Of a stretch of DNA of 63,208 nucleotides, positions 1 to 63,208 are shown in pieces. A program made the position numbers and the translations under genes. The notes below the pieces were generated by a model, which made no database searches, was not told the DNA's origin, and saw nothing but the letters and a program-made list of their open reading frames with translations. The DNA lies in the IMG/VR virus record IMGVR_UViG_3300031134_000612; one strand, written 5' to 3'. Every line of letters starts with the position of its first letter. The stretch's first letter is position 1. Source of the stretch: a virus (taxonomy: Duplodnaviria; Heunggongvirae; Uroviricota; Caudoviricetes).

Positions 1-111
1 TGTAGAGCACTATAGTAACATAATCCCAAGTGTTTTCAAAGTCTTTTTTCGAAAAAGATTGACTATATTCAAACAATGTTGTATTTTATAAGCCTAATTA
101 TGAGGTTTGTT

Positions 112-1200
112 ATGGATGGAAAAATAGTTTTTTGTAAAGATGGTATATTGAGATTTTGCTCAGATGTCGATCAAAAACGTCTTGTCCCTTTGATTGCTAT
201 TCAAAAAGCACTTAATCTTGATGGATACAAATTCTTTATCCAGAATGTGAAAAAAACCATTTTACTGGAAAAGGGCACTACACTGGGTTCATTTATGATA
301 TGTTTAGAGCCGTGGGCAGAAGCCGCTGGTGATATTCTTGATATGGATGTTATCGCCTATGTGAAAGAAGCTCGAAAACCATCAGAAGCGGTTAATGCTT
401 TTGATCGTATAGAAGTGCGTCGTTCTATGTCAATCAGCCGAGAAGTGACTTTTGGTGATCGTGATGAAGGAATGGATATCCTTGAATGGCTTAACACCAA
501 GAAAGAACCTGAATATCTAGATTTCTTCGATCTTGAATCATCCTTTGATATTAATGGATTTGTAAACGGTGACGCTAGCAACTATTCAATGTCGATGACC
601 AGTATAGATGAACTTAAAAACGTACCATTAATTATTAACCGTTCTATTGTTCTAATGGAATTTGAATCACGTAAAGGTGATGAAAAAGGTCTTGTGCTCA
701 ATAAAGAGACACAAGGTGTCAAACATTATGACTATATCAACTACATTGAAAGTTCAAAAGAAGATTATATAACGTTGCTTGAAATCATGCAAGCGGTATT
801 CAGTGATGGTCTTTGGAGTTATTCACCACAAAGTGCAGCCAATCAAAAAGAAATGCTTCTTGAGTCTATTGAACAACTTGATGCACAACGTGAAGAAAGC
901 AAAAAAGAACAAGAAGATCCGAAGCCAAAACTAAAAGTAGTTACCTCTGATGGTGAACGTGTTGATGATGAAGACAATCAAGACGATGAAGATGAAAAGC
1001 AAATGAAAGTTGAAATTGCTGATGGAGCATTTAGCTCAATTGCTACACATTATGAAAGAGAAGGTCAAGAATGGGAATACATTACCAGTCTCGTTGATAA
1101 GAGCAATCTCATGATTGGTGTAATTGATGAAGATCCAGTTCCAGATCGTCGTCTACGTGGTTGTTTACTGGATGAACCGCCTAAACCAAGAGAGTATTAA
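112..1200 (+). CDS. Hypothetical protein with acidic C-terminal region
   Basis: Long ORF; ATG at 112 follows a GAGG RBS (ORF track starts at 76); followed by a terminator. Confidence 0.75.
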   Translation: MDGKIVFCKDGILRFCSDVDQKRLVPLIAIQKALNLDGYKFFIQNVKKTILLEKGTTLGSFMICLEPWAEAAGDILDMDVIAYVKEARKPSEAVNAFDRIEVRRSMSISREVTFGDRDEGMDILEWLNTKKEPEYLDFFDLESSFDINGFVNGDASNYSMSMTSIDELKNVPLIINRSIVLMEFESRKGDEKGLVLNKETQGVKHYDYINYIESSKEDYITLLEIMQAVFSDGLWSYSPQSAANQKEMLLESIEQLDAQREESKKEQEDPKPKLKVVTSDGERVDDEDNQDDEDEKQMKVEIADGAFSSIATHYEREGQEWEYITSLVDKSNLMIGVIDEDPVPDRRLRGCLLDEPPKPREY

Positions 1201-1206
1201 AAGAAA

Positions 1207-1234
1207 AGAGCAACTAAGGTTGCTCTATTTTTTT
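1207..1234. terminator. Bidirectional intrinsic terminator
   Basis: AGAGCAAC-TAAG-GTTGCTCT hairpin with A and T tracts between convergent ORFs. Confidence 0.8.
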
Positions 1235-1660
1235 GCGTGTATGCAGTGTATACGCTGTGGCTAGCATGATGACTTCTAACAAACCTACAATCACCGCAAA
1301 AGTTTGCGAAAGTGTGCCAGCACTCGTCATGATAAATGGAATCACCAAACCAACCAACAACAAACCATGATAAAACACAAAACTAAAATCAATATGTAGA
1401 GATTCTTGGATAGATGACAATAAAGCATTTCTAAATCGTGATGATGCACCATTGATCTTCAACATGCGAAAAATCATCAATGCTGACATACCGACAAAAT
1501 AAACCGTCATCAGCAAGTAGACGCAACGAGCCAAATGATAATCATAAGCAAAATATAAAAAAGCCGAGCCGGAATAAAGACCCGCCGCCACATAACCAAG
1601 AACATCAGAAATAGGTTTTAGTTTTTTATCAAAGCTAACATTTTCTAGGTTGGTTGTCAT
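1214..1660 (-). CDS. Integral membrane protein (about 4 TM helices)
   Basis: Four hydrophobic segments; ATG at 1660 (MTTNLE) has a GGAG RBS. Confidence 0.7.
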   Translation of the reverse strand: MTTNLENVSFDKKLKPISDVLGYVAAGLYSGSAFLYFAYDYHLARCVYLLMTVYFVGMSALMIFRMLKINGASSRFRNALLSSIQESLHIDFSFVFYHGLLLVGLVIPFIMTSAGTLSQTFAVIVGLLEVIMLATAYTLHTRKKIEQP

Positions 1661-1716
1661 AATTTTCTCCATATTTATAATTATTATAGCATAACAGTCG
1701 AAAAAATGATAGCTTA

Positions 1717-2052
1717 TTAAATTTAAAAAAATGTACATTAAATGGGAAAAAATGTACGAAGAACATTATTTTTTATATGTTTCAATATTGTTACAGTTTT
1801 TCATGTTGTGGTAAATGGTATATGTAAAAAACACCTGTATAATAGAGGTTTTAACTAAAATTAATCATTAAATTGTTATATTCTTTTATATATATATTAT
1901 GAAAAAATGAAACCTGTAAAAATAAGGTATTTGTACGCCGACGTACATTTTTCCGTTAAAATTAAAAATAATTGTCCTACAATAATACCATTCAACGACA
2001 ATACCACATAAATAAAATACTATTTAACGTACATTTTTTGAAATTTTTAATT
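1717..2052. repeat. Intergenic segment with about 30-bp imperfect terminal inverted repeats and four AAAAATGTAC boxes
   Basis: ATTAAATTTAAAAAAATGTACATTAAATGG near 1717-1745 versus the reverse complement of about 2022-2052; extra boxes near 1747 (+) and 1943 (-). Confidence 0.6.
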
Positions 2053-2124
2053 ATTATAATATGACAAAACTGTCATTATTCCGTACTAACTCTATCGGTA
2101 TTGATTTTATGCTTTTTTTAAGCA

Positions 2125-2255
2125 ATAAAAAACCCACCAAGATGGTGGGGATAGTCTCCAATCTGAAAGTCAGATGAATTTTTCTGTAATGTGATATAAG
2201 TTCGCGGATTCAGTCGATATGAGAAACTGCCACTATGCTTTTTTTTGTATATCAC
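2125..2255 (-). ncRNA. Candidate small RNA
   Basis: TTGACT (2289-2284) and TATATT promoter-like pair, no ORF, internal TCTGA-CTT-TCAGA hairpin, CCCACC-ATCTT-GGTGGG-T6 terminator. Confidence 0.4.
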
Positions 2256-2356
2256 AATATCAATATAGATATAATAAAATAAAAGTCAATAGTTAAAATA
2301 ATAATTGAATAAAAAATAATTTAATGTATAATTTGAAGATTACGTGAGGTGCTAAA

Positions 2357-3148
2357 ATGTGGCTTATACAAAACAATTTAAATTTTGAAGTCGGAATTGA
2401 CAACATAAAAACAATATTGAAAAACAACAATATTGAAGTCGTTGAAATTGATATTTATAAAGATGATGAAAACTTATATATCAAAGACACCTTTGAAAAG
2501 TTTGAGCCTATCGACACTTCAAATATCTTTGTTTTAGGTTCATACAGACTATCCAGAATGGCAACAAAACGTGGTTTGTATCCGGGTTCTTTTTCAAACG
2601 ACAACTTTAACTATGCCAGTTGGACACAAAATTGGACAAAAGAAAACATGTTGAATGGTGACTACCTTAAACAAAAGGTAACAGAACTTCAAATCCCTGA
2701 TCATTGGGAAGCGGTGTTTGCTCGCCCACTTGAAGATGATAAATTAATTACAGGTGGTTTATTTAAAAAAGAAGACTTGTTGATGGCTCTGGAAACAAAA
2801 GTCACCGATAAGCATAAAGATAAATATTTAATCTTGTCAGAACCTAAAACCATCTTGGCTGAGTATCGTTTCTTTGTTGTTGATAATAAGGTGATAACAG
2901 GCAGCTTATATAAAATACGTGGACAATTGATTACTTCTGATTCGATTGATCAAGAAGCATTGGTCTATGCTCAGAAAATGGTCGATTTATGGACGCCAAG
3001 TGCTGCGTTTGTGATTGACATTGCTTTAACAGATAAAGGCCCAAAAATCATTGAAGTCAATAACATCAGTTCGGCGGGTCTATATAAGTCGGATGTGTCA
3101 AAACTCGTCTTTGCAATGGAAGATTTACTAAAGAAAATTCAATCTTAA
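2357..3148 (+). CDS. ATP-grasp domain protein (DUF4343/R2K-like)
   Basis: EYRFFVVDNKVITGSLY and FVIDIA...KIIEVNNISSAGLY ATP-grasp motifs. Confidence 0.8.
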   Translation: MWLIQNNLNFEVGIDNIKTILKNNNIEVVEIDIYKDDENLYIKDTFEKFEPIDTSNIFVLGSYRLSRMATKRGLYPGSFSNDNFNYASWTQNWTKENMLNGDYLKQKVTELQIPDHWEAVFARPLEDDKLITGGLFKKEDLLMALETKVTDKHKDKYLILSEPKTILAEYRFFVVDNKVITGSLYKIRGQLITSDSIDQEALVYAQKMVDLWTPSAAFVIDIALTDKGPKIIEVNNISSAGLYKSDVSKLVFAMEDLLKKIQS

Positions 3149-3225
3149 ATATTATTTTAAATTTCAAAGCTTGATAAATCCTTACTTGGTGTTATAGTAA
3201 TACGAATTAACATCAAGGGGATATA

Positions 3226-4083
3226 ATGAATAAGAAATTAGTATTAGGCGTAGCATTATTAAGTGCATTAGCATTTAACGTCCAAGCAGAAACAGAAAAA
3301 ACAGAAAAAGAACCACTAGATTTTACAAAGCTTTCCGCACAAGACAAAGAAGCTATTGGTAAAATAGCCAAAGATTATCTCGTCGCTAACCCAGAAGTGT
3401 TGATTGAAATGTCAAATGGTTTAAAAGCCAAACAAGAAGAAGCACAAGCAGCTCAATTAGTTGAAAACACTAAAATTGCCATTGCGATGCAAGAACAGAT
3501 CTTGAATGATAAAGACACTCCATTCATTGGCCCTGAAAATGCCAAGATCGCTATTGTTGAATTCTTCGACTACAACTGCGTTTATTGCTCACGAGTAGCA
3601 CCAGAACTCAAAGTTATAATGAAAAACAACCCAGACATTAAGTTTGTGTTCAAAGAAATGCCTATTTTTGAAAATAGATTCCCAACATCTAAACTAGCTG
3701 CACAAGTTGCTAACAAAGTATTCCAAGAGAAAGGCAGTGAAGCATACTTGAAGTTCCACGATGCTGTTTATGAAACCAAACATTTTGAAGGTGATTTGAC
3801 AGTTGCTGATGTTGAAAAAGCCGCTAAATCAGTAGGTGTTTCAGCGAAAGTTAAACCAGATGACTTTACAGATAAAATTAGCAAGAATATGAAATTGTCT
3901 GAGAAGTTAGGTATTCATGGCACACCATCCTTTATCTTTATGCCAACCAGCAATCAAAATCCTGATAACACCTTGATTATGATGCAAGCAGCCAGTAAAG
4001 AACAGTTACAAGATATCATCAATCAGTTAAGATCTAAAATTGGTGACGGAGAAGTGGTTGCGGAAACACCAGCCAAGAAATAA
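3226..4083 (+). CDS. Periplasmic DsbA-family thiol-disulfide oxidoreductase, Com1/ScsC type
   Basis: Signal peptide; helical DYLVANPEVLIE segment; FFDYNCVYC (CxxC); GIHGTPSF cis-Pro loop. Confidence 0.9.
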   Translation: MNKKLVLGVALLSALAFNVQAETEKTEKEPLDFTKLSAQDKEAIGKIAKDYLVANPEVLIEMSNGLKAKQEEAQAAQLVENTKIAIAMQEQILNDKDTPFIGPENAKIAIVEFFDYNCVYCSRVAPELKVIMKNNPDIKFVFKEMPIFENRFPTSKLAAQVANKVFQEKGSEAYLKFHDAVYETKHFEGDLTVADVEKAAKSVGVSAKVKPDDFTDKISKNMKLSEKLGIHGTPSFIFMPTSNQNPDNTLIMMQAASKEQLQDIINQLRSKIGDGEVVAETPAKK

Positions 4084-4103
4084 TATAATAACAGTAAGAA
4101 CAG

Positions 4104-4130
4104 AAAAAGACCTGAGAAGGTCTTTTTTTT
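4104..4130. terminator. Bidirectional intrinsic terminator
   Basis: AAAAAGACCT-GAGA-AGGTCTTTTT. Confidence 0.8.
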
Positions 4131-4151
4131 ATGTTCAATTTTAATATTAAA

Positions 4152-5195
4152 TTAGATAACCGCCATCTTATAAAGTAAAACAGATTCATTCGTTAAATCA
4201 TCTGAGAATACACCAAGTTGTGAAGTCAGTCGTTCTTTAATGCGATTTTGAAGATATTCATAAATGGCTTCATATCCTGAAATATCAACAGTGTCTTGTG
4301 TATTTAAATCAACTTCCAAATATCGTATTTCATTATTTCTAAATTTAAAATAAAGCGTTATACTTAACTCAAATTCATAATTATAAGTAAAAACAACAGA
4401 ATACAAATTAGTCGGTGTTCTATATTTATGGTTAGATAAACTATAATTAAACATTAATTCATAAGCAGTCTTGCCATATTTAAGATTAGATTCAAAACGA
4501 AGCAATGATTCAATTGTTTTAACTTGGTGCATAAGATTATTGCTAAAAACTTGTTTTAATGGTGTAAAAAAATCTTTTGGCTCAAGAGCAAAATTATAAA
4601 AAAACAGACCACTTTCTTCTTTACTGTAGTAAGTAAGATCAGTATTCTTTAAATTTTCAATTCTGAGTTCATCCACTGTCTTCTTGCCTATCTCATTAAA
4701 TAACGAAAATGTCATCCCCGGTTCAATATACTTGCAGAGTTCAACAAGGTGCTCAGAATAGAGTTCTTCAAAAATAACATCGTCAATCGGTTCGTTATGT
4801 TGTAGATATTTTTTTGAAGCAAGAACCATTCTCGTTTTAGTGCATTCTGGTTCTCTTGTTATTCCAAAATGAAACACATTGCCAAAATCAATAGAAATAT
4901 ACGAATTTTTTTGAGTATCTGATTGTTCACAAACCTCAATATTTACTTGTAAATCTTTTTTTGATGCGTATTCATGATCAACATGATAACGCAAATCAAA
5001 AAGTGAGGAAATTTGTTTGATTTTTGAAACATTCTGTTTAGCACATTCAAATGTAAAGAGAGCAAGCATCATATCATAATCGCGTGAACTTCTTTCAAAC
5101 GTATAAAAGCTGAATCGTCCGTCGATTGAGATAGGTGGGGTAAAATCATAATTTTTTTTCATTTTGTCTAAAATAAAATCATAAGATAGTGTCAC
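4152..5195 (-). CDS. Hypothetical protein, C-terminal MxxI-motif family
   Basis: 347-aa ORF ending VLLYKMAVI*. Confidence 0.75.
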   Translation of the reverse strand: MTLSYDFILDKMKKNYDFTPPISIDGRFSFYTFERSSRDYDMMLALFTFECAKQNVSKIKQISSLFDLRYHVDHEYASKKDLQVNIEVCEQSDTQKNSYISIDFGNVFHFGITREPECTKTRMVLASKKYLQHNEPIDDVIFEELYSEHLVELCKYIEPGMTFSLFNEIGKKTVDELRIENLKNTDLTYYSKEESGLFFYNFALEPKDFFTPLKQVFSNNLMHQVKTIESLLRFESNLKYGKTAYELMFNYSLSNHKYRTPTNLYSVVFTYNYEFELSITLYFKFRNNEIRYLEVDLNTQDTVDISGYEAIYEYLQNRIKERLTSQLGVFSDDLTNESVLLYKMAVI

Positions 5196-5300
5196 TTTAA
5201 AATCTCCACTTATAAGAAAACATTAATATTTTATCATAAATTGAACAAAAAAGCCAACTATATTGCTATAGCTGGCTTATTGATGAAAACATCATACAGA

Positions 5301-6485
5301 TTAAGGTTTAAATTTTGGCTTCTTTACTGGAACAGGAGCTGCCATCAATTTAACATCAATAACGTTCAACCCTTTTTTACGGAAGCCTTCAATTACGCGG
5401 TCAGTGTCATCATAAACAGCAACAACACGTTCCAAACCAATGTATTTTGAAATCCAAGCAGGCTTGATAACATAATCAGGCACTCGGTTTTCTGGACTAC
5501 GCAATTTGATACGGTCATAGCATACACCATAATCTTCCATCGACTTCAATGTTTTGTCCATGATTCGATCCACGCGACCACTCATCAACCAAATTTCGAA
5601 ACCTTTCGCACGATATTCTTTGGTCAAATCAATAATGTGTTGAATCGGTGTATCCAAATGACACAAGTCAAAATAGTTGTCCCAATCTTTCACATCACGG
5701 TATTGAGAACGGTGTTTTTCGTCCAGCAAAGTGCCATCAATGTCAAATACAACGACTGGTGGCAAAACAACTTCTTTCTTACAGTCAAACACTTCACGAA
5801 CACCCTGATAATCAGTCGCATACAATTCATGCTTTTCAACTTTACGAACAGTTTCTTTCAAGTAAACACCAAATTCAGCCCACATTTTTTGCAAGGCATC
5901 TACGGGTTCACCTTCTTTACGCTGCAAGTAACCACGCAATTCTGGATAATGAGCAGCTACATCACCTTTTGTAAACAGTTCAACATTGTCTTTCAACAGA
6001 GCCAGTGTTTGCCCCAACTGAAAAGCAAAGAACTTGTAGGTTTCAACCAGTGAAGATTTTTGATAGTCAGCTACATCACGCAAGTCAATGGAAGTCAACA
6101 CATCCAATTTGAAATCCAAATCAGCCGATTGCAATGCTTTTTTGACTTCTTCACGTTTTTCAGTGCGAGAATGATACGACAACAAACCACGAACAGTTCG
6201 AATCATTTTCAACGCATATGAACGTGGCAATGCTGCAGTGATTGGGTTAGCAGCCACTTGTTCATGAAGTCCATAGGTAGCAAGGATAGAGTTGTTACAC
6301 TCATCAACAGTACCTTTATAGCACCAGTTAACCACGCCATCTTTCACGCTCAAAAGGTTGCCGTTCACGTCTTTATAAGAATCGCAAAGTTTCTTTGCTT
6401 CTTGCATAGTGAGGGGTTCTGGAATGATGATATACGCATCAATGTCCAAAGAATCTTCTGAGCCGTGTTTGATTACTGGGTACAT
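5301..6485 (-). CDS. Nucleotidyltransferase-like domain fused to a HAD phosphatase (T4 PNK 3'-phosphatase type)
   Basis: N-terminal HGSEDSLDID (GS..DxD); C-terminal VFDIDGTL, LMSGR and YDD HAD motifs; basic tail KKPKFKP. Confidence 0.7.
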   Translation of the reverse strand: MYPVIKHGSEDSLDIDAYIIIPEPLTMQEAKKLCDSYKDVNGNLLSVKDGVVNWCYKGTVDECNNSILATYGLHEQVAANPITAALPRSYALKMIRTVRGLLSYHSRTEKREEVKKALQSADLDFKLDVLTSIDLRDVADYQKSSLVETYKFFAFQLGQTLALLKDNVELFTKGDVAAHYPELRGYLQRKEGEPVDALQKMWAEFGVYLKETVRKVEKHELYATDYQGVREVFDCKKEVVLPPVVVFDIDGTLLDEKHRSQYRDVKDWDNYFDLCHLDTPIQHIIDLTKEYRAKGFEIWLMSGRVDRIMDKTLKSMEDYGVCYDRIKLRSPENRVPDYVIKPAWISKYIGLERVVAVYDDTDRVIEGFRKKGLNVIDVKLMAAPVPVKKPKFKP

Positions 6486-6598
6486 GGTTTAACTCCTTAA
6501 TTTATTTTATTATTATATCAAAAAAAGACTAAGGCGTCAACGAAAATAGAAAGACGAAGCTATTGAATTAAAGCGAATGCTACTGAAAACGAAAACCT

Positions 6599-7303
6599 TC
6601 AAAAAGTAATCATTTCCAGCATGGTCATTTCGTCTGGAGTTAAGCTTTTATTTAAATTGATACGTTCATAACCCACCAGTCGAGCTAGTTCAGGATACAT
6701 TCTTTTTAACGCATGAAATTCAATAAGGCTTTTTGGAAACTTGTCGTTATAATAGGTCACTTGCAATGGCGTCATCGTTTTATTGTTGAGCCGATATTGT
6801 GTGGCGTGCCATTTTTGTTTTTTGAAAAAATAATCTTTTGTTGTTCTAGACGATTTAACAGTCATCAGATAAGAATATTCTTTACCATCAATCATTGTAA
6901 GATCTGGAGTTTGACCATAGTGATAATAGCTTTCAATATAGGGTTTACCACTGCCATGATAACTAATAAAGGCTGGGTGATTATTTTCTCTATGATACAC
7001 TTTTTTAGAAGTTGAAAAGAAATGTTTATTGATCAGTGTGCTTCCCACACCGACTTTAACTGGGTTGCTAAACGAAATATAGATTGTGGTATCGTTAGTC
7101 TTATCGAGAAACCGATAAGTAATCCCATGCAGCGTAATCGCATGATCCACACTGTCCCTGCTTTTTAACTTTTGAAAGCCAAAGGATTCAATAAGAGAAA
7201 ATTCAGACATCTCATCTGTTGATGCATTAAAGCGAACGGTATCTTGATCAGAGTACACAATTGCTAAAAATTCTTCTTTGGTTTTAAAATTTAAAAAAGC
7301 CAT
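6599..7303 (-). CDS. Hypothetical protein, C-terminal MxxI/F-motif family
   Basis: ATG at 7303 with GGAG RBS; YHRENNHPA segment; ends MTMLEMITF*. Confidence 0.7.
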   Translation of the reverse strand: MAFLNFKTKEEFLAIVYSDQDTVRFNASTDEMSEFSLIESFGFQKLKSRDSVDHAITLHGITYRFLDKTNDTTIYISFSNPVKVGVGSTLINKHFFSTSKKVYHRENNHPAFISYHGSGKPYIESYYHYGQTPDLTMIDGKEYSYLMTVKSSRTTKDYFFKKQKWHATQYRLNNKTMTPLQVTYYNDKFPKSLIEFHALKRMYPELARLVGYERINLNKSLTPDEMTMLEMITF

Positions 7304-7392
7304 GAATACGCTCCACATTAGTAATGGCTAATAGTAACATAATACAAGAAAATAATCTATCAAAAAAAATCTTAAAAATTACATAAATGTTG

Positions 7393-7421
7393 TTGACTTA
7401 AGTGATTTATGAGAGTATTAT
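7393..7421 (+). promoter_or_regulatory. Sigma70-type promoter
   Basis: TTGACT-17 bp-TATTAT; overlaps the ORF-track start at 7402, favouring ATG 7459. Confidence 0.75.
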
Positions 7422-7458
7422 TCGATGTTACATCAATCAATTAGGAGAAATATTGAAC

Positions 7459-9858
7459 ATGATAAATACAAACACAATTCTTTTGGCAAACAATTTTGTG
7501 CAAGCAACTGAGGTTGTTTCCAACACGCCTGCGACCAAAGAAGAACTGTCCACTGTATTTGCAAACATGGTTCACTATGGCTGGACTCCATCACGCGAAG
7601 TTATTGAGAAACTTCAAACCTATTCAGCCCAAGATCTAGAAGCCTTCTGGTTGGCAGTAGAACCTGCCTTTAAAGAAGTCACTGCTTCTGATCGTAATAT
7701 GGAATCGGCTGTGGTTTATAAGAATTTCCCAAAAGAAGTTCTGGATAAATCAGAAGCGGAATATTGGTTCTGCCAGATTTTGATGTATGTTGGATTCAGC
7801 CAAGATTACTTTGCTGATGATAAAGTAGAGCGTCCAGCACTCAAAGAACAAAAGAATTTGAAAGTATTGCACCTTGCTAAAGAAGATACCTTGAACACTA
7901 TCAAGGATACACTTGTGCAATCTAAAAACCGTTGGAATGATCAACAAAAAGATTTCGCTATCCAGTTGGTGACTCAAAACACCCAAGAAACTATCAATTT
8001 GAGCGATTTTGGCTTCAAAGAGAATGGTATCAACGTTATCAAGCAAGCTATTGAAAGCGGTCTTAGTTTCGCTATTAAAGACGCAACTGACGTTATGCGT
8101 TTGGCTGCAGCTATGTCTGATGCCGATGTTTCACTCAGAACCAAAGTAAAATTCAAAAAATTCACTCGTAAAGAGCGTAAGACTTTGTTGTCATTGTTGA
8201 ATAAAACCAACAATTTGGCCGATGACGTAGCAATGCGTCAACAAGACTGGAAGAAATTTATGTTCCAGCTTCACCCAAAAGATTACAATTTCCCAAAAGT
8301 GTCTGCTGTTTATGGCACGCTTTGCAATGGAGAACTCAAAAGTTTCAACGCGAAAGTTGAACATAAAGTGTTGTCGAAAGATGCCACTGTGTTTGATATG
8401 CTTTCAAACCGTCAAGGTGACTTGATGCGTCGTTTCCACAAATTGTATGAAGTGTTTGGTGAGAAGGCTGTTGATTCCATTGTAGCTCTTGTTGAGAAGT
8501 TTGATACATTGCAGTTGTTAAAGTTGAAAAAATACGTCAAAACTATCAATGAACGTGAGCATTTCATTTATGCTCCAAATGGTAATTGGACAAAAGCCCA
8601 TTTTGTCGCTCGTGTTGAAAAAGATCTTGCCGATCAAAAAGAATACGTGGCACCTGTCAAAAAAGCAAAAGTGAAAAAATCTGAAAAAGTGGCTGATGTC
8701 ATTGAACCTGCTGTTGTCGAAGTTGTAGAAACAGAAGTTGAACAACCAGCGATTACAGAAGTATCTTCGGGTGTTCCATCAATGGATGCGTTGGCAATGT
8801 TGATCGAGAAATTCAAGGGCAATCTTGAACCCGCACCACAACCGATGTTCGTGCCAACACCAAAACCAGCTTATGTAGCTTACAAAACACCTGAAAAGGT
8901 TATCTACAAACCTATTAAAAATGGTAAAGTCGCGTTGTCCAACGAAGCGATTGATACCATTGTTAATGCGGTAAATACTGAGATTGCTAAACGTATGGAA
9001 GCACTCTTCCCAGAAGGCGTAAATTTGGATTCGGCTACTCGTTCCATTAAACTTCAAACCAACGATCAAACCTTGGCTGCAAGCTATGGCCGTGGTACCG
9101 TTTTTGATATGCCAGAAAATGTAAACTTCATTCGAAGTGCAAGCTACTGGAAAATGCCAAACGTGGGTAATGTCTGGTTCGATAACGGTTGGAACTTTTT
9201 TGATGAAAGCTGGGCTGCGAAAGGTGCATGCTGCTGGAACAGTGCATACAGCTACCATGATGAAGATGGTTCTGGTTCAATCACTACGGGTGCGGTCTTC
9301 TCGGGTGACCCAGTAATCAGTCAAGATACAAAAGGTCGTGGTTGCCAGATGATTGATTTGTACATTGATCAATTAATCAGTGCTGGGGTACGTTATGCTG
9401 TTTGGAATATCTTGTCGTTTAACAGTGAGCCTTTTGATGCTGCCGAAGATTTGGTTGGCACATTGCAAATGGGTGAGAATGCAGAAGAAGGCAAGCTGTA
9501 TGAGCCAAGCCGTGCTCAATTTGTCTTTGAAGTCAAAGGTCAAAATTTGACCAAGTATGTGGCTTACCTTGACTTGGTTGAACGAAAGGTTGTTTACATG
9601 GACGCTAACTTGTATGGTCATGTACAATCTGCGGGTTCAAATGGTGTATTGTTGTCAGAAAGAATGCCAGCTTTCGTAGAGTATTTGAATACACTTCCAT
9701 CTGTGTTTGATTTGTTTGAAAGTGTAAAAGAAGGTGAAACCCCGATTTTGAACAGTGATAAAGATATCGAGATTACCACTGAACGTGCTTATGTATTTAG
9801 CAGTAGAAATACAGAAAACAGTTACGAAAAGATTGAAATTAACTCACTACTTAAGTGA
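7459..9858 (+). CDS. Large protein with C-terminal TerD-like domain
   Basis: WFDNGW...FSGDP...QMIDLYID...RYAVWNILSFNSEPF resembles TerD-fold stress proteins; helical N-terminus; Pro/Lys/Glu-rich linker. Confidence 0.55.
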   Translation: MINTNTILLANNFVQATEVVSNTPATKEELSTVFANMVHYGWTPSREVIEKLQTYSAQDLEAFWLAVEPAFKEVTASDRNMESAVVYKNFPKEVLDKSEAEYWFCQILMYVGFSQDYFADDKVERPALKEQKNLKVLHLAKEDTLNTIKDTLVQSKNRWNDQQKDFAIQLVTQNTQETINLSDFGFKENGINVIKQAIESGLSFAIKDATDVMRLAAAMSDADVSLRTKVKFKKFTRKERKTLLSLLNKTNNLADDVAMRQQDWKKFMFQLHPKDYNFPKVSAVYGTLCNGELKSFNAKVEHKVLSKDATVFDMLSNRQGDLMRRFHKLYEVFGEKAVDSIVALVEKFDTLQLLKLKKYVKTINEREHFIYAPNGNWTKAHFVARVEKDLADQKEYVAPVKKAKVKKSEKVADVIEPAVVEVVETEVEQPAITEVSSGVPSMDALAMLIEKFKGNLEPAPQPMFVPTPKPAYVAYKTPEKVIYKPIKNGKVALSNEAIDTIVNAVNTEIAKRMEALFPEGVNLDSATRSIKLQTNDQTLAASYGRGTVFDMPENVNFIRSASYWKMPNVGNVWFDNGWNFFDESWAAKGACCWNSAYSYHDEDGSGSITTGAVFSGDPVISQDTKGRGCQMIDLYIDQLISAGVRYAVWNILSFNSEPFDAAEDLVGTLQMGENAEEGKLYEPSRAQFVFEVKGQNLTKYVAYLDLVERKVVYMDANLYGHVQSAGSNGVLLSERMPAFVEYLNTLPSVFDLFESVKEGETPILNSDKDIEITTERAYVFSSRNTENSYEKIEINSLLK

Positions 9859-9904
9859 GTTTTTTTATAAAAATAAAACAAACATTACACACTACAGGTG
9901 ACCT

Positions 9905-10648
9905 ATGAAAGCAAAAATTAAAACACTGTTAAATTTAATTAAGAAGAACGATGGTCGTGGTATTGCCAGTTTTCTAAAAAAAGAGAAAGAGACGGATCAA
10001 TTAGAAAATGTAGTTCAAATGAAATTACCTCATGATTTTGTTTATTCTTTTTATGGAACAACCGTAAAAAAAGTAAAAGATAAAACCAAAGCTTTTATCC
10101 TCAGTGGTGTTTATTATGAAAACGATACCAACGATGGCAAGATAAAAATTAAGCTATCACTCACTGAGCCTTCAAAAGTCTTTGAACAACTCAGTAAAAA
10201 TGAATGGAAAATAAAAAAAATTCTTATTGATAAAGATGCTATCGGTATTATTGCTATTGATGACAATGGAAACCTTATTCCACTTGTAGAAAAAAATAAA
10301 ATCAAAAAGATTAAAGAAAAAAGTATTAAACAAAATCTAGATGGTTTTAATGGTGACAAAAAACAATTGAACGCTTTGATATTGAAGAAAAACAAATCAT
10401 TTGAAACAAAAGAAGAAAATGATAATCTTTTAAGTTTGGAATCGACCAAAGCAATAATTGTAAGTGAAGCGATACCCGCAGCGACTGAAAGTTTTGCTGA
10501 AATTACCAAACCTGTCTTGAATTTGGAAAAAGTGAAGAAAATAGTTGCTGAACAAGAACTTCAAAAGAAAGCGACTGCAATACCAAAAACACCACGAAAA
10601 ACACCTGTTCGAAAAAGAACGCCAACTGTAAAAGTAGACCCTAAATAG
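9905..10648 (+). CDS. Lysine-rich hypothetical protein
   Basis: 247-aa ORF; basic Pro/Thr tail; terminator overlaps the stop codon. Confidence 0.7.
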   Translation: MKAKIKTLLNLIKKNDGRGIASFLKKEKETDQLENVVQMKLPHDFVYSFYGTTVKKVKDKTKAFILSGVYYENDTNDGKIKIKLSLTEPSKVFEQLSKNEWKIKKILIDKDAIGIIAIDDNGNLIPLVEKNKIKKIKEKSIKQNLDGFNGDKKQLNALILKKNKSFETKEENDNLLSLESTKAIIVSEAIPAATESFAEITKPVLNLEKVKKIVAEQELQKKATAIPKTPRKTPVRKRTPTVKVDPK

Positions 10649-10658
10649 GGTCTTTTTT
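10636..10658 (+). terminator. Intrinsic terminator
   Basis: AGACCCTA-AA-TAGGGTCT-T tract. Confidence 0.7.
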
Positions 10659-10712
10659 ATTGCTTATTTTCGATGTAAATGTTATTATGATGAAAATTTT
10701 AATGAGGTAGAT

Positions 10713-11987
10713 ATGAATAACAAACATTATGCTGTCGTGATTGATACTACACAATATACAGGCAACTTTCATCGAGAAATGGCTGCATATATCACTGGAA
10801 ATATTGTAGATTCTTATCGTGGGCATGCCTTCGCCAGACAAGCGAGTGGACACGTAAAAAATAAGGATTGGATTAGTCAGCATTCTGTTGAAAAAATGAT
10901 TCGATACGATGACATTTCAAGATACACCTATTCAGACATGTTTGAACGTCCATTTTCTGAGCTTCCTACTACTCATCTCTACACACAATTAATGAATTAC
11001 TACGCTATCATTTTTTTCTTTGACCAAAAGCCACCTCTACAAGTCGTTGAAGAATTAGTAGAACGAGCACAATCGTTTGCTACGAACTTGAAAAACATTT
11101 ATGAAAATGCCCGAGAGGCACATTGCTTAGCATTAACGTCCAGTGATTTTAATAGTGGTTACTCAAAATTAAAGGGAAACGGAAAAACATTAGATATCGT
11201 TGATGTTCGTTTTTTTGAAGTTGACACTGCTCGTAAGTTGTTCGATGTTAAAAAAGATGCTTTCATTCAAGTTGAACATGAGTATGTATTCAATCGAACA
11301 GAAGATCAGTTCATGAAAGAACATAAACTCAAAAAAGCAACGACATCTGCAGAAACTGCTGCCTATACTTCAAACATAAAAAAACTCAAAAAACAAGAAA
11401 GAGAACTGGTTACTGCCTACTTTAACCGTGAAGGCGATGATTACAAACGTAGACTCAATGAAGTTTTCTTTTTGCTCTATAAAATTGATTATTTCATGAA
11501 TGATGGATTAACTATTGATGAATTGAATGTCCATTATAAGGAATTTGGAACTGAGTTATTTGATTTGAAAGGAAAGTGCTTCCTAACAAAAAACGTGTAT
11601 GCATTACCTTATGATGGTGTTCAATATGCTGTAAAACAAGAACCTGCCAATTATCTAATTGAAAAGAACGTAAACGATTTTAAAGCTATCATTGAGACTT
11701 ATCATCAAAAAGTAAAAGACGTGTATACTCATCTTGAAAATCAGGATATTAAAGATATTTGGTGTTACATTCATATAAATGGTTCTATTGAAGTGACTTA
11801 TGGAAATAGTACAGGTGTTTTGGCAATTTTTGAATTAGGTCAAGAAAAAAGTAGCTATGACTATATGAATCCAGTTAAAAAGAATGTTATTCCCAACTTG
11901 GTAGTCGTCAAAAAACTACAAACTAAATATTTTGCTAATCACACCATTAAAGATATTAATTTAAAATCTAAACAATGGTTCATGTAG
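10713..11987 (+). CDS. Hypothetical protein
   Basis: 424-aa ORF with GAGG RBS; N-terminal VVIDTTQYTGNFHREMAAYITG segment. Confidence 0.75.
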   Translation: MNNKHYAVVIDTTQYTGNFHREMAAYITGNIVDSYRGHAFARQASGHVKNKDWISQHSVEKMIRYDDISRYTYSDMFERPFSELPTTHLYTQLMNYYAIIFFFDQKPPLQVVEELVERAQSFATNLKNIYENAREAHCLALTSSDFNSGYSKLKGNGKTLDIVDVRFFEVDTARKLFDVKKDAFIQVEHEYVFNRTEDQFMKEHKLKKATTSAETAAYTSNIKKLKKQERELVTAYFNREGDDYKRRLNEVFFLLYKIDYFMNDGLTIDELNVHYKEFGTELFDLKGKCFLTKNVYALPYDGVQYAVKQEPANYLIEKNVNDFKAIIETYHQKVKDVYTHLENQDIKDIWCYIHINGSIEVTYGNSTGVLAIFELGQEKSSYDYMNPVKKNVIPNLVVVKKLQTKYFANHTIKDINLKSKQWFM

Positions 11988-12055
11988 AAAATTCTGCTGT
12001 AGTGTACTAGTTATTGATTTTAGATTTTAACTAGAACACTATTCAGTAGATTAAA

Positions 12056-13123
12056 TCAAATAGATTCCATTTCAATTAGTTGAATTTCTCTTTTCAAATC
12101 TGTGATTTTATAACCAAGCCATTTTTCAAGATAAATAATAAAAAATTGGCGAATCATTGTTGTATCATAATCAATACAGTTAGTGCGAAGCCATGTGAAA
12201 CTTTCAGAGATACTATCTTTTTTACCAAAAACAAATGAAAGATTATGTCGGTTAATATTAATTTGTAGTTCGAGTTCACCTTTAGACATCATCTCTAATG
12301 ACAGATCTCTTTTTTGATGTTTAATTTTAAGAAATGAAATTTCATTGATAGGTGTAAAAATAGAATTATTATAGTAAATGTTCGTTAGTTGGTTATCAAA
12401 ATCTAAAACATTTTCTAAAATCTTAATCGTTTCTAAAAATTGCAAGCCATCGTTAATTAATACAAAAAAATTAGCTTGCGGATCTTTTAACTGACTGTTG
12501 GTTAAAGCATTCAAGTGATCAACTACCTTAAAACTGTTAAAATTTTCTTCGATATTAATGTCAAAAGAAATATTTTGATTTAAAAAAGGATAACCATTAC
12601 ACATTTTTAATTCAAAGTGGTCATCAGCAGCAATAATGCGATAATAAATTTTACTATCTTTCTCCATATACAACAGGTCATCTGCAATAAAATTTAAGTA
12701 TTCAGATAGTCTAGTATTAAATGAATCACTGGTAAATAATACTCTAGTTTTAATAAAATCAACCAATTTGCTATTGCGACTATCACCACTAAGAATTAAA
12801 TTTTCATCACCTAAAAAATCTAGTACATAAGATTGATCAAATGGTTTAGACAAATCAAATTTACCTATAAAACAAAAATCATTAATATTATCTTTATTGT
12901 AAATATCTAAGTGAACATAATTATCAATCAGTTCCATTCTAAACTGAATTCCAAAATCAGTTGTTTTACCTGACAATGCACAATCGACTAAAAGATTTAA
13001 ATATTTATTCAACAATGTTTTATTATCTTCATCATCAAGTTCTTTAAGTGTTGTTTTCTTTAATTCAGATATGAAACAATCTTGAATAATTCCTGATTCA
13101 GCTAACTGCATATATAGAGTCAT
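12056..13123 (-). CDS. Paralog-array protein 5 (duplicated N-terminal domain), MxxI family
   Basis: YLNLLVDCAL and YLNFIADDLL repeats, NGYPFL; ends IQLIEMESI*. Confidence 0.75.
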   Translation of the reverse strand: MTLYMQLAESGIIQDCFISELKKTTLKELDDEDNKTLLNKYLNLLVDCALSGKTTDFGIQFRMELIDNYVHLDIYNKDNINDFCFIGKFDLSKPFDQSYVLDFLGDENLILSGDSRNSKLVDFIKTRVLFTSDSFNTRLSEYLNFIADDLLYMEKDSKIYYRIIAADDHFELKMCNGYPFLNQNISFDINIEENFNSFKVVDHLNALTNSQLKDPQANFFVLINDGLQFLETIKILENVLDFDNQLTNIYYNNSIFTPINEISFLKIKHQKRDLSLEMMSKGELELQININRHNLSFVFGKKDSISESFTWLRTNCIDYDTTMIRQFFIIYLEKWLGYKITDLKREIQLIEMESI

Positions 13124-13968
13124 TAAATAGTTTCCATATCAAATAAGAGTAGTTCACTTTTCAAATCTTTAACCTCGTAGTCTTTTCTTTTTTCAACAAA
13201 AGATCGGATAAAAAATTGAATAAGATTTAAATCACGACTAAAATTGTTTGATGATGTAAGTTTCAGTCCATCACAATCATTAAAATGAATGCTTATTTTA
13301 TCGTGTTCAATCTTGATTTCAACAAAAGGTGATTTAACATTAATAAATGGAGTTCTTTGACTAAAACAATGAAGAGTAAAATTGAAAGATGATTCTGCAA
13401 CAGAAACAGACGCACTGGTTGCTATGTTATTTTGATGAAAAACATTCATTAGATTATTATTAAAAAAGAAAGCTTCATCAATCAACTTAACATTACGTTT
13501 CATGTTTCGTCCTTTTTCAATATCCATAGGTGGATAGTCACTCAAAAATAATTCATGATCATAGCCGATAGAGCAATCAATATAACGATGAACATCATCT
13601 TTGGTGCCCCAGTCATCACCATCAACAGTGTCAACCTTCGAAAGAGATGCAGCCAAGGTGTGAACACTGGCCTTTTCTTTTAAATCAAAAGACAGAAAAA
13701 TACAATCATTGTAATAAGGATATGATTTTCCAAGCATAAGCCCCATGAACATATGGTCAGCACCCAATGATATTTCAACATCTAGTTCAAAATCACCATC
13801 ATAAATTAACATATCTTCAACCAGCAAGTCGAAATAAGCCAGCATTCTATTATTCTTTTGTTTAGACATTCCTTTAATATTGACACGTTTCAAATCCGTC
13901 AACATAATGGTGTGGTTGTCATTATTTGACAACATAAGTAAGTTTTCGTCTTTTTTTGATTTGGTCAT
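13123..13968 (-). CDS. Paralog-array protein 4, MxxI family
   Basis: YFDLLVEDML, KSYPYY, VKLIDEAFF; TAATG overlap with the next gene; ends LLLFDMETI*. Confidence 0.75.
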   Translation of the reverse strand: MTKSKKDENLLMLSNNDNHTIMLTDLKRVNIKGMSKQKNNRMLAYFDLLVEDMLIYDGDFELDVEISLGADHMFMGLMLGKSYPYYNDCIFLSFDLKEKASVHTLAASLSKVDTVDGDDWGTKDDVHRYIDCSIGYDHELFLSDYPPMDIEKGRNMKRNVKLIDEAFFFNNNLMNVFHQNNIATSASVSVAESSFNFTLHCFSQRTPFINVKSPFVEIKIEHDKISIHFNDCDGLKLTSSNNFSRDLNLIQFFIRSFVEKRKDYEVKDLKSELLLFDMETI

Positions 13969-14013
13969 AACATAGCCTCAAAAATAATGGCTTATTATAA
14001 CATATCTGAACAA

Positions 14014-14790
14014 TTAAATATACTTCATTTTAAACAAAGCAACGAAATCTGCATAGTCAATATCCAAAAATTCAGGAGAGTAATGATCGTACAAGTTTTT
14101 AAAGGTTAGTTTAAATAAGGTGACATCATTGTTAAAATTAGATTTTCTTACAAGGAAGCTAAAACGCTTAGTTTCAGAAATAATAACAATTTCATCAGTC
14201 CTAATAGAAAAGGCAAATGGTCCAAAATTAAAACGGGTAGACAAAAAATTTTCGCCACCACATTCAATCTCAAAAAGAGATGTTTTCACATTGTTTTTTT
14301 GAAACGGATTAAAGGGGCATTTTAATAGTTTGTTTAATATTTCATCATTGCAATAAAAAGCCTCATCAAATACCTTAACTGCATTAAAAAATAATGCGGC
14401 ATCTAAAATATTAATAGACTTATAAACGAAAGCATTTAATTGATTTGTTGTATCACCAGTGTCTATGCAACAGTTTTCTATAACATTCGATATCACTTTG
14501 TTGGTAACATGCTCTATATCACAATTAAACTTAAAAATAACTGGCATTCTGGTATTCTTAATGAATGGATAAGACTCTTTAAGACTAATACTGAATGTTT
14601 GATAATCGTAATAACAAACAACACTGGTCACCAATTGCTCGTGGTGAACAAGGATATCATCAATGAGAGCGTTTAAGAATTTTCGAATATTATCAATTTT
14701 ACTGGCAATACATTCTCTTCCACGAAGATCAATAGTGCGAAGTTCTTCAATGTTGAGTGTATAGGTATTGCCAATAATAATAGTTGTCAT
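14014..14790 (-). CDS. Paralog-array protein 3, MxxI family
   Basis: FLNALIDDIL, ESYPFI, VKVFDEAFY; ends VALFKMKYI*. Confidence 0.75.
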   Translation of the reverse strand: MTTIIIGNTYTLNIEELRTIDLRGRECIASKIDNIRKFLNALIDDILVHHEQLVTSVVCYYDYQTFSISLKESYPFIKNTRMPVIFKFNCDIEHVTNKVISNVIENCCIDTGDTTNQLNAFVYKSINILDAALFFNAVKVFDEAFYCNDEILNKLLKCPFNPFQKNNVKTSLFEIECGGENFLSTRFNFGPFAFSIRTDEIVIISETKRFSFLVRKSNFNNDVTLFKLTFKNLYDHYSPEFLDIDYADFVALFKMKYI

Positions 14791-15617
14791 ATCGCCATCA
14801 TTTCTTCTAGTGTGAACCAGCGTGCTAAATCAGTATGTTCCGTCTTCAATTGGGCATTGTAGAAACCTAAAAATAATGTAACAAATTTCTTAACACTGAT
14901 ATCCAGTAGTTGGTTTTTGTATAATGTGAAATCCATTGAATCTTCAAAATATTCAAACCTAACAGTGTTCTTATTCACTTTAATGTAAAATTCATTGTTA
15001 CACAATGTTAAATCAATGTTATTAGAATTATAATCTCTTAGATCAAAAATAGAATAATAATCTTCTGTAACATAAGCATTAACATTATACACTTTATTTT
15101 TGACAAATGATGTTAGTTTTCCATCTTGTTCAAAAGCTTTATCTATAACATCAAAGGCATAAAATACATCGAGTGCGTCAATATCAATAAAAGGTTCAAA
15201 TGAATTTTCATCATCATCTTGATTAAATTTATAGATATCATTTTTATTTAAAGTGTTAAGTGTTTTTGCAATTAAATCGCTTGTAATCATGTCAATAGGC
15301 AAATTTAAATCCAGTGGAAAAGCAACGGGATAATTGTCATCTGTTCTATTGTGGTGGTATATATCATTCAAAAAAGAAAAGAAAGGATAAGAGTGCTTAA
15401 TTCGAATAGAAAAAAAATTATGATTTAAATCTATGCTAATGCTGGTCAGTTGATCTTCTCGCATACAAAGAATGTCATCAGCTAAAATGTTTAAAAATTT
15501 AGAAATTTTATAGTTGTCAGATACAGTTACTGAATTGACTTCTGCATTCAATAAGTTGGATAACAATACAGATTGTTTACCAATTTTTAATTGACAAGGC
15601 GTAGATTCTTCGTACAT
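14787..15617 (-). CDS. Paralog-array protein 2, MxxI family
   Basis: FLNILADDIL, HSYPFF, FDVIDKAFE; ATGA overlap; ends FTLEEMMAI*. Confidence 0.75.
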   Translation of the reverse strand: MYEESTPCQLKIGKQSVLLSNLLNAEVNSVTVSDNYKISKFLNILADDILCMREDQLTSISIDLNHNFFSIRIKHSYPFFSFLNDIYHHNRTDDNYPVAFPLDLNLPIDMITSDLIAKTLNTLNKNDIYKFNQDDDENSFEPFIDIDALDVFYAFDVIDKAFEQDGKLTSFVKNKVYNVNAYVTEDYYSIFDLRDYNSNNIDLTLCNNEFYIKVNKNTVRFEYFEDSMDFTLYKNQLLDISVKKFVTLFLGFYNAQLKTEHTDLARWFTLEEMMAI

Positions 15618-15680
15618 GCAGTCTCTCCATTTTGAAGCTATTTTAGCAGATTTATTTTATGAAAGCAATGGAAATAATGC

Positions 15681-15709
15681 TTGACTTTTTGTTTTAAATG
15701 TCATATTAT
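15681..15709 (+). promoter_or_regulatory. Sigma70-type promoter of RNA array A
   Basis: TTGACT-17 bp-TATTAT. Confidence 0.8.
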
Positions 15710-15715
15710 ATACAA

Positions 15716-15898
15716 ACAGTAAGGCTATGAAATTGGTTCCTTCTACCTAATATCAGATTTACCATTTCGATTTCCATACTAACAATTACACCGAGGCTAG
15801 CATTAAGGTTCCTTCTAACTTAAACATTAAACTTAAATCGATTAAACCTTGTCAATTCCCTCAAAAAAACAAACTTGTAGTGATACAGGTTTTTTTTT
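15716..15898 (+). ncRNA. Structured RNA array A (2 units) with terminator
   Basis: GGTTCCTTCTA at 15735 and 15807, each preceded by AGGCTA and followed by GA(T/C)T..ACC..TTCC; AAACTTGT/ACAGGTTT-T8 terminator; no ORF. Confidence 0.75.
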
Positions 15899-15963
15899 GC
15901 CTAAAATAAAGTAAATAAAAAAATGAAGACTTAGATAGTCTTCATTAATATTGTAGAAATTTA

Positions 15964-16359
15964 TTAGATATGAATCATATTAAAGAGGTCAACAAATTGC
16001 TCAATGTTGTCGAATTGTTGTTCTGAGTTCATATTGATAACTGTAAGCATTAGCTGTTTAAATTGCTCTATTTTTAATGAAGACGATGGCGTAAATTGAA
16101 CACCAAAATCCCCATAGAAACAAAAAATCCTCGTATTTTCTACTTTTAATATGAAGTCTTTTGCGAAAAGATGAAAATCATACATATCAGGATCTCGACT
16201 AAAAGTAAAACCATTACAGAACTCTTCACGATTAGTTTCATCATTTTTCTGCATATCCGAACAAATTTTATGGATCGCTCCATTAGCTTTGAATAATCGG
16301 TCAACAATCATAATATTATTTAAAACTGCATTTTTCTCAAATTCTGTATAGTCACTCAT
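15964..16359 (-). CDS. Paralog-array protein 1 (C-terminal half only), MxxI family
   Basis: IMIVDRLFK aligns with the D-x-AF block of its neighbours; ends VDLFNMIHI*. Confidence 0.7.
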   Translation of the reverse strand: MSDYTEFEKNAVLNNIMIVDRLFKANGAIHKICSDMQKNDETNREEFCNGFTFSRDPDMYDFHLFAKDFILKVENTRIFCFYGDFGVQFTPSSSLKIEQFKQLMLTVINMNSEQQFDNIEQFVDLFNMIHI

Positions 16360-16442
16360 AATAGGAATCCTTTTTTAAAATAAAATATTTTAATGTAGTT
16401 AATTTTACCATAATTTTAAATAAAAAACAATGAATAAAATGC

Positions 16443-16470
16443 TTGACTTCTAGATAGAATGTGTTAATAT
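16443..16470 (+). promoter_or_regulatory. Sigma70-type promoter of RNA array B
   Basis: TTGACT-16 bp-TAATAT with TGn extended -10. Confidence 0.75.
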
Positions 16471-16476
16471 TGTAGT

Positions 16477-16653
16477 TAGATAAGGCTATGAATTAGGTTC
16501 CTTCTAAACATTCTTTTAAATGACGATTCACCTGTTCGCTTTCCATATCTACTTATTCAAGGCTATGATTACGGTTCCTTCTATTCTAATGGCAGACTTA
16601 CCTGATCGCTTCCCTTAAAACAAAAGACTTAACAGCGATGTTAGGTCTTTTTT
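16477..16653 (+). ncRNA. Structured RNA array B (2 units) with terminator
   Basis: AAGGCTATGA-N4/5-GGTTCCTTCTA at 16482-16506 and 16559-16583; ACCTGNTCGCTT(T/C)CC 3' boxes; AAGACTTAAC/GTTAGGTCTT-T terminator. Confidence 0.75.
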
Positions 16654-16718
16654 GTTTTCTATCGAAAATAGAAAAAAATCCATCAGGGAAGAAAGATTTT
16701 TTTGTTTTTCATATTAAC

Positions 16719-17120
16719 TTAATTGTTAACTTTGCAGACACTGTAAGTAACAGAATAGTAATCAACCATTTGTTGATCACCACGTTTATAGGTAACACCA
16801 TTAAAAACGATTTCAGTCGAATCGTTGATATGCGGTTGTTCATTGTAATCATACAACGTGGTTCCATTCCAGCTAACATGAGCCACTTGTCTTGGTCCTT
16901 CATTAGTAACCACCATCCAGTAAAGACCATTTAAACGATTGTAGTCACAAGTCTCTGCAACAGGTGTTTCATTAACCGTTGTATCCGCTGGTTGTTTCAT
17001 AATAATAGAACTATCATCCATGATGCCTTTTGGGCCAGTCAATGGACTTGTTAGAATATATTGAGCTTGCGAAAGAGAAAAAAAAGTAGAAATTGTTAGT
17101 AATAAAAATATTTTTTTCAT
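16719..17120 (-). CDS. Secreted protein with one Cys-bounded beta domain
   Basis: Signal peptide; C...WNGTTL...FNGVTYKRG...YSVCKVNN. Confidence 0.75.
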   Translation of the reverse strand: MKKIFLLLTISTFFSLSQAQYILTSPLTGPKGIMDDSSIIMKQPADTTVNETPVAETCDYNRLNGLYWMVVTNEGPRQVAHVSWNGTTLYDYNEQPHINDSTEIVFNGVTYKRGDQQMVDYYSVTYSVCKVNN

Positions 17121-17291
17121 GAAATTCCTAAGAATGTTTGTTTATAATTAAATATTATCATATTTTAAGAAAAAATAAATAAGGGAATAAAATATTTTTC
17201 ACCATTTAAACAATATTATATGCATTAATGCATATAATTAATGATATAAAAAAAACTTAACCGAAGTTAAGCTTTTTATAAGATTTATTTA

Positions 17292-18236
17292 TTAATGATT
17301 TACACGGCAAATGCCATAATTTTTAGCATAGACAGTATTCTCTAAACCAGAACTTAAATCATTTAAGAATGATCCACGTTTATAAACAGTACCATTATAA
17401 GTAAATGTTGTAATATCACCTAAATTATCGTTAGCAGAGAAAGTGGCCCCCTGCCAAGAAATAAGAAAAACATTGTTGTTGTTAGTTAAGTCAACGTACC
17501 ATGAAGTGTTTGAAAAGGGAACATTTATACAAGTTTCAGCTTCAGATGTAGTATCAGTGCCTGCAACTGTCCTTGTTGGGTTTTCATCACTATCAATGTC
17601 TCTACTTTGATTAGTAGGTGATCCTACATTTCTAATGACAAGTGTAGAATCATTTTGTTCTCTTGCTTGTAATGTGCTAGTTTGAAGCTGCTTACAGTTA
17701 AAACCAGTTTGTTCAACAGACTGACTAGGTAAATAATCATTTGCATCGGGCGTCCATGTACATTTGTAAGCAGATCCTGAGTTCGTCCAAGCAGATTGTA
17801 TTGGAGCTATACTCACCCATGTACCACCATTAAAATCGGCTGGAATATTTCTACAAATACCATATAAATTAGCTGCCCCTGCAGGTAACGGAGTGCTTGA
17901 TTCATCTTTGGTATAAACGATACCACTAGCACCGGCAACTGATGTTCCGCCTGCTGGAATAGAACCAACAGTGGTTCCATTCCAAATGACTGACCCTGCT
18001 CCTGTTGTTTTATTCGCTCTCCAACCATAAATACCCGTTGATGGTGGCATACATTCATCTTTTGCTGTTGGCGTTTCGGGTGGAACGACAACGGGTGGTG
18101 TGCTGTTGGAAAACGTAATACTACCTTTTGGTAACGAACCACCTTGCTCTGTTTCAACAGGAATTGAAATTCTATAGTCTGCGATAGCTATTCCAAAGGT
18201 TGAAGCTATCATAAGTGCCAACACGCTTTTTTTCAT
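17292..18236 (-). CDS. Secreted protein with two Cys-bounded beta domains (possible adhesin/surface protein)
   Basis: Signal peptide; Pro/Thr linker; WNGTTVG..YGICRN and YNGTVYKRG..YGICRVNH repeats. Confidence 0.75.
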   Translation of the reverse strand: MKKSVLALMIASTFGIAIADYRISIPVETEQGGSLPKGSITFSNSTPPVVVPPETPTAKDECMPPSTGIYGWRANKTTGAGSVIWNGTTVGSIPAGGTSVAGASGIVYTKDESSTPLPAGAANLYGICRNIPADFNGGTWVSIAPIQSAWTNSGSAYKCTWTPDANDYLPSQSVEQTGFNCKQLQTSTLQAREQNDSTLVIRNVGSPTNQSRDIDSDENPTRTVAGTDTTSEAETCINVPFSNTSWYVDLTNNNNVFLISWQGATFSANDNLGDITTFTYNGTVYKRGSFLNDLSSGLENTVYAKNYGICRVNH

Positions 18237-18425
18237 TTGAGATACGTCTTTAATTGTTTATATATAAATATTGTATCAATAAAAAAAACAAATAAAATAG
18301 CGTTTCAAAAATAAATAACACTACAAATCGTATTATTATCCTTTTTTTATAGTAAAAATTATACAAGGTTGTTCCAAAATGATGTAAAAGATGATATAAT
18401 AATCGAAATTAAAGAAGAGGTTGAC

Positions 18426-19256
18426 ATGAAAGAAATCACTCCAATGAAGCGTTATAAAACAGCCATTGATAACCTACGCTCACAAGTCGGTTACTATGCT
18501 CATGAGGTTACCTTGAATAAATCGGAATCAAAACGCATTCCGTGGGCATTCATGCGTGGTGATAAATATGAAACCAAAGGTGTGGAAGCTGATTTTATCA
18601 TGATTTTTGAATCGACTGAAAATAAAGGATTCTCATTTGCATTAACGTTTACTTATATGGACAAAGAACCTGATGAACAAATGGTGTGTGGTTCTATTAA
18701 GTTTGGGGATGAACAAGACCAAACTCGTTATGGCGAAATGATGAACCTTGAAAAATTTAAAGAATCATTGAACGCTTTGAACAAGAAGCTGAACGGTCTT
18801 CCCCACAAAAACTATGACGAAATTATCAATGTATTTAGTGAAATGTTCTTACAAACGACATTTAGCTTGGCAAGTGACATTGAAACCGCCAGCCATGAAG
18901 TTGAGCAATTTATGAACGCTAAAAAAAATGAACTAGCTCTTGATCAAGCGGTTGACTTGGCAAAAGTGGCTCGTGTTCAACATGAAACAGCAACATCTAA
19001 TGTCGATAAAGCATTAAAAGCTTCTGATGCTTATAAAGAGCGTGAACTGTTGATGGAACGAATAGCTCGTTTGGATAAAGTGATTACCAATAAAAAGGTG
19101 TTACTGAATAAACAAGAAGACGTATCTGCGAAAGAAAAAGAAAAAAAGAAAACTGAAGAAGTTGTTCAAAAGAAAAAATTTGAATTAAATATGGCACTCA
19201 GCAAAAAATTACAAGAGTATCCAAAAGCAATTCGTACACGCATCGTAAAATCTTAA
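18426..19256 (+). CDS. Hypothetical protein with C-terminal coiled coil
   Basis: ATG at 18426 after GAGG RBS; heptad-rich C-terminal half. Confidence 0.7.
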   Translation: MKEITPMKRYKTAIDNLRSQVGYYAHEVTLNKSESKRIPWAFMRGDKYETKGVEADFIMIFESTENKGFSFALTFTYMDKEPDEQMVCGSIKFGDEQDQTRYGEMMNLEKFKESLNALNKKLNGLPHKNYDEIINVFSEMFLQTTFSLASDIETASHEVEQFMNAKKNELALDQAVDLAKVARVQHETATSNVDKALKASDAYKERELLMERIARLDKVITNKKVLLNKQEDVSAKEKEKKKTEEVVQKKKFELNMALSKKLQEYPKAIRTRIVKS

Positions 19257-19275
19257 ATTTAAAAGGAGAAATACA

Positions 19276-19908
19276 GTGAAAAAAATCAATGCATACCTAA
19301 TGGCTGCTTTACTTGTCATCCCATGCTTGGCTATTGCCAGTGAAGTTGAAGTTAAACCTACACCTTTGAATGAAGTTGTGAACGACAACCCAAAATTGAT
19401 GTATGATTTTATGCCCTTTATAGGAGCTGCTGCACCAAAATGGATACTCAATATCAATAAAGAAATAGGAGATTCTAAAAAAACAATTAAAACCCTAGTG
19501 TATAGAGAAGCTTCATCACCAAACACCTACACCTTTAATATCATTGATGATCTACTTTATTCAGTTGATGTAAGACTTGGAAACTATGATTCCAAAAACT
19601 GGACATTAGAAGATAAATACGAAAAATTAGGGGTTGCTAGTGGTATTGCAGACAGTTTACAGGCCAATGGGTTTGCAATGAGTATTGATAAAAGCAATAG
19701 AGATGTCAGATATTTCCAGAAAGGTCAAATGGTTGTAACTTTAGACAATTACAAAACACAATATAAAAAAGGCAGTAATGATTCGGCAATCATGGTAAGC
19801 TTTACACATAAGAATGTGACAGAAACCATTAAAAACCGAGAAGTTGAGATTGTTAACAGGATAGCAATTGAAAAACAAAACGAATATCGAGACTTAATCG
19901 GCAAATGA
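19276..19908 (+). CDS. Secreted hypothetical protein
   Basis: GTG start with AGGAG RBS; signal peptide ending AIA. Confidence 0.75.
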   Translation: MKKINAYLMAALLVIPCLAIASEVEVKPTPLNEVVNDNPKLMYDFMPFIGAAAPKWILNINKEIGDSKKTIKTLVYREASSPNTYTFNIIDDLLYSVDVRLGNYDSKNWTLEDKYEKLGVASGIADSLQANGFAMSIDKSNRDVRYFQKGQMVVTLDNYKTQYKKGSNDSAIMVSFTHKNVTETIKNREVEIVNRIAIEKQNEYRDLIGK

Positions 19909-19967
19909 TTCTTGTGTAAAAGTACAGGATAGGTTATAATAGAAGTATACCAATTAGGAGATATTTT

Positions 19968-20534
19968 ATGGCTTTTGAAAACGAAAGAAAGTTCTTACTT
20001 AAGAACGATAACTGGAAAAAAGGTGTCTCCAATAAAGATGTCATTCACCAAGGATATCTTGATTTGAGCAAAGTAAAAATCTCGGTGAAACCTAACTGGC
20101 TTATCCTTGATTTTGGTTTTGTTACCTTGCGTAAACCGATTTCACCAGAAGACACGGAACAACTGATTGAACACTTGGACAAACCTGAAAAAGTGCTTCG
20201 TATCAGAGATAAGTCTGGCAAATACAAGATTACACTCAAAATTGACATCGGCGTAGTGGACAGTAAGGTTGAAGTTGAACCTAGTCTATCGAAAGAAGAG
20301 TATGACATGTTGGTGCCGCATTGCGACAGTTTCATTTCAAAAATTCGTAGCTATGTGAAAGTAGGTGACTATGTGTATGAAGTGGACGTATTCACGGGTA
20401 AACATGCTCATCTTGAACCGATTGCAGAAGTTGAATACAAAACACCGGGTGAAGTCATTGAAATCCCAGAATGGGCAGGAACAGAAGTGACAGGTGTTGA
20501 TAAGTATTACAATGCCAATCTTGCCAAACTGTAA
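19968..20534 (+). CDS. CYTH-domain (triphosphate tunnel) protein
   Basis: ENERKFLL (ExExK), LRIR, ITLK, KIRSY, YEVDVF, AEVEY. Confidence 0.9.
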   Translation: MAFENERKFLLKNDNWKKGVSNKDVIHQGYLDLSKVKISVKPNWLILDFGFVTLRKPISPEDTEQLIEHLDKPEKVLRIRDKSGKYKITLKIDIGVVDSKVEVEPSLSKEEYDMLVPHCDSFISKIRSYVKVGDYVYEVDVFTGKHAHLEPIAEVEYKTPGEVIEIPEWAGTEVTGVDKYYNANLAKL

Positions 20535-20554
20535 TTTTTTAAAAGTAAATAAAG

Positions 20555-20578
20555 AAGACACGAAAGTGTCTTTTTTTT
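20555..20578 (+). terminator. Intrinsic terminator
   Basis: AGACAC-GAAA-GTGTCT-T8. Confidence 0.8.
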
Positions 20579-20635
20579 GTTTATGAGTTACATATATGAT
20601 GACAGAATAATGTTTTTAACACTTAAATGGAAGAC

Positions 20636-20664
20636 AAAAAAACAGCCTCCGAAGAGGCTGTTTT
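20636..20664 (-). terminator. dnaK terminator
   Basis: AAAACAGCCTC-TTCG-GAGGCTGTTTTTT on the minus strand. Confidence 0.8.
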
Positions 20665-20678
20665 CATTTCTACTGATA

Positions 20679-22580
20679 TTACTTCTGTTCTTCAAACTCA
20701 GCGTCAATATAATCATTATCTTGACCGGAGTCTTGATGTTGACTATTTGTCTGCTGCTGTTGCCCCTGATCAGGCTGGTATTGCTTAGATGTAATACCAT
20801 GAAGCACTTTTTCAAGGCTAGCGTAACGAGAATCAAGTTCTGCCTTAGATCCAGATTTAACCAAACCAGCTAAATCGGAAATTGCACTTTCAAGATTCAA
20901 TCTATCAGTGCTGTCCAAGTTAGGCTCATTCATCACTTTACGAGCTTCGTGAACCAAGTGGTCAGCTTTGTTACGACTTTCCGCTAATGCCGCAAATTTC
21001 TCATCGTCTGATTTGTTTTTCTCTGCGTCATTCACCATTTGTTGAATTTCAGCTTCACTCAAACCAGAGTTGGCTTTGATGACAACAGATTGAGACTTAC
21101 CAGTATTCTTGTCCTTAGCAGACACATTCAAAATACCGTTCGCATCAATATCAAAAGTAATCTCAATTTGAGGTTGACCTTTTGGTGCTGGTGGAATGTC
21201 TCTCAAATCAAAACGACCCAAAGATTTGTTACCAGACGCTTGTTTACGTTCACCTTGCAAGACATGAACCGTTACTGCAGTTTGGTTATCATCAGCGGTT
21301 GAACATATTTCTGTTTTCTTGGTTGGAATCGTTGTGTTCTTAGGAATCAATGGAGTAAATACACCACCCATTGTTTCAATACCTAATGTCAATGGAGTCA
21401 CATCCAACAACAACACATCAGTTACTGCACCAGTAATAACACCTGCTTGAATAGCAGCACCAATAGCAACAGCTTCATCTGGGTTTACATCTTTACGCGG
21501 TTCTTTACCAAAGAACTCAGCAACACGTTTTTGAACAAGTGGCATACGAGTTTGACCACCTACCAAGATAACTTCATCAATAGCAGACAATTCAAGACCA
21601 GCATCTTTAAGAGCTATTTTGCATGGAGCAATTGTTCTTTCAACCAGATCTTCAACCAAGGATTCAAACTTAGCTCTTGTAATAATCACGTTCAAGTGTT
21701 TTGGGCCTGAACTATCAGCCGTCACATAAGGCAAATTGACATCTGTTTGTTGAGTAGAAGATAACTCAATTTTAGCTTTTTCAGCCGCATCACGAATACG
21801 TTGCATTGCCAAAGCGTCTTGCTTGATATCCATGCCACTTTCTTTCTTAAATTCACTGACGATATAATCAATGAGCAAGTTATCAAAGTCTTCACCACCA
21901 AGGAATGTATCACCATTGGTTGCAAGCACTTCAAACTGAGAGTCACCATCTACACCAGCAATCTCAATAATGGATACGTCAAAAGTACCACCACCCAAGT
22001 CATAAACGACAATAGTGCTGTCTTTCTTGAACTTATCGACACCATAAGCCAAAGCTGCTGCTGTTGGTTCGTTAATAATACGTTTAACATCTAAACCAGC
22101 GATACGACCCGCATCTTTAGTGGCTTGACGTTGACTGTCATTGAAGTAAGCAGGCACAGTAATAACAGCCTCAGTTACGGGTTCACCCAAGTAATCTTCT
22201 GCAGTCTTTTTCATTTTCATCAAAATTTCGGCTGAAATTTGTTGTGGTGAAGTTTTCTTACCTTTAACTTCTACCCATGCGTCACCATTGTCAGCCTTCA
22301 CAATTTTGTAAGGAACAAGTTTAATGTCTTTCTGAACCGCTTCTTCATCAAATTTACGACCAATAAGTCTTTTGATGGCGTGGAACGTTTGTGTTGGATT
22401 GGTGATAGATTGTCTTTTTGCTGGTTGCCCAACTAAAGTTTCACCTTCTTTGCTGTAAGATACAACAGATGGCGTAGTTCTCGCTCCTTCTGCGTTCTCA
22501 ATTACTTTTTGTTTACCATTTTCAAAGATAGATACACAAGAATTTGTTGTACCCAAGTCAATACCAATTACTTTACTCAT
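20679..22580 (-). CDS. dnaK: Hsp70 chaperone DnaK
   Basis: [54 protein letters not shown]; C-terminal DAEFEE; proteobacterial type. Confidence 0.98.
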
Positions 22581-22651
22581 TTTAATACCCCCATTCGGCA
22601 GATTTAGTTTAGTTTATTGTGAAGAACTCCGAAGACATTCTTCAATCAATA

Positions 22652-22679
22652 AGTATATATTTTTTTTATAACTTGTCAA
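22652..22679 (-). promoter_or_regulatory. Sigma70-type promoter of dnaK
   Basis: TTGACA-16 bp-TATACT; leader has a cUUCGg hairpin at about 22619-22645. Confidence 0.7.
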
Positions 22680-22711
22680 TACCTAAAAACTAATAATTTG
22701 TATTTTTATAT

Positions 22712-22896
22712 AACGGGTTTATGTATAGACACTCTAAAAAATGTTAACTATAACCACTGGCTCTATATTAAAACGGATTTTTTTTAATATTATTTTATAA
22801 TGTTATATAACGGATTTATACATTATTTTTTTTGTTAAAAGACTAGTAAAAAACGCTTTATTTAATTAAATAGATATTTAAAAATTTAACGGATTA
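22712..22896. repeat. Four AACGG(A/G)TT direct repeats in an AT-rich intergenic region
   Basis: Copies at about 22712, 22772, 22809 and 22888. Confidence 0.4.
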
Positions 22897-22919
22897 TTGT
22901 AAATTATTAGCTCAAAACA

Positions 22920-23615
22920 TTAAATAACAACCGCCGAAAACAAAAATTTCGTATCTTCTGGTAGTTCCATATTAAATTGCATCAAATTATGAACAGTAGG
23001 TATGGGTTGTCCAAGTTCAGCCCAAACACTTTTCAGTGGCTCTCCTGATTGAATAACACCATCTATCATAACTTCAATATAAGCTATCTCTTCTTTTTCA
23101 AAATGAAGTAAGCTGATGTAAAAATCATGTTCAGCATTAATATGCATACTGATTCTATCGGTGCCCACAAAATAGCAAATTTGTTTTTTGTTATTATTCT
23201 TATCATAGTAGATATAGTCTTTTTTCCCAGAAATTTGATACATAATCATACTTGGATTTTTTAGATCATTAGATGGTAAAAATTTTTGAGAAAAATTATC
23301 GTAAATATCTTCATGATGTTTAAGCTTATTGATAAGGTCATCACTTTTTATCAATTTATATTTTTCTCTGATATAATAATTTCCATCACTTTCATCTTTT
23401 GAACTAAACATAACAAAGAATATATAATCATTTTCAATTTTGTAAAATTTCAAATATTGGCGAAATATTTTCATTTCTTCTGGTTTATAAGCACTAAAAC
23501 CATTTTCAATAAGCCAATTAGTATTCGACTTATGAATATCTATAAAAACATCATTATCGTAAAGATGCTGGTTTAACTCCGAAGCTGACTGTGCGGTGTG
23601 TTGATATGTATGCAT
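22920..23615 (-). CDS. Hypothetical protein, AxxI variant of the C-terminal motif family
   Basis: Paralog of 23647..24345; ends DTKFLFSAVVI*. Confidence 0.75.
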   Translation of the reverse strand: MHTYQHTAQSASELNQHLYDNDVFIDIHKSNTNWLIENGFSAYKPEEMKIFRQYLKFYKIENDYIFFVMFSSKDESDGNYYIREKYKLIKSDDLINKLKHHEDIYDNFSQKFLPSNDLKNPSMIMYQISGKKDYIYYDKNNNKKQICYFVGTDRISMHINAEHDFYISLLHFEKEEIAYIEVMIDGVIQSGEPLKSVWAELGQPIPTVHNLMQFNMELPEDTKFLFSAVVI

Positions 23616-23646
23616 GCTTAAAACTCCTAAAAAAAATCAAAATGAA

Positions 23647-24345
23647 TTAAATTGCCAGAGCTGAGAGAATAAACTTTGTATCATTATTTAACTGATTATC
23701 ATAATTGAAAAAATTAAAAACAGTTGGTTTATACTCAACAAACTCTAACAATAAAGTAATATCTCTTTCAATACCATCAGTAACAATTTTAAATGTATCA
23801 AGTTTTCTGTTTATAAATATGGCGTTAGATAAATAAAAGTCAGAAGAATCTTCTTTTGAAAATTCTATTTTATCAATATTTATATATGTTACTATTTTTT
23901 TATTTGTACCATTAGGTTGATAATAAGAGTTTTCAATTCTAATAGTGAGATAAGATACAATACTTGGATAGTTAATATCATCACTAGAAACAATATAATG
24001 ATGATTGTCTTTTCCATATAATAAATTATCAAATGGTTTAGGTGAGTTAAGACATCTGAGAACCTTTTCGTTATTAAACAACCTAATCTTTTTCCTAATT
24101 CCAAATTTTCCTTCCTTAATATCTTGTGTACGCAAATGCAACATCAAAATTTCATTACCAATTACCTTATAATAATTTCGTGAGTAATCATCATCAGAGT
24201 AAAGTTCACAAGAGATAAATCCCAAATCTGTAAACCAACTTAAATCATTTCGCATAATATTAGTGAATTTATTATGATCGTTTACATATGAAGTCAATTC
24301 TTCAATATTGTCTGCAACAACTTCATAATTGGAAATCTTAGTCAT
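23647..24345 (-). CDS. Hypothetical protein, AxxI variant of the C-terminal motif family
   Basis: Paralog of 22920..23615; ends DTKFILSALAI*. Confidence 0.75.
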   Translation of the reverse strand: MTKISNYEVVADNIEELTSYVNDHNKFTNIMRNDLSWFTDLGFISCELYSDDDYSRNYYKVIGNEILMLHLRTQDIKEGKFGIRKKIRLFNNEKVLRCLNSPKPFDNLLYGKDNHHYIVSSDDINYPSIVSYLTIRIENSYYQPNGTNKKIVTYINIDKIEFSKEDSSDFYLSNAIFINRKLDTFKIVTDGIERDITLLLEFVEYKPTVFNFFNYDNQLNNDTKFILSALAI

Positions 24346-25217
24346 TATTCTTTATCCTTTATAATAGAAGTTGAATGGTTAAGAATGAACAAATTAATCA
24401 ATCCAAACAATTCCATGTCTTCCATTTTGTCTGTGTAAAATACGTCAAATAGATAATCAAACAAATCCGTAGGAATAGGCCATAAATGCTCTGCAATGTT
24501 ACCCGCCACACAAGCAATGGTATCAGTATCACCACCCACATAACAAGACAGCTTCATCACTTCTTCAAATGAGTTGCTTTCCAATACAATGGTTAACGCC
24601 TGTTTAAACGTCACCCAAGCATTCATATCAAATGCTTTTTTATTGTGAAGACTTTCAACAGTTTCTGTCCAATTGACTACTTTCAAATAATCCGCAATAC
24701 CTGCCTTTTTCTCGGCTAATGTTAAATTCTTAATTTCTTCAATTAATATAACAAAATCAAGAACGGCTGTTGTGCTGTCCTCATGGTTATGAGAGATAAT
24801 TGTATAGTCATAGGCCAAATCAAGCTTGTCTTGCAATGGAATATCCAAATGGTTAATAAAACCAATTCGCATGATAGAACCATTGGCATAAGAACCATAA
24901 GGAACAGGATTATCTAGCCACTTGGTAAAATTACCACCAAAGCCTGTAGCTTCATTCGCATATTTCTTGCAGCACCGTACCAACTCAGAAACTGGACTGA
25001 GTTTATTAATATACGCTGAAAATAAAGCTAAGGTACACAAACTGTCATCCGTCCAACCCGGCGTGGTTCTCACCCACTTGGTATTCTTCAAGACATCTGA
25101 CACATCAGTGAATGGAAATGTTTGAAACAATTCAAGATCGCGTCTGTCCCATTGTTTACCTTCGTAGACTGAACCAATAATGTCACCAATAATTCCACCG
25201 ATCATAGTATTCTCCAA
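24345..25217 (-). CDS. ADP-ribosylglycohydrolase (DraG/ARH family)
   Basis: IGDIIGS, WTDDS, GSYANGSIMR, GGDTDTIACVAG. Confidence 0.92.
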   Translation of the reverse strand: MENTMIGGIIGDIIGSVYEGKQWDRRDLELFQTFPFTDVSDVLKNTKWVRTTPGWTDDSLCTLALFSAYINKLSPVSELVRCCKKYANEATGFGGNFTKWLDNPVPYGSYANGSIMRIGFINHLDIPLQDKLDLAYDYTIISHNHEDSTTAVLDFVILIEEIKNLTLAEKKAGIADYLKVVNWTETVESLHNKKAFDMNAWVTFKQALTIVLESNSFEEVMKLSCYVGGDTDTIACVAGNIAEHLWPIPTDLFDYLFDVFYTDKMEDMELFGLINLFILNHSTSIIKDKE

Positions 25218-25271
25218 TTTGTTTAATCAAAAGAAGCCCAGTAGGCTTCATTTTTAACACATTCTATTTAT

Positions 25272-26471
25272 TTAAGTTGGCTTAAATTTTTTAACAGTTT
25301 TCAAGAAATAAGCATCGGGAGCCGATGGAGCTTGAATAGGATCTCCAACCACTGTTTTCCATTCTTTCACATTGGCTCGATTTTGAAAAGATTCTGTCAT
25401 AATCTTTGCCATCTGCTCACTATTAGTATTCACTGCATTGAGTTTTACATGAAGTTCATGAGCTTTATTCATTTTGATATATTCCAAGGCTGTTTTGACA
25501 ACAATTCGACAAATTTCATCTTTTACATTACCATAACCACGATCAATATGATCTTTGCTCAAGAAGTAATGAGCACTGTATCCATCATCAGAGGTTTGTT
25601 CTGTATCGAGTTCTTTTGGAAATGGTTTCATCTCTTTAAAGGTTTTAAGAGCTGTCATTGTCTCACAATTAACAAAACGTTCATTCAATATTTTACCAAC
25701 GGCTTGATGGTAATCATTGATTTTCACTTCACGCAAGGTGTCTTTAATTTCACGAGCATCTTCAAAATTTCGTCCAATGGCGGTATCCAAAGAATAAAGG
25801 TAAGGATAATGTTGTGAATGAAATTCAACCATCGCATTATGACCTAATTTTAAGGTAAAATCAAACGCTTCATACACCATCGAACGAACTGGGTCTTCGG
25901 TGAGGAACGTTGATGTCATTGAACCCAAGTCAATTGAATCTTTGATTGTTGCAATAAGGGTATCACAAAACTCAGGTTTAAAAGTAGGTGAGATCAATTT
26001 TTCTTCAAAGGCATAAAGACTTTTAAGATACTGCTCAGTGCTGATGTGGTCATCAATGTTCTTTTGTTGTTCACCGTTGAGGTATTTTGAAGAATACACA
26101 TGACTAAAACCAGATTCTACAAGATCAGCATAGGTAATTTTACGAGATGGAGTATTATCAAACGCAAGGTCATAAAAGACTTCTGAGGATGCATCCTTTA
26201 CCTTTTCCATAAAGGTGATGAGTTCATTGGCTTCGGCTTCTTTCATAGCATCTGTATGATATCGCAAAGTATTTTCGTTTTCATGGCGTAATTTAAAGCC
26301 TAATGCTTCCATATCTAGCAACATTTTTTGCATTGTTTTATTTCGCTTATCAAATGACAAGGTAACAAAATAATCCCTTTCAACAGGTTTTTGTTTTTCT
26401 TGTGCAACAGGCTTTGGTTTGTCAGCATCCAAACGTTCTGATAGCTGTTTAATTTTGTCTTTTAAGTCCAT
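25272..26471 (-). CDS. Hypothetical protein with basic C-terminal tail
   Basis: ATG at 26471 with GGAG RBS; ends KTVKKFKPT*. Confidence 0.75.
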   Translation of the reverse strand: MDLKDKIKQLSERLDADKPKPVAQEKQKPVERDYFVTLSFDKRNKTMQKMLLDMEALGFKLRHENENTLRYHTDAMKEAEANELITFMEKVKDASSEVFYDLAFDNTPSRKITYADLVESGFSHVYSSKYLNGEQQKNIDDHISTEQYLKSLYAFEEKLISPTFKPEFCDTLIATIKDSIDLGSMTSTFLTEDPVRSMVYEAFDFTLKLGHNAMVEFHSQHYPYLYSLDTAIGRNFEDAREIKDTLREVKINDYHQAVGKILNERFVNCETMTALKTFKEMKPFPKELDTEQTSDDGYSAHYFLSKDHIDRGYGNVKDEICRIVVKTALEYIKMNKAHELHVKLNAVNTNSEQMAKIMTESFQNRANVKEWKTVVGDPIQAPSAPDAYFLKTVKKFKPT

Positions 26472-26611
26472 TGATAAACTCCAATAATGAATACAATCAT
26501 TATAGCACAATTAAGATGTTCTGTCGATGAAATATTATTAGCTATCGCTCTTGATTTTCATTGTTATTTTGTAATAATAAAAGTTATTAATTTATAAAAA
26601 GAGGATAATTG

Positions 26612-27517
26612 ATGAAAAAAGTTCTAGGTGTTGTTGCTGTTTTAGGTGTTGTGGGTGTAGGTGGTTTTTACTATGCTAATGGAAAAGTAGAAAATGAGCT
26701 TAATGCATCAATAAAAAAATCAAACGAATCAAGTCTTGGCACTAAGGTGGAAGGTAAAGTGTCCACAAACATTCTATTAGGAACTTTAAAAATAGATGAC
26801 TTGAGAATTAAAAATGGTGAAGAAACTCAACAAGGCAATTTAGCTATCAGTGGATTGAAGTTCTATAATCAAGAAAACGTATTTTCTGACAAGGTTTCAA
26901 TCACTTTAAACGATTACAAATCATTTGCTGATCAGAATTATACATCTAACAACTCATTTACTATTGCAAAATTAGGTGATGGTAAAATTAATCTTCAAGC
27001 AACATCAGCTTTTGTGGGTTCAGCCGCCGAAGGTAATATTTCGCAAGACTATAACGCCAATGTCAGTGGTGTAGGTGATTTGTATGAAACATTGACAAAA
27101 GATCTATCACGTTCACTTGTGCATAATACACCACCAGAGAACCCAATGGCTTATATAGGAAAAGTCAGTGGTGCAAAACTGGATTCATTGACCTTGAAAG
27201 TAAACAATGATCGTTTCCTAAAAAACACCTTGAAAGAGTCTGCTAAATCACAAGATCCAACGTTAAATGATGGTGAATTATTGACTAAAATGAATGAATA
27301 TGTAGAAGCACAAATCAAGCAAAATGTGCCAGAAGTTAATGGTGCTCAGTCTAAGGTTTTGGAATTCTACAGAACAGACAAGGCAACATTGGTTGTTAAC
27401 TTCACCAACAAAACTAATAAATCATTGGTAGATGCTTACTCATCCATGTTGTCAACGGGGAATGCAGCCAATGTGATTGCTACCAACTACGACATAAAAA
27501 TTGATTTAGAAAAATAA
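26612..27517 (+). CDS. Membrane-anchored exported protein
   Basis: N-terminal anchor KKVLGVVAVLGVVGVGGFYY, loosely YdgA/DUF945-like. Confidence 0.7.
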   Translation: MKKVLGVVAVLGVVGVGGFYYANGKVENELNASIKKSNESSLGTKVEGKVSTNILLGTLKIDDLRIKNGEETQQGNLAISGLKFYNQENVFSDKVSITLNDYKSFADQNYTSNNSFTIAKLGDGKINLQATSAFVGSAAEGNISQDYNANVSGVGDLYETLTKDLSRSLVHNTPPENPMAYIGKVSGAKLDSLTLKVNNDRFLKNTLKESAKSQDPTLNDGELLTKMNEYVEAQIKQNVPEVNGAQSKVLEFYRTDKATLVVNFTNKTNKSLVDAYSSMLSTGNAANVIATNYDIKIDLEK

Positions 27518-27587
27518 GTCATGTAACAAACAATAAGAAAGCCCATTATGGGCTTTTTTTGTTATATTTGAAAATGAAGACAAAAGA

Positions 27588-28232
27588 TTAACTCAATGGA
27601 AAAGGTTTACTACGAAAAACACTTTCAAATGAGCCAACTTCATCTTCAATGTCTTTAAATTCGAAGTTATTCCTAGCTCTCCGTAAAACCAAGCCAGAAT
27701 AGGCCAAATAATGATGAATGAAATCAGTAATGAACACATGAGCAGCAATCCAAGAAAGATTACCAGTCATAGCACGGTATTTCTCATGCAACATTTTAAA
27801 CATTGATTTTTGAAAATGAAAATCTCTCATCACTTCTGGTAGATACATACCACCTTTTCGATACTTGTCCAAGTTATGGCTGTATACTAAACCATCCACA
27901 ATTTTTTCATAGTATTCATCTGTCGTACCACGAGTAACAATTTGACTATAATCATGTTCAATAAGGCGTTGAACAATTGTAGGCAGTGGCAAACCAGTGA
28001 AACCAGCTTTCAATCTAACAGGTGATAGCTTATAGCCATGCATAAACATTTCTTTAAAATAGACTTCAAAAGTGAAGTAAGTCAAATCGACCAAACTGAC
28101 ATTTTCAAAAAGATAGGCCATATCCTTATTTTTCGGTTTGTAAAAAAAAGCCGTAAATTGCAATTGAGCTTCGTCGCTTCTCAATGATTCTGGTAAATGT
28201 AAGTTGGCGTCCAGATACTCTTTCATGTTCAT
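27588..28232 (-). CDS. Hypothetical protein with tandem duplicated helical domain
   Basis: LHLPESLRS...HGYKL and MYLPEVMRDFHFQK...SGLVLRR. Confidence 0.7.
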   Translation of the reverse strand: MNMKEYLDANLHLPESLRSDEAQLQFTAFFYKPKNKDMAYLFENVSLVDLTYFTFEVYFKEMFMHGYKLSPVRLKAGFTGLPLPTIVQRLIEHDYSQIVTRGTTDEYYEKIVDGLVYSHNLDKYRKGGMYLPEVMRDFHFQKSMFKMLHEKYRAMTGNLSWIAAHVFITDFIHHYLAYSGLVLRRARNNFEFKDIEDEVGSFESVFRSKPFPLS

Positions 28233-28383
28233 TAAAAGTCACCTATCAAATAATTGTGTTATTTTATCACAAAATAACAAAGAATTCAATCTTAATAATC
28301 TAATCCTTAATGGTTTAAAATAAGACTTTAAAAAAAGATAAAAAATGCTATAATGATAAAATGAATAGATAATTGGTGGGTAT

Positions 28384-29556
28384 ATGACAGAAATTAAAAA
28401 ATTACTACAAGAACTAACAGAAAAATATGAAACAGTGGATGACTTATCAAAGAAAGTCATGTTCGTTGTCTTTAAAGCAGACAGTAAACTCATAGATGAT
28501 TTTACCAAAACATTTAAAGAGTATGGATTTGAGAATGTCAGTGCAGGAGCCTTTGTTTCAAAAGAACTCGATAAAAATGAAATGGATACATTGAAAGAAA
28601 AAATTAATGAATACAGTAAAAACAATTATAAATATATTCCAGACTATGAAAAAGACTATTATAATAAATGCCTAGAAGCGGCTGCTTATAATTTTGGCTT
28701 GACAGAAGTTGTTAATGCAGAACTCAAATCAGACAAAATTGATCAATTAAATAAGATGAGAACTTATGAAAAAGACATTGAAGTCTATCATAATAAGATT
28801 TTAGATAAAGACTTCAGCAAAAACTATAAAGCTGAAATGGTTGAATTCTTATCACAAATTGTCAATGCTGAGCAATTCAAAAAAGCGAATGGCGTCGGCT
28901 TAAAAGAACTAGTCGATGATATCTATGGCATAGCTTTAAAAGCTGCAGACAAAAATGGTTTTGATTTTTCCATTATCAACAATCATAGTGTAAGCATGAG
29001 ATTTACTCTCGAACAAATAGCCAAAAAGATTAAAGCTCCATCTGGTTATTATGATCTTGAACCATCCTTTGCATTTGATAGTGGCTATTCCATGCAATCA
29101 AAAGGTTTTAGTGAAAAAGCCATTGCTGATATTATTAGAGCGAAATACAAAGACGTAGACACAATTGAAGCGACTAAGTTTGATCATGAAATTGCTCCAT
29201 TAGAAGATAAACTTACTCAAAAGTTTATTGCCAGAAATCCCCTAATGAAAGGTTTCACATTCAGTAAAGCACGTCAAAAGACATCTGATAAGAATGCGTT
29301 CGAAATTATTGTTGAAGAGTTGACAAAGGGTGCAATAAACGAAGCAAAAGTTACCAGTGCTGTGGCAGTACACAAAGCTATAAAAGAAGCAAGTCCAGAA
29401 AAAAATATGCATCAAATTGCTGACGTATTGGGTGACTTTATGAAAAATAGACTCAATCTAAAAAACGAACTGGTCAAGGAATTGAATCGAGATCTACCAG
29501 AAACGGCACCCGTTACCGTTGAAAAGAAACGAGTTAAAAAGAAAAAATTGAAATAA
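28384..29556 (+). CDS. Hypothetical protein with basic C-terminal tail
   Basis: 390-aa ORF ending KKRVKKKKLK*. Confidence 0.75.
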   Translation: MTEIKKLLQELTEKYETVDDLSKKVMFVVFKADSKLIDDFTKTFKEYGFENVSAGAFVSKELDKNEMDTLKEKINEYSKNNYKYIPDYEKDYYNKCLEAAAYNFGLTEVVNAELKSDKIDQLNKMRTYEKDIEVYHNKILDKDFSKNYKAEMVEFLSQIVNAEQFKKANGVGLKELVDDIYGIALKAADKNGFDFSIINNHSVSMRFTLEQIAKKIKAPSGYYDLEPSFAFDSGYSMQSKGFSEKAIADIIRAKYKDVDTIEATKFDHEIAPLEDKLTQKFIARNPLMKGFTFSKARQKTSDKNAFEIIVEELTKGAINEAKVTSAVAVHKAIKEASPEKNMHQIADVLGDFMKNRLNLKNELVKELNRDLPETAPVTVEKKRVKKKKLK

Positions 29557-29558
29557 AT

Positions 29559-29586
29559 AAAAAGAGCACCGAAGTGCTCTTTTTTA
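29559..29586. terminator. Bidirectional intrinsic terminator
   Basis: AAAAGAGCAC-CGAA-GTGCTCTTTTT. Confidence 0.8.
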
Positions 29587-29599
29587 CATAACAAATTAA

Positions 29600-29968
29600 T
29601 TAATCTACAGCTTCCAAGATGTAAAGGTGTTTATGGTATTTATTGGTTGATGTTGCTTTAACCAAGTAATTAAAATCACCAAACGAACCTTTTGCCAAAA
29701 TATACAGTGAAGCTCCTGTTTCTTTTTTATCGTAATCCAAAACAATAGTGTCTTTTTGTTTGAAAAATTCTTTAATGGTATCAGGTGCTCGCATACTAGC
29801 CAGATTGAAAAGATCAATCACAAATTTACAGAAATCACCTTGACCTACTTTTGGATGCGAACCAAAATATTCAACATACGAGTAAGCGACATCTTGTTCT
29901 GGATGTTTTTGCAATTCTTGTGTTGCGTTTGCATACACTTCTCCGAAAAGATCAGTAATTTTACTCAT
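29600..29968 (-). CDS. Hypothetical protein
   Basis: 122-aa ORF with GAGG RBS. Confidence 0.65.
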   Translation of the reverse strand: MSKITDLFGEVYANATQELQKHPEQDVAYSYVEYFGSHPKVGQGDFCKFVIDLFNLASMRAPDTIKEFFKQKDTIVLDYDKKETGASLYILAKGSFGDFNYLVKATSTNKYHKHLYILEAVD

Positions 29969-30073
29969 AATATTAACCTCATTGAATGTTTTGAAATGTA
30001 ATTATACCACAAATCTAGAAAATAGGCAATAAAAAAGCACCTATTACTAGATGCCTTAATGTTAATCAAACTA

Positions 30074-30325
30074 TTAAAGAATGAGAATAATCAAAAACAA
30101 AAGAACAAGAACGCCACCACCTAACGCATACACTGGGTGTATACCATATTGTTTTGTATGTGGTTCAATCTTAGAAAGTACACCAGACAAAGCTGGGTGA
30201 CTAGCTGCTTTTGCAGTATAACGAGTAATAATGTTGTCATTTGGATTCTTTTTATAGTCCAAATACAATGGTACGCCAGCTAAAAATGCTAGTAAAACAA
30301 ATAAAATAACCATAATAACCTCCAT
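30074..30325 (-). CDS. Small membrane protein (2 TM)
   Basis: Two hydrophobic segments. Confidence 0.6.
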   Translation of the reverse strand: MEVIMVILFVLLAFLAGVPLYLDYKKNPNDNIITRYTAKAASHPALSGVLSKIEPHTKQYGIHPVYALGGGVLVLLFLIILIL

Positions 30326-30445
30326 TAAGTATGTTAATCATATAATACCAATAAAAACAATAAATGATAGTGCTTTTTAAAAATATATTTGAAAATTTTG
30401 TTGCTTAATGTTATACTTCTCTGTGGTCATTTAAAGGAGCCAAGA

Positions 30446-31207
30446 ATGAGTGTAAACGAACTATTCGTAAAACATGGTAGAGCCATGCTCAAACACAAAG
30501 ATTTTCTTAAAATTTTTGATAATTTTGAAATGCTTAAACATTATGCAGTGTTCCCAGTCAGTGACAAAAATGAAATGTATACCATCACGGCAAAGAAATC
30601 TGCAGCCTTCCCAGCAGACAGTAACCAGAAGTATCGCCACATTATCAGTAAACTTAGCGACCAGATTACATTAATGCCAAAAGAAATGGAACAAAAGATT
30701 ATTGACACTGTATTCAATACATATATCAAAATGGGATTAATTAAGCACAGTAAAGCTGAAATTGATTTTTACAAAAGCGATATTATGTTGAGCAGTCATT
30801 TTGTAGACAATGATGTGTATCAACTCAAAACAAAAACAACTGGTAAGTCTTATTACAATAAGCCAATGAGGATTTTTAAATATTTTTATATGAATCAAAA
30901 CGAGTTCACGATTGTCAATTCGATAGTTCAGGAAATTCAGAAGCATAAATTTACAGTAGCTTACCATCTAAAAGGCGACAAAGTTGTAGTGTTTACAACA
31001 GACCCACATGCTCGTTCAAAAACAGTGTTAAAAGATGAATTTAATAACATTGATGAAGCTATCGAATTTATCAGACTTTACTTTGAAAAAATCATTTTTC
31101 ATTTTTGTTGGAGAAAAGAACTTCAAGTATTTTTTTCAAATGATGAATACGAATATGAAAGTTTTGATCAAAATCATCTTGACCTTTATTTTGCCTACCT
31201 AATCTAG
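30446..31207 (+). CDS. Hypothetical protein, AxxI variant of the C-terminal motif family
   Basis: ATG at 30446 after AGGAG; ends HLDLYFAYLI*. Confidence 0.7.
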   Translation: MSVNELFVKHGRAMLKHKDFLKIFDNFEMLKHYAVFPVSDKNEMYTITAKKSAAFPADSNQKYRHIISKLSDQITLMPKEMEQKIIDTVFNTYIKMGLIKHSKAEIDFYKSDIMLSSHFVDNDVYQLKTKTTGKSYYNKPMRIFKYFYMNQNEFTIVNSIVQEIQKHKFTVAYHLKGDKVVVFTTDPHARSKTVLKDEFNNIDEAIEFIRLYFEKIIFHFCWRKELQVFFSNDEYEYESFDQNHLDLYFAYLI

Positions 31208-31233
31208 TAGGCATTATCAAGAAATAACGATGG

Positions 31234-32238
31234 TTATAGTTTCGGAGCATAAGTCTTTCTACGCTCTATGGCTAAGATATCTTTAACCTGAGCTTTAAAG
31301 ACCATTGCGGTATAGTGAGCATCATTCCCCGCATTGTGCATGTTTTTTGAAATAATCATGTTGTCGTTAAGAAAGGTTTTAAGTTTCTTACCTGTTGATT
31401 CTTCACCATCTGGAACAAGATTTTTTCTATATACTTCCTGTGTATCATAAACCCTATGATCTTTTAATGATATTTTATTGTGTTCAAAGTATCGAACATC
31501 ACAAGATTGCTCATGGAAAATAAGATTGTCAGCCTTCATGAGAGCATGCTCTAAAATTCCTCTCACTTCACTACTATCCACAAACTGGCTCGTACCAAAA
31601 TTAAATGAATCTTGGAGTAACTTACGAGCTTCTGATTTAGCTTCTCTATGCTCATTCACAATATAATGTTCAGTGGTGATTGTTTTTCCATTGATATAAC
31701 TAAGACCGATTTCAGTGATTTGCCTGATATTGAATTTATCTTGAACCATAGGATTAAATTCAAAATCTATTGCAAGATAAGTTTTCTTGTCAAAGTCTAC
31801 ATCACTAATATCACCATAAGTGTCGAGCAAAACTCTACGCTCAGCCGCTTTCTTTTCTTCTATAAGTTTGTGTGCGATATAATCTGGAGATTCTTGGGCG
31901 GCTATTCTAGCCACAGTAAGATCTTCTGGTGAACTATAGTCGAAAGTCATCACGTTTTCATCTTTATAAAGAGCCTTACCTAGCACTGATGATGGGATCA
32001 AGAATGATTTATTTTTCATCATAAGATAAAGATTGAATTTTTCTATTTGGTCTTCATCAAAAAGGTTTCTAATATCAGAACCAGCACCAATATGAATTTT
32101 ATTAAAGCCCAAAGATTCATTTAATTCAACAATATTCATTAATTGATTAAATTGTTTTTTTTCGTCTGCAGACACATCAGTTTTAAAGAAGTGTTGATTC
32201 ATTCGTCCTTTTATTATATTGAGAGCATAATATTTCAT
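31234..32238 (-). CDS. DEDDh-family 3'-5' exonuclease-domain protein (paralog 1)
   Basis: LAIDFEF (ExoI), FHEQSCD (ExoII), MHNAGNDAHYT (ExoIII). Confidence 0.8.
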   Translation of the reverse strand: MKYYALNIIKGRMNQHFFKTDVSADEKKQFNQLMNIVELNESLGFNKIHIGAGSDIRNLFDEDQIEKFNLYLMMKNKSFLIPSSVLGKALYKDENVMTFDYSSPEDLTVARIAAQESPDYIAHKLIEEKKAAERRVLLDTYGDISDVDFDKKTYLAIDFEFNPMVQDKFNIRQITEIGLSYINGKTITTEHYIVNEHREAKSEARKLLQDSFNFGTSQFVDSSEVRGILEHALMKADNLIFHEQSCDVRYFEHNKISLKDHRVYDTQEVYRKNLVPDGEESTGKKLKTFLNDNMIISKNMHNAGNDAHYTAMVFKAQVKDILAIERRKTYAPKL

Positions 32239-32324
32239 AGTTTTTCCGATATTCTATTAGTAGTATACCATAATTTTTTTAAATAAAAAAAACTGGCCGA
32301 AGCCAGTCTTAATTCTTGTGTAGG

Positions 32325-32522
32325 TTAGCTGACAATGAGTTCGTCAACTTCTTTTTCATCAACTTCTGTATCAATCACCGCGTCAGTAAACATCATAAAA
32401 TGCTCAATCTTATCGCTGCAGTGAGAGTCAAGATAAGTTAACAAAATTGATAGTTTATCGGCGTCAGACCAACCAGTAATATCAGCACTCGCATTGAGTA
32501 CGCTATCAAAAGTGTTACGCAT
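32325..32522 (-). CDS. Small acidic hypothetical protein
   Basis: 65-aa ORF with GAGG RBS, directly downstream of the Nudix gene. Confidence 0.55.
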   Translation of the reverse strand: MRNTFDSVLNASADITGWSDADKLSILLTYLDSHCSDKIEHFMMFTDAVIDTEVDEKEVDELIVS

Positions 32523-32534
32523 ATTATATACCTC

Positions 32535-32966
32535 TTAATTTAATTTTAGAAAAGCTTCAAAAACCTTGTTGAAACTTTTTGCACAATGGGTTGGAACATC
32601 ATCAAAAGCGACATATTTGAAAGCGTCTACTTCTGGTTTTTCTCTTTTAGTATAAGGACAGGTAAATGTCGAGACACATTCACAATCCGATGGTAAAGGA
32701 TAATCATCGCCAGTATAAAGAAATACATGCATGTTCTTACGGTTGTTATAAACAAACACACCTAAATCTTTGAGTTCCGACTCTACAAAATGAACACCCG
32801 CTTCTTCCATCAACTCACGAATAGCTGATTGAACAGGCGTTTCCTCACCTTCTGCACCACCTTTTGGGACATCCCAAAAGTTATTGCCAGTGGAATGAGC
32901 CATAAACAAATATTTAACACCGTTAATTTCTTTAACAATGAATACTGCATACGTTAGTTCTTTCAT
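32535..32966 (-). CDS. Nudix hydrolase
   Basis: WDVPKGGAEGEETPVQSAIRELMEEAG Nudix box. Confidence 0.92.
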   Translation of the reverse strand: MKELTYAVFIVKEINGVKYLFMAHSTGNNFWDVPKGGAEGEETPVQSAIRELMEEAGVHFVESELKDLGVFVYNNRKNMHVFLYTGDDYPLPSDCECVSTFTCPYTKREKPEVDAFKYVAFDDVPTHCAKSFNKVFEAFLKLN

Positions 32967-32984
32967 AATAATTTCCTTTCTTTT

Positions 32985-33308
32985 TTAAATGAACTCAATA
33001 TCAGGGATAGTGAATTCAACAGTTTTTCTTTTTACGATTCCTGAGATTTCATCGACATATTCCCATTCTGGATCAAAAAGACCTTGAGTGAAAAAGAATT
33101 TTTCAATTTCTTTAAAAGTGGCTTCTTTCACATTCAAAACATCTTTTGTCGTTTTACCTTCCAAGACAACTTTACTTTTCTTGATAGGCAGACCACGAAT
33201 AATTTTGTCTTTAAGTTCTCCAATTTCAACCCTACGGTTGCCAACGGAGTGAACAAAAAAATAATTGCCATCTTTGAGTTGAACAATGGTATATGGAGTT
33301 ATTTTCAT
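32985..33308 (-). CDS. Hypothetical protein
   Basis: ATG at 33308 after GAGG. Confidence 0.6.
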   Translation of the reverse strand: MKITPYTIVQLKDGNYFFVHSVGNRRVEIGELKDKIIRGLPIKKSKVVLEGKTTKDVLNVKEATFKEIEKFFFTQGLFDPEWEYVDEISGIVKRKTVEFTIPDIEFI

Positions 33309-33434
33309 GATGGAACCTCTGTAAATTGATAAATCCATTATAGCAAAATATCGAGGTTTTTACAACAACTATTCAACAGAAAATAGAAATGAAAAAACAC
33401 CGAAAAGATTCAGTGTTTTTGATTGAAAAAACAG

Positions 33435-33911
33435 TTAAATCTTTAAATAAGACAGTTCAACAGTTACGTCTTTTAATGAAACAATTTCCAGAACAGCTTT
33501 GTCATAGAAGAAATCAATAGTGCCTTTTTTAGTTTCATACAAACCGCCGATGTAACCATTTTCAAAATAGATACCAACAATACGGGTTTTGTTTTCATAA
33601 AACTTCTCAATACTTTTAGAAGGTGATGATGTAACAAATACAATATTAGCACGACCTAGTTCTTCATTATCTTTGAAGAATGGACAAGACAACTCAAATG
33701 AAGAATTCTTTTTATTGAAATTTTTTACTCGTGCTCCCAATGTTTTATACCTGAAATCACGAACATGTGGATCAGAAGATGCTTGTTCATGGACAGTTCT
33801 ATTAAAAGAGTTTACAAGCAATTCATTTTCTTGTTTAAATTGTTCATATTTTAATGAGTTCTTTTCATGTTCATTTAAAAACCCAGCCATTTGCTTTAAA
33901 AACTTTTTCAT
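33435..33911 (-). CDS. Hypothetical protein
   Basis: 158-aa ORF, co-oriented with neighbours. Confidence 0.65.
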   Translation of the reverse strand: MKKFLKQMAGFLNEHEKNSLKYEQFKQENELLVNSFNRTVHEQASSDPHVRDFRYKTLGARVKNFNKKNSSFELSCPFFKDNEELGRANIVFVTSSPSKSIEKFYENKTRIVGIYFENGYIGGLYETKKGTIDFFYDKAVLEIVSLKDVTVELSYLKI

Positions 33912-33983
33912 AAATCACCTGTTTATTTTTTTTAATTATACAGCTATAACGACTTGAAAGCAATAAAAAATAAGGCTTTCACC

Positions 33984-34178
33984 TTATTTTTTAGACTTTT
34001 CGTCTTTTTCCATAATAACTTGAATTTCGGCTTTTAATTTATTGTATTCTTTTGTGTCATTTGGCTTAATATTGTATTTTTTAACATTTTCATCATATTC
34101 TTTCATGGTTTCAGTCAACAAGGCAACCAACATCTTTGCTTTGGGTACCAATTTCATAATGCTTAGTGGATCTAACAT
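33984..34178 (-). CDS. Small helical hypothetical protein
   Basis: 64-aa ORF with AGGAG RBS. Confidence 0.55.
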   Translation of the reverse strand: MLDPLSIMKLVPKAKMLVALLTETMKEYDENVKKYNIKPNDTKEYNKLKAEIQVIMEKDEKSKK

Positions 34179-34250
34179 CTCATTCTCCTTTGTATTAAAT
34201 GATTTGCTCAGTTTAGCCCATCATAAAAGAAAATCAATGTTATTATAATA

Positions 34251-34931
34251 TTATTCATTATACATTGAACAACTAAAAGCATCCACAATCACCAGTTGTC
34301 CAGTGTTTGGGCGAATCATAAAGTTACGAAAATGAAAGTCTAAACTGAAAATAGTATCCCCTTGCTGTCTCGCTATTTTACGCAAATCTTTTAATAATGT
34401 TCTAAAAAAACTTTCAAAATCAGTATCAACACGTTTTGAAAAATAGTGTGATTGTTGAATTCGATCCATAATAAGATCAATATCATCATCCGTTAAGTCA
34501 ATAAAAGCTTTAGCAATATATCCATAAAAAATAGATTTCACATCAGCCACCAATTCAGGATAAGGTTCGATATCTATTAGTTTTTCGCAATCAATGCAAA
34601 ATAGTTTTTTACGATCAAACTGATAAACAATACAGGAATTGAAGGTGGGAAGGTATTGGATATGTTGGTTATCTATACAATATTGTGACCAATATTTAAT
34701 TTCTTTAATCTGTTCACTGCCACAACGTAGTGATTGAACTTTAAAAATGTGGTGAGTTTCACTGTCTTCAAACACATTAAAACAAATACCTGAATTAATC
34801 GGTCGCCAATAGGGGTGCTTCTTTAAAAAGTAAGCACTAGGCTCTATTCCATTAACAATGACTTCGATGATATCCAATGAATGCGTTCCTTTGTGTTTAA
34901 TAATTGCAATTATAGCATAGTGGCATTTCAT
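34251..34931 (-). CDS. Protein kinase-like protein (T7 gp0.7-like), paralog B
   Basis: INSGICFNVF, HIFKV, LDFHFRNFMIR catalytic loop, VIVDAF. Confidence 0.6.
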   Translation of the reverse strand: MKCHYAIIAIIKHKGTHSLDIIEVIVNGIEPSAYFLKKHPYWRPINSGICFNVFEDSETHHIFKVQSLRCGSEQIKEIKYWSQYCIDNQHIQYLPTFNSCIVYQFDRKKLFCIDCEKLIDIEPYPELVADVKSIFYGYIAKAFIDLTDDDIDLIMDRIQQSHYFSKRVDTDFESFFRTLLKDLRKIARQQGDTIFSLDFHFRNFMIRPNTGQLVIVDAFSCSMYNE

Positions 34932-34943
34932 TTAATACTGATT

Positions 34944-35648
34944 TTAATAAAAAGGATCGTTTAATATCAAATTCATATCAGTCCCATCTAACCTAAACAT
35001 AATATTTTTAGAATGTAAGTCTAAGGTATAACAAGAAAACTTTTGAGAGATGTCCGTTAAAAGTTCTTTGAGTAAATCGTACTCAACAAGGTGCGTAAAC
35101 ATATCCGATTCTGGACTAATCAATTCATCATCATTAGGATACACAATGTTTGACTTCATATGTGAATGAATGTTACCACATAGTTCGCTTGCGAAGTTAT
35201 AAATACGATAATCATTAAGCTTATTCAGATGAAATAATCGCTCACATTTTATAATGTAAGCAAAGTGCTCTGGGTCTATAGTAATTTCATATACTTTCGG
35301 TAAATGTTTGTTATGACTGCAGTTATCCAAACAATAATACGCCCAGTCAAGGTTTGTTTTAAAGATATACTCTATTAAAGCGTCTTTTACTTGTTCTGGG
35401 TTGTTTATGATGTCATTAAAGACTTGATAGAACAATTCCTCGGCGTCATCACTGATCAGTAATGAATGCTTCTTATCTTTCATGACAGAGAGTTTAAAGG
35501 CTTTGATAACAACATCATTCTTTTCATCATAATAAGAGGTAAGAAACTTACCAGATCCTAAGACTTGGTAAGTTCTTTTTAATCGACTATGAAGTGCTCT
35601 GTTACGCTTATAGGCTAGTTTAAGTAAGTCAATGCTGTCCATGAACAC
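34944..35648 (-). CDS. Protein kinase-like protein (T7 gp0.7-like), paralog A
   Basis: VLGSGKFLTSY, VVIKAF, LPKVY, LDLHSKNIMFR, ILNDPF. Confidence 0.75.
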   Translation of the reverse strand: MFMDSIDLLKLAYKRNRALHSRLKRTYQVLGSGKFLTSYYDEKNDVVIKAFKLSVMKDKKHSLLISDDAEELFYQVFNDIINNPEQVKDALIEYIFKTNLDWAYYCLDNCSHNKHLPKVYEITIDPEHFAYIIKCERLFHLNKLNDYRIYNFASELCGNIHSHMKSNIVYPNDDELISPESDMFTHLVEYDLLKELLTDISQKFSCYTLDLHSKNIMFRLDGTDMNLILNDPFY

Positions 35649-35889
35649 TGTCCGTGGATAAGGCTATCACTGGTTCTTGTTCAAGATACAGTGCCATCGA
35701 AAAATAATGATTAGCGTAACAGTCTGGAAGCGGGCTTTTACCATCAAACTTATAAGTTTTGCCATTATAATCAATGGTCTTGGGCCATTCTTTCGAATAA
35801 CTCAAAAAACGGCTACAAACGACTAATTCTTTTTTGTTATCAATATGAAGACCTTGAATGCAATAATCATCACCTTCTTTCATAATCAT
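35629..35889 (-). CDS. Small hypothetical protein
   Basis: Tightly packed in a putative operon. Confidence 0.55.
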   Translation of the reverse strand: MIMKEGDDYCIQGLHIDNKKELVVCSRFLSYSKEWPKTIDYNGKTYKFDGKSPLPDCYANHYFSMALYLEQEPVIALSTDSVHGQH

Positions 35890-35891
35890 AA

Positions 35892-36119
35892 TTATTTCTC
35901 CATATCAATAAGAATTGTGTCGCCATCAACAGTACATTTTAAAGACTCACACAACTCAGTAAGTCGGTTCTCTTCAAACTCAACTTTGGACACAAAATGA
36001 CATGAATACTCACCATACACATGGTTATTCAATACGACTTTAATGCCAAAAGAAGTCAGTTTTTCGGCTTCTTTTTTATCAAGAAACCGACGATGTTTAA
36101 CCTTTACGGAATAAAGCAT
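35892..36119 (-). CDS. Small hypothetical protein
   Basis: AGGAG RBS; tightly packed. Confidence 0.55.
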   Translation of the reverse strand: MLYSVKVKHRRFLDKKEAEKLTSFGIKVVLNNHVYGEYSCHFVSKVEFEENRLTELCESLKCTVDGDTILIDMEK

Positions 36120-36128
36120 AACGACTCC

Positions 36129-36329
36129 TTATGCAGAACCGACTGAGGTGCGACGGTACGATGATTTATCACCAAAGGTACGTTGATCTTTACCATCTAG
36201 CGAAACAGCCACATACATAGGCTTACCATCATCAAAATAACGGCAACAAATCTTACCAACAAAGTCAAGGCTTGCAACCAAGTCACCGTTGCCCATTTTG
36301 TGAGTCATTTTAGGGTTTTCACCAATCAT
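36129..36329 (-). CDS. Small hypothetical protein
   Basis: AGGAG RBS; first gene of the small-gene/kinase run. Confidence 0.55.
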   Translation of the reverse strand: MIGENPKMTHKMGNGDLVASLDFVGKICCRYFDDGKPMYVAVSLDGKDQRTFGDKSSYRRTSVGSA

Positions 36330-36398
36330 TTTAAATCTCCTATTTGTTTATTAATTTAATGTGGTAATTATAGCATTAAATACTGGGTAAATCAACTT

Positions 36399-36953
36399 TT
36401 AAATAAAGCACATATCAATCAAATCTTTATTCAAGTCTTCAACATCACCAAACATTTTTTTAATGTCGTAGAAACAATTTTTAAGCAAGAAATATGTTTT
36501 CAGGCTGACCAGTTCCATACCATTCACACCCGAAATATAAAAACCATTTTGATCCGATACAACAGTGAAATTCACGTCATAAAATTGTTCCTTACCAAAT
36601 ACCTGAATGTCCAGTAGAAATCGTTCATTTTTCTTTGGCGTGTAAGTGGTATAGAAAGAAACCTTGTTATCATCTTTTTTATCAACAGCGATATAATGAG
36701 TAACACTGTATTTGCTCAGAAATGTTTTTCTGTCAAAAGCAAACAATCCATCAAGCGTGCTCAACACATGATCTTGATGATCAGCAATCATTTTTTTAAA
36801 TGGATTTGATTTTTGTGGATACTTAAAAACAACCACTGAGTTTTCATAACGAGCCATTCGTAGTTTTAAACCACCAACCATACCTGAATAGTGATCAAGA
36901 CTGTATTCTGTCTCTCCAAAGTATTTTGCAATGGCTTCAATTTGTTTAATCAT
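36399..36953 (-). CDS. Hypothetical protein, MxxI family
   Basis: Ends DLNKDLIDMCFI*. Confidence 0.7.
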   Translation of the reverse strand: MIKQIEAIAKYFGETEYSLDHYSGMVGGLKLRMARYENSVVVFKYPQKSNPFKKMIADHQDHVLSTLDGLFAFDRKTFLSKYSVTHYIAVDKKDDNKVSFYTTYTPKKNERFLLDIQVFGKEQFYDVNFTVVSDQNGFYISGVNGMELVSLKTYFLLKNCFYDIKKMFGDVEDLNKDLIDMCFI

Positions 36954-37139
36954 GGTTAACTATCTCATTAAGTTTGATAGCAGTATTATACTACAGATTA
37001 ATACGGATGGTCAAACAAATAATACAAAATTGAAAGACTACTTTTCATCATTATTGAGTATCAGTGGCATACTAAGAACTTGAATAACACTCATCACGTT
37101 AACTTAATAATGTCCATATTCATCAAAAGATAATGACAA

Positions 37140-37799
37140 TTAAAACGTTAGCATTGTGAGTATTTTAATATTTTCATCAAAATCATCAACAAACTTATCA
37201 ATGTTTTCAAAATGCTCTTTAATTTGCTCTGAAAACTTATGTGCAATATACGCAATCGTGACTGTATGGACTGGATAATAGGTGCTGTGCTGTTTAAAGT
37301 CCAAAGCAGACTCTGAATAGTAGTTATAAGAACACGGCACTTTAATCAAAGCAAAATTAATAATAGAGTCAATTGGCTCTCTTTTATCAATAGGAATACG
37401 ATAACAAATACTCAGATTATCCTTTTGACCATTTTTAGATTTAAACTCAAAATGATTTGTATATAAGACTAAAATATTATTTTTATTGATAAACTGAAAT
37501 TCGAGTTCTTCACGGCAGGTATCAATATTCTTTTGCAATGGATAGAAATTTTTACGATGACTGTGTTTATTAGCAAAGTCACTGTTAAAAGTGTCAACAA
37601 ATTCATGATAGCTGGAAACTGCTTCATTATGGAGTCTAATCAATAAAGGATCTTCACATTTTTTAATAATAAATGAATCACTGGCGGTCTTCTTTTTAAG
37701 ATAACCAAACCCAGTCAAATGTTGAAAGCCAGTTTCCAAGTTATCTGGAAATTGAACAGTGTCTTCAATATGGAAGAACTTCTGGAAAAGAATATGCAT
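37140..37799 (-). CDS. Hypothetical protein, MxxF family
   Basis: ATG at 37799 with GGAG RBS; ends ENIKILTMLTF*. Confidence 0.7.
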   Translation of the reverse strand: MHILFQKFFHIEDTVQFPDNLETGFQHLTGFGYLKKKTASDSFIIKKCEDPLLIRLHNEAVSSYHEFVDTFNSDFANKHSHRKNFYPLQKNIDTCREELEFQFINKNNILVLYTNHFEFKSKNGQKDNLSICYRIPIDKREPIDSIINFALIKVPCSYNYYSESALDFKQHSTYYPVHTVTIAYIAHKFSEQIKEHFENIDKFVDDFDENIKILTMLTF

Positions 37800-37892
37800 T
37801 TCGACTCCTAATAATTGAATAATTATACTACATTCAGAAAGTGAAAGCAACAAAAAATAGCCCGAAGGCTACTTTTATATGTTTGTTAATTA

Positions 37893-38273
37893 TTACTGTG
37901 TTTTAACTGATTCATCAAGTGGTGCTTTGTGTGCTGGTTGCTCTGCACGCGGATGTTCACCTTTTTTGTGACCTTTCATTTCATGACGTTGCTGCTTCAT
38001 TGTAGCAAGCTTAGCTTTTTGTTCTGGTGTCAAGACTGCTTCAAACTCTGCTTTTTCGGCCTCTCTATTAGATTGTCCTTTCGCTTTGAGTTCAGCCAAC
38101 TTAGCTTTTTGTGCGTCACTCAAGCCTAGTTCTTCTGCAAATTTTGCTTCATGTTTAGCTCTCATTTCGGCTCTATCAACACCACCTTCTTTTTTAACTT
38201 CTGGTGTTCCAGCCATCGCCATTGAGAACGGAAGTAATGAAGCAAGGATAATTGATACTGTTAATTTTTTCAT
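37893..38273 (-). CDS. Spy/CpxP-family (LTxxQ) periplasmic chaperone-like protein
   Basis: Signal peptide; LGLSDAQKAKL and VLTPEQKAKL motifs. Confidence 0.75.
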   Translation of the reverse strand: MKKLTVSIILASLLPFSMAMAGTPEVKKEGGVDRAEMRAKHEAKFAEELGLSDAQKAKLAELKAKGQSNREAEKAEFEAVLTPEQKAKLATMKQQRHEMKGHKKGEHPRAEQPAHKAPLDESVKTQ

Positions 38274-38400
38274 AAATATAACTCCTAAATTGTCTTATTA
38301 GTTATACTAGCAGAAAAAATGACGAACGGAAGTGGAAGAAGTGAAAGGTTTGTGTAAATTTTTTGAAGCTTTAAAATAACAAAACCTGCTGATGCAGGTC

Positions 38401-38928
38401 TTATTTTGTATTAAAAGCGATTATTTTAAAGTATTTTTCTGGATGGAATAATTCAAGATATGAGTAGTCAACTGTTTTGATGTATTGTGAACGATTTGAG
38501 TTTTCGCACATCGCACCAAAATGTTTATAGTCTTCAACCTTAGATTGACTGAAATCAAAAGGACGGCTCATACAATCATAGACAGAACCAATCATATACA
38601 AACGACGCTCAGTTTCTTTCATCCCAACAACAGAACGGCACATAAATCTAAAATCTTTACTTTCCACTTTTACAGTGTAGACCGTGTTGTTATCATCATC
38701 GGCTGAATAGTAATCACCCAATACGGTGCATGGGGCACTTTCGACAGTGAAATCATAATCTTCAAACACTTTCAACTGTTCAGGAGTTACATAGTCAAAT
38801 TCAGCAATCAACGTGCCATCGTTGACCAAATACTTCACACCACCTAGTTTTTCAGCGTCAGTCATGACAGGATTTGCATACGAAAAACCTGAAAAAATAG
38901 CGATTAAAAATATAAGAGTTTGCTTCAT
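38401..38928 (-). CDS. Secreted hypothetical protein
   Basis: Signal peptide MKQTLIFLIAIFSGFSYA; 4 Cys. Confidence 0.65.
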   Translation of the reverse strand: MKQTLIFLIAIFSGFSYANPVMTDAEKLGGVKYLVNDGTLIAEFDYVTPEQLKVFEDYDFTVESAPCTVLGDYYSADDDNNTVYTVKVESKDFRFMCRSVVGMKETERRLYMIGSVYDCMSRPFDFSQSKVEDYKHFGAMCENSNRSQYIKTVDYSYLELFHPEKYFKIIAFNTK

Positions 38929-38976
38929 GTTGTTTCTCCAAGATTTCATAAATAATACCATAAAGTACAGAAAAAA

Positions 38977-39459
38977 TCAAGCATATTTCAATAGATAATT
39001 CTTGAATTTAAACTCTAAATCTTGTGTATTATTGTCCAACGTGGTCTTCATATTAATGAGTTTTTCAAGTTCATTTTTTCGTACAACAGAAAGACCTAAA
39101 ACTAATTCATTCGGACTTGGAATTCGTCTCCATTTAGAATGAACATTATCAATATTGACAACAAAACTAATGACATCAGTAGATACTTTATTCCAGCAAT
39201 CCCACAATGATTTATTAGGGAACATCTGATATTTATAAATCTTGTCCCACTTTTCAAAAGTAGGTTCATTCAAATACGATAAAATCTCTCTTTGTTTTTT
39301 TACTGACAACTTTGAACCATCATTCATATGACAGGACGAAAAAATAGTGCGGTCAGCATGTTGATTAAACATTTCAATACGTTTACCAATCAAGCTTGCA
39401 TTTTTTAATAGATTTTGATGTTGGTTGATTACTTTAAAATCAGGAAATTTATAAATCAT
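38977..39459 (-). CDS. Hypothetical protein
   Basis: 160-aa ORF; NEPTFEKWD..SLWDCW segment. Confidence 0.65.
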   Translation of the reverse strand: MIYKFPDFKVINQHQNLLKNASLIGKRIEMFNQHADRTIFSSCHMNDGSKLSVKKQREILSYLNEPTFEKWDKIYKYQMFPNKSLWDCWNKVSTDVISFVVNIDNVHSKWRRIPSPNELVLGLSVVRKNELEKLINMKTTLDNNTQDLEFKFKNYLLKYA

Positions 39460-39468
39460 ACAATGTCC

Positions 39469-39861
39469 TTACTTCTGCACGCAAAAGAGTTGTTCAGGCT
39501 TAGACAATCGACTCTCAGAACCATTCCGAAAGACAGTTGAATAAGTATATTGAATATTATCAGCCTTCACAAGTGTATCATCCAGTTTAGGTTTAATCAC
39601 ACAAGATGACAATTTAAGTGCATAAGTGGTTTCATTATCTTTAAAACGATAGTAGACATTGTAACGACCATCTACATTCTGTTTGGTGACTTTAAGGATA
39701 TGAAGTTCAACGGGTGTGGTGGAAACAATAGTTTCTTTATAGGTTGAAAGATATCCAACGAAATAGCCAACAAACCCCAAGAAGATAAGTATAGTGACAA
39801 TGAGCATTGCCATCGGTTTGCTAAACAGTGCAGTTTTAAGCGATTCTTTCAAAATTGACAT
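39469..39861 (-). CDS. Single-pass membrane protein
   Basis: N-terminal TM helix; GGAG RBS. Confidence 0.65.
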   Translation of the reverse strand: MSILKESLKTALFSKPMAMLIVTILIFLGFVGYFVGYLSTYKETIVSTTPVELHILKVTKQNVDGRYNVYYRFKDNETTYALKLSSCVIKPKLDDTLVKADNIQYTYSTVFRNGSESRLSKPEQLFCVQK

Positions 39862-39910
39862 AATACTAATCTCCAAAATTTGTGTTAGTATTATATCAAA
39901 ATGAGCTTAA

Positions 39911-40888
39911 TTAAGCAACAGATTTTAATGATAGCTTGAGCCTTTTGTCGCAACGAGAATGCATTTCAGCAAACAGTTTTAATGTAAAGTCAGCATCATT
40001 TCCACTGTTATGCATGTTTGAAGGTTCAATATCAAAAAGATGCAACATACGTTTCAAAGTAAACGCATCCCCTTGTTCTGGACTAAAATATTTCTTGTAG
40101 TAAAGAATAGTATCCATGATTTTCATCTTTTCTTCTTGTTCCATATCCAAGCCATACTTACGGAGAATCAAATAGTCATTACTATGACCATGAAGCAAAA
40201 GGTAATCCGCTTCTACCAGATGAGCTTTAATAACGTCAGCAATAGCGGCTTCTGGGATAATACTCGTTTCACCAAAGTTAAACTTAAACTGGAGTTCAGG
40301 TTTTGTTTTCTTTTTGACATAGTTTTCATCAATCAAATAATGATAGCTAGATTGTTTTCCATTTTCATAGACAGAAATTCCAATCTCAAAGATGTCCAGA
40401 TTAATGTATTCAAAGTCAATCGACACTGTTTTTTTCTTGTGAAAGTTTTTATCATGGTCGTTGTAAATACGTGAACGCAAGATCTCTTTCTTCACTGCAG
40501 CTTCACGAAGCGATTCTTTTTTCAAGCGGATAATTTTCTGAATATGCTCTTGACGCATATGATCTTTAATAATCGCCGTTACATCTTGTGGGTTCTTGAT
40601 TTTGAATTTGGTAAATTCATCTTCATTGAACACGCAAGCTTCCTTGGAGATTTCTTCAAGGCTTGTGTGCTTACCAAACTTCATTTTGGAAAACAACTGA
40701 ATTTTTGACAAGCCATCTTCATCAATCAAGATAGAATTGATGTGTTGAGTGCTCATGTACAAATTTTCAATATGAAGGTTTGAAAAAAGACTTTGTAGAT
40801 GAAAGAATGGAGCAGCAATTTTCCTGAGTTCAGGAGAAAACTGCTTCATAAAGACATCTTTGATTGAGTAAATTCGATATAGGTTCAT
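39911..40888 (-). CDS. DEDDh-family exonuclease-domain protein (paralog 2)
   Basis: VSIDFEY, LHGHSND, MHNSGNDADFT. Confidence 0.8.
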   Translation of the reverse strand: MNLYRIYSIKDVFMKQFSPELRKIAAPFFHLQSLFSNLHIENLYMSTQHINSILIDEDGLSKIQLFSKMKFGKHTSLEEISKEACVFNEDEFTKFKIKNPQDVTAIIKDHMRQEHIQKIIRLKKESLREAAVKKEILRSRIYNDHDKNFHKKKTVSIDFEYINLDIFEIGISVYENGKQSSYHYLIDENYVKKKTKPELQFKFNFGETSIIPEAAIADVIKAHLVEADYLLLHGHSNDYLILRKYGLDMEQEEKMKIMDTILYYKKYFSPEQGDAFTLKRMLHLFDIEPSNMHNSGNDADFTLKLFAEMHSRCDKRLKLSLKSVA

Positions 40889-40952
40889 AATTAATATTCT
40901 TTAACTGTATAGCATTATTATACTAAAATTATCAATTAATTACAACCTTAAT

Positions 40953-41960
40953 TTACAGGGTATGTGAAGTTTTTGCTCGTTTAACTTTTTGATTAGATAC
41001 TGTTAGGCCATTTTCAATGGCATGATCCATCTTCATAAGAAGTTCTAAGGTATAATGAGCATCATTACCCGCATTATGTAAATGTTTATAATCGACATTA
41101 AAGCGATTAAGAATATCCAACAATGTAGAATTATCTTGACTGTTATTATTAAAATACTTCGGATAAAAATGATAAGTATCCAAGACTTTAAGATTTGGAA
41201 AATCTTCCAGTTTAATGTTAAAACGATTTAAGAGAGCTATATCATTATAGCCACCATGAAGAAGCAAGTAATCAGCCTGAGCAAGATACTGTGTCAGTGT
41301 ATTCACCATTGTGTGAGTAGAAACAATATTGGTTTCACCAAACTGAAATTGAAACTGATTATCACGACTTCCAGTTTTAAGGCTAGCAATCAGGTATTTA
41401 TCAAAGATTTCACCATTGTCGGCTACACTTAAACCCAACTCATAAATTTGTTCTTGGTCATATTCAAAGTCGAGTGAAAGCACTTTACTGGTTTTTATAT
41501 CAGTAGGGAAATCTTCCATCATGATAGAACTGAAATAAGATTTACGTTCTTTATCAATACGAACAGCTTCCTTTTTCAATGAAATTAACTGTTGAATACT
41601 TTCATTCATGTAATGATTTTCGACAATCTCGTTATAATTAACGGGATAGCTATCTACTTTGTAAACATGATATTGTGCTGGATCGAATTCATCAGCAAAC
41701 TTCATGACTTTATGAGCCGCAATGTTTTGATTAAATTTTAGGTTGAAATTCAAGACGTGTTTCATCATATCGTCTTCATTAACAAGGAACGAAGTCATGT
41801 AATGATTTTCGAAAAACATTTCTTTCATTTCATAACGATCAACCATATAGCTAGGCGAAAAGAAGTCTGAGACTTCTTTCCTAGCTTCAGTCGTAATGTA
41901 GGGTTTATTGTATTTAGAAACAACATAGTTTCTAATTGCGTCTAGCCTATATAATAACAT
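40953..41960 (-). CDS. DEDDh-family exonuclease-domain protein (paralog 3)
   Basis: LSLDFEY, LHGGYND, LHNAGNDAHYT. Confidence 0.8.
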   Translation of the reverse strand: MLLYRLDAIRNYVVSKYNKPYITTEARKEVSDFFSPSYMVDRYEMKEMFFENHYMTSFLVNEDDMMKHVLNFNLKFNQNIAAHKVMKFADEFDPAQYHVYKVDSYPVNYNEIVENHYMNESIQQLISLKKEAVRIDKERKSYFSSIMMEDFPTDIKTSKVLSLDFEYDQEQIYELGLSVADNGEIFDKYLIASLKTGSRDNQFQFQFGETNIVSTHTMVNTLTQYLAQADYLLLHGGYNDIALLNRFNIKLEDFPNLKVLDTYHFYPKYFNNNSQDNSTLLDILNRFNVDYKHLHNAGNDAHYTLELLMKMDHAIENGLTVSNQKVKRAKTSHTL

Positions 41961-42034
41961 TAAATTCAACCTTCTATATCTTATATAGGCATTATAACAC
42001 AAACATTAAAAATATGAAAGGTTAAAAACCTGAC

Positions 42035-42274
42035 TTAGACAGCAACAGCTTGTTCTGGAAAATACGTTTCAATATCCTTACGAAGAACATAAGAAACTTT
42101 ACCCGCTACGGTTATTGCGACGACTTCTTTACGCTTAGTTGGACGAATGCGTTCAAACAATGCAAGGTTGATAAAATTATCTTCTTTGTATTGCGGATCA
42201 GATTCACCATCACCAACGGAGCCAGTGTAAGAAACTTCTTGAATTAAAATCGGTTGAAAATTAGGTTGATTCAT
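42035..42274 (-). CDS. Small hypothetical protein
   Basis: AGGAG RBS, own promoter-like sequence. Confidence 0.6.
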   Translation of the reverse strand: MNQPNFQPILIQEVSYTGSVGDGESDPQYKEDNFINLALFERIRPTKRKEVVAITVAGKVSYVLRKDIETYFPEQAVAV

Positions 42275-42377
42275 ATAAACTCCTTGGTTATGTTTATAAC
42301 CGAGGATTATAGCATTTACTCTAAAAATATCAATATCTTTTTAATAAATAATATAACCATCGGATTAATTAGTTTGA

Positions 42378-43121
42378 TTAATAGTTTTGGTGATACTGGA
42401 CATAAGCAAGCCTAACGGTTACTGAACCTTTGCCATATGCTTTTTCAATTGTTTTAATACCTAGTTTACACACACTTGTTAGTTTAAATTGCTCAACCAA
42501 TTCATCAAACTCAGAGTTTTCAATAAAAACGCAAGCTGATTGATTTGATTTACTGGAATAACTTTCAAGTAGCTTACGTGCTTTCTTTTCAGGTATCGAA
42601 CTGTAAACATCTTTATCAATGTGGGTTCTATTCTTTTTACCACACTCATCGCAATAATCATATTCAAAATAAGTGAATTCATCAAATGACTCACAATCTT
42701 TGTTCTTGCAGTATTTACCTAACTCAACATGAGCCAAAATACCATAATTAAACTCATCTTCATTAAAAAATGGGGCATAGACGGCTTCATCATCCGCTAA
42801 TGAAATAGCGTCATTATACATGGTTAGTCCGTTAGAGTGACTTTTACTGATAGGAACGTAGTGATTGTCAAAGGTGTCATCTAATGTGAGAGGGTAGACT
42901 TCATATCGCTCCCCCGTATTAGCACTGATGTAATCAATTTTATGACCACACTTGACACAATAGTTTTGAAAACCGCGATTATCTTTTCCATGTTCTTTGC
43001 ACTTTTGATTAGTGCATGTATGAATTTTTCGTTTTTCATCTTTGTATTGAATGGATTGTTTTTTAACAAAAAGAACTGGCCCAACGTAATTGACAAGGTA
43101 TTCTAAGTTTCTATCCGACAT
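42378..43121 (-). CDS. Protein with two putative Cys4 zinc ribbons
   Basis: CTNQKC..CVKC and CKNKDC..CDEC; GGAG RBS. Confidence 0.65.
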   Translation of the reverse strand: MSDRNLEYLVNYVGPVLFVKKQSIQYKDEKRKIHTCTNQKCKEHGKDNRGFQNYCVKCGHKIDYISANTGERYEVYPLTLDDTFDNHYVPISKSHSNGLTMYNDAISLADDEAVYAPFFNEDEFNYGILAHVELGKYCKNKDCESFDEFTYFEYDYCDECGKKNRTHIDKDVYSSIPEKKARKLLESYSSKSNQSACVFIENSEFDELVEQFKLTSVCKLGIKTIEKAYGKGSVTVRLAYVQYHQNY

Positions 43122-43233
43122 GATAACTCCCAAATATGAAAATGAGTTCATCAGCCTTAGAAAAGGCCGATAGAACAATCATTATGAAAAGATAAGATAT
43201 CAAAAAATAGCTGGATTGTCAATTAAATCACAA

Positions 43234-43542
43234 TCAAACTAATTCTTGAAGAGAATTAAGAAAATTAGCAAAGAACTCACCATGACAGTCAGTGATATCC
43301 GTTGCAAAGGCTTCTTGATCGGTGCGGCATTTTTTACAGCTACACCCTAGTTTTTTACCACGCAATGACAATACATCGGCTCTAAACTCTTTGTCAAGAA
43401 TAAGCTTTTTAGAGATTTCATATTCAAAGGCATACATAGATTGTTCTAGGGTGTACTCACCTGTATAAATACTGAATGGGTTACCAAATTTAGATCCGCG
43501 ACCAATATAGACATCAAAACGCTCTAAGTCTTTGTTAACCAC
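43234..43542 (-). CDS. DUF4326-family protein
   Basis: DVYIGRGSKFGNPF, LRGKKLGCSC, CHG; GTG start overlaps the NADAR stop. Confidence 0.85.
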   Translation of the reverse strand: MVNKDLERFDVYIGRGSKFGNPFSIYTGEYTLEQSMYAFEYEISKKLILDKEFRADVLSLRGKKLGCSCKKCRTDQEAFATDITDCHGEFFANFLNSLQELV

Positions 43543-44102
43543 TAAGGTTGGAATCTTGACTTTTTTTTTAACATCTTTGCGATTTCTGGTTTGTAGTCAA
43601 GCAAGTCTTTACCTTCTTGAAGTTCTTTACGAAGTTTCATCACAATTAATCCAAGGTTGTTAAAGCCCTCACCCGAGGGTAAAGCACCCCAGAACACATC
43701 ACCCCAACTGTTGGTTTCTTCAATAAAGATATCACGAGTTGCCAATAAGAGTTCTTTAAACTTTGGTTGTGAAAACTTACGGCGAAGTGCAAACTCCATC
43801 ACTTCCAGTTTAATGTAATCCCAATCATCACGAACAACGAATTTTAGGTTATGCGATGAAGCATAACGTTTGGATTTGTTAGCGGGCATGGAAGCAATAA
43901 GAACACGTTCAGCCTTGTCCTTAGTTTTCATAGCTTGGTAGTAGTTTTCTGTAGTGAAGTAAAGAACACCATCGTATTCAAAGGGTTCAATAGGAAAAAA
44001 GTTAGACAGCCAACGGAAATCGCCTGAAAATCCACGGATTTCAGAAATTGTTGAAGCTTTTTCCAACATTAGTTTCTCAGCCATTTCTTCTGCTTCAAAC
44101 AT
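43542..44102 (-). CDS. NADAR (YbiA/DUF1768) family hydrolase
   Basis: WLSNFF, TENYYQAMK, WDYIKLEVM..KFSQ, WGDVFWG, NNLGLIVMKLR. Confidence 0.9.
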   Translation of the reverse strand: MFEAEEMAEKLMLEKASTISEIRGFSGDFRWLSNFFPIEPFEYDGVLYFTTENYYQAMKTKDKAERVLIASMPANKSKRYASSHNLKFVVRDDWDYIKLEVMEFALRRKFSQPKFKELLLATRDIFIEETNSWGDVFWGALPSGEGFNNLGLIVMKLRKELQEGKDLLDYKPEIAKMLKKKSRFQP

Positions 44103-44176
44103 AAATCACCCCAAAAGTTTATCTTAATATTATAGCACAAATAAATAACAAACGGAAGTTTATTTAGTGCTTTTTT

Positions 44177-44800
44177 TCAAATTTTTAGCATTTCAATGAC
44201 TTTAAAACTGTCCTGATTAATGTGAGTGATCGGAATGTTCATCATACGAAATTCTTCCGATGATAATGACGTATATTTACCATGCTGCTCAATAACCAGA
44301 AAACCACCAAATTTAACATGCCCCATAGTAGGTTGTGTCAAGCTATCTTTAAAAGTTTGTAGTTGATTAGCTGACATCGCTTGGAAGCTTGAATTAGGCA
44401 TGCCAAAGAATACAGTTAATCCATCCTGTTTAAAGAAATAAGTGTTAGACACTTGATCAGTTGAACAAAAATTACGAATTTTGAAGTTAAGAAAAAATAA
44501 CGATTCCAAAGTAAAAGGATTAAAGTTTGGATCTGTTTTCGATTTAAACAAAATGTAAGGCAGCTTAACAATGTCGCCAAGACACATGATAACCAAAAGA
44601 ACCAGTGTAACCGCTAGGAAATAAGTCAAGTAATAACCATCGTCACTTAAATACTGAATTAACGACAAACCAGCCAACAACAAAACAGGTGAGACACGTT
44701 TCAGTATACGCAGATTATTCAAAGATTTTGGATATTTGTACTCAGAAAGAGCATGAATACAAAGTACAATTCCTGTCAGGATAACCATCAAAAAAAACAT
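44177..44800 (-). CDS. Membrane protein (3 TM), MxxI family
   Basis: Paralog of 44884..45489; ends SFKVIEMLKI*. Confidence 0.7.
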   Translation of the reverse strand: MFFLMVILTGIVLCIHALSEYKYPKSLNNLRILKRVSPVLLLAGLSLIQYLSDDGYYLTYFLAVTLVLLVIMCLGDIVKLPYILFKSKTDPNFNPFTLESLFFLNFKIRNFCSTDQVSNTYFFKQDGLTVFFGMPNSSFQAMSANQLQTFKDSLTQPTMGHVKFGGFLVIEQHGKYTSLSSEEFRMMNIPITHINQDSFKVIEMLKI

Positions 44801-44883
44801 AGCTGCTACCTCACCATTTAATAATTAGGTATTTATTTTAACACAAATTCAATCACCTATCAATTATTATAATACTAAAATCA

Positions 44884-45489
44884 TTAAATTTTGAGCATGC
44901 GTAGTACATCAAAATGATTTTTATCAAGATTAAAAACGTCAACACCTACCAGTGCTAAATCATCAGATGAAACTGAAACATAATTATCACCACAATTAAG
45001 AACCAAGAAATCTTTAAATGAAATATTTTTTGATTTTTCGTCTTTAATATTCTCTTTAAATCGATCAAGATAAGACTCATGTAGCGATTGAAAGTTATCA
45101 CTGGAAATATCAAAATAAATGTTGATACCATTATGTTTAAAGAAATAGATGTTGGGATTTAGACTTCTCATTTTAAGTCGAGTAAACAACAAACCATAAA
45201 TTTGAATATCTTTTTTATCAACTTTTTTTGTAATCACTAAATAGGCAATAATGCTTAAAATACAAACAGCATGTAATAGATCCCATCCAATAAAAGAAAT
45301 TGACACAATACTCATGACAAAACCATCAAAATAAAAGTATTCAGCAAACGCCAAAACCATTAAAATACATTGCCCCGTCAGCTTTCTAAAAATATAAGCA
45401 TTGGTGAGTTGCGAAGCGAATTTATAATTATACAGCAAATAAATCGGCAAACCGATGAGTAGAAAAATAAGATAAATTTCAATGGACAT
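44884..45489 (-). CDS. Membrane protein (3 TM), MxxI family
   Basis: Shared YFFK.DG..(V/I)(F/Y)F block; ends HFDVLRMLKI*. Confidence 0.7.
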   Translation of the reverse strand: MSIEIYLIFLLIGLPIYLLYNYKFASQLTNAYIFRKLTGQCILMVLAFAEYFYFDGFVMSIVSISFIGWDLLHAVCILSIIAYLVITKKVDKKDIQIYGLLFTRLKMRSLNPNIYFFKHNGINIYFDISSDNFQSLHESYLDRFKENIKDEKSKNISFKDFLVLNCGDNYVSVSSDDLALVGVDVFNLDKNHFDVLRMLKI

Positions 45490-45546
45490 TAAAAAAGCCT
45501 CTATAAAAAGATGGCTTAGTTTAACATAGTTAGCATTTAATTACAA

Positions 45547-45930
45547 TCAATTACGTGGTGTACCAGTAGGCACTAACCAGTAACTGCTATTTTCATAGGT
45601 AGCTTTATAGACAGCTTTCTTAACGCCTCTGAAAGATTCAGGGAATTCATCAGTGATAGGGAAAATAACAAGATCACCTGTTTTCCTTACTTTATCTTTA
45701 TCTACAATTTTACATTTCGATTGTTTAATAGAATTAGAGAGTATCAAGGCTTGTTGCACTTTACTGTTTGCAGTGAAACCCATTTTAACAAGTCGAGTGG
45801 CTTCTTCTTGTTGATAGCAAATCACTTCCTGTCCTTTTATTTCATGTAAGTTATACATTGTTGTGTTGACCTGATTACTGGAACAGCCAGCCAATAAGAC
45901 CAAAACAGACCCGCCGATTATATTTTTCAT
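45547..45930 (-). CDS. Lipoprotein
   Basis: Lipobox LLAGC at residues 12-16. Confidence 0.75.
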   Translation of the reverse strand: MKNIIGGSVLVLLAGCSSNQVNTTMYNLHEIKGQEVICYQQEEATRLVKMGFTANSKVQQALILSNSIKQSKCKIVDKDKVRKTGDLVIFPITDEFPESFRGVKKAVYKATYENSSYWLVPTGTPRN

Positions 45931-46201
45931 TCCATTAATAATATAGTTGTTTATTTCATATTATCATTACTGTTATAAAATAAAAGCGATTTACAAAAAA
46001 TAAAATGTAGCCTTAACTGTTGAAAAGTTCAAAATATAATGTAAATTTAAAGAATGCAACTGATATTTGCACGCTCGATAGTCATAGGCATAATTCGTTT
46101 GAATATTATCATTAACATCACATTACATAATTCCAACCAAAAAAGTCGGTTGGCGTTTGCTATCACGACATAATCGACTTATATAATTGGAGGAATTTAC
46201 C

Positions 46202-47029
46202 ATGAACTACATTACTATTGCCGATCTCAAAAAACAGGCAAAGAAAGAAAGAAAAAATAACAACTCAATCAAAAATCATGCGGACTCATTGAATCTTGTT
46301 GCAAAACAAAATAATTTCGATAGCTGGTCAGATCTCATTGATAAATCAGTCATCTTAAAAAAAGAGACTATATATACTCAGGCAGAACGATTAAATATGT
46401 TGAAAACCTTTATCAATGACGCCACGCTTAATCTAAACGAGTTAACAACTATTTTTAAAATAGAAAATCATGATGTGTTATCCATAAAAATGACAAAAAA
46501 TTTTATAGATCCAGTAGAAGATTATAGTGGTGACTTACTTTGGAGAGACAGAGCTATCTCATGGCTAGACAAATTATGTTTCATTTTTATTAAATCTGAT
46601 GTTCCAAAAACATTTCAAGGATTTCGCAGTATGATGAGCTTTCCTGATTTATTAAAAATCATTTATCGAAACCATTTACAACACGAAGAACAAGTTAAAA
46701 ATTTATTCGATATGATGTATTATGAGTATGATTTAGAAAAAATTAAAGAACCTGAATACGATGTTTTACAGCAATATGGTTATTGCTCAATGCAGGCAAC
46801 AGGCAGATTTGGATTTACTGAAAATTTGTTTAAATTTATTAATCTAAACGAAAACATAACAAAAGATCATGTAAAAAATATGATTATGCACAATACAGCA
46901 TTATTTACGATGACACTTTCTAGTCGTACCAATATGTTAGATCCCTATAAAATTTTTAAAAGGTATCGAGATTCATTTGACAATGAAAGTGAATTTAAGC
47001 ATACATTAAGGAATGACTTATATCCATGA
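46202..47029 (+). CDS. Helical N-domain fused to a DotL/IcmO-like helical domain
   Basis: LKKQAKK..SLNLVAK..FDSWSDL N-terminus; GDLLWRDRAISW and LQQYGYCSMQ resemble type IVB coupling-protein motifs as recalled; no Walker A. Confidence 0.5.
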   Translation: MNYITIADLKKQAKKERKNNNSIKNHADSLNLVAKQNNFDSWSDLIDKSVILKKETIYTQAERLNMLKTFINDATLNLNELTTIFKIENHDVLSIKMTKNFIDPVEDYSGDLLWRDRAISWLDKLCFIFIKSDVPKTFQGFRSMMSFPDLLKIIYRNHLQHEEQVKNLFDMMYYEYDLEKIKEPEYDVLQQYGYCSMQATGRFGFTENLFKFINLNENITKDHVKNMIMHNTALFTMTLSSRTNMLDPYKIFKRYRDSFDNESEFKHTLRNDLYP

Positions 47030-48892
47030 ACTACCCCGCCATGAATGGCGAAGTTTCTTGGGGTTTTGAAAACTGTCCCCACCGCTGACGTTCATTGTCA
47101 GCTTCAAACAAAGCTGTCAGCTTTGCTTGCACGTTTTCTCTTTTCATTTTTGATGGAACATACTGTCCATCTTTCAACAGGTGAAAAGTGAACCGAAGAA
47201 CTTCCTCGGTTATTCTGTTTCTTACATTTTTTGATGCATTCTCATCGGCGTCTTCTTTATGACCACACACATTGCAATGAAAACTTCTTCCAGATCTAAC
47301 AGTGTGTTCCACACTGTGACAGTTTGAACAGGTTTTCGATGTATAGCTGGGTGTGGTCAAATGCACACGAATGCCTTTGTTATTCGCTTGTTCTTGAAAC
47401 CAATCTTTAACACTTGATAATCTTAACAAGCGAATAAGCTTTGAATACTTAATATTTAATGTTTCATCCTTGATGAAAGATGCTTTGCATTGTGAAAGAT
47501 TTAAATCTTCTAACACAATGTCGGTTATTCCTTCATTAATGAGGCTTTTTAAAGTGTTTGATATAAGTTCTTTAAAATGAAACTCAACACCGCCTAATAG
47601 CTTGTTAAATTGATCTTGCTCATATTGAGTTAATTGTTTAAACCCTTTCTTCTCAAAAGATTGTAGAGACTCTACAACCTTTTGAATATAATCACGGTTG
47701 TAATCAATGGCAAGGGTTTTATTGTGAAACGCAATGGTGCAGAAGTTTGAAGCAACATTTATATCAATTCCACATACTGCCTCTTTATTAATAACACTGT
47801 CTTTTTCTAATGGCTTGAAATATTCTTTTTCATCTTCGTAAGTTAAACCAATTTCAATGCGATTTTTTCTATTGAGACTCACTGTATGAACAGCGTCAAG
47901 ATTAAAATCATTAATATCGTTGTGATATTTAGGATTGAAAGCTAACGGAACATGGATATGTTCCTTGCCAATCCTAAAATTATACCAATATTTATACTCA
48001 TTAGATTCATCAACATAAATATGAGAATGGAGAGTTTGACCAATTTTAGGTATTTTCATGTAAGAACCTGTTGAAAACACAATCGATGTCTTCATGGACT
48101 TTAACATTCTCACTTGCTTTCGAAGTAAAAGGGTTTTAATTCTATCCCAAAGAAAAACTTCAACACCTTCTTTGGTGAAGTGCCTTTTAGTTCTTAGATC
48201 ATTAAGACTTGCGTTAAATTTTTCAATCTCTTGTATTTTTTTAGGATTATCTTCATTTTCTTTATGAGCTTTTAAAACAGAGTCAAGCCTAGAAGGATCA
48301 ACATAGATTAACCAATTTGACAAATTGGTTAATATTGTTGATTTATGAATAACTTCTGTTTTTTTTATATCACCTTTTAAAGCAATAACTTGTCCAAGGT
48401 GGTTGGTTACTTTGCGTTTATACCGTGTAATTTTAAATTCTTTTTGAAGAACGAACTTTTGATTATCGGTTAGTTTATCTGCCCAATTAGAATAAAAATC
48501 TACGATTTGTTGATATATTTTTTGAACTTCCCAAGAATATAATTCGGAACAGTTGAATTGTTTGGCATGAGAAATAAGTGTATTTTTAGAAGATGAAGAA
48601 ATAAGCGACATCTTATGATTGAAAATATGTTGAGAAATTTGATTTTTAAGCGACTTAACGAAAGCAAAATGCTCAACAAAACGTTGAGTCTTCTTCGAAT
48701 TGACAATCGAAGAAGCCGAGATACGTTTAGCTTTAATGCGTTTTTTTTCTGAACTACCGTAAGCCATTAGTTTTCCTATAAAAAGTCTTGCTAGAGTATA
48801 ACTTGATATCTAATAAAAAGCAAGCAAAAAAAGAAAGAAAACAAAAAACCATAAAATTCTTATCCTCCACCTGAAGGAAGAGGTATTGAATT
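47026..48892 (-). mobile_element. tnpB-only IS200/IS605-family (IS1341-like) element
   Basis: Subterminal hairpins CCTCTTCC-TTCA-GGTGGAGG (left end) and CGCCATTCATGGCG followed by GGGTAGTTCAT (right end); TTTAA immediately 5' of the left end; no tnpA; exact boundaries inferred. Confidence 0.7.
47031..48767 (-). CDS. tnpB: TnpB-family RNA-guided endonuclease
   Basis: RuvC-I CGIDIN, RuvC-II IVLEDL, CSNC..CNVC zinc finger, RuvC-III ADENAS, C-terminal QETSPFMAG overlapping the right-end hairpin. Confidence 0.9.
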   Translation of the reverse strand: MAYGSSEKKRIKAKRISASSIVNSKKTQRFVEHFAFVKSLKNQISQHIFNHKMSLISSSSKNTLISHAKQFNCSELYSWEVQKIYQQIVDFYSNWADKLTDNQKFVLQKEFKITRYKRKVTNHLGQVIALKGDIKKTEVIHKSTILTNLSNWLIYVDPSRLDSVLKAHKENEDNPKKIQEIEKFNASLNDLRTKRHFTKEGVEVFLWDRIKTLLLRKQVRMLKSMKTSIVFSTGSYMKIPKIGQTLHSHIYVDESNEYKYWYNFRIGKEHIHVPLAFNPKYHNDINDFNLDAVHTVSLNRKNRIEIGLTYEDEKEYFKPLEKDSVINKEAVCGIDINVASNFCTIAFHNKTLAIDYNRDYIQKVVESLQSFEKKGFKQLTQYEQDQFNKLLGGVEFHFKELISNTLKSLINEGITDIVLEDLNLSQCKASFIKDETLNIKYSKLIRLLRLSSVKDWFQEQANNKGIRVHLTTPSYTSKTCSNCHSVEHTVRSGRSFHCNVCGHKEDADENASKNVRNRITEEVLRFTFHLLKDGQYVPSKMKRENVQAKLTALFEADNERQRWGQFSKPQETSPFMAG

Positions 48893-48920
48893 TTAAATAT
48901 TGTTAACTACAGATAAAAAA

Positions 48921-48946
48921 AGAAAAGCCACATAAGTGGCTTTTTT
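48921..48946. terminator. Bidirectional intrinsic terminator
   Basis: AAAAGCCAC-ATAA-GTGGCTTTTTT. Confidence 0.75.
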
Positions 48947-48959
48947 GTTTTCTATACAA

Positions 48960-49613
48960 TCAAATAGCAAACATTTCTTTGGTCATCATCGTGTTTTTCA
49001 AGTCTTCGACTCGTTCATCAAACGTCTTGTGTTGACTGTCATGTTCAAAAAATTCGTCAATACGTGCAATGTAAGCTGTATAATCATGAATAAGGTGTTC
49101 AGCGAACAATTTAGCAGGGATATCCACCCCAGCATAGTTCACAAGGCCATTGGCATGCACTGTAACATAGGACAAGCGTTCAGTGCCAGTCGTAGCTACC
49201 CAAAAGCCTACACTCGGCTCATATTGGCCTTCCAAGTCTCCTGAGCTACCTTCAAACGCATGAATCACGAAATCAATTACTCGGATACGTGAGATTGTCT
49301 TGTTGTCCTTACTAACATCATACTGCAGACCATTGATATCACGAATCGCATTAAAGATAAAATCAACAACTTTCTGTTTTTTAATAAAGCGGTTTGTCAG
49401 ACTTTGGTTGTTAGACGAAATAGAATAATGGAATACATCTTGGCCTGCTCCAACCAAGGGACGGCGAGAAATTTCCAACAAATCAGCGTCACACATAAAA
49501 TAGGACTTGCTACGACCTTGTGTAAAACTGATTTTTTCATAGCCATAATTTGCAGTCAAAAACTTACCAATTTTCTTTTGTGTCGCCTTGTCGAATTTGC
49601 TGACTTCTTTCAT
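48960..49613 (-). CDS. Hypothetical protein, MxxI family
   Basis: Ends DLKNTMMTKEMFAI*. Confidence 0.7.
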   Translation of the reverse strand: MKEVSKFDKATQKKIGKFLTANYGYEKISFTQGRSKSYFMCDADLLEISRRPLVGAGQDVFHYSISSNNQSLTNRFIKKQKVVDFIFNAIRDINGLQYDVSKDNKTISRIRVIDFVIHAFEGSSGDLEGQYEPSVGFWVATTGTERLSYVTVHANGLVNYAGVDIPAKLFAEHLIHDYTAYIARIDEFFEHDSQHKTFDERVEDLKNTMMTKEMFAI

Positions 49614-49677
49614 CAATGCACCTTTCAATATCATTTTAGTTGGTAGGATTATATCATAATGCTTTCACATAGGCAAT

Positions 49678-49704
49678 AAAAAAGTCGCCCGAAAGCGACT
49701 TTTT
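49678..49704 (-). terminator. Intrinsic terminator
   Basis: AAAAGTCGC-TTTCGG-GCGACTTTTT on the minus strand. Confidence 0.75.
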
Positions 49705-49718
49705 CTGTAACACAAACC

Positions 49719-51203
49719 TTAGTAGGATTGTTGATTGCGTGGCTTGTAGCGAATAGTCACGCCATACTCTTTTGGAACAATCACTTCTGTGTTAACCACA
49801 TAAATGGTATCGCAGTAGTTCGGAACACCAAAACCATCACCAGTGTAACCGTCAGTGAACATGATGAAAAGCTTAGGTTTGATACGCTTTTCACGCATGA
49901 ATGCCCAATTCGCAAGGAAAGATGTGCCACCACCACCAAAGAACTCGTATTTAGGCAAACTACGAATGTTAGCTGGCGTGTATTCTTTCAAGCTCTGTGG
50001 ATACACTTTACCGTCAAACGTCCAAACGCGAAGCGTAAAATCTTTCTTGTATTGCTGAGCGATACCGGAAATTTCGGACAAGAAGTCAGCCATTTCCACT
50101 TCACCGATAGAACCCGAACAGTCGATTGCAATGTGAATGTCCACTTTTTCAACTTGACGGAAACCCGGCATGATGAACTCGCCATCGAAAGAACGGCGTG
50201 ACGGACGGCTCCAGTCGTCGCTCTCGCGGAACAATGAAGTAATACGAGTGCGAATGTATTGACGCCAGTTAATCTCTGGACGACGCATACGTTCAATCAA
50301 ACGCTCCAAGTCAGCAGGCATTGAACCAGCGTCCGAACCATTGGTGGAACGGCGAGCTTCTTCGTTATCCTTGTGCTGGTCGTAGGCGTTAATCATACGA
50401 TCCTTGAAGTCACGCATAATTTCTTCACGTTCTTCGGCAGTCAAATCACGCGGTTTGAAATCAGCACCACCATCAGCCTTGTCGCCACCACCTTCACACT
50501 GACCACCACCTTCTTGACCTTCCGGGTTGGCTTTACGTTTCTCGTTACCTTCTTGCTGGATACCTGTACCAACAGAGTGGTCGTCAAGCGTAGTACCTTT
50601 TTGACCGGCATTAGGGTCTTTCAACAAGTCTTTGTAGACTTCTTCCATGCTCATATCGTCATACTTTTTATCGTAGAACAATTGGATAACTTCTTTACGG
50701 ATAAGAGTACCCACTTTGCAAGTTACCAAGTCACGGTTTACGCAGTAGTCAGCCGCAATGTTAGCAAGTTTCGCATGAAGGCGAATCTTTTCATCAAACG
50801 TCATATCGTTGTCTACATAATGCTCATAATCGTTCACGGTCGCAATCGCACGGCCAAAGTGGTCGTAGGCAACGTGAAGAATTTCGTGACCATACACAAA
50901 CTGAATTTCTTCTGGTTCAAGCAAGAGGAAAAAACCTACGTTGTAGTAGAAATGCTTACCATCGGTAGCGGCTGTTACAAGCCATTTAGAGGCGTCTACA
51001 AGCTCAAGGTTCATCGCCATGATGCCAAAGAATGGTTGACGCATAAGGAAGTTAGAACGAGCCTGATAGATTTTTTCTTCAACGATATCAATTTCTTCCT
51101 TACTGTAAGGGAGAGTTCGTTCCTTAACAGCCTGCAAAATTGGCGACAGTTCATCACCCTTTTCGCTGACTTCATCTTTCTTTTTTCCTTTGAGAATTGA
51201 CAT
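49719..51203 (-). CDS. Metallopeptidase-like (HExxH) plus vWA domain protein, DUF2201-like (module 1)
   Basis: TAATDG, GHEILH, NIAADYCVN, IAIDCSGSI MIDAS, GGGGTSF, FTDG. Confidence 0.88.
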   Translation of the reverse strand: MSILKGKKKDEVSEKGDELSPILQAVKERTLPYSKEEIDIVEEKIYQARSNFLMRQPFFGIMAMNLELVDASKWLVTAATDGKHFYYNVGFFLLLEPEEIQFVYGHEILHVAYDHFGRAIATVNDYEHYVDNDMTFDEKIRLHAKLANIAADYCVNRDLVTCKVGTLIRKEVIQLFYDKKYDDMSMEEVYKDLLKDPNAGQKGTTLDDHSVGTGIQQEGNEKRKANPEGQEGGGQCEGGGDKADGGADFKPRDLTAEEREEIMRDFKDRMINAYDQHKDNEEARRSTNGSDAGSMPADLERLIERMRRPEINWRQYIRTRITSLFRESDDWSRPSRRSFDGEFIMPGFRQVEKVDIHIAIDCSGSIGEVEMADFLSEISGIAQQYKKDFTLRVWTFDGKVYPQSLKEYTPANIRSLPKYEFFGGGGTSFLANWAFMREKRIKPKLFIMFTDGYTGDGFGVPNYCDTIYVVNTEVIVPKEYGVTIRYKPRNQQSY

Positions 51204-51393
51204 ATATTTATTTCCTCATGTTCTGTTTTAGTGAAGCCATTATACCAAGAAACAACGTCAATATCAACCTATTTCTTTAATTAAATGATCTTTTTCTAAA
51301 AGTAATTAGTATGTGTTCAGTGTAGGTTCCTAGTATACCATGATGAAAAACAAAAGGCAAAAGAAACCACCAGAAAAGCTCTTTATGCAGTCA

Positions 51394-51418
51394 AAAAAAA
51401 GCCCCTTTCGGGGCTTTG
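51394..51418 (-). terminator. Terminator between the AAA and vWA genes
   Basis: AAAGCCCC-GAAA-GGGGCTTTTTTTT on the minus strand. Confidence 0.8.
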
Positions 51419-51446
51419 GCTTTCGCCAGTTACACACTCGACTGTG

Positions 51447-52829
51447 TTAGTTTTTGAGGCGTGCCGCGTTGAACTCCGTAGCCACAAGGTCAAACACTTT
51501 CTTGTCCATGTGGTTAGGCATTGGCATAACCTTGTAACGCTTCAACATCACGGTGATGATACCGAAGACAAACAACTCACGAGCGAAGTGTGCCTTTGCA
51601 AACAAGATGTAGTGTTCCATGCTTTTCACATAAGACTTCAACACATCTTCATACTGCTTCGATTTATCACCAGCCTCTTTCTTAACTTCTTCCAACTTCG
51701 TTTTCATTTCTTTCAGTGCGTGAGAACAATCGTTCGCAATGAAGTATTGAGCGGAAGTTTTGGACTTCAACTGTGGAAGGTCGAACTTCTTACCATCAAG
51801 AATGTCACGAGCCTTCGGCAAATCCATACCTTCTTTCACGAAACCAGCAAACTCTACCGCGATACCGCTACCAACACAAGACGCCGCGATGACAGAAATG
51901 TCGTTCTCGTTGATTTTATCGTCTTCTTCATGGACGTAGAAATCATCACCTTCTTCATCAAGAGCCTTCTTAGTAGCAGTCGGCTGATAATCACCGTAAG
52001 CCGCAAACAAAGCCTTGCTCAACATTTCCCATGAACGTGGGGTTGCGAACGCTTTTTCATCAGAAGACAAGAGGCGGTCAACGTTAAAGTCTTGCAACTT
52101 GCTACCGTTTGCACCGATTGACAGGTAAGCCAACACGTATGGGTGCATACCGTTTTCCGAAGCAAAGTTCAACCATTGTTCAGTGTTTACGTCCATCAAG
52201 TAGTGGCGGAAACGGTTAGCCAAAGGCAACGGCATGGAGTTAGTCACACCACCATCGGATTCCAAGTTACCAGCCGCGAAAACTACGTCCTTTGAACCGA
52301 GTTCGAAGCAACCGATGCGACGGTCGTTAATGAACTGGTAAGCAGCAGCCATTGTCGCTGGTGAACCGGAGTTCAATTCGTCGAAGAAGTATGCAGTTGG
52401 TTTCTTGTATTTCTCCCACTGCTCTTTCGCACGGCGAAGGAAGTCAGGCATTGCCCATGCAACAGTTGTTTCTTTGGTCACGTTGAACGCTTGTTCAAGA
52501 ACCGCTTCACCTTTTTCATCAACCTGTGGAACACCTTTTTCGTCATAAACAGGCACGAATACTGGTTTACCGGCTGCGTCCAAGATTGGAGTCTTGATTA
52601 CTTTGTCGTCTTTTGCTGGCAGACCACGAAGGTCAACGCTTTCAATTTGAGAGAGACGAATATCTTCAAAGTGGAAACCCATTTTCTCAACAAGAGCTTG
52701 CAGGATGCGAGACTTACCGATACCCGGATTACCCCATACGAAGAATGGTGTTTGTGAGTGGATGCAGTTCAGTGCATGTTTACGAAGACCTTTTGGGGAA
52801 ACTTTAATCATTGTGCTGTTAGTAGTCAT
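51447..52829 (-). CDS. MoxR/AAA_5-type AAA+ ATPase (module 1)
   Basis: Walker A WGNPGIGKS, Walker B YFFDE, AAGN sensor, LANRF arginine finger, TPRSWE. Confidence 0.92.
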   Translation of the reverse strand: MTTNSTMIKVSPKGLRKHALNCIHSQTPFFVWGNPGIGKSRILQALVEKMGFHFEDIRLSQIESVDLRGLPAKDDKVIKTPILDAAGKPVFVPVYDEKGVPQVDEKGEAVLEQAFNVTKETTVAWAMPDFLRRAKEQWEKYKKPTAYFFDELNSGSPATMAAAYQFINDRRIGCFELGSKDVVFAAGNLESDGGVTNSMPLPLANRFRHYLMDVNTEQWLNFASENGMHPYVLAYLSIGANGSKLQDFNVDRLLSSDEKAFATPRSWEMLSKALFAAYGDYQPTATKKALDEEGDDFYVHEEDDKINENDISVIAASCVGSGIAVEFAGFVKEGMDLPKARDILDGKKFDLPQLKSKTSAQYFIANDCSHALKEMKTKLEEVKKEAGDKSKQYEDVLKSYVKSMEHYILFAKAHFARELFVFGIITVMLKRYKVMPMPNHMDKKVFDLVATEFNAARLKN

Positions 52830-52860
52830 TCTGTGAATCTCCTATCGAGTGTGTTTAGTT

Positions 52861-53167
52861 AGTATATCAAAGTTTATTTCTTTTTACAACAAGTTTTTTC
52901 GTTTTTCCTTGATTAAGTCGGACTTTATTCTGTATTCCGTCTCTCTCATTTGTGTGTCTATTATAGTCTATTTGGCTACCTACCGTCAAGCTTTTTTTTC
53001 GTTTCATTCAACTTTGTTTTTTCAAGTTGTCTGTCGCTTTCAGTGTGTAATCTTAACTCATTTTACAACTCTGTGCAAGCTTTATTTCTAACGCTGTTCA
53101 ACTTTGTTTTTAAGCTGTTCATCGTTTCAAGGTGGCTAGTATATGCTAAAACTTATCACTAGGTCAA
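52861..53167 (-). promoter_or_regulatory. Four tandem sigma70-type promoters at about 90-100 bp period
   Basis: TTGACC-18-TATACT, TTGCAC-17-TAAGAT, TTGACG-18-TATAAT, TTGTAA-17-TATACT; repeated TTCAACTTTGTTTTT (plus strand) between them. Confidence 0.75.
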
Positions 53168-53245
53168 GCACTAATTTCAATTATTTTAAAACTTTTTTGC
53201 TGAAACGATTTAGCACTGGAAAGGGCACCGAAATGCCCAACCAGA

Positions 53246-53722
53246 TTAAGCTACTAAAGGAAGAAAGGCTGTATTACAGGCCAAAAAGATTTCATCATCA
53301 GTTAATTGAAAGGTTTCTTCATTAATAACAATGAGTGCCGTTGACAACATATCAGCCGCTGTTGCCGGTGAAGCACGGTTAGCTCTCAAATAGTCGCCAG
53401 CCGCTACAACGCGATCACTCGCAATAAAGGTAACAACTGTGCAAACGCCACACAAATCATCTTGACCTTCATTAAACTTTGCCGATGGCACACTTTTGAT
53501 AGCGGTAAGAGCCGTATAGAAGTCTTCCAACTCTTTATGCTTGCCACCTTGAAGAATGACTTCGATTTCTGACGTTTCATCCCACTCATTAAAAAGTGCT
53601 TGTGCGTCTACTGACATTTTAGATCGACCTGACCATAACCGATTAAGGCCATGACAGACTTGTGGCGTAACATTACTGCCACGAATATAGAAGTTCATAA
53701 TACTGTATCGTTTGGATTTCAT
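53246..53722 (-). CDS. Peptidyl-tRNA hydrolase 2 (PTH2)-like fold protein
   Basis: QVCHG, EVILQGG, F.E..D...VCTVV pattern; motif divergent. Confidence 0.45.
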   Translation of the reverse strand: MKSKRYSIMNFYIRGSNVTPQVCHGLNRLWSGRSKMSVDAQALFNEWDETSEIEVILQGGKHKELEDFYTALTAIKSVPSAKFNEGQDDLCGVCTVVTFIASDRVVAAGDYLRANRASPATAADMLSTALIVINEETFQLTDDEIFLACNTAFLPLVA

Positions 53723-53877
53723 GATATATCCTCCTATTTCAAATCATTACGCCAGAATATCAAAAAATCCTAAATAAGTCTACAATTATTTTTAATTTTA
53801 TCTGATTTAACGGTCTTGATTTATATTCTGTTATCCTGTACTATGGAAGAAATTCAGAAGGATAAAAGGAGCTACAC

Positions 53878-54102
53878 ATGTATATTTGCTTATGCAGCGG
53901 TTATAAAACATCAGATCTGAAAAGAGATGTTGAAGCGAATAAAACCGTAAAGGACATCATTTCCGAAAACAATATTGATGCTGGTTGTAAGAAATGCTGC
54001 AAAACCTTGAAAGCAGAATACAAGAGCTGTCTTGAGTCTGTTGTTGGAACAACATATGTTGAAATTAAGGAAGATATTCTAGAATTAGCTGTCGCAGTTT
54101 GA
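53878..54102 (+). CDS. Bfd-like [2Fe-2S]-binding protein
   Basis: MYICLCSG....GCKKC; AGGAG RBS. Confidence 0.85.
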   Translation: MYICLCSGYKTSDLKRDVEANKTVKDIISENNIDAGCKKCCKTLKAEYKSCLESVVGTTYVEIKEDILELAVAV

Positions 54103-54151
54103 ATCTAGATTTTAATTTGGTATAATAATACTAAGGATAAGGAGATTTGGT

Positions 54152-54574
54152 ATGTTAGTTAATCAAAAGCTTGAAATGCCTGAAAGAAAGTTCGTGAAAC
54201 ATCCAGAAAGTATACAGATAATTGTAGAAGAATTAGCTGAACAGGATGATATCTCTCCAATTAGTCAAGACACCTGTCATGGCCTCATCTTTAATTATAC
54301 GAGTTATCTTCAACAAAATAAAAAAGTAAGAATTGATATAAAACTAGACGATATGATGTTTAGTGGTAATGCGGTAGTAACCAACTGTCGTAAAGTTAAC
54401 AAAGGTTATGAAGTAAAAGTTGAATTTTTATCCAGTTGTGAAGAATTTAAAGTAAAAATGGCTTTACAAGTCTGTCAAATCAAAGATTTTCTCATCTCAA
54501 AACAGCAATGTCAATCTCAAAACGAAAATGAAACAGCACTTAAATGGATTAATTCAAATGCTGCTAAGTTCTAA
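54152..54574 (+). CDS. Single-domain PilZ-like protein with degenerate c-di-GMP motifs
   Basis: ERKFVKHP, DTCHGL, YEVKVEF, C-terminal QVCQI..WINSNAAKF. Confidence 0.65.
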   Translation: MLVNQKLEMPERKFVKHPESIQIIVEELAEQDDISPISQDTCHGLIFNYTSYLQQNKKVRIDIKLDDMMFSGNAVVTNCRKVNKGYEVKVEFLSSCEEFKVKMALQVCQIKDFLISKQQCQSQNENETALKWINSNAAKF

Positions 54575-54583
54575 AAATACTAA

Positions 54584-54814
54584 TTAAGCTATATACAAAT
54601 CAAAACCAACATCTTCATGTTCCAGAGTTTCCAAAAACCCTGTAATCGCCTTCTTAGCTTCATCATTATGATCGAAGTTCTTCACAAAAGTATTATTAAT
54701 AAACAATCGCCCTTCTTTTACACTAATGTCAATATCATCAAAACGATCAATCGTCATTATAAACGTGTCACCACAAAAAACATCATCATTTTCTAATACT
54801 AGATTTGTTGTCAT
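54584..54814 (-). CDS. Small acidic hypothetical protein
   Basis: ATG at 54814 with GGAG RBS. Confidence 0.55.
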   Translation of the reverse strand: MTTNLVLENDDVFCGDTFIMTIDRFDDIDISVKEGRLFINNTFVKNFDHNDEAKKAITGFLETLEHEDVGFDLYIA

Positions 54815-54907
54815 TTTACTTCTCCTATAAACTATGTATAGTATATTATAGAATATAATAAAATCAACCATTTTATGCGTTTTTAATCAATTAGAGGAAT
54901 AAAAAAA

Positions 54908-55291
54908 ATGTTACTTAAATACCGTTTGGAATTGCTACTTATCGTGTTGGTAGGCATGCTCTCATATGCCAACCATTTAATGTTGACCAGTATTTTTTTA
55001 GGATTGGTATTTATTGAGTTAGCCGTGAACATTGTTATCTATAAAAACTTGATAGGAAATCCTACAAAACTAGCTGTTCTATTGAGAGAAATGAAAGAAT
55101 ACAAAGAGAAAAAGAAAACAACCAGAGAGAAACTAATTAAAATAGAGTTTTGGATTGTCTTGATTGGTATTGTTACTGCAGCGTTATTAACAAAAAGTAT
55201 TCTTATTATAGCTATCTCACTGTTTGTTGTCGTACTGGAAGTCGGGAAACTATTACTCTTTAAGAAACTACAAAAAGAAAGCCTTCAATGA
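54908..55291 (+). CDS. Membrane protein (4 TM)
   Basis: Four hydrophobic segments; GAGG RBS. Confidence 0.7.
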   Translation: MLLKYRLELLLIVLVGMLSYANHLMLTSIFLGLVFIELAVNIVIYKNLIGNPTKLAVLLREMKEYKEKKKTTREKLIKIEFWIVLIGIVTAALLTKSILIIAISLFVVVLEVGKLLLFKKLQKESLQ

Positions 55292-55302
55292 AGGTTCTTT
55301 TT

Positions 55303-56604
55303 TTAAATTGTTTTATTTCTTATGACCGTAGTGCTATCCACAATCACCGCTTGCAAACTCGTCATAATCTCTTCTAATTTGCCCGCTAACTGACGGCTGT
55401 TCTCTGTATCATTAATGACATTGTTAATATGCTTCAACGACAAATTGATTTCTTCTTGAATGTTTGTAATCACTTCAAAGATCTCTTTAACCGCACTTTC
55501 TGTATTCTGAGATAAATTTCTGACTTCTTGTGCGACTACTGAAAATCCACGGCCAGCATCGCCCGCCCTTGCTGCTTCGATAGCGGCATTCAATGCCAAC
55601 AAATTCGTTTGAACTGAAATTTTGTTAATGGTGTCAACAATTGAGTTGATTTTATTTGACTGATTATGCAATGAATTAAGGTGAGTATTGGTAATATCAA
55701 CATGTTCTTTAATGTTGAACATTTCTTTGGTCGTTTGTTGAATGTAGTCTACACCACTGTTAGAGAGTTCAACACTTTGGTCAGACAAACTTAATGCTAA
55801 ATTTGAAATGTCTTTTTGGTTATTGAACTGTTGTATAAACTTAGTCGTATCACTCGCCACTTTAATCACTTTATAGACGACACCATCTTCATCAAAGACT
55901 GGATTATAAGACGCTTCCAACCAAAGTTCACGACCATGTTTATCCACTCGTTTAAATTTATCTGAAAAGAAGTTACCTTTCTTTAAAGATTCCCAGAATT
56001 GACGATACTCGTTACTTTTCTTATAGTCGTTTTCACAAAAAATAGAGTGGTGTTGCCCCACAATTTCTTTCTTTGTATACTTTACAGTTTTCAAAAAATT
56101 ATCATTGGCATCCAAAATCATTCCATCTGGTGTAAACTCAATGATTGCCATAGAAAGATTAATAGCTTTAATCTTGTGATCAACTTCTATTTTAGCCCCC
56201 ACAAGTTCGTTAATATTCGTAAACACACCCACCACTTCTAATAATCTATGATTTGAATCAATAATCGGGGTAAACACACTTTCAAACCATACTGAATGAT
56301 TGTGTTTGTTGCTGAATGAAATAATTTGATTAACTGAAACACCACGTTTTAATTCAGTCCACATGTCTTTATATTCTTTACTGTTCACATAGTCTTTTGA
56401 CAATAAAGAAGAATGATTACGACCTTTAATATCTTGTAAATCATAACCTAATATCGCTAGCATTTTAGTATTAATATCATTAACTGTTCCATTGGAGTCA
56501 AATCGAATGATACCAGTGGAGAGACTGATATGTTCTTGAACCGACTTCAAAGCTTCTATTTCAAAAATTAAGCTTGCAATTCTTTCTTTGTTTTTGTTAA
56601 ACAT
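55303..56604 (-). CDS. Soluble PAS-PAS methyl-accepting chemotaxis protein (BdlA-like architecture)
   Basis: Two PAS/PAC repeats ([18 protein letters not shown]); [33 protein letters not shown]; no TM. Confidence 0.93.
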
Positions 56605-57154
56605 ATTAGTCTCCCTCTGTGGTCTAATAATGAGAAAATTAACACATTTTAAATAGGTGTCAAGGACATGTCGCCAAAAAAAAGACTTAATAAAAGCCTT
56701 TAAATAGAGGAACTTACGTTGTTTATGTCGTTTTTAGATATATAAAAAATTAAATATTAGCATAGAGGTTTAAATATAACAATATAATAAGTCAATATCA
56801 TTTCTGCTATATTAATTATTGTTTTCAATTACTTACAATAATTTACATTTTAAAATAAACCATTAAATAAACGATTTACCATTGAACTAAAAACGACAAT
56901 TTTAGATGTATAAAAGATTTTTTATTAACATTAAAAATAAATAAAAATATTTTTTAAATTTTGATAAAATAGCAAAAAAAGAATGTTTTTAAACAGCACT
57001 TCAGTACTATCGTTGATTTTACATATGAATAGATGTCTGCTCAAAAAATATGACAATGATCATAATTTATCAAAAAAAGTTCAAATTATGACTAGTCGGT
57101 CAAACAAAAATAAAAAAAAGAAGCCGAAGCTTCTTATTGGATTTCTAAATAATT

Positions 57155-57790
57155 TTAGATTTTCATCATATCGAGTACTGTGATAATGTCTTGATCAACA
57201 TCAGTGACTTCATAGCCCACTAATTGAGAAACCGTATCTTTATAAGCATTCAGCAGTGGAATAATAATATCATCTGCTTTTTTATAATAGACATGTACAT
57301 CAATAAAGGTGGGGTTCTCAGGTAATTTACCATCGAGTTGAGTAATTTCATAAATTGGAGTTACATTGTTTAAGTGAATAAAAAAACGAAAAGCCGTAAA
57401 GCCTATTTTATCACCAGCACCGCGAATAACAAAGCCCACATTATCAATATCAAAAAAATCTTTATTATCAGGATTTAATTCTATTTCTATAGAAGCTGGG
57501 GAATTAGAAAAACTAATATCAAGATTCAACAATTGAGAATATTTCAAAATAATTTTTTTTAGTTTATTTGTAAATGTCTTCGCTTTAATCTTTTTAATAC
57601 TGGATTCAAACAGTTCAAGATATTCTACTTCTTGAGTTAATTTACTGGTTGAAACAGGCTCATCAAGCGTGTGATGTTCACTGATCATAAAATAAGGATT
57701 GAAGTTTGTTTTTTCAGGGGTTACACCCACTTGAGCCATCAAGTCTTTGAATGCTTGATTAAATAATTTACGTCTTTCAAAATAATCCAT
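57155..57790 (-). CDS. Hypothetical protein, MxxI family
   Basis: ATG at 57790 with GGAG RBS; ends DIITVLDMMKI*. Confidence 0.7.
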   Translation of the reverse strand: MDYFERRKLFNQAFKDLMAQVGVTPEKTNFNPYFMISEHHTLDEPVSTSKLTQEVEYLELFESSIKKIKAKTFTNKLKKIILKYSQLLNLDISFSNSPASIEIELNPDNKDFFDIDNVGFVIRGAGDKIGFTAFRFFIHLNNVTPIYEITQLDGKLPENPTFIDVHVYYKKADDIIIPLLNAYKDTVSQLVGYEVTDVDQDIITVLDMMKI

Positions 57791-57841
57791 AATCTCTCCA
57801 TACCTATAATACAACAAAAGAGGAAGAATCCTCTTTGACTG

Positions 57842-58165
57842 TCATTCTGGAACTTTTACATACTTAGACCCATTGATTTCAACAGTGTCCGTATCGGAAA
57901 CGGAATCATCAATAATGCTTCGGCTACCACTGACAACATGCTCAGTTGTTTTTCCATAAGGGAAACTGGTGTCCGTAACTGCATTAGGGCAATGAGTTAC
58001 ATAGAGGTTAGAATGTGAAAAGCCACCTCCTTTCAAGTAGAAAACTTTACAACCTTTCATTTCTGCTGGCATTGCATATTCAGAAGTAATGTTTTCCGAC
58101 GAAGCACCATAAGCCGCCAAAGACATGAATACCAAAAACAAGACGGCCATCATTTTTTTAATCAT
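57842..58165 (-). CDS. Small secreted protein
   Basis: Signal peptide; GCKVFYL..YVTHCPN. Confidence 0.65.
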   Translation of the reverse strand: MIKKMMAVLFLVFMSLAAYGASSENITSEYAMPAEMKGCKVFYLKGGGFSHSNLYVTHCPNAVTDTSFPYGKTTEHVVSGSRSIIDDSVSDTDTVEINGSKYVKVPE

Positions 58166-58249
58166 TTTAATCTCCATTTCATTTAAGGTGTGTATTATAA
58201 CAGGTGTCTAAACAAAAGTCATCAAATTTCATTGAAAAGGCCGAAGCCT

Positions 58250-59560
58250 TTATTCAAAGTTTTTCATGTCATGTTTCGGTGATTCTTTAGGAATTAAATA
58301 CGTGTTATGATGTGGAGTTAAAATCCAGTGCCACATTTTTGGTCTTTCTGGTGAAAACGCATTACCATCACCATCAGACAAAACAAAAACAGCGTCTGGA
58401 TGTTTTCTTTGTGCTGTAATTTCACGAATTTTCTTGTCCAAAATATGGAAATAAGTACCACCGCCACCACGCACTTTACCTGATTTCAAATCAATCGGAT
58501 AAAGATTACAATCAAACGCATACGCTTCAATTTCAAATTTATCTTCTGGAATAGTTTGCAACATTTTAACAAATCGTTGTGCATAAGAATAACACGAACC
58601 CGAAGTGTCAAGGAAGAACACAACACGATAACGTTCTTTTGAAGGTACTTCTTCATTCCAGTGACCTTGAATAAGAATATCATCATCCAGACACATTGTA
58701 CGACGATCTCGTGAGATCCAAGATGGTTTCTCAACTGTATCGTAACGAATCCCAGATTTCAAATGATGTTTTACAATTTCTTCCCACTTCTTTTTCTTCT
58801 TAGGTGGATTAGGATCAATACTGATATAAGCCCCTAATGGCATTTTACCTGCTGGACTGCCTGCAGCATCTTTGATTTCTGCTTCCAGCTCTTTTGCCAA
58901 GTCAAATTTTTCTTTATCACTCAATCGTGGATTGATTTCTTCTTGAAGGGCTTGGGCGGCTTCTGAACCGGCTTGCTGAGCTTGATCCATCAAATCTTGG
59001 ATAGCCGGATCAAGACCTTCAATGCCATTACCACGAGCGTGCTGGTCGAGTGTAGATTGATCAGTTTGCTTGTTGGTCTTGCCCATCAAGTCAAGATAGT
59101 AATGGAATGAACCACGGGTGTGAATACCATGTTTAATGATTTCATCTTGATCAAAGACAGTACCAACAAAACAGAATTTATCCCAGTCAACAATTTCAAA
59201 TTTATTGAAACCAAAACTGTTCACCAACATTTCATTGATAACAATATCTTGTGCCACGTTAACACTTTCTTGGTCAGCATGCTCCAAACCACGCTTACCA
59301 TGATTGAGAATAACATGAAGGCATTCATGAGCAATAACGAAGGCTTTGTTGTTCATATCAAGGGCATCCCAGAAATCAGGATTAAGAATAAGATACAAGA
59401 CATGACCATCGCGGTCAAACCCTACGGCTGCAGTTTTAATACTGCGAGTAAACAAAGGCTTACCGATTGACCAAAAAGTTTGAAAAATAACATGATGCAT
59501 TGATAGGCGATTAGCAATATCAATACGTTCTTCAAAAGTAAATTCTCTATCTTTTATCAC
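58250..59560 (-). CDS. Metallopeptidase-like (HExxH) plus vWA domain protein, DUF2201-like (module 2)
   Basis: AHECLHVILNH, NVAQDIVIN, FFLDTSGS MIDAS, GGGGTYF, LSDG; GTG start. Confidence 0.88.
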   Translation of the reverse strand: MIKDREFTFEERIDIANRLSMHHVIFQTFWSIGKPLFTRSIKTAAVGFDRDGHVLYLILNPDFWDALDMNNKAFVIAHECLHVILNHGKRGLEHADQESVNVAQDIVINEMLVNSFGFNKFEIVDWDKFCFVGTVFDQDEIIKHGIHTRGSFHYYLDLMGKTNKQTDQSTLDQHARGNGIEGLDPAIQDLMDQAQQAGSEAAQALQEEINPRLSDKEKFDLAKELEAEIKDAAGSPAGKMPLGAYISIDPNPPKKKKKWEEIVKHHLKSGIRYDTVEKPSWISRDRRTMCLDDDILIQGHWNEEVPSKERYRVVFFLDTSGSCYSYAQRFVKMLQTIPEDKFEIEAYAFDCNLYPIDLKSGKVRGGGGTYFHILDKKIREITAQRKHPDAVFVLSDGDGNAFSPERPKMWHWILTPHHNTYLIPKESPKHDMKNFE

Positions 59561-59681
59561 TATTAAGCCCTCTTTTCATTGATTTATTATACCAAATATC
59601 ATCAAAAAAGTAAAGAAATTTAGTAAAAAAAACAATAAATAAAGCGTCCTAAAACGCTTTGTTTTCAAGCTCTTGATCTGT

Positions 59682-60014
59682 TTAAACAGTGCTATTTACC
59701 GTGTTTAAAAAATCAATATCTTGCTCACTGACACGGTACGCAATCACATTACTGTTTCGAGATGTGCTATACAAAACACATGCTTCTCCATCTTGTAAAT
59801 TCCACACTTTGTTTTCAACATCAATGGATTTGCTTTTTGATTTCAAAGTTTCAATTACAGACTCTACATGAACAACATAATAACCAGAAACCACATCAAC
59901 CACATGAGAAATATTCAAGTTACGTGGTGATTGACCACTCTTGTAAAATGATTGCAAACAAAAATCATCATTGAAATTACCATCAAACAACATAAATAAC
60001 GGTTTCTTAGTCAT
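59682..60014 (-). CDS. Hypothetical protein
   Basis: 110-aa ORF with GAGG RBS. Confidence 0.6.
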   Translation of the reverse strand: MTKKPLFMLFDGNFNDDFCLQSFYKSGQSPRNLNISHVVDVVSGYYVVHVESVIETLKSKSKSIDVENKVWNLQDGEACVLYSTSRNSNVIAYRVSEQDIDFLNTVNSTV

Positions 60015-60113
60015 ACTTTAAATCCTCTTTAAAATGTAGGCCAATAATAGCAGAGCCGAGAAAAGTATTCAAGTGTTTTTTAAATGATTATGATTACCAT
60101 TTAACAATATTTT

Positions 60114-60674
60114 CTATATATTAACCATTGCTAGTAGATCAAGCTTATCATTTAAAGAGACTCCATTCGTTTCAATGTCTAAATTATTTAATTCAATGTC
60201 TATCAACTGATTGGTTCGAACCACTAAATCAACAAGTTCTGTTTTAGTTCGATTGACATATAACTTAATACTATGGGTCAAATCACCAAAGACGATTTTT
60301 TTAGAAGCTTTATGCATACGTGCTGAAACTTCCAGTAGGCCATAAGATCGAATGATTTTTCGACTATCAAGAAATGCGATACATTTTAAACCTAATGCTA
60401 ACTCATCTTTAAAAACAGTACCATCAAAGCGTAAAGCTGCCAGAGCTTCAGGTGCATAGCTACAGCAAATGTTAGCTTTTAACACATCATCAGTTTCGTT
60501 AAAAGAAACTCTCATAACAAGACCATTATCTTCTGATTTGGTTGAATTCCATAAACGATAAGTCACTGAATAACAATTGGGTGATATCGTGTTTTTACCT
60601 TCTTTCAATTTTTCTATAATGGTAATATTAAATTGATAAAAAAATTGATTAATTAATCGCTCATAATCTTGCAT
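60114..60674 (-). CDS. Hypothetical protein, MxxI family (duplicate of 60760..61293)
   Basis: MQDYERLINQFF...LNDKLDLLAMVNI*. Confidence 0.75.
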   Translation of the reverse strand: MQDYERLINQFFYQFNITIIEKLKEGKNTISPNCYSVTYRLWNSTKSEDNGLVMRVSFNETDDVLKANICCSYAPEALAALRFDGTVFKDELALGLKCIAFLDSRKIIRSYGLLEVSARMHKASKKIVFGDLTHSIKLYVNRTKTELVDLVVRTNQLIDIELNNLDIETNGVSLNDKLDLLAMVNI

Positions 60675-60759
60675 ACAGTCTCCTAAACTAGCTGTAATTA
60701 TCTAAATTTATATTTTACCCATCTTTCAAATCATTACGTTTGCCATTTAAAAATATTTC

Positions 60760-61293
60760 CTATATACAAATCATTCCTAATAGGTCCAACTTATCATTTA
60801 AATTAATGTTATTAGAGTCAATATTTAATTGTTCTAAATCTATATTAACCAAATCTTCAACTTTATCAATAATTTCAAAACGAGCTGTTTTAACTAGACT
60901 GATATACATTAAAATTGTGTTTGAAAAACTTGTGAAATTGATCAATTGTGTTTTATCCATTTCTGCTGTAATTTTTATAATATTTGAAAAATTTTTAATT
61001 TTTTTTCTATTAAGGTAATCAATACATTTTAAACCAATATTTATTTTATCATATATATCGGAACTGCCGAACTTCATTTGATTATGGTCTTGAAAGATAA
61101 TAGTAGATTTTAACATTAAATCATTTTCTAAAAAAAAAAATTTAACAACAGAACTAACAGGTTCTTTTTTTAAACAATAAGAAATTGAAAAACCTTCAGT
61201 TGAGAGTACTGTTTTCTTTTCAATAACTGGCACTTTGAAAGTTATATTAAAATGCTCAAAAAAATGATTAATTAACCGTTCATAATCCTGCAT
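60760..61293 (-). CDS. Hypothetical protein, MxxI family
   Basis: MQDYERLINHFF...LNDKLDLLGMICI*. Confidence 0.75.
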   Translation of the reverse strand: MQDYERLINHFFEHFNITFKVPVIEKKTVLSTEGFSISYCLKKEPVSSVVKFFFLENDLMLKSTIIFQDHNQMKFGSSDIYDKINIGLKCIDYLNRKKIKNFSNIIKITAEMDKTQLINFTSFSNTILMYISLVKTARFEIIDKVEDLVNIDLEQLNIDSNNINLNDKLDLLGMICI

Positions 61294-61327
61294 GCAGACT
61301 CCTTAAAATTTATTAAATTATCTAAAT

Positions 61328-61882
61328 TTATATTTTTGCCATCAAATACATATCAATGAGGTCAGCGAACTCGATATCGTCAATAGTAAGATTCCATTCC
61401 TTAAAATGACTATTAATGATGTTCATCGTAACATCTTCTAAACAACAATAATTAAGTCCATTTTTAGTTATCAAGTTAATGCCTTGATAACAATTGGTCA
61501 CTTCAATTGTATTATCAACTGTATTCATTTCAATAGTAAAATACATAGTTGGATAGTAATGTTCTACCTTCAATAAGTCCAAGACAGATACACATTTTTG
61601 ACCTATTTTCATTCGTTCAACAATAGCTTCATTATTGAATATCATACCACTTTTAACACCATTTTCATAAATATAAGAAACGGTTGTTCTTAAAACAACA
61701 TCAGATTTAAAATTATCTTCAAATTCAAATCGAATGATTTTATGATTAATGACATTTGATTTTTTTTCACGAGTGTCCACAAACATTAAACAATCAGGCC
61801 AATTCTCTCTTTCATGAAACTCTGTTAATTCAATTGATTGCGATTTAAAAAAGTAATCAATCATTTTTTCTTCATTATTCAT
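61328..61882 (-). CDS. Hypothetical protein, MxxI family
   Basis: Distant paralog (IGQKCVSVL versus LGLKCIAFL and IGLKCIDYL); ends IDMYLMAKI*. Confidence 0.7.
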   Translation of the reverse strand: MNNEEKMIDYFFKSQSIELTEFHERENWPDCLMFVDTREKKSNVINHKIIRFEFEDNFKSDVVLRTTVSYIYENGVKSGMIFNNEAIVERMKIGQKCVSVLDLLKVEHYYPTMYFTIEMNTVDNTIEVTNCYQGINLITKNGLNYCCLEDVTMNIINSHFKEWNLTIDDIEFADLIDMYLMAKI

Positions 61883-61902
61883 ATTGGAACCTTTCAATTA
61901 AA

Positions 61903-61927
61903 AAAAGAGGCCGGAAGCCCCTTTTTA
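61903..61927 (-). terminator. Intrinsic terminator
   Basis: AAAAAAGGGGC-TTCCG-GCCTCTTTTTT on the minus strand. Confidence 0.7.
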
Positions 61928-61939
61928 AGTTAACATCAA

Positions 61940-63208
61940 TTAGAAGTTACCATAAACAGCATGGAATTCAGCTTCCGAAATAATCTTTACACCCATTTGC
62001 TGTGCTTTTTGCATTTTCACACTCGTTGTTGTTTTATCCACAACAATCAGATAATCAGTATTACCATTAACTGAAGTTTGATTAAACGCACCAATACGTT
62101 GCAACAAGCTTTCAAGATCTGTTCGTGAATTACCATTTTTATAACGAAGTGTAAACTTACCAGTCATAACCACGTTTTTGCCATTCAAGTTCATTGTGAC
62201 GTTCGTTGGCAAAATGTTTTTCAACTCTTTCAACACATCAGCAAAATCCTTTTTATGTGTGGTTTCCATTGTAGCCACAACAGAATCAGGAATCTTGGAT
62301 GGATTCGCCACTGCCGCATCAAGCCATTCCACATCTTTAATTTCCAACTTCGAAATCAAGTAATCATCTGGAATGTATTTAGCATAGTTTGCAAAGTCTT
62401 TAAGAATAAAATCTTTAAACTTCACTACGTTGCTAACGTTTTGCAAGAAAGTCATTTTATCGTTGTTCGTTTTGCTTACAACGTCTTTCCATTCGTCATC
62501 CAATGAAACCTTTTGAATACGCTCACGCAAGCTCGCCAAGTTACTTTCTTTTGGCAATACATGTTCAAGGTTGCCTTTCACATTAAATACACACAAAGCG
62601 TCTTCCAAGCGACGTGGAGAAATTTTGTGTTGCATCTTTTCATCAAGTGCGTTCCACCATTCAACAAAAGGAACAGCAAGAGCACCATGTTTAGATTTCA
62701 TGTAAGGGCGGTCAACTTTGTAAGGAACATCAATTTGCACTTGAAAACGGTCAAGTTGTGCTGGGTCAATTTGTTCTACGTCATAACCACCAGCGTCTTC
62801 TGAGAAAGGGTTAATTGCGGCCCAAATAACTTTGAGGTTGTTGAATTTACGACCGTTAATGGATTTAAACTGAATAAGTTCCATTACAGCGTTTCGAACT
62901 TTGGCAGGTGCTCGGTTAAATTCGTCAAAGAAAATAGCCTCGATATTATCATCCGCAAAGCGAGCTGGACGGATAAGCTCAATCACTTCCATACCATCTT
63001 TTTCACGTTTAACAGCTTTTGGGACACCCACAAAGTCTACCCATGCGTCCATTGTTGAAGCTGAGAAATAAGCCCAATTATCAGCACCAAACGTTGATGA
63101 AAAAACATCTTTGATAATTGCAGTTTTACCCACACCGTGACGGCCAGAAAGCAAAACGTTGAAACCATTTGATGCGTACAGCTTCAATAATTCAGTGTCT
63201 AAAATCAT
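61940..63208 (-). CDS. MoxR/AAA_5-type ATPase with C-terminal BRCT domain (module 2)
   Basis: Walker A SGRHGVGKT, IFFDEFNRA, WAAINP, LDRF, SPRR; BRCT GKNVVMTG..SVNGNTDYLIV..KAQQMGVKIISE; start lies at the window edge. Confidence 0.88.
   Translation of the reverse strand: MILDTELLKLYASNGFNVLLSGRHGVGKTAIIKDVFSSTFGADNWAYFSASTMDAWVDFVGVPKAVKREKDGMEVIELIRPARFADDNIEAIFFDEFNRAPAKVRNAVMELIQFKSINGRKFNNLKVIWAAINPFSEDAGGYDVEQIDPAQLDRFQVQIDVPYKVDRPYMKSKHGALAVPFVEWWNALDEKMQHKISPRRLEDALCVFNVKGNLEHVLPKESNLASLRERIQKVSLDDEWKDVVSKTNNDKMTFLQNVSNVVKFKDFILKDFANYAKYIPDDYLISKLEIKDVEWLDAAVANPSKIPDSVVATMETTHKKDFADVLKELKNILPTNVTMNLNGKNVVMTGKFTLRYKNGNSRTDLESLLQRIGAFNQTSVNGNTDYLIVVDKTTTSVKMQKAQQMGVKIISEAEFHAVYGNF

Follow-up and report, generated by a model that had tools for sequence, protein, structure and literature searches.

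A recurrent C-terminal helix on proteins of unknown function in a megabase-sized, phage-like genome: a possible built-in handle

In ESCRT-III, paralogous proteins each end in an acidic amphipathic helix, and a single hub protein, the AAA+ ATPase Vps4, recognises all these MIM helices through its MIT domain; the bodies of the ESCRT-III proteins polymerise and their homology is evident. The poxvirus ankyrin/PRANC proteins, like other multigene families of large DNA viruses, combine a variable body with a short constant C-terminal element that links them to a common machine; the family is lineage-specific and expands in tandem within giant viral genomes, and PRANC is an F-box-like domain of about 40-50 residues with Skp1 as its partner. 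Encapsulin cargo peptides and T4 capsid targeting sequences are short, flexible terminal peptides on unlike proteins of HK97-lineage systems, those of T4 being N-terminal and cleaved. In the Dot/Icm signals of Legionella, a stretch rich in Glu and Asp precedes hydrophobic residues close to the C-terminus; they occur on hundreds of diverse carriers and are degenerate and disordered, without a fixed Met or Ile and without a fixed end. At the extreme C-terminus of the RB69/T4 polymerase gp43 lies a peptide (structure 1B8H) of interleaved hydrophobic and acidic residues, and in the RB69 clamp the hydrophobic residues of this peptide fill a hydrophobic pocket while its acidic residues meet two basic residues (PMC3012046).

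In the window, by which we mean the whole stretch of 63,208 nucleotides that was analysed, roughly one gene in four encodes a protein of unknown function that ends in a common helix. The source of the window is a megabase-sized, phage-like genome, and no publication describing this tail family was found in the literature. Translation of the open reading frames (ORFs) recovered all 19 tails that the earlier note had quoted, and for 18 of them, all on minus-strand ORFs, the position given was exactly that of the stop codon; the exception is DLYFAYLI, which ends a plus-strand ORF (30389/30446..31207), so that 30446 is a start and not an end. The residue counts also hold (n=19): position -4 is Met in 16 tails and Ala in 3, position -1 is Ile in 17 and Phe in 2, and position -7 is aliphatic or Met in 18. 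Hydrophobic residues fill six of the last nine positions, and acidic residues recur on the polar face (D at -11 in 9/19, D at -8 in 7/19, D or E at -5 in 8/19). An acidic patch does precede the motif, as had been proposed: over the last 30 residues the median pI is 4.6 in tagged and 8.2 in untagged proteins. Conservation in register extends only to about -15, that is, over the last 15 residues or so, and further in the shift test gave p = 0.33; a pre-tail block, LVGYE..(D/N)L, is common to the proteins ending at 6599, 57155, 12056 and 13123.

The carriers fall into tandem families and single genes, on the minus strand unless stated otherwise. Family A comprises four paralogues, 12056..13123 (355 aa, ending QLIEMESI), 13123..13968 (281 aa, LLFDMETI), 14014..14790 (258 aa, ALFKMKYI) and 14787..15617 (276 aa, TLEEMMAI); the start of the first overlaps the stop of the second (TAATG), and the start of the third overlaps the fourth gene (ATGA). 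A short carrier nearby (15964..16359, 131 aa, DLFNMIHI) aligns with the C-terminal half of family A. The Ala variants of the motif are found in both paralogues of family B, 22920..23615 (231 aa, FLFSAVVI), which lies directly upstream of dnaK, and 23647..24345 (232 aa, FILSALAI), and in the plus-strand carrier 30389..31207, whose longest ORF encodes 272 aa. Family C consists of 44177..44800 (207 aa, KVIEMLKI), with two predicted TM segments in its N-terminal half, and 44884..45489 (201 aa, DVLRMLKI), with about three; the other 17 carriers have none, and thus the tail occurs on soluble and membrane proteins alike, as had been claimed. Family D includes 60114..60674 (186 aa, DLLAMVNI), 60760..61293 (177 aa, DLLGMICI) and 61328..61882 (184 aa, longest ORF to 61897, DMYLMAKI). 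The singletons are 4152..5195 (347 aa, LLYKMAVI, no Pfam or PHROG match), 6599..7318 (239 aa, TMLEMITF), 36399..36953 (184 aa, DLIDMCFI) and 37140..37853 (237 aa, KILTMLTF), and two further carriers are 48960..49634 (224 aa, MTKEMFAI), the last gene of a conserved trio, and 57155..57790 (TVLDMMKI), which encodes 211 aa as judged by its orthologues and has a longest ORF to 57817.

The enrichment over background that the earlier note had proposed to look for was found. The pattern [LIVMF][LIVMFY]x[MA]xx[IF]-stop is present in 17 of the 78 window genes of at least 60 aa, against an expectation of 0.05 derived from 11 occurrences in 18,065 internal windows (binomial P about 1e-38), and the shorter pattern M-x-x-[IF]-stop was observed 16 times against 0.25 expected. 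When paralogy is taken into account, the 19 genes reduce to 11-12 groups in the window, or to 15 independent BLAST clusters once related loci are added, and the recurrence is still far beyond chance; the tail pattern is thereby confirmed as real. Synonymous codons vary within the tail (ATT, ATC and ATA for Ile, at least four codons for Leu), as do the stop codons, all three of which are used, so that selection acts on the peptide. The tail also forms the very end of the orthologues encoded by three related giant contigs (0.24-1.84 Mb); those of the family C gene at 44177 were found in contigs L005 and L007. The family D copy at 60760 is missing from close relatives, a contig of run X18 skipping 60684-61321, which points to a recent gain or loss.

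The carriers are a class apart from their neighbours. A Pfam match was found for none of the 19 tagged proteins but for 17 of the 30 untagged ones (Fisher P = 2.6e-5), which bears out the statement that no recognisable enzyme is tagged; PHROG matches were likewise absent for the 10 carriers scanned, which included one or more from each group. The carriers have a similar size range and multiply by tandem duplication. They do not, however, form a separate late (virion) class, because sigma70-like extended -10 boxes are common to tagged and untagged genes, including the neighbouring enzyme genes. This speaks against a signal for export, injection or virion packaging, akin to those of Dot/Icm or type I secretion substrates, encapsulin cargo or T4 capsid proteins, as do several other results. 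Neither the window nor the related loci that were covered yielded a secretion-system or capsid gene, no T4SS component was matched by Pfam among the 30 untagged window proteins, and an ORF previously called DotL-like (46187-47029) gave no such match, only a weak one to Glyoxalase_8. The tail is also missing from a 42-kb region of XacN1, which among cultured phages gives the best match (47% identity) to the 818-aa protein encoded in the window. Furthermore, known secretion signals are disordered, whereas the tail is modelled as ordered (see below), and, in contrast to the encapsulin and T4 systems, no link to a shell or capsid gene was found. What remains in favour of this reading is the acidic block followed by terminal hydrophobic residues, the many diverse carriers without a housekeeping role, and the large capsids, which could hold many proteins. 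We regard it as the least probable of the explanations weighed here; neither the Dot/Icm nor the virion-packaging option of the earlier note received direct support.

Outside the tail, the bodies differ, as had been noticed at first reading. The carriers make up at least 11-15 groups without detectable sequence similarity, even with profiles: hhalign probabilities between groups do not exceed 10% when the tail is included, or 2.5% when it is removed. A 27-sequence profile of the 57155 family retrieved no other tagged family above reversed decoys, its comparison with the profile of family D gave P = 0.4%, and the best hhalign partner of 6599 is 57155, over the last 25 residues only. The homology of all 19 to one fold, named by the earlier note as the outcome that would overturn it, was thus not detected by hhalign or profiles. 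The tail is invariant within and between families, whereas the bodies cannot be aligned between families. In being lineage-specific and tandemly expanding, with a variable body and a constant C-terminal element, the class is reminiscent of the PRANC proteins, but the constant part has only about 15 residues and the bodies are not repeats. ESCRT-III is comparable in the acidic amphipathic helix that ends each paralogue, but neither an MIT-like reader nor a Vps4 homologue was seen here and the sequence motif differs.

AlphaFold2 models were obtained for two families, 57155 (model mb11ebfbdf7f7) and D (60114, model m4226e809be8a), with overall pLDDT values of 70 and 91.4, respectively; neither had a match in any structure library. 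Both models are alpha/beta, and their C-terminal halves share a predicted layout of helix, beta-meander, helix, short ordered loop and terminal helix, while the N-terminal halves differ. In both modelled families the tail is predicted to be an ordered helix rather than a floppy peptide (residues 174-185 in the 60114 model), the pLDDT of tail helix and linker being 82-92 in family D and about 86-88 in 57155. Within both families the pre-tail linkers are conserved without indels. The idea of a modular address label therefore needs to be divided. A protein-level motif that lies at the extreme C-terminus in orthologues and is common to groups without detectable similarity stands; that the label is bolted on is not supported, given the lack of known domains, the similar sizes, the tandem duplication and the modelled order of tail and linker. 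In agreement with this, no carrier in the window joins the tail to one of a set of diverse, independently recognisable domains, and the search retrieved no longer fused forms of the 57155 C-terminal module, although the latter is weak evidence.

The models also bring in the main rival to the reading that we prefer. The carriers might all go back to a single ancestral fold whose most constrained core element is the tail helix, packed onto the sheet and onto the N-terminal and middle helices; no partner would read it, and it would have been noticed only since the stop codon anchors the alignment. The confidently modelled tail and linker, with the same C-terminal layout in both models, the absence of indels, the similar sizes without known domains, and the tandem duplication with copy-number change among close relatives are all consistent with such an ordinary core helix. 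The same is true of weak collinear hints between bodies: with the tail removed, 97 columns of family A and 57155 were aligned at E = 0.019, hhalign scores between tagged proteins are slightly above controls (13.7 versus 11.7 and 10.8), and the N-terminal helices of 57155 (MDYFE.R...) and family D (MQDYERL...) are alike. In family D, invariant residues are concentrated in three places, the N-terminal helix, the middle helix and the tail; within the tail, D176 and D179 are invariant or nearly so. In addition, position -4 tolerates residues other than Met: of the 27 sequences in the 57155 family, 4 have Ile or Val there, and three window proteins have Ala. The requirement may therefore be one of simple hydrophobic packing, and early acidic residues together with Lys near the helix end also fit plain helix-dipole stabilisation.

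Four observations argue in the other direction. Between families only the tail, and no other core element, is kept; the polar face has retained its acidic stripe; and the membrane-anchored family C has the same tail. Finally, in a set of about 90 tagged proteins, drawn from at least four genomes, the chain ends at Ile or Phe or, in about five of them, one residue later (S, A or K). This strictness, found across 15 clusters, is not required of a buried helix, and a purely internal structural element would not usually have so fixed an end. On balance, a purely structural helix appears rather unlikely to us.

SLFDMFDF, with which RB69 gp43 ends, agrees with the motif wherever a residue class is defined; the chance of this for a random terminus is about 6e-4. 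The residue classes at -7, -6, -5, -4, -3 and -1 are the same (L-F-D-M-F-D-F against L-h-[DE]-M-h-x-I), and the RB69-type pattern is matched by 17 window proteins. The tail might therefore tether its carriers to a gp45/PCNA-type sliding clamp of the element, in the manner of a PIP-like peptide, and the clamp pocket described above would suit its hydrophobic and acidic residues; directly upstream of family D lies the gene (61940-63208) of an RFC/MoxR-like AAA+ protein that has a BRCT domain. However, no DNA-related domain appears in the Pfam results of the carriers (0/19), and none of the window's enzymes for DNA templates carries the tail, the three DEDDh exonucleases, the PNKP-like protein and the AAA+-BRCT protein ending in basic or unrelated tails; the polymerase lies outside the window. 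Moreover, the gp43 peptide is the flexible tail of a DNA enzyme, whereas the tail described here is modelled as an ordered helix and its linker appears neither flexible nor poorly conserved, as judged from pLDDT and the lack of indels. With a quarter of all genes as clients, which is implausible, clamp docking is very improbable.

A reader of a different kind could be provided by the MoxR-type AAA+ proteins and their partners with a DUF2201 metallopeptidase-vWA architecture, which would recognise the tail as a degron or handle and act on the carriers at a defined moment, whether to remodel, process or destroy them. Two modules of this kind are located amid the tagged genes (51447-52829 with 49719-51203, and 58250-59560 with 61940-63208), and the trio of AAA+ (51447-52829), DUF2201 metallopeptidase-vWA (49719-51203) and tagged gene 48960 has the same order in the three related contigs L003, L005 and L007. 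AAA+ machines commonly read C-terminal tails, as in ssrA/ClpX and CbbX/RbcL. Nevertheless, with about a quarter of the genes tagged, such adjacency is expected by chance. We consider recognition by these pairs just as improbable as clamp docking. Docking to DnaK, also suggested previously, is disfavoured by the acidic flanks of the tail, which do not agree with the binding preference of DnaK.

Tentatively, we prefer to read the tail as a built-in handle, carried by a class of proteins that is clade-specific and duplicates, and recognised by one shared partner, whose existence we infer. As the helix is ordered within the fold in both models, it would be part of the protein and not a floppy address peptide, and the order that likens it to a core helix counts against a handle as well, docking tails such as those of RB69 gp43 and SSB-Ct being carried on flexible linkers. 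Nevertheless, the conserved charges on the polar face suggest an interface, a helix resting on a single surface would not need as many as six hydrophobic residues in its last nine positions, and the docking of gp43, whose C-terminus has the same residue pattern, shows that such chemistry is known to work.

The 19 genes would then represent a clade-specific class of alpha/beta proteins of megabase-sized, phage-like genomes, mostly cytoplasmic and with one membrane-anchored family, which grows by tandem duplication and whose members may diverge until their bodies are no longer recognisable by sequence. What stays constant in them would be a terminal module of about 15 residues, made of a capping turn (D/N-h) and a 12-residue helix, h-p-h-h-p-Met-h-p-Ile-COOH, with acidic residues at about -5, -8 and -11. 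The hydrophobic side of the helix would seat the tail on the protein's own body, and the free end and the acidic stripe would offer a constant contact point for the shared partner, while specificity would differ from one variable body to the next, as it does within families of adaptors or effectors.

The C-terminal ending that the earlier note had described on 19 proteins of the window was recovered almost completely by translation: 18 of the 19 tails translate exactly from minus-strand open reading frames (ORFs) with stop codons at the positions quoted, and the residue counts given for positions −1, −4 and −7 were reproduced. The nineteenth tail has the reported ending but had been misplaced, as it is encoded on the plus strand, by an ORF with its end at 31207. 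Among 78 non-overlapping window ORFs of at least 60 amino acids, 17 match [LIVMF][LIVMFY]x[MA]xx[IF]-stop, against 0.05 expected from the internal frequency of the pattern, and the tailed proteins (carriers) make up about a quarter of the window genes. When related loci are included, 15 independent clusters have the tail, with Met at −4 in 13 and Ile or Phe at −1 in all of them. The occurrence of the tail is highly non-random, and this enrichment, together with the full-length conservation of orthologues, rules out chance or spurious ORFs. Three codons (ATT, ATC and ATA) are used for Ile and no fewer than four for Leu, and the stops are of all three kinds, so that it is the peptide that is conserved and not the DNA. 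A terminator, promoter or recombination site lying over the gene ends was rejected, because codons, stops and downstream sequences all differ. TGnTATAAT-type promoter boxes are the same in tagged and untagged genes.

Grouping of the 19 genes (named here by their lower coordinates) by BLASTP gave the paralogue families A (12056, 13123, 14014, 14787 and probably 15964), B (22920 and 23647), C (44177 and 44884, predicted to be membrane-anchored) and D (60114, 60760 and 61328), along with seven singletons. The carriers are 131–355 amino acids long and have multiplied by tandem copies. Comparison of family profiles that included orthologues, using hhalign, yielded probabilities no higher than 10% when the tail was included and 2.5% when it was removed, the scores of tagged–tagged pairs being slightly higher than those of control pairs. 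A profile of family 57155 matched 21 proteins in a set of 1.84 billion representatives; with the exception of a 50-residue fragment and a 1189-residue protein aligned over about 50 residues, these are 199–262 amino acids long, and every sequence fetched has an identical kind of tail. A search for longer proteins into which the 57155 C-terminal module might be fused gave no hit. Even with the profile enlarged to 27 sequences, the other tagged window families did not rise above reversed-sequence decoys, and the comparison of family 57155 with family D gave P = 0.4%. As far as their sequences can tell, the bodies of carriers from different families thus have no detectable relationship. The carriers are nonetheless a non-random sample of proteins, since Pfam domains were found in none of the 19 versus 17 of 30 untagged neighbours (Fisher P = 2.6e-5), and the 10 carriers scanned against PHROGs, at least one from each group, gave no match. 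Feature searches of the ESM Atlas with 60114 and 4152 produced no usable lead, and a literature search found no publication describing the tailed family.

The tail is the end of the protein in every orthologue from three related contigs, and the 57155 orthologues in the related loci are conserved over the whole protein, at 47–89% identity. Four distant members of family 57155 have one extra residue (Ser or Ala) after the Ile, and the orthologue of a tagged 269-residue protein at 1635-2462 of the syntenic locus L005 ends in ...DMSKIK, with one extra Lys, its counterpart in the syntenic locus L003 ending in ...TMETI; no extension of more than one residue was found among about 90 tagged proteins. 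In family 57155, the Met at −4 is replaced by Ile or Val in 4 of 27 members. Tagged genes account for 5 of the 25 on a 13.9-kb contig of a further relative, and no tails were found in a 42-kb region of the jumbo Xanthomonas phage XacN1. The middle copy of family D (60760-61293) is missing from L003, L005 and a third syntenic locus, L007, which have two copies rather than three, and a contig from sequencing run X18 omits 60684-61321, its two flanks being linked by 17 other letters. This copy represents a recent gene gain or loss within family D.

In a family-weighted alignment anchored at the C-terminus, hydrophobic residues are prominent at −1, −3, −4, −6, −7, −9 and −14 and polar residues at −2, −5, −8, −10, −11, −12 and −15, and between −13 and −60 the pattern does not exceed that of randomly shifted sequences (p = 0.33), which points to a module of about 15 residues consisting of a turn followed by a 12-residue helix. 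Positions −5, −8 and −11 are repeatedly acidic, and over the last 30 residues the median pI is 4.6 in carriers versus 8.2 in non-carriers. Throughout the window, untagged proteins, including enzymes, often have short C-termini rich in Lys and Arg (for example, 5301-6485, 9905-10648, 28384-29556, 31234-32238 and 43542-44102), and the acidic tagged and basic untagged ends form two contrasting classes of C-terminus in one genome. A different, smaller tail family is represented by the paralogues 16719-17120 and 17292-18236 (minus strand), which have signal-peptide-like N-termini and a common C-terminal block ending in C-[KR]-V-N-[NH].

The AF2 model of family D, built on a 14-sequence alignment (A3), is confident (pLDDT 91.4, pTM 0.84) and comprises a helix (3-14), five strands, a helix (86-104), three strands, a helix (150-164), a nine-residue loop and the tail helix (174-185), with a pLDDT of 82-92 for loop and tail. 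The model of family 57155, based on 11 sequences, is weaker overall (pLDDT 69.7), with a pLDDT of about 86-88 over the last 30 residues; here, N-terminal helices are followed by five strands, a helix (178-191), an ordered linker and the tail helix (200-208). Towards the C-terminus the two models follow one order: helix, beta-meander, helix, loop and terminal helix. The linker before the tail is conserved and free of indels within families, and the invariant residues of family D are located in the N-terminal helix, the middle helix and the tail. Together, pLDDT and linker conservation suggest that the tail is an integral, ordered helix of the protein rather than a flexibly tethered peptide. The address label proposed in the earlier note finds only partial support. 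Prediction of a two-copy complex of family D, bearing on tail-mediated self-association, gave a score of 0.00, which is evidence neither for nor against it.

The carriers are a new, clade-specific class of proteins with a constant 15-residue terminal helix, and this helix is probably a common handle. Our tentative first choice among the readings of its function is that the handle is built in and read by one shared partner: the helix would be seated on the body of the carrier and would present its constant end and acidic stripe to that partner. This reading best explains why the tail is fixed while every other core element drifts past recognition, why the protein must end at the tail, why acidic residues reappear on the surface, and why the tail is present in a membrane-anchored family as well. 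A close competitor, which we consider rather doubtful, is that the carriers are one very diverged fold of which the last helix is the most constrained piece. Such a structural keystone best accounts for the ordered tail in the models, for the lack of any foreign domain on carriers and for the fact that Ile, Val or Ala can stand at −4.

A known precedent for a terminus of this chemistry is the DNA polymerase of phage RB69 (gp43), which docks on the gp45 sliding clamp: read from the RB69 genome, it ends in SLFDMFDF and matches the tail, and gp45 takes up the polymerase tail peptide in a hydrophobic pocket that has two basic residues beside it (PMC3012046). However, while the residue chemistry is alike, the context differs. 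The tail is absent from the DNA enzymes in the window, DNA-related domains are absent from the carriers, and the linker that precedes the tail is modelled as ordered; by context, the tail does not belong with the RB69-type clamp motif. It seems improbable that megabase-sized phage-like elements operate C-terminal addressing proteome-wide, with at least a quarter of their proteins tethered via one hydrophobic and acidic RB69-type terminal helix to a single hub, be it a clamp-like ring, a compartment gate or an AAA+/vWA machine.

Candidate readers of the tail are encoded nearby. Two modules of MoxR-type AAA+ and DUF2201 genes lie among the tagged genes, and AAA+, DUF2201 and tagged 48960 follow one another in the same order in three related contigs, which would suit an AAA+/DUF2201 machine as the reader; with about a quarter of genes tagged, however, such adjacency proves little. 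The genes concerned encode a MoxR-like AAA+ protein (51447-52829, beside DUF2201-type genes), DUF2201-type putative metallopeptidases at 49719-51203 (with vWA) and 58250-59560, and a second MoxR-like AAA+ protein, fused to a BRCT domain (61940-63208); the AAA+/DUF2201 gene order itself is also kept in related contigs. DnaK favours peptides in which a hydrophobic core lies between basic flanks. The acidic flanks of the tail, as judged by their pI, thus make DnaK an unlikely reader, contrary to one earlier suggestion, and the secretion and packaging roles also suggested find no support within the window.

The window is AT-rich (about 33% G+C) and densely coding, predominantly on the minus strand. 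Recognisable genes encode DnaK, an R2K ATP-grasp protein, a DsbA/ScsC-like thioredoxin, a PNKP-type phosphatase, an ADP-ribosylglycohydrolase, NADAR and CYTH domain proteins, three DEDDh exonuclease paralogues, TnpB, two AAA+ proteins, two DUF2201 metallopeptidases(-vWA) and a soluble PAS-PAS-MCP-signalling protein. The last (55303-56604, minus strand; 433 residues, two PAS domains and MCPsignal) is conserved in L003 and L005, two of three related contigs; a chemoreceptor-type signalling protein is unusual for a phage-like genome. The 578-residue TnpB/Cas12f-like protein (47031-48767, minus strand; TNB domain) is absent at the syntenic position in L005. Several window proteins match PHROG families and an 818-residue protein has 47% identity to a protein of XacN1, its best cultured match, which indicates that the element is phage-like.

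The DnaK product is letter-for-letter identical to one on a 1,281,823-bp ENA metagenome contig, and the 60114-60674 product is also present on a 1,859,102-bp contig. Contigs with window proteins measure 1.28 and 1.86 Mb, those of close relatives 0.77 and 1.84 Mb, and the element far exceeds the largest published phage genome found, of 841 kb (10.1101/2025.01.14.633092). Loci syntenic with the 44-63 kb region lie on 773-kb, 1.84-Mb and 244-kb contigs; an IMG/VR search for related loci found none, and megablast against phage and plasmid collections gave no match. Near-identical DNA occurs in runs labelled phyllosphere, surface, soil and food-production metagenomes, and also in runs from several organisms. 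An RNA-library assembly (run X20) contains contigs of low depth, about 93% identical, that cover 57920-59529 and 60328-60461 and for which DNA carry-over is possible, and raw RNA reads of two further runs gave nothing or low-complexity matches.

A constant 15-residue ending on many unrecognisable proteins offers an experimental way into this dark matter: one peptide used as bait could find the hub, and a function common to dozens of genes could be probed with one truncation. Should the tail be merely a structural keystone, the carriers would still be a large new fold class, with the birth-and-death dynamics typical of host-virus conflict genes. If the helix is a docking code, very large viral proteomes would be organised on a principle that is new, and if the addressing reading is true, no earlier sorting or docking code on the scale of a genome would have been described in a bacterial virus.

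What the first reader, a model, noticed from the sequence alone, without database searches (positions are those of the whole stretch)
15681..16653. Two stand-alone arrays of a covarying structured RNA motif (4 units) with fixed boxes and variable loops
Each array has a consensus sigma70 promoter (15681-15709; 16443-16470), two units spaced 72 or 77 nt apart, and an intrinsic terminator, with no ORF. Unit consensus is AAGGCTATGA-N4/5-GGTTCCTTCTA-[variable, about 10-24 nt]-GA(T/C)T-N-ACC-N3-TC(G/A)-N-TT(T/C)CC. Pairing covaries. The outer stem is AGTAAGG/CCATACT in unit 1, AGATAAGG/CCATATCT in unit 3, GAGG/CCTC in unit 2 and AAGG/CCTT in unit 4. The inner stem is ATTGGT/ACCATT, AAGGTT/AACCTT, TAGGT/ACCTG and GGT/ACC. 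The result is a rod with two conserved internal loops and a variable apical loop. It matches no CRISPR repeat, tRNA, riboswitch or ToxI/AntiQ sequence I recognise. Both arrays lie divergently next to members of the 12-16 kb paralog cluster and share duplicated upstream sequence (AATG...AATGCTTGACTT). Hypotheses, all inference: a guide or scaffold RNA for a new RNP with the neighbouring proteins; decoy RNAs for a host defence or RNA-binding protein (Racr or pseudo-ToxI style); or anti-Shine-Dalgarno sRNAs, since UUCCUUCU can pair with AGAAGGAA.
Basis: partly seen in the sequence, partly recalled or inferred. Interest (0 to 1): 0.92.

Follow-up and report, generated by a model that had tools for sequence, protein, structure and literature searches.

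The report
Phage Y-RNA-like RNAs with TerD partner
The four repeated hairpins are real, structured small RNAs of a large, undescribed family of big-phage RNAs that always travels with one uncharacterised 700-800-residue protein, probably forming an RNA-protein particle comparable to the Ro60/Y-RNA RNA-repair particle of cells.

Summary
Observation confirmed. Two promoter/terminator-bounded genes (15681-15898, 16443-16661, + strand) each hold two ~65-78-nt hairpin units. They belong to a widespread phage ncRNA family that is absent from Rfam: more than 300 covariance-model hits in about 130 IMG/VR loci.

The family consensus is P1 (ends GG/CC), CUA, a P2 helix of exactly 10 bp, an invariant single-stranded UCCUUCUA, a variable module, P2', (A/C)UUU, P1'. 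Covariation is very strong: 94-97% of cells pair, against 59-63% in shuffles.

The likely partner is not the adjacent "MxxI" paralogs. It is a helical + TerD-fold protein (phrog_33734), encoded in the window at 7402-9858 on the same strand. All 79 loci fetched by that protein alone carry the RNA, always on the gene's strand and often inside tRNA clusters and near RNA-repair genes (Thg1-like, RlaP, PNKP phosphatase).

Longer family members carry a permuted tRNA-like module in the order T arm, closed acceptor stem, D arm, as bacterial YrlA Y RNAs do. No TROVE/Ro60 homology or Ro-binding motif was found.

Best reading: a Ro60/Y-RNA-like scaffold RNP with a non-TROVE protein. The mechanism is inferred. 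First-stage readers of this scan flagged the same motif and the same TerD protein in other genomes. Cultured carriers are Xanthomonas phages XacN1 and Xoo-sp13.

The parts
15681..15709 (+). sigma70-type promoter of RNA gene 1 (TTGACT-17-TATTAT)
   Evidence: conserved in orthologous loci
15716..15780 (+). unit 1: P1 GUAAGG/CCAUAC, CUA, P2 UGAAAUUGGU/ACCAUUUCG (1-nt bulge), UCCUUCUA, 15-nt variable loop, AUUU
   Evidence: CM hits 72.6 bits with R1 and 46.2 bits with R2; fold
15788..15865 (+). unit 2: same architecture; the base of P2 is degenerate (CUAGCA / CAAUUC)
   Evidence: CM hit 59 bits with R1; fold
15871..15898 (+). intrinsic terminator of gene 1 (9-bp hairpin plus U9)
   Evidence: fold; conserved
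16443..16471 (+). sigma70-type promoter of RNA gene 2 (TTGACT, extended -10)
   Evidence: conserved
16477..16549 (+). unit 3
   Evidence: CM hits 76.8 bits with R1 and 42.7 bits with R2
16554..16619 (+). unit 4
   Evidence: CM hits 65.4 bits with R1 and 40.3 bits with R2
16622..16661 (+). intrinsic terminator of gene 2
7402..9858 (+). candidate protein partner, phrog_33734. The N-terminal helical domain (about residues 1-370 of the 799-residue form) is related to proteins labelled ZorC-EH/DUF4132. A low-complexity linker follows, then a C-terminal TerD fold. The likely start is the ATG at 7459.
   Evidence: RNA linkage
5301..6485 (-). context: protein with a PNKP-type HAD phosphatase domain (an RNA end-healing type), divergent from the partner gene
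   Evidence: Pfam HAD_PNKP, E 1.6e-17
12056..16359 (-). context: five weakly related 'MxxI-tail' paralogs interleaved with the RNA genes. A functional link is unproven.
   Evidence: also next to the RNAs in L001; no Pfam, PHROG or Atlas lead

Best explanation
The four units are trans-acting small RNAs of a widespread phage ncRNA family. They are made as two dimer transcripts from their own promoters. Each unit is a rod: P1, a conserved 3x4 internal loop (CUA / (A/C)UUU), exactly one helical turn of P2 (10 bp), then an invariant single-stranded UCCUUCUA and a variable apical module.

Inferred: the rod and the UCCUUCUA are the binding platform for the phage's helical + TerD protein (window 7402-9858). 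The variable module, which in other phages is a permuted tRNA-like domain, recruits or mimics other RNAs or enzymes. The particle would then work like the Ro60/Y-RNA (Rsr-YrlA) RNP, as a scaffold for tRNA/RNA quality control or repair, or as protection against host RNA-targeting defences during infection.

Shown here: the family, its structure, and the gene linkage, strand and context. Inferred: physical binding and the function.
For: - Family and structure. Model R1 gave 129 hits. Model R2 gave 226 hits and then more than 300.
- Covariation. In one search, 96.6% of cells pair against 62.8% in shuffles, with 113 double-change cells against 33.8 and slid controls at 41-52%. One search gives 93.9% against 58.7% on 116 distinct units from loci fetched by protein only.
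- Fixed geometry. P2 is exactly 10 nt in 149 of 162 unique units, and UCCUUCU is present in 160 of 162.
- Linkage. The protein family lies next to the RNA on the same strand in 44 of 55 RNA-fetched loci. All 79 protein-fetched loci have RNA units, and every listed hit is on the gene's strand. Across five near-complete phage genomes, 23 of 25 units sit at the gene.
- The window's protein is 60% identical to the L001 homolog, which lies directly upstream of that phage's RNA dimers.
- Y-RNA likeness. Of the 22 long units (about 123-144 nt), most carry a T arm, a closed acceptor stem and a D arm in the YrlA order (compare PMC4201824). Same-strand linkage is also a YrlA trait.
- Context. tRNA or tmRNA genes lie on the same strand within 3 kb in 27 of 53 loci. 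A Thg1-like gene is present in 10 loci. An RlaP RNA-repair nucleotidyltransferase is nearby in XacN1, and a PNKP-type phosphatase is in the window.
- Conservation. Orthologous RNA genes are about 92-95% identical where a neighbouring protein is only 52% identical.
- Weak structural hint. Three Ro60 structures align to residues 139-294 of the protein (Z 4.7-5.7, 135-141 residues).
- Weak expression hint. RNA-library contigs cover gene 1, including an adapter-flanked insert at 15728-15860 that spans both units.
Against: - No binding was tested.
- The protein shows no TROVE signal by sequence (hhalign probability 0.1). The Ro60 structural matches are below the level that excludes a generic helical repeat.
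- The Ro-binding motif GNCGAAN0-1G is absent, 0 of 162 units.
- The window's own four units have no tRNA-like module.
- In the window the protein gene is 5.8 kb away, with other genes in between.
- The best structural relative of the N-domain is a protein labelled ZorC-EH, and ZorC is a DNA-binding defence component.
- The extreme invariance of UCCUUCUA would also fit base pairing to a universal RNA.
Confidence: 0.55

Rival explanations
1. Anti-Shine-Dalgarno or other base-pairing regulator. The invariant UCCUUCUA pairs with purine-rich sites: AGAAGGA perfectly, AGGAGGA with one G-U pair. It would block or sponge ribosome-binding sites or another universal RNA, with the protein acting as chaperone or not needed.
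For: An 8-nt single-stranded element is invariant in 160 of 162 units from phages with unit G+C of about 0.2-0.58 and with partner proteins only 20-25% identical. That is what a universal RNA target would produce. The element resembles the 16S anti-SD (established knowledge).
Against: AGAAGGA is at 0 of 72 upstream regions in the window, and the 7-nt wobble-tolerant target is at 2 of 72. The genes use GGAG/AGGAG. The rod geometry (exactly 10 bp) and the internal loop are conserved as well, which pairing alone does not need. No target was identified.
Confidence: 0.15
2. Decoy or sponge for a host tRNA- or RNA-targeting defence (anticodon nucleases, retron or PARIS-type effectors, HEPN RNases), acting by mimicry of tRNA parts.
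For: The units sit in phage tRNA clusters next to tRNA/RNA-repair genes, and some carry tRNA-like modules. Phage tRNAs are known counter-defence tools (10.1101/2023.03.15.532788).
Against: The conserved core is not tRNA-like, and the window's units have no tRNA module. Obligate linkage to one protein is not explained by a pure decoy.
Confidence: 0.12
3. RNA-guided system. The variable module is a guide that directs the ZorC-like/TerD protein to a nucleic-acid target.
For: The layout is a constant scaffold plus a variable segment, in arrays of 2-5 units next to one protein. The N-domain is related to a protein labelled ZorC-EH.
Against: The variable modules are about 95% conserved among diverged relatives instead of turning over. 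They are often structured (hairpins, tRNA-like). No complementary site exists in the window except the genes themselves. No nuclease domain was found in the protein.
Confidence: 0.08
4. One reading: the RNAs form an RNP with the adjacent MxxI-tail paralogs (12056-16359).
For: The RNA genes are interleaved with the paralog array in the window, in its orthologous loci and in the 437-kb relative L001. Earlier first-reader notes report the same layout in other genomes.
Against: The paralogs are absent from the neighbourhoods of the other roughly 120 loci, where only the TerD protein recurs. They lie on the opposite strand. All the supporting loci belong to one clade.
Confidence: 0.07
5. Cis-regulatory leader or trailer elements of the TerD-protein mRNA (autoregulatory operators).
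For: In most loci the units lie directly upstream and/or downstream of the gene on the same strand. In L005 the last unit abuts the ribosome-binding site.
Against: In the window they are separate transcription units 5.8 kb from the gene, with their own promoters and terminators.
Confidence: 0.03

Closest known systems
Bacterial/phage Y RNAs (YrlA, YrlB, Yrn1) with Ro60/Rsr (PMC4201824; phage Ro60 in PMC12135203)
   Same: Small RNAs of 60-145 nt, often two or more in tandem, encoded on the same strand as one RNA-binding protein gene and within a few kb of it. A long stem is formed by the 5' and 3' ends and carries a conserved site, followed by a large loop and a variable module. Long members carry a tRNA-like domain in the order T arm, closed acceptor stem, D arm. 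The neighbourhood holds RNA-repair genes.
   Different: The partner has no TROVE or vWA domain by sequence; it is a helical domain plus a TerD fold. The Ro-binding motif GNCGAAN0-1G/GGUCCGA is absent. The conserved elements are CUA/(A/C)UUU and UCCUUCUA. Most units, including all four in the window, lack the tRNA-like module. There is no Rfam match.
TerD-domain proteins and proteins labelled ZorC 'EH signature'/DUF4132 (protein side)
   Same: The C-terminal domain superposes on TerD structures (2qz7_B Z 13.6, 2kxt Z 12.1). The N-terminal domain matches an AlphaFold cluster labelled ZorC EH-domain protein (E 6.8e-19, 28% identity).
   Different: No ter operon or Zorya genes are nearby. No Pfam EH_Signature hit. 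The fusion of these two domains with obligate ncRNA neighbours is not described in the papers searched.
Type III toxin-antitoxin RNA repeats (ToxI and relatives) and RNA anti-CRISPRs
   Same: Tandem structured RNA units carried by phages.
   Different: The units are not identical repeats. They are 58-144 nt long, with covarying stems that differ from unit to unit. The window has no toxin gene downstream on the same strand, and no CRISPR-repeat likeness.

Membership tests
Y RNA / YrlA (Ro60-associated ncRNA) | Encoded on the same strand as its protein partner and within about 4 kb of it | tested here: met
   All 79 protein-fetched loci have units within 3 kb, all on the same strand. In the window the strand is the same but the distance is 5.8 kb. 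The partner is not Ro60.
Y RNA / YrlA (Ro60-associated ncRNA) | The partner is a TROVE-domain Ro60 protein (by sequence) | tested here: not met
   No TROVE hit in 21 members at E<=10. hhalign against a phage TROVE protein gives probability 0.1. TROVE is absent from 4 of 5 near-complete phage genomes that carry the module.
Y RNA / YrlA (Ro60-associated ncRNA) | The partner has the Ro60 helical-repeat ring fold | tested here: inconclusive
   Three Ro60 chains (9l5y_B, 2nvo_A, 1yvp_A) align to residues 139-294 at Z 4.7-5.7 over 135-141 residues. This is below a safe threshold for helical repeats. Foldseek gives no hit.
Y RNA / YrlA (Ro60-associated ncRNA) | 5' Ro-binding motif GNCGAAN0-1G (GGUCCGA in animals) | tested here: not met
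   0 of 162 unique units
Y RNA / YrlA (Ro60-associated ncRNA) | tRNA-like domain in the order V, T arm, closed acceptor stem, D arm | tested here: inconclusive
   Present in most of the 22 long units of the family. Absent from the window's four units and from most short units.
Any Rfam 15 family | Covariance-model match at gathering score | tested here: not met
   Window: 0 hits. Region at E<=10: only chance-level hits. Six related loci: only tRNA.
Type III TA antitoxin RNA (ToxI-like) | Near-identical short tandem repeats directly upstream of the toxin gene on the same strand | tested here: not met
   The units differ in stem sequence. In the window the next genes after each terminator are on the opposite strand.
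CRISPR array / RNA anti-CRISPR | Identical direct repeats separated by unrelated spacers | tested here: not met
   The conserved boxes flank covarying helices inside each unit. The variable parts are conserved between relatives.
TerD domain (protein partner, C-terminus) | TerD beta-sandwich fold or Pfam PF02342 | tested here: met
   2qz7_B Z 13.6 and 2kxt Z 12.1. Foldseek E 2e-5 to 1e-3. Pfam TerD in 4 of 21 members, best E 1.6e-6.
ZorC EH-signature domain (protein partner, N-terminus) | Homology to the ZorC EH domain | tested here: inconclusive
   AFDB cluster A0A5C5XM72 at E 6.8e-19 and 28% identity, but its name comes from automatic annotation. No Pfam EH_Signature hit. No ZorC chain among the PDB hits listed.

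The most novel reading that the evidence does not exclude
A new class of phage ribonucleoprotein. A non-TROVE helical + TerD protein and arrays of modular RNAs would be convergent with, or very distantly related to, Ro60/Y RNA. The invariant UCCUUCUA would capture a universal host RNA element (Shine-Dalgarno-type purine tracts or a tRNA/rRNA segment), so that large phages can repair, protect or redirect the translation apparatus during infection.
Probability: 0.3. Interest if true: 0.9.

Novelty: new variant of a known kind. Interest (0 to 1): 0.8.

Why it matters
Hundreds of copies of a strongly covarying RNA sit next to one uncharacterised protein in large phages from many habitats, including the cultured jumbo phages XacN1 and Xoo-sp13. 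Neither the RNA nor the protein is annotated, and the RNA is not in Rfam.

If the pair is an RNP, it gives a function to a common phage 'hypothetical protein' (phrog_33734). It adds a second, non-TROVE solution to the Ro60/Y-RNA principle. It also opens a testable route into how big phages manage tRNA and RNA damage, or translation, in the host.

The fixed 10-bp spacer and the invariant 8-mer are ready-made handles for mutagenesis and structure work.

Tried and rejected
- Rfam at gathering score and at E<=10: nothing relevant.
- blastn of the region against phage and plasmid collections: no match.
- The genome contigs pattern scan gave 25 single hits in unrelated taxa. They scored at chance level with the model and were discarded.
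- No whole genome is held for the window.
- K-turn, box C/D, hammerhead, HDV-like and tRNA readings of the window units were considered from the sequence. I dropped them once the family alignment showed that the 'UGA/CGA' boxes are ordinary P2 base pairs. ARAGORN finds no tRNA in the window or in the short units.
- A first brute-force parse of the helices mis-assigned the 3' strands. I replaced it with a parse anchored on the model columns.
- Pfam, PHROGs, NCBIfam and the Atlas give no lead for the MxxI paralogs.
- PDB sequence searches for the partner protein gave nothing. Foldseek on the N-domain gave nothing significant.
- Literature searches for the motif, for SCO0854/MXAN_6230, for TerD with phage RNA, and for the EH signature found no description of this system.
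- No site complementary to the variable loops exists in the window apart from the genes themselves.
- RNA-library contigs leave much of the 4-kb stretch uncovered. Contigs cannot show transcript ends, strand or level.
- No TROVE-like gene in the window by tblastn with one phage TROVE protein. This covers only the 63-kb window.

Full report
**1. What is in the window**

The 11-mer GGTTCCTTCTA occurs four times, all on the + strand, at 15735, 15807, 16496 and 16573. Shuffles give a mean of 0.69 and none of 100 reaches four. The four copies form two pairs, spaced 72 and 77 nt. Each pair follows a TTGACT promoter, at 15681 and 16443. Each pair ends in a hairpin plus U-run terminator. No ORF fits either gene.

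Each unit folds as a rod whose 5' and 3' ends pair. Rfam 15 gives no match at gathering score for the whole window and only chance-level hits at E<=10 for the region.

**2. It is a large family, and the family fixes the structure**

Pattern scans of IMG/VR found the motif in many phage contigs of 60-480 kb. A covariance model built from 11 units (R1) gave 129 hits, 99 of them unique. Parsing these hits on the model's columns gives the architecture below:

- P1, at least 6 bp, always ending GG/CC.
- CUA.
- P2, a 10-bp helix (U-N8-U paired with A-N8-R).
- UCCUUCUA, single-stranded.
- A variable module.
- P2', the 3' strand of P2.
- (A/C)UUU.
- P1', the 3' strand of P1.

That clade also has a 1-nt bulge in P2, and the window's unit 2 is degenerate at the base of P2.

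Covariation was tested on two alignments:

| Alignment | Cells paired | Shuffled | Slid controls | Double-change cells |
|---|---|---|---|---|
| 22 diverse units (MAFFT) | 96.6% | 62.8% | 41-52% | 113 vs 33.8 |
| 116 distinct units from loci fetched by protein only | 93.9% | 58.7% | 37-51% | 670 vs 222 |

In the first alignment, 8 of the 10 P2 pairs change on both sides.

P2 is exactly 10 nt in 149 of 162 unique units, and UCCUUCU is present in 160 of 162. The column-wise invariants are GG, CUA, U, UCCUUCU, A, UU and CC. A strict structural regex finds 343 units, 183 of them unique. Most are 58-100 nt long, and a second group of 22 is about 123-144 nt.

**3. The conserved neighbour is one protein, and not the adjacent paralogs**

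I clustered all ORFs within 3 kb of the RNA hits. One family of about 690-800 residues (phrog_33734, function unknown) lies beside the RNA on the same strand in 44 of 55 loci. The next most frequent family, a Thg1-like protein, is in 10 loci.

The window has a member at 7402-9858 (+). It is 60% identical to the L001 protein, which lies directly upstream of that 437-kb phage's two RNA dimers.

As an independent test I fetched loci by the protein profile alone (79 loci) and searched them with a second model (R2). All 79 loci contain units, and all of the more than 300 hits are on the strand of the protein gene, just upstream and/or downstream of it.

Across five near-complete phage genomes, 23 of 25 units lie at the gene. 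In the window the RNA genes are 5.8 kb downstream on the same strand, separated from the gene by two unknown genes and by the divergent paralog array.

The five 'MxxI-tail' paralogs (12056-16359) are real but weakly related, at 17-23% identity. They also accompany the RNAs in the window's orthologous loci and in L001. They are absent from the other clades.

**4. What the protein is**

An AlphaFold model built from 21 aligned family members (pLDDT 71.5) has three parts: a helical N-terminal domain, a disordered linker, and a C-terminal beta-sandwich.

- The C-terminal domain superposes on TerD structures: 2qz7_B at Z 13.6 and 2kxt at Z 12.1, and Foldseek E 2e-5. Pfam TerD is detected in 4 of 21 members.
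- The N-terminal domain (model pLDDT 82) matches AlphaFold clusters labelled 'ZorC EH domain-containing' (E 6.8e-19, 28% identity), 'TerD family', 'RING finger family' and DUF4132.
- In an exhaustive comparison with PDB representatives, three Ro60 structures (phage phiLo 9l5y_B, Deinococcus 2nvo_A, Xenopus 1yvp_A) give the longest alignments, 135-141 residues onto residues 139-294. Their Z scores are only 4.7-5.7, too low to exclude a generic helical repeat.
- No TROVE signal appears by Pfam or by hhalign against a phage TROVE protein. Four of five near-complete phage genomes with the module have no TROVE gene.

**5. Why I compare it with Y RNAs**

Of the 22 long units, most carry a complete tRNA-like domain inside the variable region, in this order: anticodon-stem 3' strand, variable loop, T arm (GGUUCGAnUCC), acceptor stem closed by a small loop, D arm, anticodon-stem 5' strand. 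Examples are L006 8311-8447 and L085 3811-3955. One unit has the normal order and scores 47 bits with the Rfam tRNA model.

The T arm, closed acceptor stem, D arm order is the organisation described for bacterial YrlA Y RNAs. Those RNAs are also encoded on the same strand as their protein, Ro60, and within 4 kb of it (PMC4201824).

The genomic context fits as well:
- tRNA or tmRNA genes lie on the same strand within 3 kb in 27 of 53 loci.
- Thg1-like genes are present in 10 loci.
- An RlaP RNA-repair nucleotidyltransferase lies 1.4 kb upstream in XacN1.
- A PNKP-type phosphatase lies next to the partner gene in the window.

The differences are equally clear. There is no GNCGAAN0-1G Ro-binding motif, in 0 of 162 units. 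The partner is not a TROVE protein by sequence. Most units, including the window's four, have no tRNA-like part. I therefore treat Ro60/Y RNA as what this system works like, not as its family.

**6. Constraint and expression**

Orthologous loci came from contigs of up to 773 kb. There the neighbouring paralog is 52-88% identical. All of these loci keep the 2+2 units. The RNA genes are about 92-95% identical across them, including the 'variable' loops, promoters and terminators. The loops are therefore functional, not spacer-like.

Four RNA libraries from three studies hold contigs that cover RNA gene 1. One contig is a 133-nt insert (15728-15860) flanked by sequencing adapters, and it bridges units 1 and 2. 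This is only weak support, because contigs cannot exclude DNA carry-over and the runs were chosen with this stretch.

**7. Mechanism and rivals**

Best reading, confidence 0.55: the rod, with its internal loop and the UCCUUCUA one helical turn away, is the platform for the helical + TerD protein. The apical module provides specificity. The result would be a Ro60/Y-RNA-like particle acting on tRNA or RNA quality control, repair or protection.

Rivals:
- UCCUUCUA could act by pairing with purine-rich sites such as Shine-Dalgarno tracts. Its invariance across very different phages favours this. However, AGAAGGA is at none of 72 upstream regions in the window, and the genes use GGAG/AGGAG.
- The RNAs could be a decoy for tRNA-targeting defences.
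- The variable module could be a guide. Against this, the modules are conserved and structured, and there is no complementary site in the window.
- The RNAs could form an RNP with the MxxI paralogs. That association is restricted to one clade.
- The units could be a cis-acting leader. Against this, the window's genes are separate transcription units.

**8. Novelty**

I found no description in Rfam or in the papers searched. In the GenBank records of Xanthomonas phages XacN1 and Xoo-sp13 the protein is a 'hypothetical protein' and the RNA-bearing gaps are unannotated.

First-stage readers of this scan had already flagged the same motif, a Y-RNA-like reading, and the TerD protein as a candidate partner in other genomes. 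Those notes were untested. The linkage and the structure are tested here.

The element itself looks like a very large phage. Its IMG/VR relatives include a 437-kb genome rated 98% complete. The same stretch occurs in phyllosphere, surface and food-production metagenomes, among other runs.

Noticed in passing
window 12056-16359 (-); L001 922-3538 (+): An array of weakly related paralogs (17-23% identity) shares DDIL, SYPF and a C-terminal (E)MxxI tail. They have no Pfam, PHROG or Atlas lead, and the RNA genes are interleaved with them in this clade only.
   Followed up: partly
L213 3477-3860 (Xanthomonas phage XacN1, AP018399.1); L214 3767-3914 (Xoo-sp13, MN047793.1): Two cultured jumbo phages carry 3 and 2 RNA units in unannotated gaps directly upstream of the partner homologs (ORF396, Xoosp13_353). 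They are ready experimental models. An RlaP RNA-repair nucleotidyltransferase lies 1.4 kb upstream in XacN1; Xoo-sp13 has a gene annotated 'nucleotidyl transferase' at the matching place, which I did not test.
   Followed up: partly
L006 8311-8447 (-), L085 3811-3955 (-), L153/L155/L160/L161 about 5125-5262 (+): Units of about 134 nt contain a circularly permuted tRNA-like domain: T arm, acceptor stem closed by a loop, then D arm, opened at the anticodon stem. ARAGORN calls no tRNA in L006 (the other loci were not all scanned), and Rfam's tRNA model does not call it in L006 or L085.
   Followed up: partly
window 5301-6485 (-): This protein has a PNKP-type HAD phosphatase domain (Pfam HAD_PNKP, E 1.6e-17) behind an N-terminal domain that Pfam does not name. 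It is an RNA end-healing type enzyme, divergent from the partner gene.
   Followed up: partly
window 47031-48767 (-): A 578-residue protein with weak TnpB/Cas12f-type RNA-guided endonuclease hits (NCBIfam guided_TnpB, E 5.9e-18, below cut-off). No omega-RNA was looked for.
   Followed up: no
G005 (provirus record of L143): C1 35980-36699 and C1 45561-45628: The one phage genome that also has a true TROVE/Ro60 gene carries a lone RNA unit of this family about 9 kb from it, in addition to the main cluster at its TerD-protein gene.
   Followed up: no
L134, L174, L180, L188: Phage-encoded tmRNA genes lie on the same strand within 3 kb of the partner gene in four of 53 loci.
   Followed up: no
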